Source of the DNA: a virus
Lineage: Duplodnaviria > Caudoviricetes
Direction: 5' to 3' (one strand)
Length of the DNA stretch: 44,595 nt
IMG/VR virus record: IMGVR_UViG_3300010234_000020
Location: 1-44,595 of that record
The first letter of the stretch is position 1. Every line of letters begins with the position of its first letter. Both the position numbers and the translations under genes were made by a program. Under the pieces are notes generated by a model that was not told the origin of the DNA, ran no database searches, and saw only the letters and a program-made list of their open reading frames with translations. Positions 1-44,595 of the stretch are shown piece by piece.

Positions 1-55
1 CGTCCTCGTCGTCGTCCTCGTCGTCCCCGAACTTCTCGGCGTCGTCGTCGTCGTC
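1..55. repeat. Terminal direct repeat, left copy (circular assembly overlap)
   Basis: 1-55 is identical to 44541-44595. Removing one copy joins 859..1 and 44540..43993 into one 1407-nt ORF. Confidence 0.95.
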
Positions 56-859
56 TTCGCCCTCGAACTTCTCGGCCTCGTCCTCGTCGTCGGCCTCGGC
101 GGACATCTCGGCCTTGTCGTCGTCGTCGTCCTCGTACTTGTCCTCGTCGTCGTCGTCGTCGTCATCGGACGCGGCGAACGCGGAAACGAGGGCGTTGGCG
201 GAGGCCGCCATCGCGAGGATCGCCTTCCGAAGCTCCGGATCGGTGTTCTTGGCCTTGGCCATCGTCTGCTCCTGGTGGTGGTCGATGAGCGCCGACTCGG
301 CGGCGGTGGCGTTGAATAGGTATCCTCGGCGAGAACCCGAAGACGCGCAAGCCATCGCGAGCGATGTCCCCGACGATGCCACCGACACCTCGGCCCGCGA
401 CCCGTCCACCCGTAGATTGGGGAACCGGAAGAACGGGACCTCGGAGTCGAGCAGCGCCAGGGAGTTGATCTCCGGCGCCGAGTAGTCGTGGATCTCGACG
501 GACCGGTACGGCAGGCGGCCGTTCTGCATGTCCTGATACACGTCGTCCGGGATGTCCACGATGTCGCCGAACACGGCCGACACGCGGCGCCCCTCGTACG
601 TGATCTCGCGGACCGAGTGCAGGACCATGCTACCGGCGCGGTCGGCCGGAGCATCGGCGCGGTGGTGCCTGCGGTGGGCCGGGGCCTTGTACCCGTCGGC
701 CCGCCGCATCGCATCCTTCTCCACGGCCGCCTGGAGCCATGTGCGGTCGATCGCGGGGTTCTTCCCGTGCTCGCCCTCCGCCACCTCAGCGAACATCGGA
801 ACGTCGCGGACGTTCCATGTCCCGTCGGCGTTCTGGTCGGATCGGTACGTGGTGCTCAC
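1..859 (-). CDS. Mu-I-like prohead protease/scaffold, N-terminal part (continues 44540..43993, 468 aa total)
   Basis: Not in the ORF track; translated by hand from GTG 859: MSTTYRSDQNADGTWNVRDVPMFAE...GRLPYRSVEIHDYSAPEINSLALLDSEVPFF, then a D/E-rich linker. YxSxE...LALL resembles Mu-type head proteases. Lies between MuF and cement/capsid. Confidence 0.8.
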   Translation of the reverse strand, partial: MSTTYRSDQNADGTWNVRDVPMFAEVAEGEHGKNPAIDRTWLQAAVEKDAMRRADGYKAPAHRRHHRADAPADRAGSMVLHSVREITYEGRRVSAVFGDIVDIPDDVYQDMQNGRLPYRSVEIHDYSAPEINSLALLDSEVPFFRFPNLRVDGSRAEVSVASSGTSLAMACASSGSRRGYLFNATAAESALIDHHQEQTMAKAKNTDPELRKAILAMAASANALVSAFAASDDDDDDDEDKYEDDDDDKAEMSAEADDEDEAEKFEGEDDDDDAEKFGDDEDDDED

Positions 860-944
860 GCCCCCATCATCCACATGATGCGAAAAACCCGCCAGGGGGA
901 GGCCCCCAGATTTTCTCCCCGCACTCCCCCCTTTCGAGTTGTGA

Positions 945-1005
945 CGCGCGCCACATGGTATAGGATCACACGTGTCGGCGATGGGGCCGACCGGGAGACA
1001 CGACG
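945..1005 (+). promoter_or_regulatory. Early expression cassette (CCACATGG, TAGGAT -10, GATGGG-loop hairpin, GGAGACAC RBS)
   Basis: CCACATGG 951-958, TAGGAT 961-966, GTCGGC-GATGGG-GCCGAC 974-991, GGAGACAC 994-1001, ATG 1006. Confidence 0.8.
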
Positions 1006-1251
1006 ATGACGAACCAGACCACGACCATCGACCTTTACACCGAACTGGCCCGCGACGGGTACCCGTACTCGTGCTCGTGCGGCGAGGCGTTCCGCGACTC
1101 GGCGGCGGCGATCACGTGCCGCAAGTGCCGCAAGTACCTGGAGGACGACGTGATCCGCCGCGTCTACCTCACCGACCCCCTGGACGGCGAGTACGTCGAG
1201 ATCGTGGACCCGTGGACGTTCGACGGGTTCTGGATCTATCCCCCGGCGTAG
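1006..1251 (+). CDS. Small zinc-finger protein (CxC...CxxC), 81 aa, moron-like
   Basis: CSC and CRKC motifs, strong RBS and its own promoter cassette; opposite strand to the head genes. Confidence 0.75.
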   Translation: MTNQTTTIDLYTELARDGYPYSCSCGEAFRDSAAAITCRKCRKYLEDDVIRRVYLTDPLDGEYVEIVDPWTFDGFWIYPPA

Positions 1252-2186
1252 ACAGACTGGGCCGTGTTCGCGACGAAGTTGGGATGCGGCCGGAACGCCG
1301 CGAACTTGGCGGGCTTCACCAGGCGGAGCCCGCCATCGTCGTTGAGCCACCCCTTGCGGCGGGCCTCGAACTTGGTGACCGGGCGAATGCTGTGGCGGCA
1401 GTTGTACCCGTACGGGGGCGTCGCCGTTCTCCATACGGCATGATCCACCGGGGCCACGAGGCCCATGGCGGCGAGGTGGTTCTCGCCCCCGTCCTCGCTC
1501 CGCCCCCGTCGCGTGTTCGAGTCGGTGGACCCGATGACCGCGAAGCCGAGGACGAACTTCGACACGGTCGGCTTGCGCGCCTCCTGGAATTCGCCCGCCG
1601 TGAACGCGGTCACGAGGTTCGTGCGGTACACCGTCTCGCTGTACGACTTCGACCACCCCGACAATTCACGGACCGCCCGCCGACCGTCGGGGACCGACAG
1701 GCCCTCCTTGGTGGCGCGCGCCACGAGCTTCTGAAGGCGCGCGGTCACGGCCTCGCTGATCGACCGCGCGGCCGCGAAGCCCCAGCGGGCGTACGCCTTG
1801 GCCACCGCCACCCCGGTCCGGGCCAGCGTCGGCGTGCGGGACAGGACCGAGTCAACGGCCTTGTCGAATGGCACCTTGGGGACGACCGGGAAGGCCTCGA
1901 GGGCGAACGCACCGGCGACCGCCGACACGTCTACCGGTTCGGCCGACTCCACCGCACCCCCGGGGTCGTCCAGGTCCACGCCCTCGGCCTCGAGGATCCG
2001 GTGGATACGGTGCCGCCCGAGGAGGTCGGCCAGGGCCATGCCCTCGGCGACGATGGTGGCGATGCGCTCCTCGGCCGCGAATTGGCCCCGCCCGTCGGCG
2101 TGAGCGCGCACCAGGCGCCGGATCGCCCCGGCAAGGGCGCGGGGGTCACGCCCGGCCAGCGCGGACAGCGTGGGGTCCGTGGCCAC
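1236..2186 (-). CDS. MuF / SPP1 gp7-like minor head morphogenesis protein
   Basis: ETVYRTNLVTAFTAG, DSNTR..HLAAMG, W...TPPYGYNCRHSI motifs of Phage_Mu_F. Confidence 0.92.
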   Translation of the reverse strand: MATDPTLSALAGRDPRALAGAIRRLVRAHADGRGQFAAEERIATIVAEGMALADLLGRHRIHRILEAEGVDLDDPGGAVESAEPVDVSAVAGAFALEAFPVVPKVPFDKAVDSVLSRTPTLARTGVAVAKAYARWGFAAARSISEAVTARLQKLVARATKEGLSVPDGRRAVRELSGWSKSYSETVYRTNLVTAFTAGEFQEARKPTVSKFVLGFAVIGSTDSNTRRGRSEDGGENHLAAMGLVAPVDHAVWRTATPPYGYNCRHSIRPVTKFEARRKGWLNDDGGLRLVKPAKFAAFRPHPNFVANTAQSVYAGG

Positions 2187-3622
2187 TATCCCGAGATCCG
2201 CAGGACGTCGGCCAGCATGTCCTTCGCCCAGTCCACGGCCGACCCGGCGCCGACCATGTCGGACTTCGACGCGCGACCGGACTTGAGGAGGCGGCCGTAC
2301 GTCCGGAGGTCCGAGGCCACGTCGCTGATCATCGTGGCCGTCGCGCGGTCGGCCACCGACCTCGAGGCCTCGTCCAGTTCGGTGGACGCGCGCAGCATCT
2401 TGCCCGACGCGTTCTCGTCGTGCCCCCGGTCCATCATGCCCCAGGCGTCGCCGACCGCGTTGAGCGCGTCGCCGATCCGCTTGGCGGGGTGCTTGACGAC
2501 CTTGTCCTCCTTGCCCGGCTTGATGGAGATGTCGCCGGACGCGATGGCCTTCTCGACGGCACCGGCCACGCGGGTCGCCCCGTCTCCGGTGCGCGACCGT
2601 GGCCGGTCCGTCGGCTTGTCGCCCTTGGACCCGCCACCCCCGTCATCCGGCCCCCAGCGTCGGCCGCCGGTGTCGCGGTCGTTCTTGCGCTGCTCGCGGA
2701 TCTTGCGCGCCTTCGGGCTGATTTCGTCGTCGGTCAGCGACTTGTCGTCTGCCTGATCACCCGCCGATCGGCCGATGGTCGTCTTGGACTTCCCGGACCC
2801 GCCACCACCCGACGGGGCGAATTCTCCCTGGTCGTTGCGGTTCACCTTGGACTCATCGAAGAACCGCGCGGGCTGGGTCGGGTCCGTGCGGGGCCGCGAC
2901 GCCGCGAACGACTCGCCAAGGCCGAGTTCCTTCTTGATCGCCAGGACCTCGTCCAGGTTCGTCTCGTACTCGTACGCGAACGCCTCGCTGTCGGGGTTCT
3001 TGGCGGCCGCCTTTTCGGCCAGGTCCATCGTCTTCTTCTTGCTGATCCCGGCGACGTGCCCCCGGCCGTCGTACGTGACCACGACGAAGGGGAAGTCCCC
3101 GAGGCCACGGTTCACGGTTTCGGGCGCCGCGCCCGACAGGACCGGGTACCCGTCGGAGTCGTACGCCACGGCCCGCCGATCATGCACGGCCTCGACCGAC
3201 CCCTTGCGCAGGGACTCGATGATCTCCTCGCGGGTCGGCTTGGCCTTGGGGCTGATCGCGGTTCCGTACCCGGGGGCCAGGCCCGCGTCGTGCATGGCGT
3301 GGCGCATCTCGCGGGCCATCTCGGCTCGCTTGCCGACGGGCGCGGCGGTGGACTTGCGCTCCCCGCCCCCACTCGGGTCGAACTTCTTGCGGATGGCCCG
3401 GAGCGTCTCGTTCTCGCCGCCCGGTGCGTTCCGCCGGGGGTCGCGGCCGGTCGGGTTCGGGGCCTTGCGATCACCACCACCACCGCCGCCCTTGGGGGCG
3501 AATTCCCCGTCCGCGTTGCGCTCGATCTTCGACTCGTCGAAGTACCGGCCCCCGTTGGGGTGCATCGTGACGCGCGCCGCAAAACGACCGCGTGCGGCCC
3601 GGATGATCCGATCGGTCTTCAC
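2186..3622 (-). CDS. Putative internal head protein, 478 aa, with two FDESKxxRNxxGEFAPxGGGG modules
   Basis: Lies between portal and MuF with its stop overlapping the MuF start; duplicated motif; charged, Gly-rich. Confidence 0.65.
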   Translation of the reverse strand: MKTDRIIRAARGRFAARVTMHPNGGRYFDESKIERNADGEFAPKGGGGGGDRKAPNPTGRDPRRNAPGGENETLRAIRKKFDPSGGGERKSTAAPVGKRAEMAREMRHAMHDAGLAPGYGTAISPKAKPTREEIIESLRKGSVEAVHDRRAVAYDSDGYPVLSGAAPETVNRGLGDFPFVVVTYDGRGHVAGISKKKTMDLAEKAAAKNPDSEAFAYEYETNLDEVLAIKKELGLGESFAASRPRTDPTQPARFFDESKVNRNDQGEFAPSGGGGSGKSKTTIGRSAGDQADDKSLTDDEISPKARKIREQRKNDRDTGGRRWGPDDGGGGSKGDKPTDRPRSRTGDGATRVAGAVEKAIASGDISIKPGKEDKVVKHPAKRIGDALNAVGDAWGMMDRGHDENASGKMLRASTELDEASRSVADRATATMISDVASDLRTYGRLLKSGRASKSDMVGAGSAVDWAKDMLADVLRISG

Positions 3623-3630
3623 GTGTTCAC

Positions 3631-5007
3631 CTATCCCGCCCGGCGTGCCGTGAACGGCATCCCCCCGGGCATGTCGTCACCGGGCGCCGACGGAGCGACG
3701 CCCTCAATGATCTCGTCATCCTCGGACGGCATCGACCACCCGAGGCGGTCGTAGAGTTCGGTCTTCACCAGCGGGATACCGGCCCCAAGGATGGCGGCCA
3801 CGGTGCGCGCCACCTTCTCGGGGTCGGACTCGTCAACCGACGTCGCGGTGAGGCGGGGCATGGCGGCATCGCCCAGGCCCAGGGCCTTGATTTCCTTCTG
3901 GTTCCAGTACCAGATCGCCCCGACGAGGTACCGCGAGATCGACTCGTAGAGCGCCCGCCGGTCGTAGCCCACCAGGGTCTCGGTGCTGTCCGACTCGACC
4001 TCGGCGCGCGCGTTCGATCCGACATCGGCGCCGCCCCCGGTGGGGAGGACCGACCCGAGGATGACCTGCGTGATCGCCTGGTCGAGGTACTCGAGCCACG
4101 CGAACACCTGGGTGTGTCCCGACGCATCGGCCCACAGGACATCCAGCTCGTCGTCGGCGTCCATCGCGAAGATGCCGCCCTGGCGTTGCTGCTCCAGTTC
4201 GTCCAGGTACGCGTCGCGCGTCGTTTCATTCGACAGCGGCGAGCTGCCCTTGCCCGAGATCTTGGCCACGACCATCCCGCGCGCCCACTTCTCGAGGCCC
4301 TCCAGGCCCTCGCGCAGCACGATGCCCTTGGCGTAGTGGTAGAAATAAATGGCCTCGGCCAGGCCGCGACCATGCCCGAGGCGGCTCTCCTCGTCGTCGT
4401 AGGCGAAATGGATCAGCGGGGCGCTCGGGTGGATCGGCGCCCACGTGTGCGTCTCGATGTCGTGGATCTCGTACGCCATCGTGATCCGGCGACCGGCGGC
4501 GGCCCCGGAGTCCCAGTCGGGGACGGACCGGATGCGGCGCTTGTCGATGTTCCTGATCCGCGTGGGGAGCCACCAGTTCCCGGTGCGTCCGCCGACGGTC
4601 ATGGGCCGACGCGACCCCTCGATGTATCCCCACGTCTCGCCCAGGAACACGCCCTTGGCGAGGTGGTACCGGGCCTGCGTGAGGCCGGGGACCATGTCCA
4701 CGATCTCCTCCATCAGCGTGACCGCGTCCTCGTCCACCGGGCGCGCGCGTCGCTTGCCGGGGACGAGTTGCCAGTCGCGTCCGGCGACCTTGTGCAAGCG
4801 CGCCTCGAAGGCGTGCTTGATGACCGGGTCGCGCTGGACCTTCTCCCAGTACTCGGGGTCCTGGGCCAGGGCGTAGTCGGGGTCGTAAACCTCGATGCCG
4901 TTCCGGTATGCGACGCCAAGGGCGTGCGCGTACAGGCGCGAGTTGATCGCGCGCGTCATCATGTACGAGCCAGCGTTGCCGTCGTCGTTCCCGATGCTCA
5001 TGGTCAC
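3631..5007 (-). CDS. Portal protein, Mu gp29/DUF935 family
   Basis: GHGRGLAEAIYFYHYAK..LEKWARG, LEYLDQAITQVILGSVL..G..GSNARAEV; directly after TerL. Confidence 0.9.
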   Translation of the reverse strand: MTMSIGNDDGNAGSYMMTRAINSRLYAHALGVAYRNGIEVYDPDYALAQDPEYWEKVQRDPVIKHAFEARLHKVAGRDWQLVPGKRRARPVDEDAVTLMEEIVDMVPGLTQARYHLAKGVFLGETWGYIEGSRRPMTVGGRTGNWWLPTRIRNIDKRRIRSVPDWDSGAAAGRRITMAYEIHDIETHTWAPIHPSAPLIHFAYDDEESRLGHGRGLAEAIYFYHYAKGIVLREGLEGLEKWARGMVVAKISGKGSSPLSNETTRDAYLDELEQQRQGGIFAMDADDELDVLWADASGHTQVFAWLEYLDQAITQVILGSVLPTGGGADVGSNARAEVESDSTETLVGYDRRALYESISRYLVGAIWYWNQKEIKALGLGDAAMPRLTATSVDESDPEKVARTVAAILGAGIPLVKTELYDRLGWSMPSEDDEIIEGVAPSAPGDDMPGGMPFTARRAG

Positions 5008-6515
5008 CTGCCCCTGGGGGGCCGCCGACGGCCGGACGATCGACGCCCGCCACCGGGTACCACCCGACTAAGGAGCTCATCGTGCTCCCGTTCGTTGGCA
5101 GTCCTGGGACGAGGCGCGGTTCGCTTCCGAAGCGCGGCGATATAGTCAAGCCCTGACGCCGTGGCGTCGAGAATGTCGTCATGTGTGCCGTTTGGGAATG
5201 CGGCGGCCTCGTCCAGGAAAGCCGCGTTCCATGATGCACGCACCAGCGACATCTCGCCAGCCTGAGCGACCGGGGCCACGGTGGCGGCGATGCGGAGGTG
5301 CTTGTCGCCGGTCGGCAGGTACTCCTCGACCCGGTGCCCGGCGGCGGTGAGGAGGCGGACGTACCGATCATACTGGGCGATGCCCGCCTGGCCCGGGTCG
5401 CGCTGAATGAGGATGGTCACATGGGGACCGTCGAGGGCGGCGGTGGCGAGGACCACCTCCTCCACCTCGCCAGGTCGTTTCTGGACGCGCACCACGTCCT
5501 CGATCGTGGTGTGCTCGACCATCCAGTCCCGGGCGATCAGGACGCCCGCCGACGGGTCACCGTCCACCGTCCCACCGAAGTCCCACGACCGGACCCGCAT
5601 GCACTCGCGCCGCGCCGGTTTCTCGGCGATGCCGAACCAGCCGCGCTCGATGATGCCGCCCTCGAGGGGGGCAGGTCGTTGCTGGAACATCGCGGCCCAG
5701 AAATACCGGCCCACCCGCTTCGCGATCAGCCCCAGCTTCTCGAGCGAGTAGCGTTCCGGCCATAGCGGGTCGCCCACGGCGCGGCCCAACGGGTCGCCCT
5801 CCTCCTCGCAGATCGCGGGGATGCGAACGATCTCCCATTGTTCGCTGTCGGGGTCCGCCTTCATCTCGGCCTTGATCCGTCCGATGAGGTCGTCCTCGTG
5901 CCATCGCGTCATCATGGCGATTACGACGGCGCCCGGCTCGAGGCGCGTCCCGGCCGTGGACTGCCACCACTCCCAATGCTTCTCGCGGATGACCTCGGAC
6001 TGGGCCTCCTCGGCGTTCTTCACCGGGTCATCGATTACGACGAGGCTGAAGCCACGGCCGGTCAGTTCGCCGCCAATGCCGGTGCAGAACAGGCCGCCGC
6101 CGGTGGTCAGTTCGAGTTCGGTCGCGGACCGCTTGGCCGGGTCCAGGCGGAGGCGTAGTTGCGCGCCGAAGGCCGCGATGATCCCCCGCACGCGGCGGCC
6201 CCACGTCGAGGAGAACGCCGCGCCGTACGTGATAACGGCGGCCCACAGGCCGGGGAACCAGTGGAGGAACCAGACGGGGGTCCACATCGAGACCATCCAC
6301 GACTTCCCGTGACGCGGTGGCGCCTCGAAGATGATGAACCCGCCGCCCTCGGCGAACTTGCGCGCGACCGTCCGGCCGATCAGGCGGGCCATCGGGTGAC
6401 GGACGAAGCGGGGGTCGAGGCGGGCCGCCATCCGGTCCGGTGTCGCGAACGCGACGGCGTCCCTGACGCGCGCCAACAGGTCCGGGTTCGGTGATCCGTC
6501 AGGCGGTGAGTTCAT
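5004..6515 (-). CDS. terL: Terminase large subunit
   Basis: Walker A PPRHGKS, Walker B LVVIDDPVK, MTRWHEDDL, nuclease motifs SWDFG and HDDILDA. Confidence 0.97.
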   Translation of the reverse strand: MNSPPDGSPNPDLLARVRDAVAFATPDRMAARLDPRFVRHPMARLIGRTVARKFAEGGGFIIFEAPPRHGKSWMVSMWTPVWFLHWFPGLWAAVITYGAAFSSTWGRRVRGIIAAFGAQLRLRLDPAKRSATELELTTGGGLFCTGIGGELTGRGFSLVVIDDPVKNAEEAQSEVIREKHWEWWQSTAGTRLEPGAVVIAMMTRWHEDDLIGRIKAEMKADPDSEQWEIVRIPAICEEEGDPLGRAVGDPLWPERYSLEKLGLIAKRVGRYFWAAMFQQRPAPLEGGIIERGWFGIAEKPARRECMRVRSWDFGGTVDGDPSAGVLIARDWMVEHTTIEDVVRVQKRPGEVEEVVLATAALDGPHVTILIQRDPGQAGIAQYDRYVRLLTAAGHRVEEYLPTGDKHLRIAATVAPVAQAGEMSLVRASWNAAFLDEAAAFPNGTHDDILDATASGLDYIAALRKRTAPRPRTANEREHDELLSRVVPGGGRRSSGRRRPPRGR

Positions 6516-7065
6516 CGCCGAGGGCCAACGCCTGCTCCAGGAGTGCGGGGTCGGCCATGATGCGGCTCACGTCCACGTCGGCTCCGCCGGTTCCGTCGGT
6601 CGTGTCGCCCGGCGTTTTCTGGGTCGCCATCTGGGTCGCGTGCGCCTCGGCGGCGGCGGCCATGTCGGCCAGCGCCTTGATGTCGGTGGCGCGGATGACG
6701 GGGGGCTCGGCCTCGGCCCCGCTATCGAACCGGTCTTGCATGATGCCCAGGTGCCCGAGGGCGCGCTCGGCGATCGTCTGCGACGACGTGCTGACGCGCA
6801 GGTGTCGCCGTATGAATTCGGCGCGCTGGGCGCGTAGGTCATCGAGGACGGTGACCGCAGCGGACGCGTCGAACGCCCGCGCCCGGTCGTTCCAGTCATG
6901 CGTCCTCGACCACTCCACCGCCACCGATGCGCGCACATTGACTGCCCGCGCCGTGTCCGCGATGGACCGATCCGCCACGTCTGCGCCCTGGGCCAGGTAG
7001 TGGAGAAAGGCCAGGTACCGGCCTTCCGGCTCCTCGGGCAGTCGGGACCACGCGCGCTCGGACAT
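6499..7065 (-). CDS. Putative terminase small subunit (HTH), 188 aa
   Basis: Directly upstream of TerL; HTH-like ADTARAVNVRASVAVEWSRTHDWNDRA; RBS GAAGGAGG before ATG 7065. Confidence 0.7.
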   Translation of the reverse strand: MSERAWSRLPEEPEGRYLAFLHYLAQGADVADRSIADTARAVNVRASVAVEWSRTHDWNDRARAFDASAAVTVLDDLRAQRAEFIRRHLRVSTSSQTIAERALGHLGIMQDRFDSGAEAEPPVIRATDIKALADMAAAAEAHATQMATQKTPGDTTDGTGGADVDVSRIMADPALLEQALALGDELTA

Positions 7066-7107
7066 CGCCGCCTCCTTCACGCCCACGATCGGACGGTAGC
7101 GGGTGGA

Positions 7108-7377
7108 TCATTCGCACCACGGGCGGAACAGGGTGGCTCCGCGTGCCGCGAGATCACGTTCTTGAGACTGCGTCAGGGCGCGCTGGACGTCAAGGGCCTC
7201 GGCTCGCCGCACCATCTCGGCCACCCTCCACTCGGGGGCCGGGCGCCGGTTGCGCCGGATGATCGGCCCGGTCAGGACGCCCTGGACGACGTCGGGGTGT
7301 ACGGCCCGGGGGCAGGCCTCCGCGTACGGGTCGTCTGGTGACCCGTAATCCACCCCTGGGGTCCGCCTCACGTGCAT
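7108..7377 (-). CDS. Hypothetical protein, 89 aa (possibly leaderless)
   Basis: ORF with ATG 7 nt after TAACAT; no recognisable domain. Confidence 0.45.
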   Translation of the reverse strand: MHVRRTPGVDYGSPDDPYAEACPRAVHPDVVQGVLTGPIIRRNRRPAPEWRVAEMVRRAEALDVQRALTQSQERDLAARGATLFRPWCE

Positions 7378-7423
7378 GGGCCGGATGTTACCGGGTGGCG
7401 GTGACATCCGGCCCTGGGGCGCA

Positions 7424-7777
7424 TCAGTCGCGGAAGTTCGCGACGGCGCGGCGCTCGGCGTCGGTCGTGTTCGGGTCGCACATGAAGCACATGTCGCCCC
7501 ACGCGTCCACGTGGTCCCCGCACTCCTCGCACCGGGGCGGAACCCGCTGCAGGGACACGACGGCGTCGAGGACGATCTCGTCCTCGATGATCAGCCCGTC
7601 ATCGTTGAGGCCCGCGAGGCGGACGCGCACGGCCGGGACGATGTTCCAGGTGGGGGTCGCCTCGGTCACGGTCACGTGCCCCGAGAAGCCGATGTATCGC
7701 CCGACCTCGCCGAGGTCGAGGACGTCGCCCGTGTTGATCTTGCGGACGTTGACGGTGCGGGTGTCGGTGTTGTTCAT
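7424..7777 (-). CDS. Hypothetical early protein with C-terminal CxxC-x-CxxC, 117 aa
   Basis: ATG 7777 follows a full cassette with GGAGACAC; CEEC...CFMC. Confidence 0.75.
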   Translation of the reverse strand: MNNTDTRTVNVRKINTGDVLDLGEVGRYIGFSGHVTVTEATPTWNIVPAVRVRLAGLNDDGLIIEDEIVLDAVVSLQRVPPRCEECGDHVDAWGDMCFMCDPNTTDAERRAVANFRD

Positions 7778-7840
7778 GGTCGTGTCTCCAGTCGGCCCCA
7801 TCGCCGACGTCAGAAGGATACGCCACGCGGCGGGGGGACC
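7778..7840 (-). promoter_or_regulatory. Early expression cassette
   Basis: CCGCGTGG 7830-7823, TATCCT, GTCGGC-GATGGG-GCCGAC 7808-7791, GGAGACAC. Confidence 0.8.
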
Positions 7841-7865
7841 GCAGCGGGAAACGCGGCGCGCGACG

Positions 7866-7900
7866 AAAAAAAGCGGGGCCACCCCTTCGGATGGCCCCGC
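7866..7900 (-). terminator. Rho-independent terminator
   Basis: GCGGGGCCAT-CCGAAGGG-GTGGCCCCGC followed by T7 on the minus strand, 22 nt after stop 7922. Confidence 0.85.
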
Positions 7901-7921
7901 CCGGTTCCCGTGTCCCGGCGC

Positions 7922-8545
7922 CTACTTGGCGATGCGGACCTGCGTCCCGGCCCGGATGGCCTTCAGGCAGGGCTTGCACTCGCGGCTGCGGCCGTGGCGC
8001 TTGACGTTGGCGCGGTTCCGGTAGAAGGCGTCCAGGGGCATGACCTGGAGGCACTCGACGCAGGTGATCTTCGTGGTCCCGTCCTCGTCCGTGGCGACCA
8101 CGTTGGCGAGCGTGATCTTGGCCACCCGCGCCTTCTTCGCCTTCTTGGGGGCGGGGGCCGGGGCGGGGATCTCGACCGCCTCGACCTCGACCGGCATCTG
8201 CTGCGGGTCGAACCGCTCGAGGATCGCCGTGCGGATGGCGGCCGCCTCGGCGGCCGACCCGAACGAGGACCAGAAGGTCGGCAGGTAGAAGCACGCCTTG
8301 CGGTCGTTGATGTCGGTGTGATCGGCGATCACCAGGTCCTTCTGGCCCATGCGCTGCAGGCACGTGCGGACCGACGTGGTCGCGTACGACGTGGCCTCCG
8401 CGATGTCGTACGCGTCCACGTCGCTGAACCCGGGCTCGGCGTAGAGGCCGCGCACCAGGGCGACGAAGACCTTGCGGCCCATCGTGGTCATGCTGTCGAT
8501 CGCGTTGAGGATCTTGTGGGCGGCGGCGTTCGTGTTCTTGGTCAT
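7922..8545 (-). CDS. Putative DNA-binding protein: N-terminal winged HTH plus C-terminal zinc finger
   Basis: AYDIAEATSYATTSVRTCLQRMGQKDLV (wHTH); CVEC..LDAFYRN...RECKPC; Pro/Lys linker. Confidence 0.7.
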   Translation of the reverse strand: MTKNTNAAAHKILNAIDSMTTMGRKVFVALVRGLYAEPGFSDVDAYDIAEATSYATTSVRTCLQRMGQKDLVIADHTDINDRKACFYLPTFWSSFGSAAEAAAIRTAILERFDPQQMPVEVEAVEIPAPAPAPKKAKKARVAKITLANVVATDEDGTTKITCVECLQVMPLDAFYRNRANVKRHGRSRECKPCLKAIRAGTQVRIAK

Positions 8546-8613
8546 CTCAGTGTCTCCGTTTCTCGGTCACCCCATCGCGACCGTGCTGAGACGATAAGCC
8601 CTGCGCCACGTGG
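8546..8613 (-). promoter_or_regulatory. Early expression cassette
   Basis: CCACGTGG 8613-8606, GCGCAGGGCTTATCGT, CGGTCGC-GATGGG-GTGACCG 8583-8564, AAACGGAGACAC. Confidence 0.8.
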
Positions 8614-8721
8614 TCGCAAGACCGATCCGCCCTTCCGGAGAATAAATCTCGCCCCGCACCAACGCCGACGGGGGCGACCTCGCGGCCGCCCCCGTGGTGG
8701 GCGTGATCGTGGCGCGCGCGG

Positions 8722-9627
8722 TTACCGCGTGAGGGCGGCGAACGCGGCGACGTTGACCTTGGCCAGGCGGCCCCGGGTGACGGCCTCGGCGCGGCGCCCC
8801 GTGCCGGGCTTGGCGCGGGCCACCCCGTCCGCGTGGTTCGTGGCGTTGGTGACCGCGTTGAAGGCGACCCAGGCCGTGTCCGGGTTCCCCGTCGCGTTCT
8901 CGCGCTCCCAGCGGATGGCGGCGAGGGCGACCTCGTACCGGTTGCGGATGCGCGCGTCCTTCGCGTCACGGTCCCCGCCGAGGGCGTTGGCGACGAATGC
9001 CACCTGCTCGGCGTTCGTCATCGCGCGGTGGGCGAGGGCGTTGGCCCGGCCCCGGAACTGGTCCCAGTTGGCGGCGGCCTCGCGCATCATCCCGGCCGCG
9101 ATCAGCAGGCGCTGCGGGGCGGAGGACGTGTGCGTGACGCGGAGGAGGGCGTGCCCGGCCTCGCGGCGACACATCACGAACTGGTTGCTGCAGTTGAGGT
9201 TCGTGGTGGTGAGCATCGTCTGCAGGGCGGTCTTGCCGTCGTACCCGGCGAGGATCGTGAGGGCGGGGACGACCGTGCTGCCACCGATGTCGGCGCCGCC
9301 ACCCGGGAGGCCCATCTGGAAGGCGATGGTGCGGCCGTCGTTCCAGACGGCGACGTTGTCGAACGTCGCGCCCTCACCGGCGGCGGCGTCGGCGATGGCC
9401 CCGACCTGCTCGGGCTGGATCACCGCGTACCGGCTCCCGACCATCGCGAAGAAGGTGCCGTCGTCCTTCAGCATCGCGCGCCACGGGATCGGGTTCTCGT
9501 CGCTGCGCCACTCGGGGTTAACGGCCTGCACGTCCTCGAGGCGGACGGTGAAGTCGGCTCCGGCGGCGCGCATCGCCTCGTATGCGGTCGTGGCCTTGGC
9601 GGTCGTCTGTGCGAACTTGCTGCTCAT
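8722..9627 (-). CDS. DUF932 (TIGR03299-like) phage/plasmid protein
   Basis: VGSRYAVIQP, ILAGYDGKTA, NLNCSNQF..VTHT, TAWVAFNAVT pattern. Confidence 0.8.
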   Translation of the reverse strand: MSSKFAQTTAKATTAYEAMRAAGADFTVRLEDVQAVNPEWRSDENPIPWRAMLKDDGTFFAMVGSRYAVIQPEQVGAIADAAAGEGATFDNVAVWNDGRTIAFQMGLPGGGADIGGSTVVPALTILAGYDGKTALQTMLTTTNLNCSNQFVMCRREAGHALLRVTHTSSAPQRLLIAAGMMREAAANWDQFRGRANALAHRAMTNAEQVAFVANALGGDRDAKDARIRNRYEVALAAIRWERENATGNPDTAWVAFNAVTNATNHADGVARAKPGTGRRAEAVTRGRLAKVNVAAFAALTR

Positions 9628-9685
9628 CGTGTGTCTCCTTGTCGCCGGGTCTATTCCCGACGTGCCCCGAGTCTACGCCATGCGG
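9628..9685 (-). promoter_or_regulatory. Early expression cassette
   Basis: CCGCATGG 9685-9678, TAGACT, GTCGGG-AATAGA-CCCGGC hairpin, AAGGAGACAC. Confidence 0.75.
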
Positions 9686-9702
9686 CGCCGTGGGTCCAAT
9701 AT

Positions 9703-9740
9703 GAAAACGGCGCGCGCCGGATGTTTTCCAGCGCGCGCCG
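9703..9740 (-). terminator. Rho-independent terminator
   Basis: CGGCGCGCGC...GCGCGCGCCG hairpin followed by TTTTC, just after stop 9758. Confidence 0.7.
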
Positions 9741-9757
9741 CGTGTTCCGCTCCCGCC

Positions 9758-10393
9758 CTACTCGGTGACCGACCTCACGGCGCCCCCGATGGCGAGGATG
9801 AAGTCCTCCGCGCACCCCCTCGCCACCATCGTCCGCCCGACGGTCCCGACGGTGAGCAGCGTACGGGCGGGGCCGAAGGTCCCGTCGTTGAGGTCGGTGG
9901 TGGCGTCGGCCACCTCGGACACGTCCCGGGCGCGAACCCACGCCAGGGCGCCGGAGTCGTCGTGGAAGCGGACCCACCCGGCGAGGTTCGGCGAGGGGGT
10001 CGGGGTCTGGGTCGGGGTGGCCCGCACCGGGTCGGGGTCCGGGGTCACCCGCGCCGGGGTCGCCACCGTGGACGCGGCCTGGGGCAGCATCATCTGCCCG
10101 GCCCCCCGGCGGGTCTCCCTGCGGTGGGGGTCGGCGACGTCGTCGGCCGGGGTCGGCAGACGGTACACCCAGCGGAGGCGGCCATCGACGGCCACCCGCT
10201 CGCGGACGATCACCGGGGGCGACGCGTCGCGGAAGTAGCGGACCCAGGCGGTGGTGAGCCCGTTGCTACTGAGGTTCAGGGCGGCGGCGAGCTGGTCGTG
10301 GGTCCGCTCCCCCATCGTGCCGATGATCGTGGGCCAGGACTTCAGGTGCCACGTGGCGGACCGGCGGCGGCGGGCGTTCGGGTTCTTCTTCAT
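9758..10393 (-). CDS. Hypothetical early protein, 211 aa, possible N-terminal winged HTH
   Basis: ATG 10393 after cassette; THDQLAAALNLSSNGL...WVYRL; Pro/Thr linker then a second domain. Confidence 0.65.
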   Translation of the reverse strand: MKKNPNARRRRSATWHLKSWPTIIGTMGERTHDQLAAALNLSSNGLTTAWVRYFRDASPPVIVRERVAVDGRLRWVYRLPTPADDVADPHRRETRRGAGQMMLPQAASTVATPARVTPDPDPVRATPTQTPTPSPNLAGWVRFHDDSGALAWVRARDVSEVADATTDLNDGTFGPARTLLTVGTVGRTMVARGCAEDFILAIGGAVRSVTE

Positions 10394-10460
10394 CTCGTGT
10401 CTCCGTTTCTCGGCCGATCCCATACCGGCCATCGTGTGTAGCCTACCATGCGGCGGGGAC
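10394..10460 (-). promoter_or_regulatory. Early expression cassette
   Basis: GTCCCCG-CCGCATGG (10453-10446)-TAGGCT, GGCCGGT-ATGGG-ATCGGCC 10430-10412, AAACGGAGACAC. Confidence 0.8.
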
Positions 10461-10475
10461 ATCCCCCGCGCGCCA

Positions 10476-10703
10476 TTACTCGACGCCGAGGGCGTCCTCG
10501 AAGTCGTACTGCGCGAACGACGCGGCCCCGATGGCGGGCGACAGGCCCCAGTGCGGGTCCACGTCCCCGGCGTCCATGCAGGCGGGCGTCCACGCGCCGC
10601 TATCGACGGCGGGGGGTGTCGGTGGGGCGGCGGGGCGCCCCCCGGTCTTGCGGCCCACTACGCGGGCCTCGCGACCGGCCTCGCGGTTACCGGCGCGCGC
10701 CAC
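10476..10703 (-). CDS. Hypothetical protein, 75 aa
   Basis: GTG 10703 overlaps the upstream stop; fills the gap. Confidence 0.5.
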   Translation of the reverse strand: MARAGNREAGREARVVGRKTGGRPAAPPTPPAVDSGAWTPACMDAGDVDPHWGLSPAIGAASFAQYDFEDALGVE

Positions 10704-11026
10704 TATGCACCCCCGGCGCGGATGTCGGCGGTGATCCGGTCCGCGCGGATGCGGTCGTCCGGGTAGCAGGGGCGGGCCAGCATCTGCACGGCGTACGGCA
10801 GGGGGCCGCCGTGGTCGCACGCGTCGATGGTGGCGATCATCCCGGAGTCGGCGAGGTGCCGGAGGGCGCGGGCGGTCGTCCACGGTGCGCCCGTGTCGTC
10901 GCGCGCGGCCTCGATGTCGCACACGAGGCTGATGCGGGGGCACGTGTCCCCGTCGTCGTCGTGGGACGCGGTGAAGGCGACATCATCGACAAGGTCGAGC
11001 GCGTCGCGGATCTGGGTCTGGGTCAT
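10703..11026 (-). CDS. Hypothetical protein, 107 aa
   Basis: ATG 11026 preceded by a GC hairpin and GGGGAGAC RBS. Confidence 0.7.
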   Translation of the reverse strand: MTQTQIRDALDLVDDVAFTASHDDDGDTCPRISLVCDIEAARDDTGAPWTTARALRHLADSGMIATIDACDHGGPLPYAVQMLARPCYPDDRIRADRITADIRAGGA

Positions 11027-11084
11027 CGGTCGGTCTCCCCGGTGGGGCGGCCCCCCGTGCGGGGGCCGCGTTGGTGGTGGTGAT

Positions 11085-11543
11085 TTAGACGTCGTGCTTG
11101 CCGGTGATCCACGCGCACTGCGTGTGTCGGCGGACGGTGATCCCGTGGAGGAGCGCGATGGCGTCGAGGTACGGGAGGGCGATGGCGTCGAGGGCCTGGC
11201 TGTCCGCGTCGATGAAGAACTTCGAGGCGTCGCGGGGTCCGACGGTCCGGTAGAGGGCCGTGGCGAGGGCGCGAACCAGATCGTCACAGGTGGTCCGCCC
11301 GGCGGGCGTGTGCTCGGCGGCCCAGGCGTCCTCGGGGGTGAGGTGGGGGAGGCCGACCGACTCGAGGGCGTCGGCGATGTTGGCGACCCAGGCCGCGATG
11401 GTGAGGGCGCCCGTCTTGGCGTCGTGCGCGTCGGCGAGCCTGGCGAGATGCTCGAGGCGCTCGAGGTCGGTGACGATCCGGCGGGCCAGGTCGGCCGCGC
11501 ACTCGATGTTGTCGGCGCGGATGGTGTTCTTGCGATCGGTCAT
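11085..11543 (-). CDS. Hypothetical helical early protein, 152 aa
   Basis: ATG follows a full cassette; protein-like composition. Confidence 0.75.
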   Translation of the reverse strand: MTDRKNTIRADNIECAADLARRIVTDLERLEHLARLADAHDAKTGALTIAAWVANIADALESVGLPHLTPEDAWAAEHTPAGRTTCDDLVRALATALYRTVGPRDASKFFIDADSQALDAIALPYLDAIALLHGITVRRHTQCAWITGKHDV

Positions 11544-11605
11544 GGCTGTGTCTCCTCGTCGGCCCCATCGCCGACACGGAGGAGACTACGCCCTACGCCA
11601 CGCGG
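11544..11605 (-). promoter_or_regulatory. Early expression cassette
   Basis: CCGCGTGG 11605-11598, TAGTCT, GTCGGC-GATGGG-GCCGAC 11575-11558, GAGGAGACAC. Confidence 0.8.
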
Positions 11606-11660
11606 TCACCAGGTCGATCTGGTCGAGTGGTGAACTTTTCCGCGCGCGCCACCAACGCAA

Positions 11661-11688
11661 CAGGGGGCGGCCTTGCGGCCACCCCCTG
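11661..11688 (-). terminator. GC hairpin after recT (terminator-like)
   Basis: CAGGGGGCGGCC-TTGC-GGCCACCCCCTG; weak U tract; related hairpin at about 8659-8684. Confidence 0.5.
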
Positions 11689-11731
11689 CGCTGGGAGACA
11701 CGGGGGCGCAACGAGCGCCTCCGCCGATGGG

Positions 11732-12595
11732 TCAGAACGGGGCGTCCGGGAAGGGCGACACGGGGGCGTCCCCCTCCACCTCGCCCGTCTCGGGGTCGAT
11801 GCCCCCCGGCGGGTCCGGTTCGTCGGACGGGTCGCTCACGTCGGCAGCGACGTTCGCGGTGGGCGGGACGACGGCGTCGAGCATCGAGTCGCCGTCGTGC
11901 GAGTCGGCGCCGGACGCGAGGGCCAGCAGGCGCTGGTCGTCGTCGTCGGCGGGGAGGAGGTTGCACAGGCGGAGGACCGCCGTCTTCTTCGCCATCGCCG
12001 CGTAGTCGGTGACCCAGGGGCCGTTCGACCGGGCCTTCGACCGGGCCTTGTACTGATCCACGTCATGCTTGGACAGCACCACGAAGATCGGGAGGTCGAT
12101 GGCGTCCCGCAGGTGGGCGACCGCGTAGACGGCGACGAGGTCGCCGCGATCGTCACCCAGGAAGGGGCGGTGGACGAGGCGGGGCGACGCCCCCTTCTCG
12201 TACTCGAACTCGTCCCGCTCGTACACGGCGTCCGCGTCCATGCGAACGACGTCACCGGACCGGCGCGCGATCTTCATGGCGCCCCGATAGTCGATGATCG
12301 GCGTGATCTCGAGGACGCCCCGGTTCTTGAACGGCACGAGGTGGATGCCACCCCGGCCGGTGGGGGCGAGGCCGGTCTGGGCGCTGAACAGCAGCGCGCG
12401 GGTGATCGACGCCCGCGAGCACGCCCAGAGCTTCGGGTTCATCGTGAACGCGGCCGCGATCATGCGGACGTACCGCTGCGGCGTGATCCCCACCTGGGGC
12501 ATGGTCTTCGCGAGCTTCGCTTGGAACGACTCGCTGGCGAGCATCGCCTGGTTCTCCGCCGCGATCTGGGCGGGGGTCAAGTTCGGTTGTCCCAT
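11732..12595 (-). CDS. recT: RecT/Redbeta-family ssDNA annealing protein
   Basis: NPKLWACSRASITRALLFSAQTGLAP, IDYRGAMKIARRSG, VYERDEF, GPWVTDYAAMAKKTAVLRL. Confidence 0.95.
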   Translation of the reverse strand: MGQPNLTPAQIAAENQAMLASESFQAKLAKTMPQVGITPQRYVRMIAAAFTMNPKLWACSRASITRALLFSAQTGLAPTGRGGIHLVPFKNRGVLEITPIIDYRGAMKIARRSGDVVRMDADAVYERDEFEYEKGASPRLVHRPFLGDDRGDLVAVYAVAHLRDAIDLPIFVVLSKHDVDQYKARSKARSNGPWVTDYAAMAKKTAVLRLCNLLPADDDDQRLLALASGADSHDGDSMLDAVVPPTANVAADVSDPSDEPDPPGGIDPETGEVEGDAPVSPFPDAPF

Positions 12596-12655
12596 CGGGT
12601 TCCTCCTTCACGGTCATCATCGACCGGTCACATACGTTACCACGCGGCGGGGACA
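12596..12655 (-). promoter_or_regulatory. Early expression cassette
   Basis: TGTCCCCG-CCGCGTGG (12647-12640)-TAACGT, CGGTC-GATGAT-GACCG, GAAGGAGG. Confidence 0.75.
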
Positions 12656-12657
12656 CG

Positions 12658-12783
12658 CTACCGGCCCCTGGATCGCCACGCGCACCAAACGACGCGCACC
12701 ATGAGGGCGGCGCCGAGAACGGACATCAGGGGCCACATGGCGACGCATACCTCGCGGATCGCCGCATAGTCCTCGCGGGTCAC
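12658..12783 (-). CDS. Small membrane protein, 41 aa
   Basis: GTGA overlap with the upstream gene; one hydrophobic helix followed by basic residues. Confidence 0.5.
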   Translation of the reverse strand: MTREDYAAIREVCVAMWPLMSVLGAALMVRVVWCAWRSRGR

Positions 12784-12914
12784 TTCGTCACCGGCCGGTT
12801 GTCGGCCATCCACGCGAGGCACGCGGGGCACAGGCCCTGCGTCCACGTCGTCGGGCGGAACCGCTCGTCACAGCACGCGCACACCCGGGGGGCGGGCTTG
12901 GTCGTGTCGTTCAT
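12780..12914 (-). CDS. Small zinc-finger protein, 44 aa
   Basis: MNDTTKPAPRVCACCDERF...LCPAC; ATGA overlap with the upstream gene. Confidence 0.6.
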   Translation of the reverse strand: MNDTTKPAPRVCACCDERFRPTTWTQGLCPACLAWMADNRPVTK

Positions 12915-13450
12915 TTCTTGAAAACCTCCAGGCGGACGGGGTGAAGGGACTCGCGGGCCATGACGACGCCCGCCTGGGCCGCCGCCGCGTAGACCTGGTC
13001 TGCCGTCAACGGGCTGTGCTCGATCATGAGGTCCGCCATGATGCGCGCCCACTCCGGGCCGTGCCCCGCGTGGTGCAGCCACGTCGAGGGGGTCCAGTGG
13101 AGGGCGTGCGCGACCTCGTGGATGATCGACTCGCCGGAGTAGGAGTCCTGGCGCATCTCGATCACGCCATTCCCGCCACGGGACCGCGTCGCCCGGCGAC
13201 GCCGCCACTTGAACACCAGGGCCGGGCCGGTGGCGCCGCGCACGGAGCGCCAGACGTCGTCGGCCAGGCGCTGCATCTCGTCCCTCGTGAGGCCCAGGAA
13301 CCGGCGACCGTTGGCGGTCGTGCCGAGGCGCATGCACATGAGGCGATCCCATCGGTAACACTTCGCCCGCTGGCTATCGCGCACCCGTCGGCGGGGTCCG
13401 GTCGTCGGTCCGTTCGGGACCATGCGGGGCATCGTTCTGGTTGAGGTCAT
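12911..13450 (-). CDS. HExxH zincin metallopeptidase (SprT/TIGR04338-like), 179 aa
   Basis: RDSQRAKCY N-terminus; IIHEVAHAL...HAGHGPEW. Confidence 0.8.
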   Translation of the reverse strand: MTSTRTMPRMVPNGPTTGPRRRVRDSQRAKCYRWDRLMCMRLGTTANGRRFLGLTRDEMQRLADDVWRSVRGATGPALVFKWRRRRATRSRGGNGVIEMRQDSYSGESIIHEVAHALHWTPSTWLHHAGHGPEWARIMADLMIEHSPLTADQVYAAAAQAGVVMARESLHPVRLEVFKK

Positions 13451-13513
13451 CGGCGGGTCTCCGTCGTCGCCGACCCCCACGGCCGCCGACGCCCCGGACA
13501 CTACGCCATGTGG
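13451..13513 (-). promoter_or_regulatory. Early expression cassette
   Basis: CCACATGG 13513-13506, TAGTGT, hairpin with GTGGG loop, ACGGAGAC. Confidence 0.75.
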
Positions 13514-13589
13514 ACGACGCGCGCCAGGATAATCCCGACGCGCGCCGAAACTCGGCGGGCGGGCTCATCCCGCGCCGCCGGTTGAGGGG

Positions 13590-13976
13590 TCAGTTGGAGA
13601 AGTAGTCGTGGATCTGAACCTCGATCGTCACCCCGTCGCGGGTGATGTGGCCGTACCCGATCGCCTTGGTCTTCGGGATCCTGGCCATCCCCACCCCGTT
13701 CTCGTCCACGTACGCCCCGAGGCGACCGGCGGCCCCGCCGAACGTGGACACCCGGGGATTTCCCCAGACGAGGCCAACGGTCATTTTCGACACGTCGGCC
13801 TCGCACTCGTGGAGGAGGTCGAGGGTCACGGCCATGGCGTGCAGTTGGCGCGTCATGTCGGCCGTGACCGCGACGTAGTTCCGCCCCTCGCCCTTGGGGG
13901 CGCAGAACGCCACCACCTCGGCCCGGGTGGACTCGATCACGTTGGCCCCGTCGTCGGGGGTGTCGGCGGCGGTCAC
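13590..13976 (-). CDS. Hypothetical protein, 128 aa
   Basis: GTGA-coupled to yqaJ; followed by a hairpin at about 13553-13581. Confidence 0.7.
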   Translation of the reverse strand: MTAADTPDDGANVIESTRAEVVAFCAPKGEGRNYVAVTADMTRQLHAMAVTLDLLHECEADVSKMTVGLVWGNPRVSTFGGAAGRLGAYVDENGVGMARIPKTKAIGYGHITRDGVTIEVQIHDYFSN

Positions 13977-14974
13977 TTGTTCCCCCTCGCGCGCGGCGCG
14001 TAGATGCTCGTGAACGTGTACCCGGCCCGGGTGCGGGGCTCAACGGTGGTCGTTCGGTACGTCCACTTGCGGCCGTCCGGGAGGACGCCCACCGGGGCGC
14101 CACCCAGGGCCGCGATCATCCGCGTGCCGATGGCCTTCTTGCGCGCCTTGAGCTCCTTGATCTTGGCGGAGATCTCGTCGTGCTCATCGGTGAGCGCGAG
14201 GGCGTCGAGGTCCAGCGTGACGGGGTCCGCCTTGTGGCTCGGGTTCATGGCGATCACGGCCTCGCGGTCGGCGTCGCTGTCCCCGGCATCGGGGGCATCC
14301 CCGTCGCGGAGGCGGCGTGCGAAGTCGGCGATCACGGCGGCGGACTCATCGCCATACCCGGGGTCGGCCGGGACGACGAACCAGCGGAAGGAGTTCCCGC
14401 CGATCAGGGCGCCAACGTAGGTCTCGGGCATGCCGGTCACGAGCATCCCGTGCTGGCACTGGGCGATGACCCACGACGGCGGGCCGTCGTCCCACTGGTC
14501 GGCGCTGAAGTGGCCGACGTTCTTGATCTCCACCATGCGGACGGGGGCGCCCCGTGCCCCGACCACGAACCCGTCCGGGCTGTGGGCCAGTTCGGGGTGC
14601 GCGTCATTACGGGCGAGGGTGTTCGCGGTCCGCAGGATCTTCGTTCCCGACTCGGCGGCCAGGAACTGCATGATCGACGCCTCGAGGAAGTTCCCGAGGC
14701 GCAGGTACTGGGGCGCGTCCTCGTCGGGCGTGCGCGGGATGATGCCCGCCTTCTTGCACCATGCCATGAGGGGCGACGAGTAGGGGGAGCCGCCGACGAG
14801 GACGGCCGCGTCGGTGCCCGTCACGAACGCGTTGCGCGCCTCGAGCCAGTGGTCGCGGGTGGCGTACCGGTCGAGGACGATGCCGTCGCCCAGGTCGTTG
14901 GAGGCGATGACCCCGTCCGCCCTGGGCTCCTGGGGTGCTGGGTCGCGGCCGTTCAGGCCAAGTATTCTGCCCAC
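13973..14974 (-). CDS. YqaJ-like (lambda-exonuclease family) exonuclease
   Basis: WLEARNAFVTGTDAA, LGNFLEASI, HSPDG..MVEIKN, QCQHGMLVTG. Confidence 0.93.
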   Translation of the reverse strand: MGRILGLNGRDPAPQEPRADGVIASNDLGDGIVLDRYATRDHWLEARNAFVTGTDAAVLVGGSPYSSPLMAWCKKAGIIPRTPDEDAPQYLRLGNFLEASIMQFLAAESGTKILRTANTLARNDAHPELAHSPDGFVVGARGAPVRMVEIKNVGHFSADQWDDGPPSWVIAQCQHGMLVTGMPETYVGALIGGNSFRWFVVPADPGYGDESAAVIADFARRLRDGDAPDAGDSDADREAVIAMNPSHKADPVTLDLDALALTDEHDEISAKIKELKARKKAIGTRMIAALGGAPVGVLPDGRKWTYRTTTVEPRTRAGYTFTSIYAPRARGNK

Positions 14975-15050
14975 GTGTATCTCCTTGGTCGTGGCGCGCG
15001 TGGCGCCGGTTCATCGGAACGATCGCCACCGTACCACGTGGCGGGGACAC
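14975..15050 (-). promoter_or_regulatory. Early expression cassette
   Basis: GTGTCCCCG-CCACGTGG (15041-15034)-TACGGT ... AAGGAGATACAC-GTG. Confidence 0.7.
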
Positions 15051-15057
15051 CGGCCGG

Positions 15058-15243
15058 TCACCAGTCGGAGTCGTAGTTCGCCAGACCGGCCATGGCGACG
15101 GCGCCGCCGATGAGGGTCACGCAGGCCGTGTAGACGAGGCGGTCCCGGAACATCCCGGGGTCCGTCCAGATCGCCGCGTAGATCATGGCGAGGAATGCGG
15201 CCAGGACGAAGCCGCCGAATGCCAGGGCGTTCTTGGTTTTCAC
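15058..15243 (-). CDS. Small two-TM membrane protein, 61 aa
   Basis: Two hydrophobic helices; GTGA overlap. Confidence 0.7.
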   Translation of the reverse strand: MKTKNALAFGGFVLAAFLAMIYAAIWTDPGMFRDRLVYTACVTLIGGAVAMAGLANYDSDW

Positions 15244-15623
15244 GAGTCACCCCCGCACGCTTGGTGAGCGGCATCGCCGGGAGATTGGGCGATCTCGTTG
15301 GTGGCCGTCGTCGGCTCGTCTGGGGCACGCTGGCAGTACAGACAGCGCGAGGCGTCCGCAGGCGCACCCTCACACGCCTTCGCAGATCGCAGCGCCGCCT
15401 CCAGCCGCTCCGCGCGGGTCTTCCACGCATCACGCGCGTTCGTCAGCGCGGCCTTGACCCCGCGCGTCGCGTTCCGCGCCTCGTCCCGCTCGCGCTCGGC
15501 CTTCTCGCGGGCCTCGCGCTCCGCCAGCAGTTCGCGGAAGATTTCCATGTGGCTCGCGTCCATGTCGCGGGTCCGTATCAGGAACTCACGCTGGCACTTG
15601 ACCTCGTCGCTGATGTCAGACAT
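15240..15623 (-). CDS. Coiled-coil hypothetical protein, 127 aa
   Basis: EREAREKAERERDEAR heptads, CLYC; overlaps the PLP gene stop. Confidence 0.65.
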   Translation of the reverse strand: MSDISDEVKCQREFLIRTRDMDASHMEIFRELLAEREAREKAERERDEARNATRGVKAALTNARDAWKTRAERLEAALRSAKACEGAPADASRCLYCQRAPDEPTTATNEIAQSPGDAAHQACGGDS

Positions 15624-16425
15624 CGGTCGCCCCCATCGGCCGTCGGCCGGTGTTCCAGAACAGGTCACCCGGGGTCATGTGGCCCCATGCCTTCGCCGCG
15701 TACCCGGGGTCCAGCGCCCCGATACCGGCCACCTCCACCCGCTCCGGGCGGTCGTACGCGGACCCGTGCAGTCGGAGCGTGGCCGGGGGCAGGGGCGAGT
15801 TACCGGTGAACACGCGGGCCATGTCGAACACCCCGGACAGGGTCGCCATGCCCGACACGGCGACCCCCGACACGTGGACGTGTGACCGCCCACGGATGGC
15901 GAGGCCCGAGATGATCCCGGCCATGACGGCCCCGGACCCGACCGGGACAACGATGCGCGTCACGTCCCTGGGGACGTTGTGCGTCTGCAGGCCCGAGTCC
16001 ACCGTGGCGAGTCGGCGGTCCCACCGCACGACCGGTCGCCCGTCCGCGATGGCCCACGCCTTCGCGCGCGCCCGGCACACGGACAGGTATCCGGGCCGGA
16101 CCGGGTGGATGATGGCGCCGCACTCGCGGGCGTACCTGGTCTCCGGCGACTCCGTGGCGCGCGCCGATACGAACACGTGCCCCTCCCGGCCGTACGCCCG
16201 CGCCATCGCGGCGACGTAGACCTGCATGAGGGACGTGGCGGAGCACCCGACCACGAGGATAGCCTCCGGCGGGTGGGCCGCGATCATCCGGGCGTACACC
16301 CGGCACTTCGCCCCCGACGGTGACCCGGGGCCGAGTTTCATGGCCAGGTCCTCGCGCTTCACGAGGTGCCCCGAACCGTCGGGGGCGACGGGGGTGAGGG
16401 AGACGTCGATGAACGGGTCCGGCAT
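15616..16425 (-). CDS. Fold-type II PLP-dependent enzyme (ACC deaminase/D-cysteine desulfhydrase-like)
   Basis: LTPV, VKREDL, SGAKCR (Schiff-base Lys), VPVGSG phosphate loop, LDPGYAAKA, LFWNTG. Confidence 0.88.
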   Translation of the reverse strand: MPDPFIDVSLTPVAPDGSGHLVKREDLAMKLGPGSPSGAKCRVYARMIAAHPPEAILVVGCSATSLMQVYVAAMARAYGREGHVFVSARATESPETRYARECGAIIHPVRPGYLSVCRARAKAWAIADGRPVVRWDRRLATVDSGLQTHNVPRDVTRIVVPVGSGAVMAGIISGLAIRGRSHVHVSGVAVSGMATLSGVFDMARVFTGNSPLPPATLRLHGSAYDRPERVEVAGIGALDPGYAAKAWGHMTPGDLFWNTGRRPMGATDV

Positions 16426-17399
16426 CAGACACCGTCCCCGTCGGTCACGGGACCGATCGCGCGCGCGGCGGCCTTCGGGTCGCCCTTCACGAAGACCAGC
16501 ATGGTCTGGTGCGTGCGCCCGATCTTGCGCGACACGTCGAACTGCTTCCTGGCGCGCATCGCCAACGTGCCCGTGGCCGTCTGGAGGATGATCTCGTTGT
16601 AGTACCGCACGCCGGGCGCCGACGTGGCGGCCGCGATGGTCTCGCCCACGAAGTCGCGGAGCGTGCCGCGCTTGTCGCGGAAGTTCCCGACGACGATGGC
16701 GGCGAACCGGTCGGCGCGCAGGCGGGTGCAGGCGGCCCGGATGATCTCCGCGTACGCCTCACGGAACGCGTCGGCGTCCATCGTGGACAGGTCGAGGGGA
16801 TCGTCGCTGTACCGCTCGAGGTCGCCGTACGGGGGGCACGTGAAGACCATGTCGTACCCGGTGACGTCGGGCCACCCGTTCGGGATCACGTGACGACTAT
16901 CACCGGCCTGCCACGTGGCGCGGTGGGCGTTGACGCCGAGGATCTCGGTGGCCTGGGCGCGGTTCGCCAGGACCTGGGCCTTCCGTAGATCGACCCCGTT
17001 GTACTCGCGCCCGAGGACGGCGGCGACGATGCCGCGCACCGATCCACCCGCGAACGGGTCGAGGATGTTGCCGCGCGGGGGGCAGAACCAGCGGTAGGCC
17101 AGCTCACACAGGACGGGGTCGAAGATCGACGTGTCCGACTGGCCGCCATCCTTGACGTCGTCCGTCTTGTCGATCCAGTCGGCGATGTTGTAGCAGAGGC
17201 CGTCGTCGCGCCCCACCTCGCTGCGGATGCCCAGGGCCTTCCAGCCGCGCTTCCGGTCCTGCCACGGCCCGGCGCCAGCGTGTAGGACGCTGAACGGCGG
17301 CAGGATGAACGCGTCGGCGAGGGCGTTTCGCGTGGACGAGGGGGGTGGTAGTGGGTTGCCCCACAGGTCGAGCCCGTACGGGGCGAAGTCGTCGGTCAT
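16425..17399 (-). CDS. SAM-dependent DNA amino-methyltransferase-like protein, 324 aa
   Basis: SIFDPVLCELAYRWF, motif I ILDPFAGGSVRG, motif IV VFTCPPY; AAGGAGG RBS before ATG 17399. Confidence 0.88.
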   Translation of the reverse strand: MTDDFAPYGLDLWGNPLPPPSSTRNALADAFILPPFSVLHAGAGPWQDRKRGWKALGIRSEVGRDDGLCYNIADWIDKTDDVKDGGQSDTSIFDPVLCELAYRWFCPPRGNILDPFAGGSVRGIVAAVLGREYNGVDLRKAQVLANRAQATEILGVNAHRATWQAGDSRHVIPNGWPDVTGYDMVFTCPPYGDLERYSDDPLDLSTMDADAFREAYAEIIRAACTRLRADRFAAIVVGNFRDKRGTLRDFVGETIAAATSAPGVRYYNEIILQTATGTLAMRARKQFDVSRKIGRTHQTMLVFVKGDPKAAARAIGPVTDGDGV

Positions 17400-17460
17400 C
17401 GGGTGCCTCCTTGGTCGCCGGAATGGCGACGTGAGGCGACGGTACCACGCGGGTCCGACA
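17400..17460 (-). promoter_or_regulatory. Early expression cassette (leftward)
   Basis: CCGCGTGG 17452-17445, TACCGT, GTCGCC-ATTCC-GGCGAC, AAGGAGGCAC. Confidence 0.75.
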
Positions 17461-17469
17461 TGCGCCAAT

Positions 17470-17695
17470 GGCGGGGAAGGACACTTCCCCTCGGACTTGT
17501 CCGGTACATCCGCCCGGGGCCGTCCGGGGCGGTCCGGGCGCCTATCCGGGGTCGCTTCCGCCAACAGACAGACAAGACTTACTTCTACACTCTCTAATCT
17601 TACGGCTACACCCGGGGAGGGGTGGGACTTGTCCGAGTCCTTCGTGCCTGGGGGGTGGGACACTTGTCCAGTTCGCCCCCCCCGAAGTGTCCCAG
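17470..17695. other. Putative replication origin/operator region
   Basis: Divergent intergenic gap; GGAC(AC)TTGTCC-type repeats flank an AT-rich tract at about 17563-17603. Confidence 0.55.
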
Positions 17696-17755
17696 TCCCC
17701 GCCATGTGATACCGTGCGGTGGTGGCGTCGATGGGGACGCCCTGGAGACACCTGC
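17695..17755 (+). promoter_or_regulatory. Early expression cassette (rightward)
   Basis: GTCCCCG-CCATGTGA-TACCGT, GGCGTC-GATGGG-GACGCC 17724-17741, GGAGACAC. Confidence 0.75.
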
Positions 17756-20740
17756 ATGACCATCCGCGACGACATCGAAACCCACGGGCGACTCCCCGCC
17801 CTCATCGCCCACCTGTTCCCCACGATCGGCCCCCGGGGTAAGGTCCGGTGCCCAACGCCGGAACACGAGGACCGGAACCCCAGCGCGTCCCTGAACGCCG
17901 AGACGGGCGCGTGGAAGTGCCACGGTTGCGGCGCGCGTGGTGACGCCGTTTCGCTCTACGGCGACCGGCTCGGCCTCACCGACTTCGCCGACATCGCGGA
18001 GGCCCTGCGGGGGGCCGGTTTCCTGCCCCCCGGCGATGGACCCGCGCCCCCACGTTCCCCCGTTGCGCCCCGTACGGTGACCCCGCCGAAGGGGCCGGTG
18101 GCCGAGGTTGCGGTGGGGCCGCGCCCGGGGATCATGCCCCCCGATGACGCGCCTCGCGACATTCCACCCCTCACCGCATGGCCGCCCACGGCCGACGTCC
18201 TCAACGCCCTCGGGTGGGTCCGGTCGGGTGACGTCGTCCGCGTCCCCGTGGTCAACGGGTCGGGGGTGGTGTGCGGGGTGAAGGTGCGCGGGGGGCGGGG
18301 ACGGGACGGCCGGGTCAGGACGTTCTTCGAGCCGTGCCGGTCGGGTACCCAGGACCCCGGCGTGATCGTGACGCGCGACATCATCGGGGGCCAACGTGGT
18401 CGCCTCGCGTTCGTGGTGGAGGGTGAGTCGGACATGGCGGCCGTCACGTGGGCGGCGACCGCCGAGGGGGTCCGCGTCCCGGTGGTCACGTCATCGAACG
18501 GCGCCACCAGTGGGCTGCCCGGGGGTGGCGCCGCCCTCCTCGCCGGGTACCGCGTCGCCGTGATCTACGACGCCGACGCGGCGGGGGTCCGTGGTGCGAC
18601 CGCCGTGGCCGACGAACTGGCGGCCGCAGGCATCCCGGTCACCGTCCTCGACCTGTGGGACGCCGTGACGGAACGCCGTGGCCGTGACCTCCGCGACTAC
18701 CTCGCGCACGGCGGCACCGTCGCCACCCTCATCGACGCCGCCGAACGTGCCCTCGCCGGTGACGGCCCGGGGGATGACGACGCGCGCCACGATGACCCCC
18801 CGGCGGACTGGTGGGAGGACCGGCGGCTGGAGCCCCTGGACGTTCCCGACGCCATGACGCCCCTCCCCACCATTGGCGTCGCGCCCCCCATGATCCTCCG
18901 CCTCGTGGATAGCCTCGCGGCCAGCATGCAGATCCACCGCGAACAGGTGTTCGTGACCATCGCCCCCGTCCTCGCCGCATCGGCCGGGGAGCCGTGGGCG
19001 GTGGACCGGGTGGAGTGGGGGGTGGAGCGCCCGGCGAGGGTGTACCGCGAGCCGTGCCTGGCGCGGTGGGCGTTGTTCGGCGCCGGGTCGGGGAGTCGGA
19101 AGACCGGCACGATCAACGCGGTCACCCGCCCGATGCGGGAGTGGGAGGCGGCGCGGGCGGTGGAGTTCCGCGCGGACGAGATCGAGTGGCGGGGCCGCAA
19201 GGACGCCCTGATCCAGCAGCGCAAGCGCGCCCTCAGCGACATCGAGCACCTCGACCGTGGCGCGGAGTGGGAGGACGCGATGGCGGCGATCCGCGAGATC
19301 GACATGGCCCTCGAGTTCGAGGCGCCCGCCGAGTTGCGGGTGATCGAGGACAACGTGACCCCGGAGCAGTTTCTGGTCGTGTCGTGTCAGTCGCCGATCG
19401 CCCGGAGCATCATCGCCCACGAGGGCCGGGGGATGGCGTCGATCATCATGGGCGGGTACGCGGGCCGGACGCAGGAGGCGATGATCCTGCCGTTCGCCGA
19501 CGGCCTCCCCGGCGGCATCTCCCGTCGGAACAATGATACGCAGATCCACAGCCCGCGCCTCGTCGGGTCGCTGCTGATGGCCCTCCAGCCCGACGTCCTG
19601 AACGGCATGATGGGCAGCGCGAACCTCCGCAGCAGCGGCTTCCTGAGCCGATGTTCGGTCGTGCGCGTCCCCGGCTACGACACGGCCCGGAACCTCGTGG
19701 CCGAACCGGCCGAACCGGACGCGGCGGCGGAGGCGTGGTGGGGGCGGGTCATCGACGCCCTCCTGACCTTCGCCGCGATGCGACCCGAGGACGAGGAGGA
19801 CGAGGCGGCGGGGGGCGATGACGAGCCGACGTTCGGGGGCGACGTCCACGGCATCGCCGACAACGATCTATCCGCCCCCACGCGGCCGCGCATGAACGTC
19901 CTGACCCTCACCGGCGAGGCGTTCCACGAGTTCATCGTCTACGAGCAGTGGTGCGAGGAGATGCGCGCGGCGACGTCCGGGGAGTCGGGGCCGGTGTCGG
20001 GCATGATCGAGAAGCAGGCGATGGCCGCCCTACGCCTCGCCGCCCTCTACCACCTCACCACCCTGGCCCACGACGGCCTGTTGTCGCGCGCCGCGAATTA
20101 TCCGATCCCCGTGGAGTGCGTGCGTTGGGCGACGGCGGCCCAGGACTGGCTGGCCGAGGAGACGCGGCGGGCCATGGAGGTCACGATCTGCGACACGCCC
20201 GAACTGGTCCTCGCCCGTCGCATCGCGTCCATCATGCGCGACCGTCTACGCCTCGACCCCTCCGACCGATCCATGACGCCGCCGGAGATGCGGGACATCA
20301 TCCCGGGCGCCGAGGTGTCGGTGGTGGAGGCCGCGCTGCGGACACTTGTCCGCTTCGGCTATTGCCGCATGCCCCGGGATGAGTCACGGTACTGGCGCGA
20401 GCGCACGGTCCGGTACGAGTTCCACCCGGGCCTGGCCGAGATGTCGGACGAGGACCTGGCGCCCGACACCCTGCGGGTCATCGTGGACGCTGACGGCCGC
20501 CAGATCACGCTTCGCGGCGACACCGGCGTCCCGGCCAAGGCGATCATCACGGCGCCCCAGGCGGCGTTGTCCACCGCCCAGCAGGAGGAGGTATTCCTCC
20601 GCTACGGGCGGGGTGAGACCCAGGGGGCGTTGGCCACCGAGTACGGGGTGAGCGTGAAGACGGTGAGCCGGACCGTGAAGCGTGTGCGTGCGGCGATGGC
20701 CGAGAAGGCGGCTCGCGACACGGTGGCGGACTCGTTCTAG
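17756..20740 (+). CDS. Primase-helicase-like replication protein: CHC2 zinc finger + TOPRIM + DUF3987 P-loop + C-terminal HTH, 994 aa
   Basis: CPTPEHEDRNPS..WKCHGCG; VVEGESD, YDADAAG, DLRDYL; AGSGSRKT, SGFLSR; ETQGALATEYGVSVKTVSR. Confidence 0.88.
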   Translation: MTIRDDIETHGRLPALIAHLFPTIGPRGKVRCPTPEHEDRNPSASLNAETGAWKCHGCGARGDAVSLYGDRLGLTDFADIAEALRGAGFLPPGDGPAPPRSPVAPRTVTPPKGPVAEVAVGPRPGIMPPDDAPRDIPPLTAWPPTADVLNALGWVRSGDVVRVPVVNGSGVVCGVKVRGGRGRDGRVRTFFEPCRSGTQDPGVIVTRDIIGGQRGRLAFVVEGESDMAAVTWAATAEGVRVPVVTSSNGATSGLPGGGAALLAGYRVAVIYDADAAGVRGATAVADELAAAGIPVTVLDLWDAVTERRGRDLRDYLAHGGTVATLIDAAERALAGDGPGDDDARHDDPPADWWEDRRLEPLDVPDAMTPLPTIGVAPPMILRLVDSLAASMQIHREQVFVTIAPVLAASAGEPWAVDRVEWGVERPARVYREPCLARWALFGAGSGSRKTGTINAVTRPMREWEAARAVEFRADEIEWRGRKDALIQQRKRALSDIEHLDRGAEWEDAMAAIREIDMALEFEAPAELRVIEDNVTPEQFLVVSCQSPIARSIIAHEGRGMASIIMGGYAGRTQEAMILPFADGLPGGISRRNNDTQIHSPRLVGSLLMALQPDVLNGMMGSANLRSSGFLSRCSVVRVPGYDTARNLVAEPAEPDAAAEAWWGRVIDALLTFAAMRPEDEEDEAAGGDDEPTFGGDVHGIADNDLSAPTRPRMNVLTLTGEAFHEFIVYEQWCEEMRAATSGESGPVSGMIEKQAMAALRLAALYHLTTLAHDGLLSRAANYPIPVECVRWATAAQDWLAEETRRAMEVTICDTPELVLARRIASIMRDRLRLDPSDRSMTPPEMRDIIPGAEVSVVEAALRTLVRFGYCRMPRDESRYWRERTVRYEFHPGLAEMSDEDLAPDTLRVIVDADGRQITLRGDTGVPAKAIITAPQAALSTAQQEEVFLRYGRGETQGALATEYGVSVKTVSRTVKRVRAAMAEKAARDTVADSF

Positions 20741-20864
20741 CAGCGCGTGTCCGTGCCGCGTGGTACATTTCTCCTTCATCGGGCGCTCGGCGTGCGACCA
20801 CCCCATCCCGGGCGAACCTCCGGGGGTCAAGCGCCACCACCTCGCGCCATGGTGTCTCCCAGCC

Positions 20865-20895
20865 ACGCCCCCGGCGATCCGTCGCCGGGGGTCGT
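20865..20895 (+). terminator. GC hairpin downstream of the primase gene
   Basis: CCCCCGGCGA-TCCG-TCGCCGGGGG; weak U tract. Confidence 0.5.
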
Positions 20896-20940
20896 GTGCG
20901 TTCTGGGGTCCGTGGGGGTTTTCCGAGAATGCACTCGACG

Positions 20941-21008
20941 CCGCATGGCGCAGGGCTTATCGTTCTGCGTGTCGGCCGTGGGGGTCGGCGGAAAACGGAG
21001 ACATGACG
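20941..21008 (+). promoter_or_regulatory. Early expression cassette
   Basis: CCGCATGGCGCAGGGCTTATCGT (near-copy of 8613-8591), GTCGGCC-GTGGG-GGTCGGC 20971-20989, AAACGGAGACA. Confidence 0.8.
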
Positions 21009-21710
21009 ATGACCAAGACAACCTTGAGCTGGACCCGGGGCCGCGACGAGTGGGATGAGGTGAAGTACACGTCGGACTGCGGTCGCTTCGCGATCACCCG
21101 CACGAACTGCGGCGGCCGCCTGGTGGCCGACAGCAAGACCGGCGACCAGCACGCTCGCGACTCCGTGAGCGACGCCAAGTACGCCGCAGCGCGCATCCTG
21201 AGCCGGGAGGTCGATCGCCTCAAGGACATCGCCAAGCGGGCCATCGCCATCGACGCGGCGAAGCGGATGCCGGAGGGTGAGTGGGGGATCATCGAGCAGT
21301 GCATGAAGCGCGCCCAGGTCGCCCGGAACGATTACGACAAGTTGCGCGCCGAGGTGACCGCCGACATCGCCAAGGGCGTGTCGTGGCAGTGGACCGTGGA
21401 GCGGTACGGCGAGCGCCTCGCGCACGCCGAGGAGGTCCAGGCCCGCTGGACGCGCTTCGCGAACAAGGACGGCCGGTGGCGGAAGTCCATCATGGCCGGA
21501 CGCGAGGGGCGCCCGTCCGAGACGATCGCCAAGGAGGTCGAGGACATCGTGGAGCAGATGGTGCGGGAGCGGTGGAACAGCCGCTCCACCAGCGCCATCC
21601 ACAACGTCATCGAGGGCGCGAAGTACGAGGCCGCCCGCGCATGGGCACGCGAGGCCGCCCACATGCTGCCCCGGGATCACGTCCTCCGCCGGTGCGTCAG
21701 CCGCTGGTAA
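21009..21710 (+). CDS. Hypothetical helical protein, 233 aa
   Basis: ATG placed by the cassette RBS; protein-like composition. Confidence 0.75.
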   Translation: MTKTTLSWTRGRDEWDEVKYTSDCGRFAITRTNCGGRLVADSKTGDQHARDSVSDAKYAAARILSREVDRLKDIAKRAIAIDAAKRMPEGEWGIIEQCMKRAQVARNDYDKLRAEVTADIAKGVSWQWTVERYGERLAHAEEVQARWTRFANKDGRWRKSIMAGREGRPSETIAKEVEDIVEQMVRERWNSRSTSAIHNVIEGAKYEAARAWAREAAHMLPRDHVLRRCVSRW

Positions 21711-21781
21711 CGGCGCGCGTCGGATGAGACCCCAGGCGGGGGCGCCCCAAGGCGTCCCCGCCATCGTGTACCGTGTACCGC

Positions 21782-22222
21782 ATGGCCGAAGTACTGCTAC
21801 TCGTTGAGATCCCCGGCGCCCCGGTCGCATGGCAGAGATCCCGCCAGAACGGCCGAGGTCGCCGCGTGCGGTTCTTCGAGGCGCCCCACGTCGCTGCGTG
21901 GCGGCGGCGGATACGCGCCGGTCTGGTGACCGCCATGCGGGGCCGCGAGATGTTCACCGGCCCCCTGTCGATGTCCGTGACCGCCATCCACCCGCCCCTA
22001 TCGGGCGACCGGCGCGTCCGGCGGCCGTCCCCGTTCAAGTGGAAGGCCACGCGCCCCGACGTGGACAACCTGGCCAAGATCGTCATGGACGCCGCCCAGG
22101 GGATCGTCTTCGCGGACGACGCCCAGGTGTGCGAACTGATCGCCCGCAAGGTCCACGAGCGCCAGGACGGCCCGCCGGGCGTGCTCGTCGTCGTTCGGAC
22201 CCCCGGCACGCTCCTCCCATGA
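21782..22222 (+). CDS. rusA: RusA-family Holliday junction resolvase
   Basis: IPGAPVAWQR, RPDVDNLAKIVMDAAQGIVFADDAQV. Confidence 0.93.
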   Translation: MAEVLLLVEIPGAPVAWQRSRQNGRGRRVRFFEAPHVAAWRRRIRAGLVTAMRGREMFTGPLSMSVTAIHPPLSGDRRVRRPSPFKWKATRPDVDNLAKIVMDAAQGIVFADDAQVCELIARKVHERQDGPPGVLVVVRTPGTLLP

Positions 22223-22452
22223 TGCGCGCCGGAACCCCACGATGCCGGTGGTGCGTCCGGCGCCCGGCCCGGTGGCCCGCCGAGATGCCCCAGTACTGCA
22301 CCCAGAAGTGTGCCGCCAAGGCGGCGGTGGACGAGGGCGCGAAGTGGTGCGCCGGGTGCCGATCATGGCGCGCGCCGGACCACGACCACTTCCGCCCAAC
22401 GATGACCCCGCGCCTCGTGCGCCTCACCCGAAACAGCAAGGGAAGAACCTGA
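22219..22452 (+). CDS. Small Cys-rich (zinc-finger) protein, 77 aa
   Basis: CRWC..YCTQKC..WCAGC; ATGA-coupled to rusA. Confidence 0.6.
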   Translation: MMRAGTPRCRWCVRRPARWPAEMPQYCTQKCAAKAAVDEGAKWCAGCRSWRAPDHDHFRPTMTPRLVRLTRNSKGRT

Positions 22453-22679
22453 TGCCCACGTGCCCCCATTGTCGCAAGACGTTCGTGAACCAGTCCGCCC
22501 TGGATGCGGACCGCCGCCGACGCAAGACGTCCCGGCGCCGCGAGTACCAGGCCGCCTACCGGCGCGGCCACTACGACGGCGTGCGCGGAAACACCCGGCG
22601 GGACGGACAGCCCGACGCGTACGCGGTCGGCTACGACGCGGGGGTCAGGCGCCGCGTCGAGGCGGGGGGTGCGTCGTGA
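22452..22679 (+). CDS. Small basic protein with CPHC, 75 aa
   Basis: TGATG-coupled; CPHC; AYRRGHYDG/AYAVGYDAG repeat. Confidence 0.6.
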   Translation: MPTCPHCRKTFVNQSALDADRRRRKTSRRREYQAAYRRGHYDGVRGNTRRDGQPDAYAVGYDAGVRRRVEAGGAS

Positions 22680-22855
22680 GCCGGGACCGCGACCGGAAGG
22701 TCCTGTCGCTCACCATCCCCACGCTCCGGGATGCCACGGAGCCGCGCGAGCCCGAGTTGCGGTTCACGCCCCGGGGGAGCGTCGTGCGGATCACCGAGGA
22801 CCACGAGCGGGGGGTTGTCAGGACCGAGATCCTGCCCCCGTCTACGAGTCGGTGA
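22676..22855 (+). CDS. Hypothetical protein, 59 aa
   Basis: GTGA-coupled; last rightward gene. Confidence 0.5.
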   Translation: MSRDRDRKVLSLTIPTLRDATEPREPELRFTPRGSVVRITEDHERGVVRTEILPPSTSR

Positions 22856-23042
22856 TCCGTCGCTGAAGGTCGTCCGTGAACGACCGCAGGAGCGACGGCG
22901 TGAACGACCGCGCGAGGTCATCCGTGAAGGTGGCCTCGCGCGGTGGTGCGAACGTCGAGCGCCATACACCGTCCTCCCAGACGGTGGCGGCCCACGTCCC
23001 GGGCTGCCAGATCGGTAGGCCGGGGTCAGCGGCTGGCATCAC
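22842..23042 (-). CDS. Hypothetical protein, 66 aa
   Basis: Coupled to the upstream virion gene; WQPGTWAATVWEDGVW and 7-aa FTDDL-like repeats. Confidence 0.55.
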   Translation of the reverse strand: MMPAADPGLPIWQPGTWAATVWEDGVWRSTFAPPREATFTDDLARSFTPSLLRSFTDDLQRRITDS

Positions 23043-25132
23043 ACACCGAAGGGTGTCCCGCTACCGTCGCCCGTGATCGCGACGTCGTTGATCCGCTGCA
23101 CGTTGGCGTCCACGTGACCGGCCTGGGTGAACGTCAACGAGTCCGTCTTGGCCTTCACCGCGTCCGCGACGGCGTCGAGGGTGTCGATGAGGACCTTGAT
23201 CGCGGCGTTGCCGTGCGTCCCGCTGCCGACGACCGCGAGGATCGAGTCGGCCACCCCATCGACCACCCCCAGGTCCGCCGTGGTCGCGAGGGTCGCGATC
23301 TGGGTGTCCAGGTCCGCCGCAGCCATGCCGACGGCCCCCCGGACCCCGGCGGCGTCGAGGTCGTTCAGGGCGGCGATGGCCGCGACGATGGCGTCCGTGG
23401 CCGCGATGACCAGGGACTGGTCGGCCGGGTCGGTGGGGAGGTTGTCCGTCTTCGCCTTGATCGCGTCCGCGACGGTGTCGAGCGTGTCGAGCTTGCCGTC
23501 GTGCGTGGCGAGAGCCGCAGCGGTGGCGAGCGCCGCGTCTGAGATGGCCGTGTCGGCCTCGGCGTTGATCGCCGGACGGTCGATGCGAGCCGTCTCGGTC
23601 AGCGAGGTCATCCCCGCCGTGTTGTCCGTCACGCTCATCGTGCCACGGATCGATACCGAGGCGTTCACGTTGCAGCCCGACTCGAACACCACCTGCCCCG
23701 CGCCCTCGACGCTCGCCGTGTGGCTTGCGGACAGATTTTCGAAGCCGATGCCGCCGGAGTAGTGGCGGAAGACCACAGTCCCCGCCGCGCCCGTGGCGGT
23801 GCAGACCGGGTAGGAGTTGCCCGCGACCCCCGAGTAGCATCCCTCGAAGATGTTGTTCGTGCTCGTGTCGAGTTCGAAGTCGCCGATGAGCCCGCAGTTG
23901 ATGGCGAGCACGTGGAGAAACGTGACCTCGGCGGCGGGGGCGTCGTTGATGAGGCAGTCCCGCAGCCGCAGGCGGTCGGAGGCATCGTGCTCGCCGTAGA
24001 CCGTGCAGTTGATGATGCGGCACCGGGTCAACGTGGACTGGCTGGCAGCCGTGCCGAGGTTGACCGTCGCCGCGTCGGCAGTCTCGCCTCCGATGATGTC
24101 GTAGTCGGTGAGCGTCTGCCCGGTCAGGGCCAGAGTGGACTGCCCCTGGATGTAAATGCGGTTCACCCCAAGCGACGTGCAGAGAGTAGTGGCAGCGCCG
24201 AGGGTCGAGACCGGGTTGGCCGAGGTGCCGTCGGTGCCCAGCGTCGTGCTGGTGTTGGCTGCCCCGTCGTCGTAGTAGATGCCCGGTCCGTACTGCCCGC
24301 CGTACTTCTGCGCGGGGGCGCCCGTGAGGATGCTGTCCACGGTCGCCTGGGCGGTCGCGAGGGCCGTGGCCGTGGCGAGGTTCGCCTGGGTGGCGATCAT
24401 CGTGTCCTGCTTGGCCTCGGTGGCCGTGCCGAACCCGGTGAACGCGGTGAGTGTCCGGGTGGCGGCGGCCCAGACGTCGGTGGCCGAGTGGATGCTCCAG
24501 TCCGCGAGCTTCTTGCCGATGCTGCCCACGGTCGTCATGCCGGACGTCGCCGCGTTCCAGATCGCCGCCGTGAGGGTCGTGCGCTCGCCGCTCGTCAGGG
24601 CCATCGCGTCCCCGGCCTTGGCCGGTGCGTAGTTGCCCTGGGCGGTGGCGAGGGTCGCCCCGTCGCTTCCGGTCAGGACGTCCAGGTCCGCCTGGGCGGT
24701 CGCGAGGGCCGTGGCGGTGGCGTGGTCCTCCGCCGTGGCGATCAGCACACCGTCGGAGCCGGTGATCGTGTCCAGGTCCGTCTGGGCCGTGGCGAGGGCC
24801 GTGGCGAGGGCTACGTCCTCGATGTCATTGGCGCGCGCCGTGAAGCGCCCCACGACGCCCTTGCCGATCACGCTGTTGACCGTGGCCGTGGCGATGACGG
24901 AGTACGACTTCCCGGCCTCGAAGCCGTTGGCCCCGGTAGCCGCGATGGCGACCCGGTAGTTCCCCGTCTTCGCCGTCCGCTTGACTGCGGTCAGGGCATA
25001 TACGGTCGTGTCGGTCGCATCCTCGAAGACCTCCACCGTCGGGGTCGCGTCGTCGTCGGTTGCCGCGCCGGTGTCGAAGCGGTGCGTGACGAAGTCGAAG
25101 TAGATCGTGTCACCAATGGTCGCTTCCATCAT
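23039..25132 (-). CDS. Virion fibre/spike-like protein, 697 aa
   Basis: Ala/Thr-rich ATALATAQ repeats, central beta-rich region, AIKAKTDNLP/AVKAKTDSL repeats. Confidence 0.65.
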   Translation of the reverse strand: MMEATIGDTIYFDFVTHRFDTGAATDDDATPTVEVFEDATDTTVYALTAVKRTAKTGNYRVAIAATGANGFEAGKSYSVIATATVNSVIGKGVVGRFTARANDIEDVALATALATAQTDLDTITGSDGVLIATAEDHATATALATAQADLDVLTGSDGATLATAQGNYAPAKAGDAMALTSGERTTLTAAIWNAATSGMTTVGSIGKKLADWSIHSATDVWAAATRTLTAFTGFGTATEAKQDTMIATQANLATATALATAQATVDSILTGAPAQKYGGQYGPGIYYDDGAANTSTTLGTDGTSANPVSTLGAATTLCTSLGVNRIYIQGQSTLALTGQTLTDYDIIGGETADAATVNLGTAASQSTLTRCRIINCTVYGEHDASDRLRLRDCLINDAPAAEVTFLHVLAINCGLIGDFELDTSTNNIFEGCYSGVAGNSYPVCTATGAAGTVVFRHYSGGIGFENLSASHTASVEGAGQVVFESGCNVNASVSIRGTMSVTDNTAGMTSLTETARIDRPAINAEADTAISDAALATAAALATHDGKLDTLDTVADAIKAKTDNLPTDPADQSLVIAATDAIVAAIAALNDLDAAGVRGAVGMAAADLDTQIATLATTADLGVVDGVADSILAVVGSGTHGNAAIKVLIDTLDAVADAVKAKTDSLTFTQAGHVDANVQRINDVAITGDGSGTPFGV

Positions 25133-26553
25133 ACGCCTCCCACGGCCCGGACGATCGCCCCGCCGATGATGCTACACCCTCCAGCGCTGCCCCCGCCCCC
25201 GGCCGCCGGGGCCATCGGCCCCATCGTTGTCCCCGTCGAGGGTATCGTCCCGTCTCGGCTTGGGGGTCGGAGACCGGTGCCGTACACGGCTGCCGAGTCG
25301 GACGACGGCAACCAGTCCTCGGTGCCAGACGTGATATTCGTCAGGCCCGGGTCTCCGGTCGTGTTGTTCGTGCCGTACGCGATCGTGGTGTTCGCGTTCG
25401 CCTCCGAGATGCCAGCCGACCCGTCGTAGATCGCGCCGCTCGTGTTGTTGTAGTAGTGGTTGTAGTCCACCGGGAGGGGGGCGTCGCCCTGGTATCCCGT
25501 GGACTTGACTCGCAGGCCGTAATCACCATTCCCGACAAGGACGTTGTTGTATATCACAGTCGAGGACGCAATTCCCTGGTTCTGATCCGAGTAGATACCG
25601 TCTCCGGTGCAGTTGATAATGACGTTACCGATGGCCCGCTGGTTGTAGTTGACCTCGATGCCGTCTCCGGAGGCCCCGATGATGACGTTGAACAGCCCAT
25701 CGGAACCCGCCGCCGCCAGATCGAGAGCGGGCGACTTGGTGCAGTCGATGAACGTGCAGGACCACGCAGAGGCATACGAAGACGCCATTACAAGACCAGG
25801 ACCCTCAAAAAAGCACTGGGTGAACTGGTAGTTCGACCGGGCTCGGACATACCTTGCCGTCGCGGTTGTCTCGATGAACCCGCACCGGAACCAGTCCACG
25901 TTCGATGTGGATGTCCCCGCCGATGTAATGAAGTCCGCAGAAGTTGCGTTGTTGTTCCCGTCGAACTCGATGTCTTCCCAGATTGTGTAGTCGCCCTTGC
26001 CGTTGAAATACATGACCCGAGACACCGAGGCCGATATCTGGATTACATATCGACCGTTATTCCGCTCGATCACCCCGGTCGTGCCATTGGCGGCAACGAT
26101 GGAGATGGGAGCGGTGGAGGTGCCGTCGTTCAAGTCCACGTCGATCTGAGCGGCGGATGTTTCGTGGGGGCTTGACCCCTCCTTGCAGCACCTGAGGGTG
26201 TCCCCCGCCGTGGCCGTGTCCAGGCCCTTCTGGATCGTCAGGAATGCGCCCGACGCGGACGTCACATCTGCGGTCGAGTCGGACCCCGCGCTCGCCGCGA
26301 GGAGTATCACGTCGTTCGACACCTTCGACGCGATGCCGTACAGGCCCGCCGTGATCCCCGCGCCGCCGCTCAGGTATATCGTGTCGCCAGAGACCCAGGT
26401 GTATCCGGTGAACGCGCCTGTCTCGCTCAGACGGTAGTCACCATCGCCGTGCCCGAGATCGTCATACGATCCCGCCGTCAGGCCGAACCCGTGGAAGTCC
26501 AGGCCGTCGTTCGTGTCGCTGCCGTTCGTGGGGCGTACGAAATAGTTGGCCAT
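25129..26553 (-). CDS. Right-handed parallel beta-helix (pectin-lyase-like) protein, putative depolymerase/spike
   Basis: YFVRPTNGSDTNDG, FLTIQKGLDTATAGD, repeated GDGI..GNVI..GDGI..YNNV..GDYGL. Confidence 0.8.
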   Translation of the reverse strand: MANYFVRPTNGSDTNDGLDFHGFGLTAGSYDDLGHGDGDYRLSETGAFTGYTWVSGDTIYLSGGAGITAGLYGIASKVSNDVILLAASAGSDSTADVTSASGAFLTIQKGLDTATAGDTLRCCKEGSSPHETSAAQIDVDLNDGTSTAPISIVAANGTTGVIERNNGRYVIQISASVSRVMYFNGKGDYTIWEDIEFDGNNNATSADFITSAGTSTSNVDWFRCGFIETTATARYVRARSNYQFTQCFFEGPGLVMASSYASAWSCTFIDCTKSPALDLAAAGSDGLFNVIIGASGDGIEVNYNQRAIGNVIINCTGDGIYSDQNQGIASSTVIYNNVLVGNGDYGLRVKSTGYQGDAPLPVDYNHYYNNTSGAIYDGSAGISEANANTTIAYGTNNTTGDPGLTNITSGTEDWLPSSDSAAVYGTGLRPPSRDGTIPSTGTTMGPMAPAAGGGGSAGGCSIIGGAIVRAVGGV

Positions 26554-27113
26554 CAGGGCCTCCGGGACATCGCGTACAGAATGGCGCTGGCGGGGACGAT
26601 GTCGGCCAGGCGGCGGTCGTTTTCGTACGTCGCCCGGATGAGACCCACGAGGCGGCCCTGGTGATCGAACACCCCCGACCCGCTATCACCCCGGGAGATC
26701 CATCCGTCCGACAGGGCGACCGACCGGCCATCGACCGCCGTGGCGGGGATGTTCCGGTGAGCCAGGCGCACCGTGACCGGGGTGCCCTCGACCAGGGGGA
26801 CGCGCCGAACCGGAGCGGGGATGCGCCGGGGGCCGCCCCCGTAGTTTTCGACGCGCAACAGTGCGACGTCGGACGTGGGGGACATCCACTCCACCTCGGT
26901 CGGGCCGATGCCCACCACGCGGGCCTCGCCACGCGGTACGACGTGGGCGGCCGTGACGATCCATCTGCCGACCGACTCGCCCCGCCCCCGGGAACCGGTC
27001 GAGCGGACGTCCCACCCGCCGCTGTCGTCGCATGGGGACGCGCAGGCGCCCGCCAGGACGACGACGGCGACAAGCACGGCTCGTGCGATCCGGGGCGCCC
27101 ACCGTGCGGGCAT
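26553..27113 (-). CDS. Lipoprotein trypsin-like (S1) serine protease, 186 aa
   Basis: Signal peptide with lipobox LAGAC; triad motifs TAAH, DVALL, GDSGS; coupled on both sides. Confidence 0.88.
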   Translation of the reverse strand: MPARWAPRIARAVLVAVVVLAGACASPCDDSGGWDVRSTGSRGRGESVGRWIVTAAHVVPRGEARVVGIGPTEVEWMSPTSDVALLRVENYGGGPRRIPAPVRRVPLVEGTPVTVRLAHRNIPATAVDGRSVALSDGWISRGDSGSGVFDHQGRLVGLIRATYENDRRLADIVPASAILYAMSRRP

Positions 27114-27826
27114 CACTTCCGCTCCCTGATCTCGTTGAGGCGCCGTTCGATCACGTGCAGGCGCTCGCGCTCCTCGTCCCATCGGCGGTCGAGCCGCTCC
27201 TCGAACCGGCCCTGCATCTGCGCGTCCCACCGGGTCGCGGACACCTTATCCATCTGCTTTTCGATGCGGTCGAGCCGCGTCACGAGCGGGACGTTGAGCA
27301 GGCGCATTTCCTGCTGGAGGCGACGGTCGATGTTCTCGACCTGAGACCCGATCCGCGAGTCCAGGATCAGCATTTCGTGCTGAAGCGTCGCGTCCAGATG
27401 CACGACGCGGTCGTCCGTGATCTGGCGGTGAGCGATGGCCCCGCCCTCGGCCCTCGCGGCACTCACGCGCGCCTCGCGCATCTTGACGACGTTCGCCTCG
27501 ATGCGCGCCTGGTTGGCGTCGTACTGCCACGCGACGACGCCGAAGAAGCCGGTGATGACCGTCAACGACAGGCCGCCGATCGTCAGCACCAGGGCGGCGA
27601 TGCCGATGATGACATTCCAGGGCGTCCGCTGACCCGTTGAGATCTTGTCGCCCAGGGCGACGATCATCCCACGCAGCCCGCCGATCTCCGCCTTGATCTC
27701 CTGGATCTCGCGGCCCTGGCTACGCAACGTCGCGCGGATCGCTTCGTTGCTTCGGGTCTCCACCTCGGTCATCGCGTGGAGCCTTCGCTCGAGTGCGTCA
27801 AGGGCGGGGAGGGCGCGGTGAGGCAT
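27113..27826 (-). CDS. Membrane-anchored coiled-coil protein (possible holin/spanin-like)
   Basis: Coiled coil, long hydrophobic segment WNVIIGIAALVLTIGGLSLTVITGFFGVVAW, then another coiled coil; start may be 27772. Confidence 0.65.
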   Translation of the reverse strand: MPHRALPALDALERRLHAMTEVETRSNEAIRATLRSQGREIQEIKAEIGGLRGMIVALGDKISTGQRTPWNVIIGIAALVLTIGGLSLTVITGFFGVVAWQYDANQARIEANVVKMREARVSAARAEGGAIAHRQITDDRVVHLDATLQHEMLILDSRIGSQVENIDRRLQQEMRLLNVPLVTRLDRIEKQMDKVSATRWDAQMQGRFEERLDRRWDEERERLHVIERRLNEIRERK

Positions 27827-27893
27827 GGTCGGGCATGGGGGGATTGCCCCACATCAGACACACACGACAGCCGCGCGCGGCGCCCGCCAGTAT

Positions 27894-28088
27894 TCACTTG
27901 TTCTTCTCGCGGCTCGCGACGATCTCGGCCGCCCGTTGTCGCGCGATGTCGCGCTCCGCCTCGGTCGAGTCGTCGCGAACGGTAACGACGGTCACGCGCT
28001 CGCCAACGCGGACGAGCGTGCCGGTGAACGTGGCACCGTACTGCTTGTCCGTGATGACGTAGATCCCGTCGTTACCGAACCGGGCCAC
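27894..28088 (-). CDS. Hypothetical protein, 64 aa
   Basis: Start overlaps the upstream stop. Confidence 0.55.
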   Translation of the reverse strand: MARFGNDGIYVITDKQYGATFTGTLVRVGERVTVVTVRDDSTEAERDIARQRAAEIVASREKNK

Positions 28089-28669
28089 TACTGCCCCGGC
28101 GCCGGGAAGCCCGACAGGTTGACCGGCGGGCTCACGTCGTTCCCGGGCGTGGACGTGTCCGTCTTGCCCTGGGTGCCCGAACCGGCCTGCTCGCCCTGGG
28201 GCGACTGCTCGATGTTGGCGCTGACGGTCCCGTAGTTCAGGACCAGCGGCCCGCTGGCCCCGTCCTCCACGATGGTCGTGAACAGGGGCTTGCCCTCGTC
28301 ATCGAGCACCGGCTGTCCGGTCCGGTCGAGAACGGGCGCGGTGACCGTGCGCTTGGAGCCCTTGCCCGCGTCGCGGTAGTGGCCGAACACCCCTCCCCAT
28401 GCGGTATTCGTCACGGTGCCCTGGGACGTGTCCTGCTCCTGCGCCCCCGTCTGGGACGTGGCGCACGCGCCGAGGATCATCGCGCACATCAGGACCGCAG
28501 CGGCCTTCGGGGCGATCTTGGCGATCCCCGCGCGCATGGTGCCCAGGCCGATGGCCGACAGGAGAACGTAGACCCACTCGGGGACCTCGTATCCCATGGC
28601 ATGCGCGAACGCGAGGCACGCGGCGACGGCCGCGACGAGGTAGGTCTTCTTGTGGGGCAGGATGCTCAT
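28088..28669 (-). CDS. Holin-like two-TM domain fused to a lipobox-bearing extension, 193 aa
   Basis: KKTYLVAAVAACLAFAHAMGYEVPEWVYVLLSAIGLGTMRAGIAK, then AAAVLMCAMILGAC; RBS AAGGAG before ATG 28669. Confidence 0.6.
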   Translation of the reverse strand: MSILPHKKTYLVAAVAACLAFAHAMGYEVPEWVYVLLSAIGLGTMRAGIAKIAPKAAAVLMCAMILGACATSQTGAQEQDTSQGTVTNTAWGGVFGHYRDAGKGSKRTVTAPVLDRTGQPVLDDEGKPLFTTIVEDGASGPLVLNYGTVSANIEQSPQGEQAGSGTQGKTDTSTPGNDVSPPVNLSGFPAPGQ

Positions 28670-28756
28670 GTCTTCACTCCTTGGTGATCGCGGACAGTCG
28701 TCCGCACCCCCCAATGGTGTCACGCGAGGGGGTATTCGGGAAGACGTCTGGCGCGG

Positions 28757-29164
28757 TTAGGCGGACGGACCAGACGCGTACGCGGTCAGAGACCACGGCT
28801 TGCTCAGCGGGTACACGGCCGACCCGATGAACCCGACCACCCGGGCCTTGTACTCGGTGTCCGCCGCGAACCCGTCGCCGGTGGTCGGCGTGAAGGTGAA
28901 CTTGACCCGGGACTGCGTGCCGCCCACGGCCGGGGGATACAGGTGGTCCGTGTCGGTCAGAACGGCACCGGTCACGTCCTTGAGGGCGGAGGCGTCGTCG
29001 TCGGTCGCGTAGAGGAGCAGGTGGACCGAGTCGAACGACGACAAGTCCACCCCGACGATCAAGTCCGCGTCGAGATCGGTGATGAGTCCGGTCCAGACCA
29101 TGACGTCCCCGAGGTACATCTCGCGGTAGTACTCGGCTTCGCGTTCCTGTGTTCCTGCGCCCAT
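28757..29164 (-). CDS. Small virion protein, Ig/BppU-N-like, 135 aa
   Basis: Follows the tail fibre; beta-rich MYLGD..VDLS..VKFTFTPT..DTEYKARV. Confidence 0.55.
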   Translation of the reverse strand: MGAGTQEREAEYYREMYLGDVMVWTGLITDLDADLIVGVDLSSFDSVHLLLYATDDDASALKDVTGAVLTDTDHLYPPAVGGTQSRVKFTFTPTTGDGFAADTEYKARVVGFIGSAVYPLSKPWSLTAYASGPSA

Positions 29165-29178
29165 GATGCCCTCGCGTG

Positions 29179-32100
29179 TTACGTGCCCAGTCGATGGATG
29201 GAAAGGTCAGCCTCGGTGATCGTCACCGAGTCCGAGTCGTTCGTGGACGTCACGAACACCTCGATCACGTCGGTCGCCGCCAGGGCGAGTATCCCCCCGA
29301 ACGAGATCTGATGGACGCCCGACCCCGCCGTCAGTTTCCCGATGAGCGTCGTCGCGGCTCCGTTTTTGTAAACCTTGAACTGCACGAGGGAGCCGGAGTT
29401 CCCCGTGAAGGTCGCGTCGAAGTCAATGCGGAAATCCCCGGAATTCCCCGAGTCGATCGTGAGGTCATTGTCCGTTGTCGGGTCCACCGTCACGCCCGAG
29501 GCCGGGCTCGCCGTCGTGAACTGATCGACCTGATAGAACGTCCCGCCCGTCGTGATCGTCGTGGAGCCCGACCCACCCGTGACGTACATCCCGCCATATA
29601 CCGGCCCCGGCGTGTTCGTCGCGCCGTCCTCGACGTTGAGGAGGGTCCGGGCCTGCGTCGGCGTGAGTTGCTCGCGAGAGCCCGCACCCGTCGAGACGCG
29701 ACCGACGATGACGTCCTGCGCGATGGTCTCCTGCTTGACGGCCGTCACGGCGCCGTCGGCGATGTCGGCCGTGCCGACGGACGACTCGGTCGCCAGGCCG
29801 CCGAGGCCGAGGGTCGCTCGCGCGGCCGCCTCGTCCGCGTCATCGACCAGCGACGCCCCGAAGGTCGAGATTGTCGTGGAGGCCGGGAGGGTCAGGGTCT
29901 TGAGGTCGGCATCCACCTCGCTGTCCATCAGCGCGCCCGCCGCCGTGACGTTCGCCGTGTCGGTGACGTCCGCACCGGCCTCGATGCCCGCGAGCTTCGT
30001 GACCGCCGCGTCATCGAAGGCGTTGGTGTTCGCCTCAGCCTCGTATGCGGCTTTGATCTCGGCGCCCGTCTGGTCGGCGGTCGCGCCCGACTCGATCCCG
30101 TCCACCTTCGTCTTCAGGGCCGAACCCGCCAGGGCGGCCGGTGTAACGGCGCGCGTCGTATCCGTGCCGGTGTCCACCTCGGCGGTGGTCGCCAGCTCGA
30201 CCACTCCCTCGATCGTGGTGGTGGCGCTCGGCTCGGCCCCCGTGTACCCGGCGTCGTTGGTGAGGGCCGAGACGTTGTCGCCGGGCTGTATCGCCGTCGC
30301 GGCGAGGTCGCCCTCAGCCCCGGTCGCGTAGTCGGACTCCACGAAGTCCGTGATCTCCGACTTGGTGTGCGTGTGCGCCGTGGGCGTGCGCGCATCGGCC
30401 AGGCGGGTGTCGCTGCCCTTCACCACCTCACCGGCCGCCGCGTCGCCGACTGCGGGAACGTCGTGGGATGCGGCGGTCCCCGCGTCGCTGATCGTCGCCA
30501 GGTTCTGGGTGCCCGTGTGCGTCGATCGGTCCCGGAGGTTCGCGTCGGTGTCGTTCGCGGTCGCCCCGTCCTCCACGTTGATCAGGGTTCGGACGTCGGT
30601 GGCGGTGAGGGCCTCGACGTCCCCGGTGGCGGCGGTCGTTCGGCCGAGGATGATGTCGGTGGCGATGTGCGCCATCTTCGCCAGGGTCACGGCCTCGTCG
30701 GCGATGGTGAGGACGGTCGCCCCGGTCACGTCGCCCGTGTGCGTCGCGTTCGTGACTTTCGCCGTGTTCGCCGTGACCTCGCCCCGCATGGCGGAGTTCT
30801 CGAGCGTGCTCGGGGTGACGACGCGCGACGTGTCCGTCCCGGCGTCCACCTCCACCTGGGTCGCGATCTCCACGACACCGGCGACCGACGTGGTGGCGGG
30901 TACCTCGTCGCCGGTGTTCGTGCCCGACGTGTTCGTGATCGTCGTGCGCTCGGCGGACGTCAGGATCAAGTTCGTCGCGCCCTCGACCATGTTGTCGAAG
31001 TCGAAGACGTCACCCGCGATGCCGCCCGGGTCGTACGTCGCGGCGACCATGTCCCCACCGGACGAGGCGAAATCGGAGATCAGGGCCTTCTTGAGGGCGC
31101 CATCGGTGGCGTCGAGGATGAGGACGTGGTCGGCCCCGACGGCCGTGACGAGTCCCTTGTTGCTGATCGCCACCGGATCGACGGTCAGGGCCGCGTCCCC
31201 GGTGACCTCGCCCGTGTGCGTGGCGTTCGCGGCGGGGAACGTCTGGACCCCCGCCACCACCGTCCGAACGGTCGTCGTGCCACCGGCGCCGTCGTGGTGG
31301 GTCTCGGTCAGCGTGTCGGTGGCGATGTCGTACGCGACGGCGTGCCCCTGCAGGACCTCGCCGGTGCGGAAGTCGGGGAGTCCGTGCCCGAGTTGCGTGC
31401 CCGGCCCCATGAGGAACGTGGTGGTCGAGATGTCCACGTCGCCCGGCTCGAAGTCGTCGGCCGAGTCGGCCATCGACACCTCGGGCGGGAGGAACATCGC
31501 GCCGCCCGTCGCCGTGCCACCGACGGCCCGGGACGCGCCGGGCTCCTGGGTGTAGACGTGACCGCGCGACGTGCCGCCCATCGGGTCGGACGCCGTCGGG
31601 ATCTCACCGTCCTGGGCGGCCCACGTGTGGAGTCGCCACGCGAGGGGGGCGGTGGCGTCCCACTCGGCGATGACGTCCGGGTTCTTGGTGTGCGGGACGT
31701 CCCGGAGGTTCGCGGCCACGACGGGGGCACGGCCGCCGATGATCGGCAGGGCGAGTTCGAGGTGGGTCGCGGCCTTGTAGTCGGTCGAGGCCGTGTCGTG
31801 CGCCGTCCCGTCCTCGTACGTGACCTGCTCGGGGTGTTCCTTCGGACCGTTCGGCTCCCCCCTCACCCGCTCGTCGTAGTTCGGAACGCGGACCCCGTCG
31901 TCGCCCCGCCGGAACGGCTCGAAGTCCGTGCCACGGGTCCATCCACGGTTCGGGTCGCCGTTCCGGTCCGGCACGCCCTTCCGCTTTTTCTTCTTCTTCT
32001 TGCGCCGCTCGACCCCGAGGCGGTTCTTGCCCCAGTTCGGGGTGCCGTCCTTGTCCTTGGGCTCGAACGCCGTTCCGCGCGTCCATCCGAAGTTCGGGTC

Positions 32101-33603
32101 GCCGTGCGTGAGTCCCCCGCCGGACACGACTCGCGCGCCACCGGGAGATCCACCGCCGACCGGGACGGCCGTGTCCCCTGGCGGGGTGTCACCGGGCTCA
32201 CCCGGCGGGGTGGTCGCGACGCCGGGCTTGGGGCCGGAGCCGATGGTCGGCGGCGGCCTGTCCCCGCCCGGCGTGATCGGACCCTTGGGGGATCCTCCCG
32301 GGGTGGTCGGTCCCGGATCCTGCGGCGGCGGCGGCGGATCCTTCGGCGTGATGTCGCCGGGGATGTCCGGGACGGGGTTCCCGCCACCCGACTCGCCGAT
32401 GAGGGTGCTGGACCAGAAGCGCCACATCCCGGACGCCGTCTTGTCTCCGCCGTCGCGGCCCCAGTTGTATTCCTCGTCGTCGTCCCAGCCGATGTGGACC
32501 AGCACCTTGTAGGGCAGGTCCGGGGGGTCGGGCCAATACGTCTCGAACTTGAGGGGGCCGTCCTCGCCCTTGCCGAGGAAAAACGACAGCGTGGACAGGT
32601 GCCCGGCGTTGACGGGGTTCCCCTCGGCGTCCACGCCGATCTGGTGCTTGTCCTCGCCGTCGCCCACGTCGAGGGGGCCGCCGTCGCGCACCGAGACCAG
32701 GGCGTGCCGGGTGTGCGCGCCGCCCTTGTCCGTGAACATCCCGCCGATGGTGTCGTTGAGTCCAGACCGGCCGATGTTCCACGAGAGGATGTTGGCGCGG
32801 TTCCCGGCGAGGCTGAAGTCCCCGGTGGGCCGCATAACGACGCGCGCCATCGAGTGCAGGGGGGCCTTGCGGTCCGGGTCGATCGCGCCGTCCGTGATGT
32901 CGTGAACGTCGGTGCTGAACCCTGGGGGGCCGCCGTGGTGAGCGGCGACGAGGCGGGGGTCGCCGTGGAGGAAGACGGGGACGTTGGCGGTCTCGTCCGT
33001 GCCCCCAACGACCACTCCGACCGTCCCGCCGGGGATCGCCCCGAACGGGGCCTCCCCCATCGTGACCTCCTCGTATCGGTCGTCGTGGTCGTAGTTGCCG
33101 TCCTTGATGGGGAGGATCACGGCCTCGGGGTCTTCGAACGTCACGCTCTGCGGGGGCTCGGGGGTCCGGTCCTGGCCGCCCTGGCTGGACTCGGGGCCGG
33201 GGGGCATGGTCGGGGCGTTCGACCCAGACCCCGTGATGTCGCGCGGGTCCACGGGCGTCCGCGTCCCCGGGGTGATCTCGCCAGCCGGGGCATCCGGGGC
33301 CGGGGGATCGCCCACAGGACCGCCGCTGCCGTGCGCTCCGATGCGGACCGGGTACGCGTTCGCCCAGGAGCCGATGGACCGCGTGGACGGCGCCCAGTGG
33401 ACCCAGCAGGCCCAATCCCCGCGACCGTCTACGTCTTCGTGGTAGTGGCCGAATTCACCGGCCCCGGTCAGGCGCCCCTTGACCCGGATGCCGTAGATGG
33501 CCGCGCGGAGTTCCAGGGGCGTCCCGGCCTCGGTGAACCCGTGGTCCTGCATGATCGGGAAGCCGAGGCCGTTCGGGTGCAGGGACTCGTTGGCGCGCGA
33601 CAT
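29179..33603 (-). CDS. Large tail fibre/tip protein, 1474 aa
   Basis: Fibre repeats GVVE(I/L)AT..EVD.GTDT.R.VTP (x2), NATHTG(E/D)VTG (x2), RTL(I/L)NVEDGAT (x2); beta-sandwich-like C-terminus. Confidence 0.8.
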   Translation of the reverse strand: MSRANESLHPNGLGFPIMQDHGFTEAGTPLELRAAIYGIRVKGRLTGAGEFGHYHEDVDGRGDWACWVHWAPSTRSIGSWANAYPVRIGAHGSGGPVGDPPAPDAPAGEITPGTRTPVDPRDITGSGSNAPTMPPGPESSQGGQDRTPEPPQSVTFEDPEAVILPIKDGNYDHDDRYEEVTMGEAPFGAIPGGTVGVVVGGTDETANVPVFLHGDPRLVAAHHGGPPGFSTDVHDITDGAIDPDRKAPLHSMARVVMRPTGDFSLAGNRANILSWNIGRSGLNDTIGGMFTDKGGAHTRHALVSVRDGGPLDVGDGEDKHQIGVDAEGNPVNAGHLSTLSFFLGKGEDGPLKFETYWPDPPDLPYKVLVHIGWDDDEEYNWGRDGGDKTASGMWRFWSSTLIGESGGGNPVPDIPGDITPKDPPPPPQDPGPTTPGGSPKGPITPGGDRPPPTIGSGPKPGVATTPPGEPGDTPPGDTAVPVGGGSPGGARVVSGGGLTHGDPNFGWTRGTAFEPKDKDGTPNWGKNRLGVERRKKKKKKRKGVPDRNGDPNRGWTRGTDFEPFRRGDDGVRVPNYDERVRGEPNGPKEHPEQVTYEDGTAHDTASTDYKAATHLELALPIIGGRAPVVAANLRDVPHTKNPDVIAEWDATAPLAWRLHTWAAQDGEIPTASDPMGGTSRGHVYTQEPGASRAVGGTATGGAMFLPPEVSMADSADDFEPGDVDISTTTFLMGPGTQLGHGLPDFRTGEVLQGHAVAYDIATDTLTETHHDGAGGTTTVRTVVAGVQTFPAANATHTGEVTGDAALTVDPVAISNKGLVTAVGADHVLILDATDGALKKALISDFASSGGDMVAATYDPGGIAGDVFDFDNMVEGATNLILTSAERTTITNTSGTNTGDEVPATTSVAGVVEIATQVEVDAGTDTSRVVTPSTLENSAMRGEVTANTAKVTNATHTGDVTGATVLTIADEAVTLAKMAHIATDIILGRTTAATGDVEALTATDVRTLINVEDGATANDTDANLRDRSTHTGTQNLATISDAGTAASHDVPAVGDAAAGEVVKGSDTRLADARTPTAHTHTKSEITDFVESDYATGAEGDLAATAIQPGDNVSALTNDAGYTGAEPSATTTIEGVVELATTAEVDTGTDTTRAVTPAALAGSALKTKVDGIESGATADQTGAEIKAAYEAEANTNAFDDAAVTKLAGIEAGADVTDTANVTAAGALMDSEVDADLKTLTLPASTTISTFGASLVDDADEAAARATLGLGGLATESSVGTADIADGAVTAVKQETIAQDVIVGRVSTGAGSREQLTPTQARTLLNVEDGATNTPGPVYGGMYVTGGSGSTTITTGGTFYQVDQFTTASPASGVTVDPTTDNDLTIDSGNSGDFRIDFDATFTGNSGSLVQFKVYKNGAATTLIGKLTAGSGVHQISFGGILALAATDVIEVFVTSTNDSDSVTITEADLSIHRLGT

Positions 33604-35798
33604 CAGTTCTTCCCCGGGGTGGCGAGGCGCATGAGGAGGCGCCGGGTCGAGTTCGGTAGCATCGAGAACAGGGACGGCGACCGGACGAAGTCGGGGAGGT
33701 TGAGGTTCGTGGTGACGACGCCGGAACCGGCGCCCACCGCGACCTCCACGCTGTCCACCCGGCCCCGTGGATAGTAGCCGGGCATGAGGCGCACCCCGGC
33801 CGTGCCGATGACGCGGTCCGCGTACGTCGCGTACGATGCGGCGGCCAGCGCGCGGGCGATCCGGTTGAGGGATGCGGCGCCGCCGAAGTCGTCGTCCAGG
33901 TTCACCGTCAACGCGGCGAGGGCGTCGGGGTTGAGTCGCCCGTCCTCCTCGTCGTTCCGAATTCCGATCGCGCCGTAGATCGTCTCACGGTCGTCGTCGC
34001 TCCACCTGACGCGCGCCGTTTCCATGTCTCGGCCCACGATGATCTCGAGGACCGGCCCCCGGCACTTGTCGAGGCCCTCCGCCATCGCGGCCGGGAGCAG
34101 GTCGCGGACGTCATCGGGCTTGACGACCACGGTCTGGTACTGGTCGTCGTTGTTCGGCGACGCCGGGCTCACGGTGATGATCGCGGCCATCTTGTACGCC
34201 TTCACGAATTCGGGGACCGCCCCCCGCTCGGTGACGCAGTTGAAGGAGATGGGCGAGCCCTTGTCGGTGAGGTCACCGCTGGGGCCGGGGATGTCCGGCA
34301 GGACACCGGCGGCGGTCGATGGATTGCCCCGGATCGTCACCATGGACGGCAGCGTCTGCTCGTACGACCGCGACGGGTCCACGCTCCAGTTCACATGGAA
34401 CACGCCCTGGTCGTGATCCACCACCTCGAGGCGGGCCGGGGCGGCGTTGGCCGTGGAGTCGAGGTCGCCACCGGACGGGTACCCGGCGACGTTCACGCAC
34501 CAGGACAGGTCCCCCTCACCGGCGGCCTGGGCGACGAGGAAGCGCTGGCCGGGGATGATGGCATAGTCGGCGTACACGGTCGCCGGGGCGCGCGTCCCGT
34601 CCTCGGGGTTGATCGTCGCGATGCGGTACGGAGCCCAGTGGTGGATGCGGTCGATCACGCGCCGGTTGATCCGAAACGTCCTGCGGTAGTTCGACATAAC
34701 GGCCGAGATGCGCGAGGCCCAGTCCACGTCCGGCTGGGCCTGGCCCGATAGGCGGGCGAGGCCCCACAGGTCCATGAAGGGCACCGATGCCGCCCTGATG
34801 TCGTCCAGTTCGAGAACCCCGAACACCGGCAGCGGGGTTTCCTCCCACGACGCGAGGGCCTCGGGGAACGTGACCCACGTGCCGCGCACCACCTCCTCGC
34901 CGCCCGCCAGGGTGCCGGTGTAGTCGGGGTACCCCAGGACGTTCTCGCTCCAGATGTCGTCCGGGTCGCGGGCCGACGTGTCCCCCTTCGCGACCTCCTC
35001 GAAATCGACGCGCGCCTCAATTTCGCGGTGGAACCGGACATGGATGGCACTCGGCCGGATGTTGGCGCGCGTCACCTTTGCGAGGTGCCCGAGGCCATCC
35101 GCCTCGACCTCATCGACCAGGTCCTCGCCCCGGCCGTCGGCGACGCTGATCAGGTGGACGCGCCCCTTGGGGTCCAGCGTAATCTCGGCGTCGGGCATGT
35201 GGGCCAGAACCCGTCGGACGGCGTCCGCCCCGTTGTCCTGGATCTCGACATTCTCGAACGGGACCGCGTCGAACTTCAGCGTGCCGTCCCTGATCACCTC
35301 GTTCGACCCCGGAACCCCGGGCTCGTGCTCCATCACCTCGGACATCACCGAGTCGAACGCGTCGGGGCCGGTCCACGGTTCGGCGTCGGGGTCGCCCCCG
35401 GGGAGGGAGTAGGGGGCGTACCAGGCGTCCTTGGTGACGTCCGTCAGTTCGCGCGTGTCGTCCGCCGCGATGCGCTTGTGACCCACGTGCCGCCGGACGT
35501 TGAAACGGCGCGTGATGGAGGCGTATGTCCACCAGTATCGGCGGTCCGCGACGAGGATCCGGGCCAGGTGCTCGTTCGACCCGGGGACCTCGCCGATCAC
35601 GTACAGGTTCTCGAATTCCACCTCGGTATCGCCGGTCCCGATGACGAGCGTCACGGGGGTTGATCGCTCGGCCAGTTGCGCGGCGTCGTTCGGCGACAGG
35701 TCGAACGCCCGGACGTGGGGGATCACCCCGACGGTCAGGGTCCAGCCCTGCGTGCCGACGGCCAGCGCGGTCTTGCCGCCGATCATGCACTTGCTCAC
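33603..35798 (-). CDS. Putative tail hub/tip protein, 731 aa
   Basis: Position after the tape-measure candidate; GTGA-coupled start 35798; ARILVADRRYWW, RPSAIHVRF. Confidence 0.6.
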   Translation of the reverse strand: MSKCMIGGKTALAVGTQGWTLTVGVIPHVRAFDLSPNDAAQLAERSTPVTLVIGTGDTEVEFENLYVIGEVPGSNEHLARILVADRRYWWTYASITRRFNVRRHVGHKRIAADDTRELTDVTKDAWYAPYSLPGGDPDAEPWTGPDAFDSVMSEVMEHEPGVPGSNEVIRDGTLKFDAVPFENVEIQDNGADAVRRVLAHMPDAEITLDPKGRVHLISVADGRGEDLVDEVEADGLGHLAKVTRANIRPSAIHVRFHREIEARVDFEEVAKGDTSARDPDDIWSENVLGYPDYTGTLAGGEEVVRGTWVTFPEALASWEETPLPVFGVLELDDIRAASVPFMDLWGLARLSGQAQPDVDWASRISAVMSNYRRTFRINRRVIDRIHHWAPYRIATINPEDGTRAPATVYADYAIIPGQRFLVAQAAGEGDLSWCVNVAGYPSGGDLDSTANAAPARLEVVDHDQGVFHVNWSVDPSRSYEQTLPSMVTIRGNPSTAAGVLPDIPGPSGDLTDKGSPISFNCVTERGAVPEFVKAYKMAAIITVSPASPNNDDQYQTVVVKPDDVRDLLPAAMAEGLDKCRGPVLEIIVGRDMETARVRWSDDDRETIYGAIGIRNDEEDGRLNPDALAALTVNLDDDFGGAASLNRIARALAAASYATYADRVIGTAGVRLMPGYYPRGRVDSVEVAVGAGSGVVTTNLNLPDFVRSPSLFSMLPNSTRRLLMRLATPGKN

Positions 35799-37183
35799 GT
35801 GAGGTCCTCGGCGTTGACGGCCCACCCCCTCACGACGTACGCGACGATGGCCGTGAGGTTGACGGTTGTCCCGTCGTCGGTCCCGAACACGTACGGGTCA
35901 GTCCTGGCGTCGCGGTCGAGAGTGTACCATCGGCCAGCACCCGCCGCCTGGGGGGCCGTGATCGGCCGCCCACCGTTCGCCTCGGACGCCGCCACGCCAT
36001 CGACCGAGTCGGCCCCGGCGACGTCGGCAAGCATCGCGAACGCGTCCGCCTTGGTCTTGGTGCCCGAGACGAGGGCGCGGAGGGTGTGTCGTCGGATGTA
36101 CGATCCGGCGCCCTGGAAGATGTGCTTGGTGAACGGCGATCCCGACCATGCATGCACCATCTGCGTCCCGAAGCTGTGGCTGTCCTCGGACTCGACCCGG
36201 AGCTCCACGAACGCCTCGGCCGGGATCGCCACGGCGACGACCGTGGCCGTGATCCGGTTCGCGTCGGGGTTGAGGGACGGGGTCACGGCGCGAACCGCGA
36301 CCGACCCCTCGGCGTACTCGTCCATCTGCTCGATGATCCACGGCTTGATCGTGTCCCACTCGGCGGCGAGGTCGGTGGACACGTCCGCGTCGATCGTCGC
36401 CGTGTAGTTCGCGGTAATCTCGGTGAGGGCCTTGGCCGGGCTGGACGGGTGGGCCTCGGCGGTGATCCCGCGCACGCTGATCGTCAGCACCTGGCCGATG
36501 ATGGTGGAATTGTCGAGGCCCGCCCCGCCCTGGTCATGGATGACCTCGCGCAGGACGCGGCTGAACCGGAGCGTCGCGTCGTTGACGTCATGGGCCGACC
36601 CCTCGGACACGATCTCGAACGTGCCGCTGGGGAGGCCGCCGAGGACCGCCGTCTGGAACGCGTCGATCTTGGCGTCATACTGCGCGCGCGACCGGTTCGT
36701 CCCGACGGCCGTGTACGTGCCCCTGATCGTGACCGTCCTGATCCGCGCGTCATCCACCGACACGTCGATGTCGTACGTCCGCAGGCCCTCGCTCTCGGAG
36801 TTGTACGTCGCGGGGCGCCCCCAGACGACGCGCACCCGGTAGACCCTGGTGCGGCCGGTGTCGCCCGGGTCGCCGATCTTCGTGACCGTCGGCACGGCGT
36901 TCAGGGCCGTCGAGTCGGACACGATCGCCTCGAGGAGCGTGGTGTCGCCGGACTTGATCGTGAGGCCCCGCCAGGGCTTGGCCATCTCGCGCTCGAACTT
37001 CTCCACGGCGTTTCGGAACGACGCCTCGGACGTCGCGACGACCATGACCTCCCACTCGGCGGACGCCACCTCGGCCTCCTGGCTGATCCGGTGGTACCCG
37101 GTCAGACGGTAGTCCTTGGCGGACCCGCCCATCTGAACCCCGTTGTACCGGATCACGAGTTCTCGCTTGGCGCCCTTGCTCAT
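35795..37183 (-). CDS. Putative distal tail/baseplate protein, 462 aa
   Basis: ATGA-coupled to the upstream gene; beta-rich; position. Confidence 0.6.
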   Translation of the reverse strand: MSKGAKRELVIRYNGVQMGGSAKDYRLTGYHRISQEAEVASAEWEVMVVATSEASFRNAVEKFEREMAKPWRGLTIKSGDTTLLEAIVSDSTALNAVPTVTKIGDPGDTGRTRVYRVRVVWGRPATYNSESEGLRTYDIDVSVDDARIRTVTIRGTYTAVGTNRSRAQYDAKIDAFQTAVLGGLPSGTFEIVSEGSAHDVNDATLRFSRVLREVIHDQGGAGLDNSTIIGQVLTISVRGITAEAHPSSPAKALTEITANYTATIDADVSTDLAAEWDTIKPWIIEQMDEYAEGSVAVRAVTPSLNPDANRITATVVAVAIPAEAFVELRVESEDSHSFGTQMVHAWSGSPFTKHIFQGAGSYIRRHTLRALVSGTKTKADAFAMLADVAGADSVDGVAASEANGGRPITAPQAAGAGRWYTLDRDARTDPYVFGTDDGTTVNLTAIVAYVVRGWAVNAEDLT

Positions 37184-38124
37184 CGCGTCATCTCCCCCAG
37201 GCCCAAGGCCTGCATCGCGCGCTCGCGGACGGCCGTCGCGACCTGGAACCCGACCGCTCGCTCCTCGGTGCGGGACGCTTCCTCGTCCGCGCGCTGCCGC
37301 CACCACGCCACGCGGCCGGACGCTATACCGACGGACATGGCCTCGCTGAAGCCTTCGCCGCTGACGTTCTTGCCGAGGATCGAGGGCAACGATAGGAGGG
37401 CGCCACCGGCGGCCGCGCCGTCGGAGAGCGCCCCGTAGACCTGCGTGAGCCGGGTGACCCCCCGGCCGATCGCGAAGATCGGGGACGCCATCTCGAGGAA
37501 CGACAGGCCCATGCCGGTGGGCGCCCCCACGTCGATCCCCGTCAGGCCGGACACGGCCCCCTCGATGGTCGGCGCCGCGCGGTAGAAGGAGGGCGCGGCC
37601 GCGATGATCGCCGCACCGGCGGCGACCGGCGCGGCGGCCGACGCGAGGGCAGCGACCTTACCGGCGTTCGCCGCCTTCACGGCGTCCGCAGCGGACCCGG
37701 TCTTCGCGGCGCGCGCCGCAGCCTCGGTCGCCCGGTCGCGCGCCTCGCGTGCCGCCTTCATGGCGTCGGTGATCCGGGACTTCGCCCCCTCAGTCGCCTG
37801 GGCGGCGTCGATCACCCCACCGCCCCCGGGCAGGGCGCCGGTGACCCGGTTCACCACCTCGATCGCGTGCTTGGTGACGGTCGTCTTGGCGGCATCGAGG
37901 CGCGGGTCGCCGGGGTCATCCATCTCGGCGGGGACCGGCTTGGGTCGGGGCGTCGGCTTGGGGCGGGGGGCGTCCCCGCTTCCCTCCGGGTTCACCTGCG
38001 GCGCGGCCTCGCCGCCGGAGTCGCCCTTGGACTCAACGCCCGACTCCACCTCGCGCATTCGAGCGCGGGCGTCCTCGGTGTCGATCTTCACCCGGATCAG
38101 GGCGTCTCCGATGATGTCGGACAT
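37180..38124 (-). CDS. Putative short tape-measure-like protein, 314 aa
   Basis: N-terminal IGDALIRVKIDT typical of TMPs; Ala-rich helical and hydrophobic segments; position. Confidence 0.55.
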   Translation of the reverse strand: MSDIIGDALIRVKIDTEDARARMREVESGVESKGDSGGEAAPQVNPEGSGDAPRPKPTPRPKPVPAEMDDPGDPRLDAAKTTVTKHAIEVVNRVTGALPGGGGVIDAAQATEGAKSRITDAMKAAREARDRATEAAARAAKTGSAADAVKAANAGKVAALASAAAPVAAGAAIIAAAPSFYRAAPTIEGAVSGLTGIDVGAPTGMGLSFLEMASPIFAIGRGVTRLTQVYGALSDGAAAGGALLSLPSILGKNVSGEGFSEAMSVGIASGRVAWWRQRADEEASRTEERAVGFQVATAVRERAMQALGLGEMTR

Positions 38125-38139
38125 GGGGCCAGCCTACCT

Positions 38140-38631
38140 CTACGAGGGGATCGTCGTCAGGTGCGCGGTGAATTCGTAGTCACGCATGAGCAGATAGCGC
38201 CCGTCGTCCATGAGTCGCGGGCGCGCGCCACCGGCGGAACGGAGTTCGATGGGCAGCGAGTCGGCCGCGTTCGCAATCCCCAGGGCTCCCATGATGTCGG
38301 TCTCGAGTTCCAGTAGGCCACGGCCCCGGCTATCGGTGGTCGCCCCGACCCGGTGGCCGCCCATCAGGGCGGTCGTCCCGCGCGAGTCACCGAGGGACGT
38401 GACGGCAAGCCGCAACGTCAGCGTCTGGTCGCACAGGCGGGGATCCTCCGGGTCGCATCGCATCGCCCCGACCCCGATGATAGCGAGGGGCATTCTGAAC
38501 GACGTGTAGACCTCCTCCTCGGGGGCCGCCGACGCGAACACCGACTCGTCTGAGAACACCGGCTCGCCGCCGCCGTACGTGAGGGCCTGGAGGTTCGCGA
38601 TGATCTGAACGATCGCCTGGGCCGTGTTCAT
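38140..38631 (-). CDS. Tail terminator-like (Mu gp37-like) protein, 163 aa
   Basis: IVQIIANLQAL..MPLAII..LTLRLAV..GLLELETDIMGAL..DYEFT pattern; ATGA start 38631. Confidence 0.55.
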   Translation of the reverse strand: MNTAQAIVQIIANLQALTYGGGEPVFSDESVFASAAPEEEVYTSFRMPLAIIGVGAMRCDPEDPRLCDQTLTLRLAVTSLGDSRGTTALMGGHRVGATTDSRGRGLLELETDIMGALGIANAADSLPIELRSAGGARPRLMDDGRYLLMRDYEFTAHLTTIPS

Positions 38632-38903
38632 GTGATCCCCCGCTCCATGATCGCGGTGGCGGCCGCGCTGATCACAACCTCCGCCGCCCTGTCGCCCTCG
38701 GACGCGGCCCACGATGACGCGGCCGTCTCAACGATCATCGCGGCCCTGTCGCGTTCCAGGCGTTCCCCCGCGATGACGAACGCCGCGCGCGTGTCGTCCC
38801 TCATGTCCGCCCACTCGGCCCACGTCACGCGACCGCCCCCGACGAGGAACTGGCGGGCGCCCTCGATGAGGTCGGCGGGATCTCGGCGCGCGTCATCGGT
38901 CAT
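38628..38903 (-). CDS. Hypothetical protein, 91 aa (possible tail assembly chaperone)
   Basis: Coupled directly after the tail tube gene. Confidence 0.5.
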   Translation of the reverse strand: MTDDARRDPADLIEGARQFLVGGGRVTWAEWADMRDDTRAAFVIAGERLERDRAAMIVETAASSWAASEGDRAAEVVISAAATAIMERGIT

Positions 38904-39418
38904 GGCGAGATCCCGGCCGCCGTTCCGACGTCGTACACCCGGCCCTGGCTATCCGGTGTCGCGCGGAACACGACGCCGAAGCCAATCTCGGTCCCGGCCG
39001 CCAGGTTGAGTTCGGCGGCGTCGCGCGGGAGGGGGACCGCCCGATAGAACCAGACCCCGGGGTGAGATGACGCGCGTGGCTTGAAATAGAGGACGCCCCC
39101 CTTGGTCTCGCCCAGCAGGGCGCCGGGTCGGGACGAACCGGAGCGGACGTTCATGGGCGACGCCCCCTGGGGGAACACCTCGCCCACGGCGGTCGCGTCC
39201 CACTCGCGAAGAATGGAGATCAGCACCGGGGCCTCGCCCGCGTACACCGTCTCCACGACCTGGCCGCCCCACTCCTCGGCCGTGATGTCGCGCGTCCGTA
39301 CGTTGGGGAGGAAGCGGCTCGCCCGCGTTGACCCGAGGCTCGACCCGGGGGACGCGGGGGACGATCCGCCCCAGTAGAGATCGCCCGCCACGCGGAGGGC
39401 GTTTCGGATGTCGCTCAC
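38900..39418 (-). CDS. Putative tail tube protein, 172 aa
   Basis: GDLYWG..LGST..DITAEEWG..YAGE..LREWD..WFYRAVP..VVFRATPD resembles siphoviral tube proteins. Confidence 0.6.
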   Translation of the reverse strand: MSDIRNALRVAGDLYWGGSSPASPGSSLGSTRASRFLPNVRTRDITAEEWGGQVVETVYAGEAPVLISILREWDATAVGEVFPQGASPMNVRSGSSRPGALLGETKGGVLYFKPRASSHPGVWFYRAVPLPRDAAELNLAAGTEIGFGVVFRATPDSQGRVYDVGTAAGISP

Positions 39419-40026
39419 GTCGTTCCTCCAAGGGCGTCGGCGACGACTTCCTCGACCATCTCGACGAAGTCGCCACGCATCTCGTCGGTGACCCCCACGA
39501 ATGGCCGGGGCACGACGTCCGTCTCGAGGGTATCAGCGTCGAGGAGGAACGCCAGGCGGCTGCGGTAGGCGCGGCCCTTCGGGGTCTTGAGCCACCGGGC
39601 CAGGGTGTCCTTGGCGACCTGCGACACCGTCTGGGACGTGACGCCCCCGGCCTGCATGGTCTGGGCGTACGGGAGGGCGCTGCCCACCTCGACGCCGTCC
39701 GTCCCAACGATGCGCGACGCAACGCTGAACTGGAGGGCGCCCGTGTCCTTGAGAGCCGGTCGGCGATCGAACCGGCGGTCCTTCGGCTCCGTCCCCTCGT
39801 TGAGGTCCGACAACGCCCCGGCGATGTTCACGAAGTCGGCGGCCCGGCCCTGGTTTGGGTACCGGTAGAGCCATCGCGCGTCGCCGAACCGCTGGATCTC
39901 GAACGCTTCCTTGGACGCGCCCCGCATGATCGCGCCGATGGTGTCGAGGATGCCCGGCAGGTCGATCAGCGCCTGGATCAGCAGGCGGGCGTCGTCGGCC
40001 GACCTGATCACCACCTGGGCGGGCAC
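39415..40026 (-). CDS. Virion morphogenesis protein (Mu gpG / P2 gpS family)
   Basis: LKDTGALQFSV..VEVGSALPYAQTMQAGG..VPRPFVGV. Confidence 0.88.
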   Translation of the reverse strand: MPAQVVIRSADDARLLIQALIDLPGILDTIGAIMRGASKEAFEIQRFGDARWLYRYPNQGRAADFVNIAGALSDLNEGTEPKDRRFDRRPALKDTGALQFSVASRIVGTDGVEVGSALPYAQTMQAGGVTSQTVSQVAKDTLARWLKTPKGRAYRSRLAFLLDADTLETDVVPRPFVGVTDEMRGDFVEMVEEVVADALGGTT

Positions 40027-40027
40027 G

Positions 40028-40462
40028 TTACTCGTCCTGGCCGGTCGGGGGGGCGTCCGGGATGTAATCCTCGAACCGGCCCGGGTCGAACGGCCTGCGG
40101 AGCGTCACGATGGACGGGCTCGACGTCTTGGGCTGCACGCGCGAGCGAAGGGTCACGGCGGACAGCGTCGAATGCAGGGACGCCTTCCACGCGGTCCACT
40201 TGGCGGCGGCCTTGTCGTCCCCGGCCTTGGCGAACGACTTGAGGCGGACGATCACGCCCTCCACCGCGAGGGAGACGTGACGCGCGTCGGTGCCGTCGTA
40301 CGTCCCGCACTGCTGCGTGAGGAATTCGCCCTCGACGTCGGCGACCGCGGCGTCCGCGCGCGTCGTGTTCACGGTCGTCTCAGACAACGCTTCGCCCGCC
40401 CGGGTGAGCTGGATCAGTTCCTGCTCGTTGTACCGCGCGGCGACCTCGTCCCACAACGCCAT
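40028..40462 (-). CDS. Head-tail adaptor, Mu gp36/DUF1320-like, 144 aa
   Basis: VAARYNEQELIQLT..RADAAVADVEGEF; TGATG start 40462. Confidence 0.75.
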   Translation of the reverse strand: MALWDEVAARYNEQELIQLTRAGEALSETTVNTTRADAAVADVEGEFLTQQCGTYDGTDARHVSLAVEGVIVRLKSFAKAGDDKAAAKWTAWKASLHSTLSAVTLRSRVQPKTSSPSIVTLRRPFDPGRFEDYIPDAPPTGQDE

Positions 40463-41760
40463 CAGGTGTTCGCCCAGGTCTCGGTGCCGCCCGTTGCGGA
40501 CGGGAGCCACCGGCCGTAGACCCGCCACAGCCACTTCTGGATGATCGTCGCGTCGCTGGCGCTGTCGCCGATCGTGAAGGAGTCATCGAGCATGAACGGG
40601 GTGGCCCCGCCCACCACCACGTACATCGTCCCGTCGATGCGGGGGGGCTGCGTCAGAATGATGTCATCGACCACCGTGTACCCGGTGGGCGTCGTGTCGA
40701 GGGTCAGCGTCACCTTGGTGTCGTCACCGTCGAACGTCGCCAGGTACGCGTTCACGTCCAGCGGCACGCGGAGGATGTTCCACCCCGCCTGGGCCGACAG
40801 GGTGACGTTCACGGACGTCGATCCGATGGCCAGGACGAGACGCCCGGTGCCGGAGCCGACGGCCCGGTTGTACGCCACCTGGAGGTAGACGGGGCGCGTG
40901 GGGTCGATGCGCCCACGGAGGCGCTGGATGGACTGGCTGAAGACGACGGCGCCGGTGAGCTTCATGCCGTACGGGGTGGCCGGGTCGCGGCCGCCCTCCG
41001 TGCGGTAGAAGTTCGTGGCGTCGGCCTCCACGTTCGCGATCGTGTCCACGGTCCAGTTCGGGATCGAGGTCAGCGCGGTGGCATCGTTCGTGGTCGAGCG
41101 CCACGCATCCCAGGACGCGTTCTTGAGCATCGAGTTCCGTGCCGACACGGCCTGCACCCTGACGAGGATGCCGGACCCGGCGCGGTCGAGTTCGTCGTCC
41201 CCGAGGGGGGCGCCCCGCACCTCGAAGACCTCCTCGTGCCGCTGGCCGCCGCCCGTGGAGTTCTGGTCGCTGACGCACACGAACGACTTGCTCTCGGCGT
41301 GCGCCGCCTCGATGGGCTCGCCGTACTCGTCCACCGTGCAACGCTGGATGAGTCCGTCGCCGACGTTGCTACCACCGGCCGACGCGGTGGCGAAGGTGAA
41401 GTCCCGCGAGTTCACCGAGTCGGCGTTCGCGTCGAACACCTCGCGGATGCGGTCGAGGCGGTCCTCGATCGCGCCCTCCTCGATCCCCAGCACGTCGGCG
41501 TAGACGTGCCACAGGGGATCAAGCATGGGGCGTGCGGCGCCCGGCGACACGATGGCCGCCAGGCGCCGACGCTGCGTATCCACGGCCCCGAGTGCGGACG
41601 AGATCTCGGACGTCGCCCATGCGCCGACGGCCGAGTGTAGGGCCTCGGACTCGGCGATGAAGTTGGGCGACGTGCTCGCCCCGAAGTCCAGCGTGGCCTC
41701 GAGGATCTCGGTGGCCTGCAGGATCGCAGCGCGGATCTGTGCCTCGGACGGCAGGGCCAT
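40462..41760 (-). CDS. Unknown virion protein, 432 aa
   Basis: Long ORF in the structural operon; helical N-terminus, beta-rich C-terminus. Confidence 0.7.
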   Translation of the reverse strand: MALPSEAQIRAAILQATEILEATLDFGASTSPNFIAESEALHSAVGAWATSEISSALGAVDTQRRRLAAIVSPGAARPMLDPLWHVYADVLGIEEGAIEDRLDRIREVFDANADSVNSRDFTFATASAGGSNVGDGLIQRCTVDEYGEPIEAAHAESKSFVCVSDQNSTGGGQRHEEVFEVRGAPLGDDELDRAGSGILVRVQAVSARNSMLKNASWDAWRSTTNDATALTSIPNWTVDTIANVEADATNFYRTEGGRDPATPYGMKLTGAVVFSQSIQRLRGRIDPTRPVYLQVAYNRAVGSGTGRLVLAIGSTSVNVTLSAQAGWNILRVPLDVNAYLATFDGDDTKVTLTLDTTPTGYTVVDDIILTQPPRIDGTMYVVVGGATPFMLDDSFTIGDSASDATIIQKWLWRVYGRWLPSATGGTETWANT

Positions 41761-41782
41761 CGTTCGCTCCGGTGGTAGTGGT

Positions 41783-42355
41783 TCAGTCGGCGGCCGGAGC
41801 GGACGACGCGGACAGCGGCGTCGGCTTGCTCTGGCGACCGTTGAAGGCCATGTCTTCGGCCTTCACCATGTAGATGAATTCCGCCAGCGCCCGGTCGGTC
41901 TTGGACGGCGTGAACACCGGGCTGTCGGCGGTCACGATCTGGTGCCGCACCCGGTTATTGGACGCGGTCCCGACGGTGCGGACGACGCGGCGCGCGATCG
42001 ACTGAAGGCAGGCCTCGACCTGGCTCTCGGTCAGGTGCGCGATGGCGCCCGGCTCGACGTGACCTCCGAACGGCTGGCCGCGCTCATCGAATGAGGCGTT
42101 CCCGGTCCACCGGGGGAAGTCGATGCCCCCGCAGGTGACGTTGTGGTAGGAGCACTCGTGCGTGACCCCGATCCAGTACTTGCTCGTTACGCCGCGATGG
42201 CGCTCGGCCGGTGCGGTGACGTCGAGACGGAGCGACCCGTCGGCGCGGTTCTTGCCCCGGCTGGCCTGGATGTTGTGGGTCGGATCGACGCTCGGAGCCT
42301 TCTCCGGCGTCTGCTTGTCCGGCGCCGTCGTGGCGTTCTTCACGGAGTTCGGCAT
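41783..42355 (-). CDS. Hypothetical protein, 190 aa
   Basis: RBS GAGG; directly after the capsid gene. Confidence 0.7.
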   Translation of the reverse strand: MPNSVKNATTAPDKQTPEKAPSVDPTHNIQASRGKNRADGSLRLDVTAPAERHRGVTSKYWIGVTHECSYHNVTCGGIDFPRWTGNASFDERGQPFGGHVEPGAIAHLTESQVEACLQSIARRVVRTVGTASNNRVRHQIVTADSPVFTPSKTDRALAEFIYMVKAEDMAFNGRQSKPTPLSASSAPAAD

Positions 42356-42428
42356 GGTGCCTCGTGTGTTCAGGGGGTGTATGCGGTGGGGGACCGGTCA
42401 CGACGACCGGCCCCCCGGGGTGGCGTGA

Positions 42429-43418
42429 CTACGCCGCGTTGACCTTGCACGTGGCGAACGGCACGTTCAGACCGACGCCGAGGCGCTGGATGAACTGCAC
42501 GTATTCCTCGCCGGTCGTGCGCGACCAGTCCGAGTTCTCCTCGGTGGCGAACGCCTCGCGGATCGGCTCGCGCTCCTGCAGGAACACGGCCTTCACGGGC
42601 GCGTCCTTGCGGAACACCCACCAGTCGTTCGTGGTGAACCGGCTCGAGAACCGGAACGTCACCTGGACGCCCGAGACCATCACGGCGTTGCTGACGGCCG
42701 CGCCGGTCGAGGACTCGACCGAGTGGATCAGCGGACCCTGGAAGGCCTCGGTGAACGCCTTGGCCAGCGTCACGGGGGCGTAGATGATGTACGCCTCGTT
42801 TGCGACGTCCGGCTCGAAGTACGGCTGGCCCTTGGAGTTCAGGAACAGGGCGATACGGGTGATCGCCGAGTAGAAGTCCGTGAGGATGGCCGACGCGGTG
42901 ACGCCGGTCGCCGAGACGATGTTGCCGCCCGACACGCCGAAGCGGTCCGCGCTGGCGCCGTCCGTGGCCGAGTACAGGCCCGCCCCGTCGGGGCAGGTCG
43001 GGATGGCCGGGAGGAGGGACGCGCTGCCCTCGAGGATCTCGGCCAGGAAGCGCGACGGCAGCGAGAGGAAGTTCGTGGCGAGCGTGCGGGCCTCACCGGC
43101 GAGATCGCCGACCAGGTTGTCCGAACGATCGTCGCGCTGCCACTTGATGCGCTTCGCGTACCTGAAGTTGGTGACGGAGAACTGGATCGAGTCCGTCCCC
43201 TCCTCGGGGATCGGGTCGCCCAGGGGCCACAGCTCCGGGTACGGCATGGTCTTGCGGAGACCGTAGATCTCCGTTCGCTTGTCGGACGTCACCCCGAGGA
43301 GCATCACGTCGCCGAGGTTCTGGAGCACGCCGTCGAAGTCGGTGTGGTACGTGTTCCAGAAGTCGGAACGGATGCCTGCCACGAGGGTCTCGCCCGTGCG
43401 GATGATGGGTCCGGCCAT
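42429..43418 (-). CDS. Major capsid protein, Mu gpT-like
   Basis: TSDKRTEIYG..MP..W.G, FSVTNFRYAKRIKWQRDDRSDN, CPDGAGLYSATD, WWVFRKDAPVKAVFLQERE; AAGGAG RBS. Confidence 0.88.
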   Translation of the reverse strand: MAGPIIRTGETLVAGIRSDFWNTYHTDFDGVLQNLGDVMLLGVTSDKRTEIYGLRKTMPYPELWPLGDPIPEEGTDSIQFSVTNFRYAKRIKWQRDDRSDNLVGDLAGEARTLATNFLSLPSRFLAEILEGSASLLPAIPTCPDGAGLYSATDGASADRFGVSGGNIVSATGVTASAILTDFYSAITRIALFLNSKGQPYFEPDVANEAYIIYAPVTLAKAFTEAFQGPLIHSVESSTGAAVSNAVMVSGVQVTFRFSSRFTTNDWWVFRKDAPVKAVFLQEREPIREAFATEENSDWSRTTGEEYVQFIQRLGVGLNVPFATCKVNAA

Positions 43419-43498
43419 CGTTCACGTGCTCCTTGTCAGCGGTCCGGTAGGTACCCCCGGGCAACGCTGCCCGGGGGCGTCAGGGATCAGGTGGTGGT

Positions 43499-43951
43499 CT
43501 ACGAGCCGATGAGCCCGAGGACGTTGTTCATGAGGACGTTGGCGGTCCCCGTCGAGCGCCGGTCGTCGGCGATGATGTAGCCGACCTGGTGCGACGCAGC
43601 GGTCTTCGTGATCGAGTACGTCCCGTCGTCGTTCGCGTAGACGGGGAGTCCGTAGTCGGTCGCGTCGTTCGCGATGGCGCCCACGGTGAGGCCACGGACG
43701 ACGAAGCCGCCGGGGCAGATGCGGGCCATGTTGCGGATGCCCGAGGCGTTGCCGGTCACGGCGTCGCCGAAGTGCCAGCCGACGAGGCGGTCCGTGTCGG
43801 TGCCGTCGTACGGCTTGATCTCGCCCGCCGTCGTGTCGTGCGAGCAGAGCGCCCCGTTGTAGATGACGGCCGCGCTCAGGACGACCATCGCCTTCGTGCC
43901 GAGGCCGGATACGTCCTGGGTGACCCAGTCGGTGTTGGCGGTGAGTGCCAT
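43499..43951 (-). CDS. Head decoration/cement protein
   Basis: MALTAN..VIYNGAL..DYGLPVYANDDGT..VGYI pattern between protease and capsid. Confidence 0.75.
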   Translation of the reverse strand: MALTANTDWVTQDVSGLGTKAMVVLSAAVIYNGALCSHDTTAGEIKPYDGTDTDRLVGWHFGDAVTGNASGIRNMARICPGGFVVRGLTVGAIANDATDYGLPVYANDDGTYSITKTAASHQVGYIIADDRRSTGTANVLMNNVLGLIGS

Positions 43952-43992
43952 GTGTCAGATCTCCGTGTCGTGGTTGGTTGTGGCGCGCGCCC

Positions 43993-44540
43993 CTACGCGG
44001 GGCAGTCGGTCTTGAGGAAGTCCGCCAGGGTCGAGGTCATGCGGAACCCCGACTGCTTGAGGGCGTCGAACTTGGCGGCCGACCGGCGAGCGGCCGAGAT
44101 GGCCTCCGGTCCCTTGTCCGCGTACGCGGCGACCTCGGGCGGATCACCGGCGCCGTGCGCCGATGCGGACTCGAGCGTCGGGGGCGGGTCGCGCGGGTAC
44201 TCCGCCTTGAACGACTCGACCACGGCCTCCAGGGCCTCGTCGCTGATCGCGGCGAAGCGCCGAATGGCGTCCTTCGTCTTCGGCCCGATGTTCCAGTCCC
44301 GCAGGCCCTCGACCGCCGCCTGGTAGCGGGCCTCGGTCGCATCGGACGCGAGGCGCGCGGCCTCACGCTCCTCGAGGGCGAGGAGACGGCCCTGGGCGCG
44401 GAACTGGTCCGGCGTCCGGGGGGACTCGTCGCCGTCGGGCGTCTTCGACACCTCGGCGCCGGTCACCGGCTTGTCGGGGCTGATTTCCGGGGCCTTCGGC
44501 GGGGGGACGTCGGCCGAGAAGCGGTCCTTCTCGTCGTCGT
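43993..44540 (-). CDS. Prohead protease/scaffold, C-terminal scaffold part (continuation of 859..1)
   Basis: In frame with 859..1 across the junction; acidic linker then a helical region. Confidence 0.8.
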
Positions 44541-44595
44541 CGTCCTCGTCGTCGTCCTCGTCGTCCCCGAACTTCTCGGCGTCGTCGTCGTCGTC
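44541..44595. repeat. Terminal direct repeat, right copy
   Basis: Identical to 1-55. Confidence 0.95.

What the first reader, a model, noticed from the sequence alone, without database searches (positions are those of the whole stretch)
974..20989. Leader hairpin with a conserved (G)RTGGG loop on covarying stems
Seen: GTCGGC-GATGGG-GCCGAC three times (974-991, 7791-7808, 11558-11575), CGGTCGC-GATGGG-GTGACCG (8564-8583), GGCGTC-GATGGG-GACGCC (17724-17741), GGCCGGT-ATGGG-ATCGGCC (10412-10430), GTCGGCC-GTGGG-GGTCGGC (20971-20989, similar near 13470) and CGGTC-GATGAT-GACCG (about 12611-12626). Stem sequences differ but pairing is kept, including G-U pairs that work on the transcribed strand, while the loop is retained. 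Inference: a small structured RNA motif at the 5' end of early mRNAs that a protein recognises (translational control, boxB-like antitermination or 5' protection). I do not recognise it as a described family.
Basis: partly seen in the sequence, partly recalled or inferred. Interest (0 to 1): 0.7.

Follow-up and report, generated by a model that had tools for sequence, protein, structure and literature searches.

The report
Phage leader hairpin with antisense partner
An uncultured phage puts the same small hairpin with a fixed loop in front of nine genes with early-type promoters, unrelated phages use the same hairpin, and this phage also carries two predicted small RNAs matching that loop and the neighbouring ribosome-binding tag, which would likely switch these genes off together.

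Summary
Nine hairpins lie 6-8 nt after a -10-like box, before an SD tag (GGAGACAC or a variant) and a start codon. The same promoter-hairpin-SD-ATG unit occurs in about 11 other lineages; among 10 records compared, no protein is common to all (89). The stem covaries (5 of 6 pairs) and the loop stays GAUGGG. No Rfam family matches (7, 19).

Two intergenic, sense-strand elements, A (20776-20900, own promoter) and B (3' of recT), each carry the loop complement and the tag complement before a strong hairpin. They rank first and second in a genome-wide scan; 0 of 600 simulations gave two such sites. Two unrelated phages have differently built RNAs exposing the loop complement, with anti-tags fitting their own leaders. 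Four other lineages show none, including a complete genome with one hairpin.

Best reading (0.55): a kissing-loop target for phage antisense RNA that represses early translation, working like c4, CI or 6C RNA without being a member. Nothing shows transcription or binding. This scan noted similar anti-leader RNAs on other phage DNA.

The parts
961..1008 (+). Cassette: -10-like box TAGGAT (961-966), hairpin 974-991 (loop GATGGG), tag GGAGACAC at 994, ATG 1006 (81-aa ORF, no family)
7775..7820 (-). Cassette: -10-like TATCCT, hairpin 7808-7791 (GATGGG), tag at 7789, ATG 7777 (117 aa, no family)
8543..8596 (-). Cassette: -10-like TATCGT, hairpin 8583-8564 (GATGGG, one G.U), tag at 8557, ATG 8545 (207 aa, weak endonuclease VII-like match)
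10391..10445 (-). Cassette: -10-like TAGGCT, hairpin 10431-10411 (ATGGG, two G.U), tag at 10404, ATG 10393 (211 aa, no family)
11541..11588 (-). Cassette: -10-like TAGTCT, hairpin 11576-11557 (GATGGG), tag at 11555, ATG 11543 (152 aa, no family)
12593..12639 (-). Cassette of recT: -10-like TAACGT, hairpin 12626-12611 (variant loop GATGAT), variant tag GGAGGAAC at 12606, ATG 12595; poorest match to the partners
13448..13503 (-). Cassette: -10-like TAGTGT, hairpin 13490-13466 (GTGGG, one G.G mismatch), variant tag GGAGACCC at 13462, ATG 13450 (SprT-like, weak)
17710..17758 (+). Cassette of the primase-like gene (CHC2 zinc finger, Toprim, DUF3987): -10-like TACCGT, hairpin 17724-17741 (GATGGG), tag at 17744, ATG 17756
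20958..21011 (+). Cassette: -10-like TATCGT, hairpin 20970-20990 (GTGGG, three G.U), variant tag GGAGACAT at 20997, ATG 21003 or 21009
20760..20769 (+). Promoter-like site of the same class (GTGG-TACATT) with no SD/ORF behind it; predicted promoter of RNA A
20776..20900 (+). Candidate antisense RNA A: long bulged stem with the loop complement CCCCATC (20801-20807) in a 7-nt bulge, tag complement GTGTCTCC (20852-20859) at the stem foot, then a GC-rich terminator-like hairpin (20867-20892, no U-run). Also the 3' end of the primase-gene transcript
11660..11731 (-). Candidate antisense element B directly after the recT stop: CCCATC (11731-11726), small hairpin, GTGTCTCC (11701-11694), strong hairpin (11689-11660); shares a 12-mer with A
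9625..9681 (-). Promoter-led leader of the DUF932 gene: 5' hairpin with another loop (AATAGA) but a perfect tag
14972..15037 (-). Promoter-led leader of the YqaJ gene: no clear loop hairpin; tag variant GGAGATAC still pairs by G.U
17397..17448 (-). Promoter-led leader of the methylase-like gene: 5' hairpin with loop ATTCC; tag variant GGAGGCAC still pairs by G.U

Best explanation
The hairpin is a conserved RNA stem-loop in front of the ribosome-binding site of genes with early-type promoters, and its GAUGGG loop is likely the landing site for phage-made antisense RNAs (A and B here) that would pair with the loop and with the GGAGACAC tag and so would block translation of the whole set. SHOWN: position behind a -10-like box, stem covariation, loop conservation across unrelated phages, exact complements in two intergenic sense-strand elements, and loop complements in structured intergenic elements of two other lineages. 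INFERRED: (1) host RNA polymerase starts at about the first base of the hairpin; (2) A is made from a promoter of the same class, and B as the 3' end of the recT message, and both persist because they are folded; (3) the C-rich seed kisses the G-rich loop (6-7 bp) and the second seed covers the SD (8-9 bp); (4) ribosomes are excluded, so early proteins, the primase-like protein among them, fall after a delay, a built-in timer for the early-to-late switch. A side benefit of the paired 5' end on mRNA stability is possible.
For: All 9 GGAGACAC 8-mers in the genome are leader tags (7) or the reverse of A and B (2). In a scan of both strands for accessible complements of the nine leaders, B ranks 1 and A ranks 2 of about 566 windows. 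Both fall in a class (intergenic, sense, >=10-bp hairpin within 110 nt) that covers 0.7% of positions, and they are the only 2 of 29 CCCATC sites in it. Two such two-seed sites arose in 0 of 600 Markov simulations (one in 53). A has its own promoter-like site and no ORF and shows the seed in a bulge (z -2.6 to -2.9 with its terminator hairpin). Phage contig G006:C15 (7 cassettes, other SD tags) has an intergenic 14-bp stem exposing ACTCCTCGC plus CCCCATC before a 15-bp hairpin: rank 3 of about 1306, best on the coding strand, matching 6 of its own 7 tags by 6-8 nt and the window's tags by 5-6 nt. In the G010 lineage the only terminator-like hairpin on the coding strand has loop CCCCATCA, against 0 of 36 control terminators; one of five relatives has a paired insertion in that stem. 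Three of five tag variants in the window keep pairing by G.U. Precedent: 6C sRNA represses many mRNAs through C-rich loops pairing G-rich leader loops (PMC6486639, passages).
Against: No transcript, binding or repression data. No partner found in 4 of 7 lineages with >10 kb of sequence: G009 (complete, one hairpin), G001 (65% complete, the case I named in advance), the G002 group (57%) and G007 (13%). A and B were spotted by eye before the scan that ranks them, and window 3 (+32451, antisense to a coding region) scores almost as well as A. In C15 the candidate falls to rank 9 without the accessibility term, and A also matches four C15 tags by 6-8 nt. In A and B the seeds lie in the same order as in the target, so simultaneous pairing needs a looped geometry; only C15 and G010 are colinear. 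A without its terminator hairpin folds no better than shuffles (z -0.08). No relatives of the window were found, so conservation of A and B is untested. A purely phage-encoded pair should be free to drift, yet the loop is nearly invariant across lineages.
Confidence: 0.55

Rival explanations
1. The loop is read by a conserved host factor, either an RNA-binding protein that grips a single hexaloop (ANTAR-like) or a host RNA with a C-rich loop, which would enhance or tune translation of early phage mRNAs. A and B would then be secondary or chance.
For: The loop is nearly invariant in lineages of 49-70% GC with no common protein, and a complete phage has it without a partner. ANTAR can bind one hexaloop and contacts only G4 (PMC8934654, passages); G4 is present, and one G007 copy has A1. 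Both 5S rRNAs fetched contain CCCAUU, a wobble complement of the loop.
Against: Loop position 1 is G, not A; a second hexaloop is found in 1 of 16 leaders; 5-nt loop variants exist. Host chromosomes hardly use the unit: 0 of 400 other Planctomycetota genomes, and 5 of 74 hits in 185,579 genomes have perfect stems, of which 2 look like real cassettes. It does not explain anti-loop elements in three lineages.
Confidence: 0.2
2. The hairpin is only a 5'-terminal stabiliser that hides the triphosphate end from RppH and 5'-dependent nucleases, spread by PeSL-like recombination of promoter cassettes; the loop is shared by descent.
For: The stem starts 6-8 nt after the -10-like box in all nine copies (7 nt for the extended 13490 stem). 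5' pairing is a known stabiliser (PMC3997798, passages). Two promoter-led leaders have a 5' hairpin with another loop. Repeated promoter-stem-loop-SD cassettes recombine in T4-like phages (PMC2839356, passages).
Against: Stems change in pairs while the loop does not, and promoters differ fully between lineages that share the exact 18-mer. Copies occur between genes with no clear -10 box (L273, G007). It does not predict complements elsewhere.
Confidence: 0.15
3. The element acts in transcription: a palindromic DNA operator just after the start site, or a nascent-RNA signal (boxB- or put-like) that helps promoter escape or antitermination.
For: It sits at about +1 to +18 of the predicted transcript, and a host RNA polymerase target would explain cross-phage conservation (inference).
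Against: An operator should keep its arms and vary the spacer; here arms covary and the spacer is fixed, with 7 G.U cells in real copies against 1 C.A. Terminator-like sites separate cassette units (7871-7902, 9707-9741), and no common phage protein was found.
Confidence: 0.1

Closest known systems
c4 antisense RNA of phages P1/P7 (Rfam RF01695) and CI RNA of satellite phage P4
   Same: Small phage RNA that controls phage genes by pairing with short complementary sites (CI with seqA and seqC; PMC4825925, passage; c4 seen only as a table row and reference in PMC2864571).
   Different: CI acts on sites flanking it in its own transcript and causes termination; here there are 9-12 dispersed leaders, an SD-covering seed, no Rfam match, and no integrase or repressor family among the proteins scanned.
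6C sRNA of actinobacteria (Rfam RF01066)
   Same: C-rich single-stranded loops pair with G-rich leader loops or RBSs of many mRNAs without a chaperone (PMC6486639, passages). The G010 element has two C-rich loops and scores 24.4 bits.
   Different: Host-encoded, with C-run loops and unmarked targets. Here it is phage-encoded with a dedicated target hairpin; the score is far under the 47-bit cut-off and A gives no hit.
Start-associated sequences (SAS/ESAS) of cluster K mycobacteriophages
   Same: A fixed SD-containing tag before non-structural genes, with positions not explained by 16S pairing; the partner, RNA or protein, is left open (PMC3203893, passages).
   Different: Different sequence. 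ESAS inverted repeats are reported not to support RNA hairpins, whereas this stem covaries and candidate partners are present.
PeSL cassettes of T4-like phages RB49 and phi1
   Same: Repeated promoter + stem-loop + SD + start in front of orphan early genes (PMC2839356, passages).
   Different: PeSL stem-loops lie within or upstream of the promoter and act as terminators; this one is predicted to be transcribed at the 5' end and has a fixed loop.
ANTAR target RNAs
   Same: Short GC stem with a hexaloop and G at loop position 4 (PMC3369931, PMC8164766, PMC8934654, passages).
   Different: No A at position 1, no tandem hairpin, no overlap with a terminator.

Membership tests
c4 / CI antisense immunity RNAs | Match to the Rfam c4 families | tested here: not met
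   No gathering-level hit in the window; no c4 hit at E<=10 over A, the G010 element or the C15 element.
c4 / CI antisense immunity RNAs | Two short seeds complementary to phage target sites | tested here: met
   Anti-loop and anti-tag in A and B; by sequence only.
c4 / CI antisense immunity RNAs | Targets flank the RNA in its own operon; role in lysogenic immunity | tested here: not met
   Targets are dispersed over 21 kb on both strands; no integrase or repressor family in the proteins scanned, many of which have no family at all.
c4 / CI antisense immunity RNAs | Processing from a precursor and repression in vivo | not testable with these tools
   No RNA data.
6C sRNA | Rfam RF01066 score >= 47 bits | tested here: not met
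   G010 element 24.4 bits; A no hit.
6C sRNA | C-rich unpaired loops complementary to G-rich leaders | tested here: met
   Predicted folds of A, the C15 element and the G010 element.
ANTAR target RNA | A at loop position 1 | tested here: not met
   G at position 1 in 27 of 27 aligned rows, which were selected on GATG; 7 of 9 window copies start with G, 1 with A in a 5-nt loop.
ANTAR target RNA | G at loop position 4 of a hexaloop | tested here: met
   the 5-nt variants are not hexaloops.
ANTAR target RNA | Second hexaloop 2-25 nt away | tested here: not met
   1 of 16 leaders.
ANTAR target RNA | ANTAR gene in phage or host bin | tested here: inconclusive
   0 of 5 records, but the control genomes did not ring either.
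PeSL | Repeated promoter + stem-loop + SD + start before orphan genes | tested here: met
PeSL | Stem-loop within or before the promoter, acting as terminator | tested here: not met
   The stem begins 6-8 nt after the -10-like box and has no U-run.
SAS/ESAS | 13-bp SAS consensus and 17-bp inverted repeats | tested here: not met
   The tag is an 8-mer of other sequence and the arms are 5-10 bp; compared by eye, not by a scan.
SAS/ESAS | Fixed tag restricted to starts of non-structural genes | tested here: met
   7 sense-strand GGAGACAC sites, all in promoter-led leaders in 1-18000.

The most novel reading that the evidence does not exclude
GAUGGG is a shared RNA address used by unrelated phages: a portable leader hairpin marks any gene for silencing by CCCAUC-bearing RNAs that have been built at least three times in different shapes (bulged stem, internal loop, terminator loop). 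One phage could therefore shut off the early genes of an unrelated co-infecting phage, and single-copy carriers without a partner such as G009 would be listening to others.
Probability: 0.15. Interest if true: 0.9.

Novelty: new variant of a known kind. Interest (0 to 1): 0.68.

Why it matters
How phages without their own sigma or anti-sigma factors turn early genes off, and what start-associated tags in phage genomes are for, are open questions (the SAS paper leaves the partner undetermined). Here both halves are in hand: a structured target with covariation and candidate RNA partners in three unrelated lineages, each short enough for reporter tests with compensatory changes. If right, a phage controls a dispersed regulon with a two-seed RNA, and the motif is a new RNA family for annotation. 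Even if the partner is wrong, a loop held constant across unrelated phages still needs an explanation.

Tried and rejected
Rfam: no family at gathering score in the window; only chance-level hits over A (19) and the C15 element. No tRNA (8). Loop-plus-SD pattern with no stem or promoter: too loose, 2 of 66 distinct hits (from 80 of 117 loci) had >=5 bp. First partner search (18) used a 10-40 nt gap, too short even for A; redone by script. uORF idea: the loop ATG/GTG falls in all three frames relative to the gene; rejected. A as a 5S rRNA mimic: 45 and 114 of 1000 shuffles score as well, and it is not in the genome-wide top ten; rejected. CsrA-type GGA loop: most copies read GGGG (72; CsrA motif recalled); rejected. 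Shared phage protein: only pairwise hits among 10 records. Apparent anti-seeds in G007 (+3528, reverse of a reading frame by my reading), G009 (+3359, small ORF), G001 (12622, inside a small ORF), L273 (reverse of a gene start) and G002 (-11606, not kept in G004/G012) were dropped. Close relatives: none (RecT <=40%, terminase <=45%; 14, 51, 52); A and the 955-1010 cassette have no real match in 50,697 phage records; none of the 86 RecT/terminase neighbour loci showed the cassette. Sequencing runs: none was listed, which is no evidence. The 20-nt covariance model (77) recovered the six 6-nt-loop window copies it was built from and missed the three 5-nt-loop copies; it added no convincing copy in five other records. 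Literature: nine searches listed no paper on this loop; only top listings were seen, and supplements (for example those of PMC2864571, whose table names a 'GUCCY-hairpin' I did not inspect) were not read.
Full report
CONTEXT. The window is a whole phage genome: 44,595 bases, 70% GC, direct terminal repeats, rated complete. It encodes a terminase, Mu-type portal, capsid, RecT, YqaJ, DUF932, RusA, a methylase-like protein and a primase-like protein. No close relative was found (RecT <=40%, terminase <=45% identity) and the host is unknown. 'Early' below is inferred from the host-type promoter-like sites and the non-structural genes.

OBSERVATION. All nine hairpins are present, three on + and six on -, each on the sense strand of the next gene. 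Hairpins of >=6 bp with an RTGGG loop number 8 against a simulated mean of 1.05 (maximum 4 in 200), and 7 lie in 1-21000. Each stem begins 6-8 nt after a TANNNT hexamer, mostly preceded by TG, and is followed by an SD-containing tag and a start codon. G.U pairs occur in 5 of 9 and the opposite strand folds less well in 8 of 9. The two GTGGG copies prefer other folds in prediction.

BEYOND THIS GENOME. The exact 18-mer gave 21 loci in viral contigs; in 8 of them (three lineages) it sits behind a -10-like box, and the other 13 look like chance. Of 168 distinct hits, 5 of 5 with a -35 box and ATG had perfect stems against 14 of 163 others (Fisher p 1e-5); with ATG alone, 13 of 31 against 6 of 137 (p 3e-7). 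Three more scans added G009 and relatives of G003. Lineages with the unit: G001, the G002 group, the G003/G010 group, G007, G009, G006:C15, L273, L334, L335/336, L351 and, less surely, L176. G006:C15 is a 99.6-kb contig with portal, DNA polymerase and recombinase genes inside a Planctomycetota bin and has 7 cassettes; 0 of 400 other genomes of that phylum matched. On 27 aligned copies (21 distinct, one a non-pairing miss kept in) 96% of cells pair, 5 of 6 pairs change on both sides, and 0 of 500 shuffles reach the covariation score. The loci were first noticed for their stems and rows were selected on GATG, so this count leans upward; one search is the less circular test. No protein is common to the 10 records compared. 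Two of three L273 copies and an AATGGG copy in G007 lie between genes with no clear -10 box, which ties the hairpin to the ribosome-binding site rather than only to the transcript start.

THE PARTNER. A promoter-like site at 20760 has no SD or ORF behind it. The stretch 20776-20900 (A) folds as a bulged stem with the loop complement in a 7-nt bulge and the tag complement at its foot, then a strong hairpin. A second element (B) follows the recT stop, with the same seeds, a shared 12-mer and a strong hairpin. Every GGAGACAC in the genome is a leader tag (7) or the reverse of A or B (2). B and A rank 1 and 2 of about 566 windows for accessible complementarity to the nine leaders, are the only 2 of 29 CCCATC sites in a class covering 0.7% of positions by my own rough gene calls, and two such sites arose in 0 of 600 simulations. 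I wrote the prediction that other carriers should hold a partner fitted to their own tag before testing it. It held in G006:C15, where an intergenic 14-bp stem exposes the complement of both of that phage's tag classes next to the anti-loop, before a 15-bp hairpin (rank 3 of about 1306, best on the coding strand), and in the G010 lineage, where the single terminator-like hairpin of the coding strand has the anti-loop as its loop and a partial anti-tag in its arm, conserved in five relatives with one paired insertion, against 0 of 36 control terminators. The G010 element was missed by my first filter and found on reading the region. The prediction failed in G001 (the case I had named; 65% complete), the G002 group (57%), G007 (13%) and the complete G009, which has one hairpin among about ten promoters. 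So 3 of 7 lineages with more than 10 kb.

MECHANISM. Most likely (0.55) the loop is a kissing site and the tag a second site for phage antisense RNAs that cover the SD and turn early translation down after a delay. Sequence, position, covariation and complementarity are shown; transcription, pairing, repression and timing are inferred. Weak points: the seed order in A and B needs a looped geometry; chance windows score close behind; A and B could not be checked for conservation; and the invariance of the loop across lineages is not explained by a phage-only pair. That last point keeps a host factor alive (0.2). A plain 5' stabiliser spread by recombination (0.15) and a role in transcription (0.1) fit less well.

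COMPARISON. It works like c4/CI antisense RNAs and 6C sRNA and looks like SAS and PeSL cassettes, but fails a defining test for each, and for ANTAR targets. Papers: passages read of PMC2839356, PMC2864571, PMC3997798, PMC4825925, PMC3369931, PMC8164766, PMC8934654, PMC12197685, PMC6486639 and PMC3203893; no whole texts or supplements. Nine searches listed no description of this loop; that does not cover subscription journals or supplements. Earlier notes of this scan describe anti-leader RNAs in other phages, one with the same loop-plus-RBS design; motif letters are masked there, so I cannot tell whether it is this loop, and sequence look-ups found no look-alike.

VERDICT. A real, apparently undescribed RNA leader motif shared by unrelated phages, with a specific and cheaply testable antisense partner. 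New variant of a known kind; interest 0.68.

Noticed in passing
window 15616-17399 (-): A PLP-dependent enzyme gene (PF00291) next to a methylase-like gene (PF01555) under one promoter-led leader; may be a DNA modification module.
   Followed up: no
window 13448-13494 (-) and 20966-21006 (+): The two GTGGG-loop leaders are predicted to prefer folds that cover the SD or start codon, so they may be switchable.
   Followed up: partly
window 20828-20859 (-): The reverse strand of A reads as tag + ATG + a 7-codon frame; no promoter-like site was seen for it.
   Followed up: partly
window 35930 (-): One promoter-like site of the same class inside the structural region, with no hairpin or tag behind it.
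   Followed up: no
G001:C1 12450-12700 (-) (L042): A divergent promoter drives a nearly leaderless 66-aa ORF that looks like a ribbon-helix-helix repressor (my reading, not searched); its 5' part holds both a CCTCC and the anti-loop, so the mRNA could double as a partner.
   Followed up: partly
G009:C1 80015-115100 (+): About ten sigma-70-like promoters whose leaders are rich in GAC/ACG repeats; only one has the GATGGG hairpin.
   Followed up: no
L511, L512 (5S rRNA of G008, G006): Both 5S rRNAs contain CCCAUU, a wobble complement of the loop; accessibility in the ribosome not examined.
   Followed up: partly
L509 7386-7449 (-): The G010 two-hairpin element resembles 6C RNA below threshold (24.4 of 47 bits) and may have its own promoter behind an HNH gene.
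   Followed up: partly
G002:C1 11500-11760 (-), also G004, G012: A strongly folded stretch divergent from the cassette, identical in its first 85 or so bases among relatives and then different.
   Followed up: no
L398, L406, L509 hairpins: Close relatives of G003 have a C.A mismatch at the closing pair, between the C-G and T-A forms seen elsewhere.
   Followed up: partly

Follow-up and report, generated by a model that had tools for sequence, protein, structure and literature searches.

Gene layout

The window, meaning the whole stretch of DNA analysed, spans a complete virus record: 44,595 bases, with 55 bases repeated at the termini and a G+C content of about 70%. Pfam and PHROG searches recognize a terminase, Mu-like portal and head genes, RecE/RecT, a primase-helicase and RusA among its other genes. 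Two minus-strand genes, encoding the proteins P0001 and P0002, form the start of a leftward run located opposite the primase-helicase gene (ATG at 17756). The features of this region are as follows.

15616..16425, minus strand: P0002, a fold-type II PLP enzyme of 269 aa, predicted, from homology to M6 gp52 and ViI gp226 and from a structure model, to decarboxylate an amino acid linked to DNA
16306..16308, minus strand: Lys40 of P0002, predicted PLP Schiff-base lysine, invariant and aligned to M6 gp52 Lys36
16423..16427, minus strand: TGATG stop/start overlap, in which the TGA of P0001 and the ATG of P0002 have one base in common
16425..17399, minus strand: P0001, an amino-methyltransferase-fold enzyme of 324 aa recognized by Pfam, PHROG and a structure model; predicted acp transferase
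16827..16841, minus strand: motif IV of P0001, TCPPY (Cys188), aa 187-191, a family-wide trait
17034..17060, minus strand: motif I of P0001, DPFAGGSVR, with the SAM-type signature Gly119 plus Arg122 by alignment; Asp/Phe in the AdoMetDC-linked clade
17400..17755, no strand: divergent control region with a ribosome-binding site, described from sequence features; its role is putative

P0001 is the first leftward gene past the divergent gap of about 355 bp, and the gene that follows overlaps it. This layout agrees with the original prediction that the pair heads an operon, and the TGATG coupling described there at 16425 is borne out by the sequence. AAGGAGG stands 5-6 nt upstream of the P0001 ATG, and the two frames have GC3 values of 0.87-0.93, typical of coding sequence. 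The gap, which borders the primase-helicase gene, carries five operator- or iteron-like repeats resembling GGAC(A)NTTGTCC (at 17479, 17493, 17625, 17658 and 17685) and a 40-bp patch richer in A+T (17561-17600). No match to a sigma-70 promoter was found in this control region, and GC skew shows no clear turn along the record. The early timing and the neighbouring origin named in that prediction are putative.

The methyltransferase-fold and PLP proteins

Both genes are intact, as the original prediction held, and carry the motifs it named: DPFAGG (aa 114-119, nt 17060-17043) and TCPPY in P0001, and KREDL (23-27), GAKCR (containing Lys40), VPVGSG (160-165) and LDPGYAAK (238-245) in P0002. P0001 matches Pfam model PF01555 above cut-off (E 7e-8), through regions that are only motif-sized, and belongs to PHROGs 12517/498. 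Its structure model (pLDDT 84) shows motif I within a class I SAM-binding fold. The best folds to this model are the tRNA guanine-N2 methylases Trm11/TrmN/Trm14, with Z scores of 17.0-18.2 (5e72: Z 18.2, rmsd 2.7, 183 residues aligned) against 16.0 for the next unrelated fold, while the best solved relatives by sequence are N6A/N4C DNA methylases. MccD (5fcd) appears at rank 36 with Z 14.4, amid generic methyltransferase folds. Spermidine synthase is not among the best 50 folds listed, and the spermidine synthase family model PF01564 has no match in P0001. The tRNA m2G methyltransferases Trm11/TrmN/Trm14 carry a THUMP RNA-binding domain; P0001 has no Pfam THUMP match, and its whole-protein model has only about 90 residues ahead of the catalytic domain.

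Motif IV of N6A/N4C DNA methyltransferases has the consensus (D/N/S)PP(Y/F/W), from which the CPPY of P0001 departs. The original prediction had pointed out the cysteine at this D/N/S position. It occurs in 180 of 181 family reads, the AdoMetDC-linked clade included, and is thus a trait of the family, so we dropped it as a sign of the PLP link. SPPY in its place is rare (phiCTP1, L255). The PPY base pocket is invariant in alignments of the family.

P0002 scores above cut-off to Pfam PALP (PF00291, E 1e-8) and belongs to PHROGs 7093/3650, the same as M6 gp52 and ViI gp226. Its model (pLDDT 95) has 1j0a as top fold (Z 23.3), with Z of 22-23 across 1j0a, 4d97 and 1rqx, which are of the ACC deaminase/D-cysteine desulfhydrase types; none of the NCBIfam curated models comes near its cut-off for P0002. 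Lys40 is invariant in 71/71 relatives, and in 20/20 sequences of an alignment with M6 gp52, whose lysine is reported as K36 (PMC8989533). A profile of the PLP subfamily found in the window gives M6 gp52 35.9 and ViI gp226 35.6 bits, against 14.7 for DcyD and 13.1 for IlvA, and a profile of the broad PLP subfamily gives the two phage enzymes 81.5 and 67.9 bits; in the profiles both clearly outscore DcyD, IlvA and CysK from E. coli. By sequence comparison, the closest studied relatives of P0002 are these DNA amino-acid decarboxylases, which are reported to decarboxylate DNA-bound amino acids and to need a free primary amine (PMC8989533). The idea that phiCTP1 gp52 might be a degenerate PLP enzyme was not supported (probability 4.7%, no Pfam or PHROG match).

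The remainder of the thymidine hypermodification pathway was sought in the window. No dUMP hydroxymethylase/thymidylate synthase (PF00303) was found in the complete record, in a search whose positive control matched 10/14, and tblastn of M6 gp51, gp53, gp54, gp55 and gp58 against the genome returned nothing below E 0.2. For the 5-hmU kinase and the amino acid:DNA transferase, M6 gp54 and gp51 gave only fragments at E >= 0.27 by tblastn, a method that very distant forms may escape; the 64 ORFs include no Pfam or PHROG match to either activity, and a search of the genome with PF18724, run without a positive control, was empty. The PF00303 and tblastn searches agree with the original prediction, which had seen none of the three activities. 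Because the genome has no detected amino acid:DNA transferase pathway, SAM is the evident source of an amino acid. What a SAM enzyme could deliver as an amino acid with its amine and carboxyl free would be the acp (3-amino-3-carboxypropyl) arm. Since decarboxylases of the M6/ViI type need a free primary amine and the acp tail has one, the homology of the PLP enzyme fits acp.

Linkage of the two families

Single-protein locus scans gave nothing, and alignment-based queries were required. Among the best 150 PLP relatives, 51 of the 60 proteins of at least 350 aa are PLP-MTase fusions, in three architectures: the PLP domain is inserted between motifs I and IV of the methyltransferase in 39, lies behind it in 9 and in front of it in 3. 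For the broad PLP subfamily, an MTase gene adjoins the PLP gene in 77 of 80 viral loci, some of them near-copies of one another; in the three exceptions the contig ends within 166 bp upstream. Adjacency is looser in the subfamily to which P0002 belongs: it holds at 5 of 13 viral loci and at 6 of 27 metagenome loci, most of which are short. The MTase is encoded elsewhere in three of five PLP records without an adjacent copy, including both complete ones, and the two records that miss it are 24-30% complete. The co-occurrence and fusion that had been proposed for survey are thus found, and by sequence the MTase and PLP genes form a conserved module whose link is real.

The MTase family itself is far larger: of 8000 candidates scored, clustered at 90% identity, at least 7987 belong to it. 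When 171 loci were centred on the MTase, with flanks of at most 3.5 kb and some of them cut, 21 had a PLP gene, nearly always adjacent. In 24 of 24 partner-less records, picked for the absence of a neighbouring partner, neither PLP nor AdoMetDC is encoded anywhere, while positive controls worked. Ten cultured phages, of 29 records, were inspected: three are of the PLP type (Pam4, fused; Mae-JY30; Vincenzo), two of the SAM-decarboxylase type (ZRG1, P2559S), and five have neither. Uncharacterised modules whose MTase is 33-57% identical to that of the window include Pam4 gp70, Vincenzo/AlanGrant gp1-gp2, Mae-JY30, P2559S gp66-67 and ZRG1. Fusions to a ParB-N domain and a position adjacent to terminase are common in the MTase family. 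Other domains fused to the module are DUF3109 (three weak matches), SET, 2OG-Fe(II) hydroxylase and GNAT-like, none of which is found in the window genome. DUF3109 is reported to include DpdM, which methylates dPreQ1 in phage DNA (PMC10516641). These fused domains would be consistent with a free amine being tailored further.

Distances among the MTases show no co-variation with those among the PLP enzymes (rho 0.085, with 131 of 999 permutations as high), the PLP label is not clustered on a quick MTase tree (16 changes, with 74 of 500 shuffles as low), and no alignment column splits PLP-linked from unlinked MTases at thresholds of 80%/40%. Because the partners do not co-diverge and the label is scattered on the tree, the PLP gene is an optional, exchanged module of the MTase family.

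A sister clade linked to SAM decarboxylase

A survey of 279 loci gave 271 motif I reads, after eight loci without an MTase gene were dropped. Residue 119 is Asp in 82 of these reads, retrieved with an Asp-containing pattern, and 76 of the 82 have AdoMetDC as a neighbour; two of the other six loci are cut short. Gly is found in 187, one of them a mis-parsed row, with AdoMetDC in none, PLP in 29 and neither in 158. Glu and His occur once each. The PLP partner occurs only with MTases of the Gly119 type, and Arg122 is replaced by Phe in all 82 Asp rows. Clustering at 70% identity leaves 13 Asp/Phe clusters, all with the decarboxylase, and 91 Gly/Arg clusters, 19 with PLP. The Asp/Phe clade is monophyletic and nested in the MTase family (quick tree, SH-aLRT 99), so its correlation with AdoMetDC represents a single evolutionary event and is carried by biochemical logic more than by statistics. 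All eight phage decarboxylases checked pass the PF02675 cut-off, and that of P2559S is reported, with experimental confirmation, to restore spermidine to a speD mutant (PMC9992855). No spermidine synthase is encoded by any of five AdoMetDC-type phages. PLP occurs in none of seven Asp-clade records, and AdoMetDC in none of nine PLP-linked records: in the records tested, one transferase family is accompanied by either of two decarboxylases and never by both.

In spermidine synthase, D103 is reported to bind the amine of dcSAM and to repel the carboxyl of SAM, the V106 position binds the carboxyl once changed to Thr, and three substitutions make the enzyme a true methyltransferase (PMC3725402). 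A bridging profile of five E. coli methyltransferases aligns SpeE D88 to Gly119 and to the Asp found in ZRG1 and P2559S, and places SpeE M91 in register with Arg122/Phe, the YhdJ motif being second best there. Direct comparison with SpeE (hhalign, probability 0.3%) did not recover the motif I register, and the family profile set against SpeE is two residues off. The AdoMetDC sister clade, judged from these alignments and neighbours, suggests an aminopropyl end product. The Gly/Arg pocket is kept in 47 of 47 PLP fusions and in every PLP-linked member read; since PLP partners keep this SAM-type pocket, decarboxylation should follow transfer.

Restriction-site avoidance

Several palindromes are nearly or wholly missing from the genome: GCCGGC (0 observed, 46 expected), CCGCGG (1, 48), GTCGAC (0, 32) and GGGCCC (0, 29). 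GAATC is likewise absent (15 expected). Other palindromes made of the same letters are plentiful. Such avoidance is a mark of selection by host restriction enzymes. Its strength for 6-bp palindromes argues against dense or blanket protection of the DNA and conflicts with the bulky, genome-wide anti-restriction base first proposed. A motif-limited mark, a recent gain of the genes or a role in packaging is possible.

Proposed chemistry and alternatives

The account we favour, by a little over an even chance, is that acp is transferred from SAM to a base and then decarboxylated by the PLP enzyme to aminopropyl, while the sister clade decarboxylates first. Because two decarboxylases alternate and the pockets of their partners differ, this is the simplest single account of both. 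P0001 would flip the base into its PPY pocket and load SAM's acp arm, rather than its methyl group, onto one of the exocyclic amines G-N2, A-N6 or C-N4, adding 101 Da and releasing methylthioadenosine. P0002 would bind the acp tail's free alpha-amine as a Schiff base and split off CO2, which gives a cationic 3-aminopropyl base (+57 Da); this step is modelled on the tested homologs. The modification would be post-replicative. Enzymes of the sister clade would transfer aminopropyl from dcSAM to the same end product, and MTase members without a partner would go no further than acp. Probably the mark is limited to a motif, and candidate purposes are packaging, evasion of particular nucleases and self marking. 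The original two-step proposal is strengthened in its conserved module, in the kinship of its PLP enzyme and in the aminopropyl product to which the sister clade points; its choice of base and its blanket protection fare less well. A-N6 or C-N4, the targets it named, are not favoured over G-N2, the nitrogen methylated by the nearest folds.

Chance neighbours, an orphan methylase beside an auxiliary metabolic deaminase or desulfhydrase, is the simpler alternative that the original prediction allowed. Both genes do fall in common Pfam families, adjacency is loose in the window's PLP subfamily and there is no co-divergence signal, but the 51 fusions, the 77 of 80 adjacent loci, the translational coupling, and the closer kinship of P0002 with DNA decarboxylases of phages than with DcyD, IlvA or CysK effectively refute it, and we consider it very improbable. 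A reading with more in its favour, though still unlikely, makes P0001 a true methyltransferase (m6A, m4C or m2G), with the PLP enzyme performing a separate linked step on another adduct or on SAM by-products, and only the Asp/Phe clade changed in chemistry. The best sequence and fold matches of P0001 are amino-methylases, annotators label the family DNA methylases, and most members stand alone. Because a few substitutions are reported to switch spermidine synthase between aminopropyl and methyl transfer (PMC3725402), Gly/Arg members could be methylases, the Asp/Phe clade aside. Under plain methylation, however, the PLP enzyme, which sits within the MTase in 39 fusions and is kin to DNA amino-acid decarboxylases, would have nothing to act on, and it would be unexplained why PLP and AdoMetDC, both decarboxylases, alternate.

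Two further alternatives keep much of the proposed chemistry. It is quite unlikely that acp transfer and decarboxylation act on an acceptor other than a DNA base, such as RNA, phosphate, protein or a small amine (a polyamine for packaging). The top folds are tRNA guanine-N2 methylases, AdoMetDC with aminopropyl transfer is the spermidine route, and restriction-site avoidance suggests unshielded DNA; yet the PPY base pocket is invariant, ParB-N fusions and terminase-adjacent positions are common, no THUMP domain is detected in P0001, and the tested PLP relatives work on DNA (PMC8989533). Still less probable is action of the PLP enzyme on SAM before transfer, yielding dcSAM or a PLP-bound elimination product, with the MTase using that product or only presenting the base. 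SAM has a free alpha-amine, PLP takes the place of AdoMetDC as partner, its insertion inside the MTase would permit channelling, and the fold of P0002 is closest to eliminases of the ACC deaminase type. This order is opposed by the carboxylate-accepting Gly119/Arg122, retained by PLP-linked MTases in every case read, unlike the AdoMetDC clade, and by P0002 homologs that are reported to act on DNA-bound amino acids (PMC8989533).

Under the favoured reading, acp transfer followed by decarboxylation, the pair would belong to phage base hypermodification and may well bring a DNA chemistry that is new. A broader proposal, to which we give somewhat less than an even chance, is that this large phage family of "DNA methylases" comprises the first DNA aminoalkyl transferases, leaving acp when alone and aminopropyl with PLP or AdoMetDC, with fused domains tailoring the amine and the target maybe guanine N2. 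If true, a methylase fold would move the amino-acid arm of SAM to a base, a new DNA-modification chemistry; thousands of phage "methylases" would be re-annotated; orphan phage SAM decarboxylases without a spermidine synthase would be explained; and an enzyme would be at hand that equips DNA with a primary amine handle, using natural SAM. Cultured phages exist for each version: Vincenzo/AlanGrant, Pam4, Mae-JY30, P2559S, ZRG1 and B054.

Comparison with known systems

The M6 and ViI systems have a homologous fold-type II PLP enzyme, with an aligned catalytic Lys and 1j0a as common top template. They lack the window's MTase family, and the window genome in turn lacks a detected 5-hmdU pathway. 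Its PLP enzyme is instead partnered with a SAM-dependent fold and, unlike those of M6 and ViI, would act on a tail of homoserine type (acp) attached to an exocyclic amine. ACC deaminase and D-cysteine desulfhydrase have a fold in common with P0002, which does not reach the curated family scores.

The PF01555 methylases (TTHA0409 2ZIE, CcrM, M.PvuII, M.MboII) and Trm11/TrmN/Trm14 have in common with P0001 the class I fold, the order motif I to motif IV and PPY. P0001 differs from the PF01555 methylases in having Cys for D/N/S at motif IV and FAGGSVR for FxGxGTT, and its domain order is unlike that of the beta class. With Trm11/TrmN/Trm14 it has the catalytic fold in common, and not a detected THUMP domain. 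Compared with spermidine synthase and SpeD, the sister clade has Asp plus a hydrophobic residue at the D103/V106 registers and a true AdoMetDC adjacent, whereas the window enzyme has Gly/Arg there, no AdoMetDC, no overall similarity to SpeE, and the PPY pocket.

Among acp transferases, TYW2, TapT and Tsr3 act on RNA, and MccD acts with MccE on a peptide. In microcin C, acp from SAM is placed onto phosphate and PLP decarboxylation follows (MccD/MccE). The likeness of P0001 to these enzymes would lie in the proposed acp chemistry, by analogy from its partners; we know of no acp transferase that acts on DNA. The openly available literature searched gave no description of an MTase-PLP module, and CPPY occurs in none of the papers that one of the searches listed; the 2013 NAR paper by Iyer et al., which reportedly surveys phage modification neighbourhoods, may mention the MTase-PLP pairing. 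Also close are the uncharacterised homologous modules of other phages. The window's MTase differs from these in lacking a ParB domain and in its place beside replication genes rather than terminase, and its PLP partner comes from a divergent subfamily. Pam4 gp70, related to the window MTase, is a ParB-MTase that carries the PLP enzyme as an insert.

Relatives of the methyltransferase-PLP module

In viral contigs L103, L104, L106 and L114 the gene order is PLP enzyme followed by methyltransferase, and the pair lies upstream of a polymerase-like gene. The methyltransferases of these four contigs share with that of the window the loop preceding SIFDP. The L103 protein is the sister of the window methyltransferase in a quick tree (SH-aLRT 93), on a long branch.

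One family member, from Clostridium phage phiCTP1, differs at both motif I pocket positions and in motif IV:

L008 3364-5372: phiCTP1 methyltransferase, Glu119/Lys122, with SPPY

The quick tree places this protein as sister of the Asp/Phe clade (SH-aLRT 95). Neither a PLP enzyme nor AdoMetDC was found in the phiCTP1 genome, and the neighbors of the methyltransferase gene are a weakly DUF3109-like gene and a gene encoding 171 residues.

Additional domains occur in some related modules. Proteins P0234 and P0242 are methyltransferase-PLP fusions in which an intein with a LAGLIDADG domain sits within the methyltransferase. Others have a 2OG-Fe(II) Asp/Arg-hydroxylase-like domain, either between the module genes or fused to the module (L054 4505-5653; P0155 and P0271).

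Other features of the phage genome

Two further genes of the window are described here.

17756-20740, +: single ORF with CHC2 zinc finger, Toprim, DUF3987 helicase-like domain and C-terminal sigma-70 region 4-like HTH
26556-27230, -: trypsin-like protease, past the tail region

In the divergent gap between the module and the first of these, a near-palindromic GGAC(A)NTTGTCC-like word occurs five times (17479-17697), and it recurs once inside the primase gene, at 20340. The repeats resemble operators or iterons. Among the 64 window ORFs scanned, none matched an integrase or repressor family.

Across the whole window genome GCCGGC, CCGCGG, GTCGAC, GGGCCC, GTGCAC, AACGTT, GAATC/GATTC and CTAG are almost wholly avoided; this pattern is a fingerprint of the restriction systems of the host.
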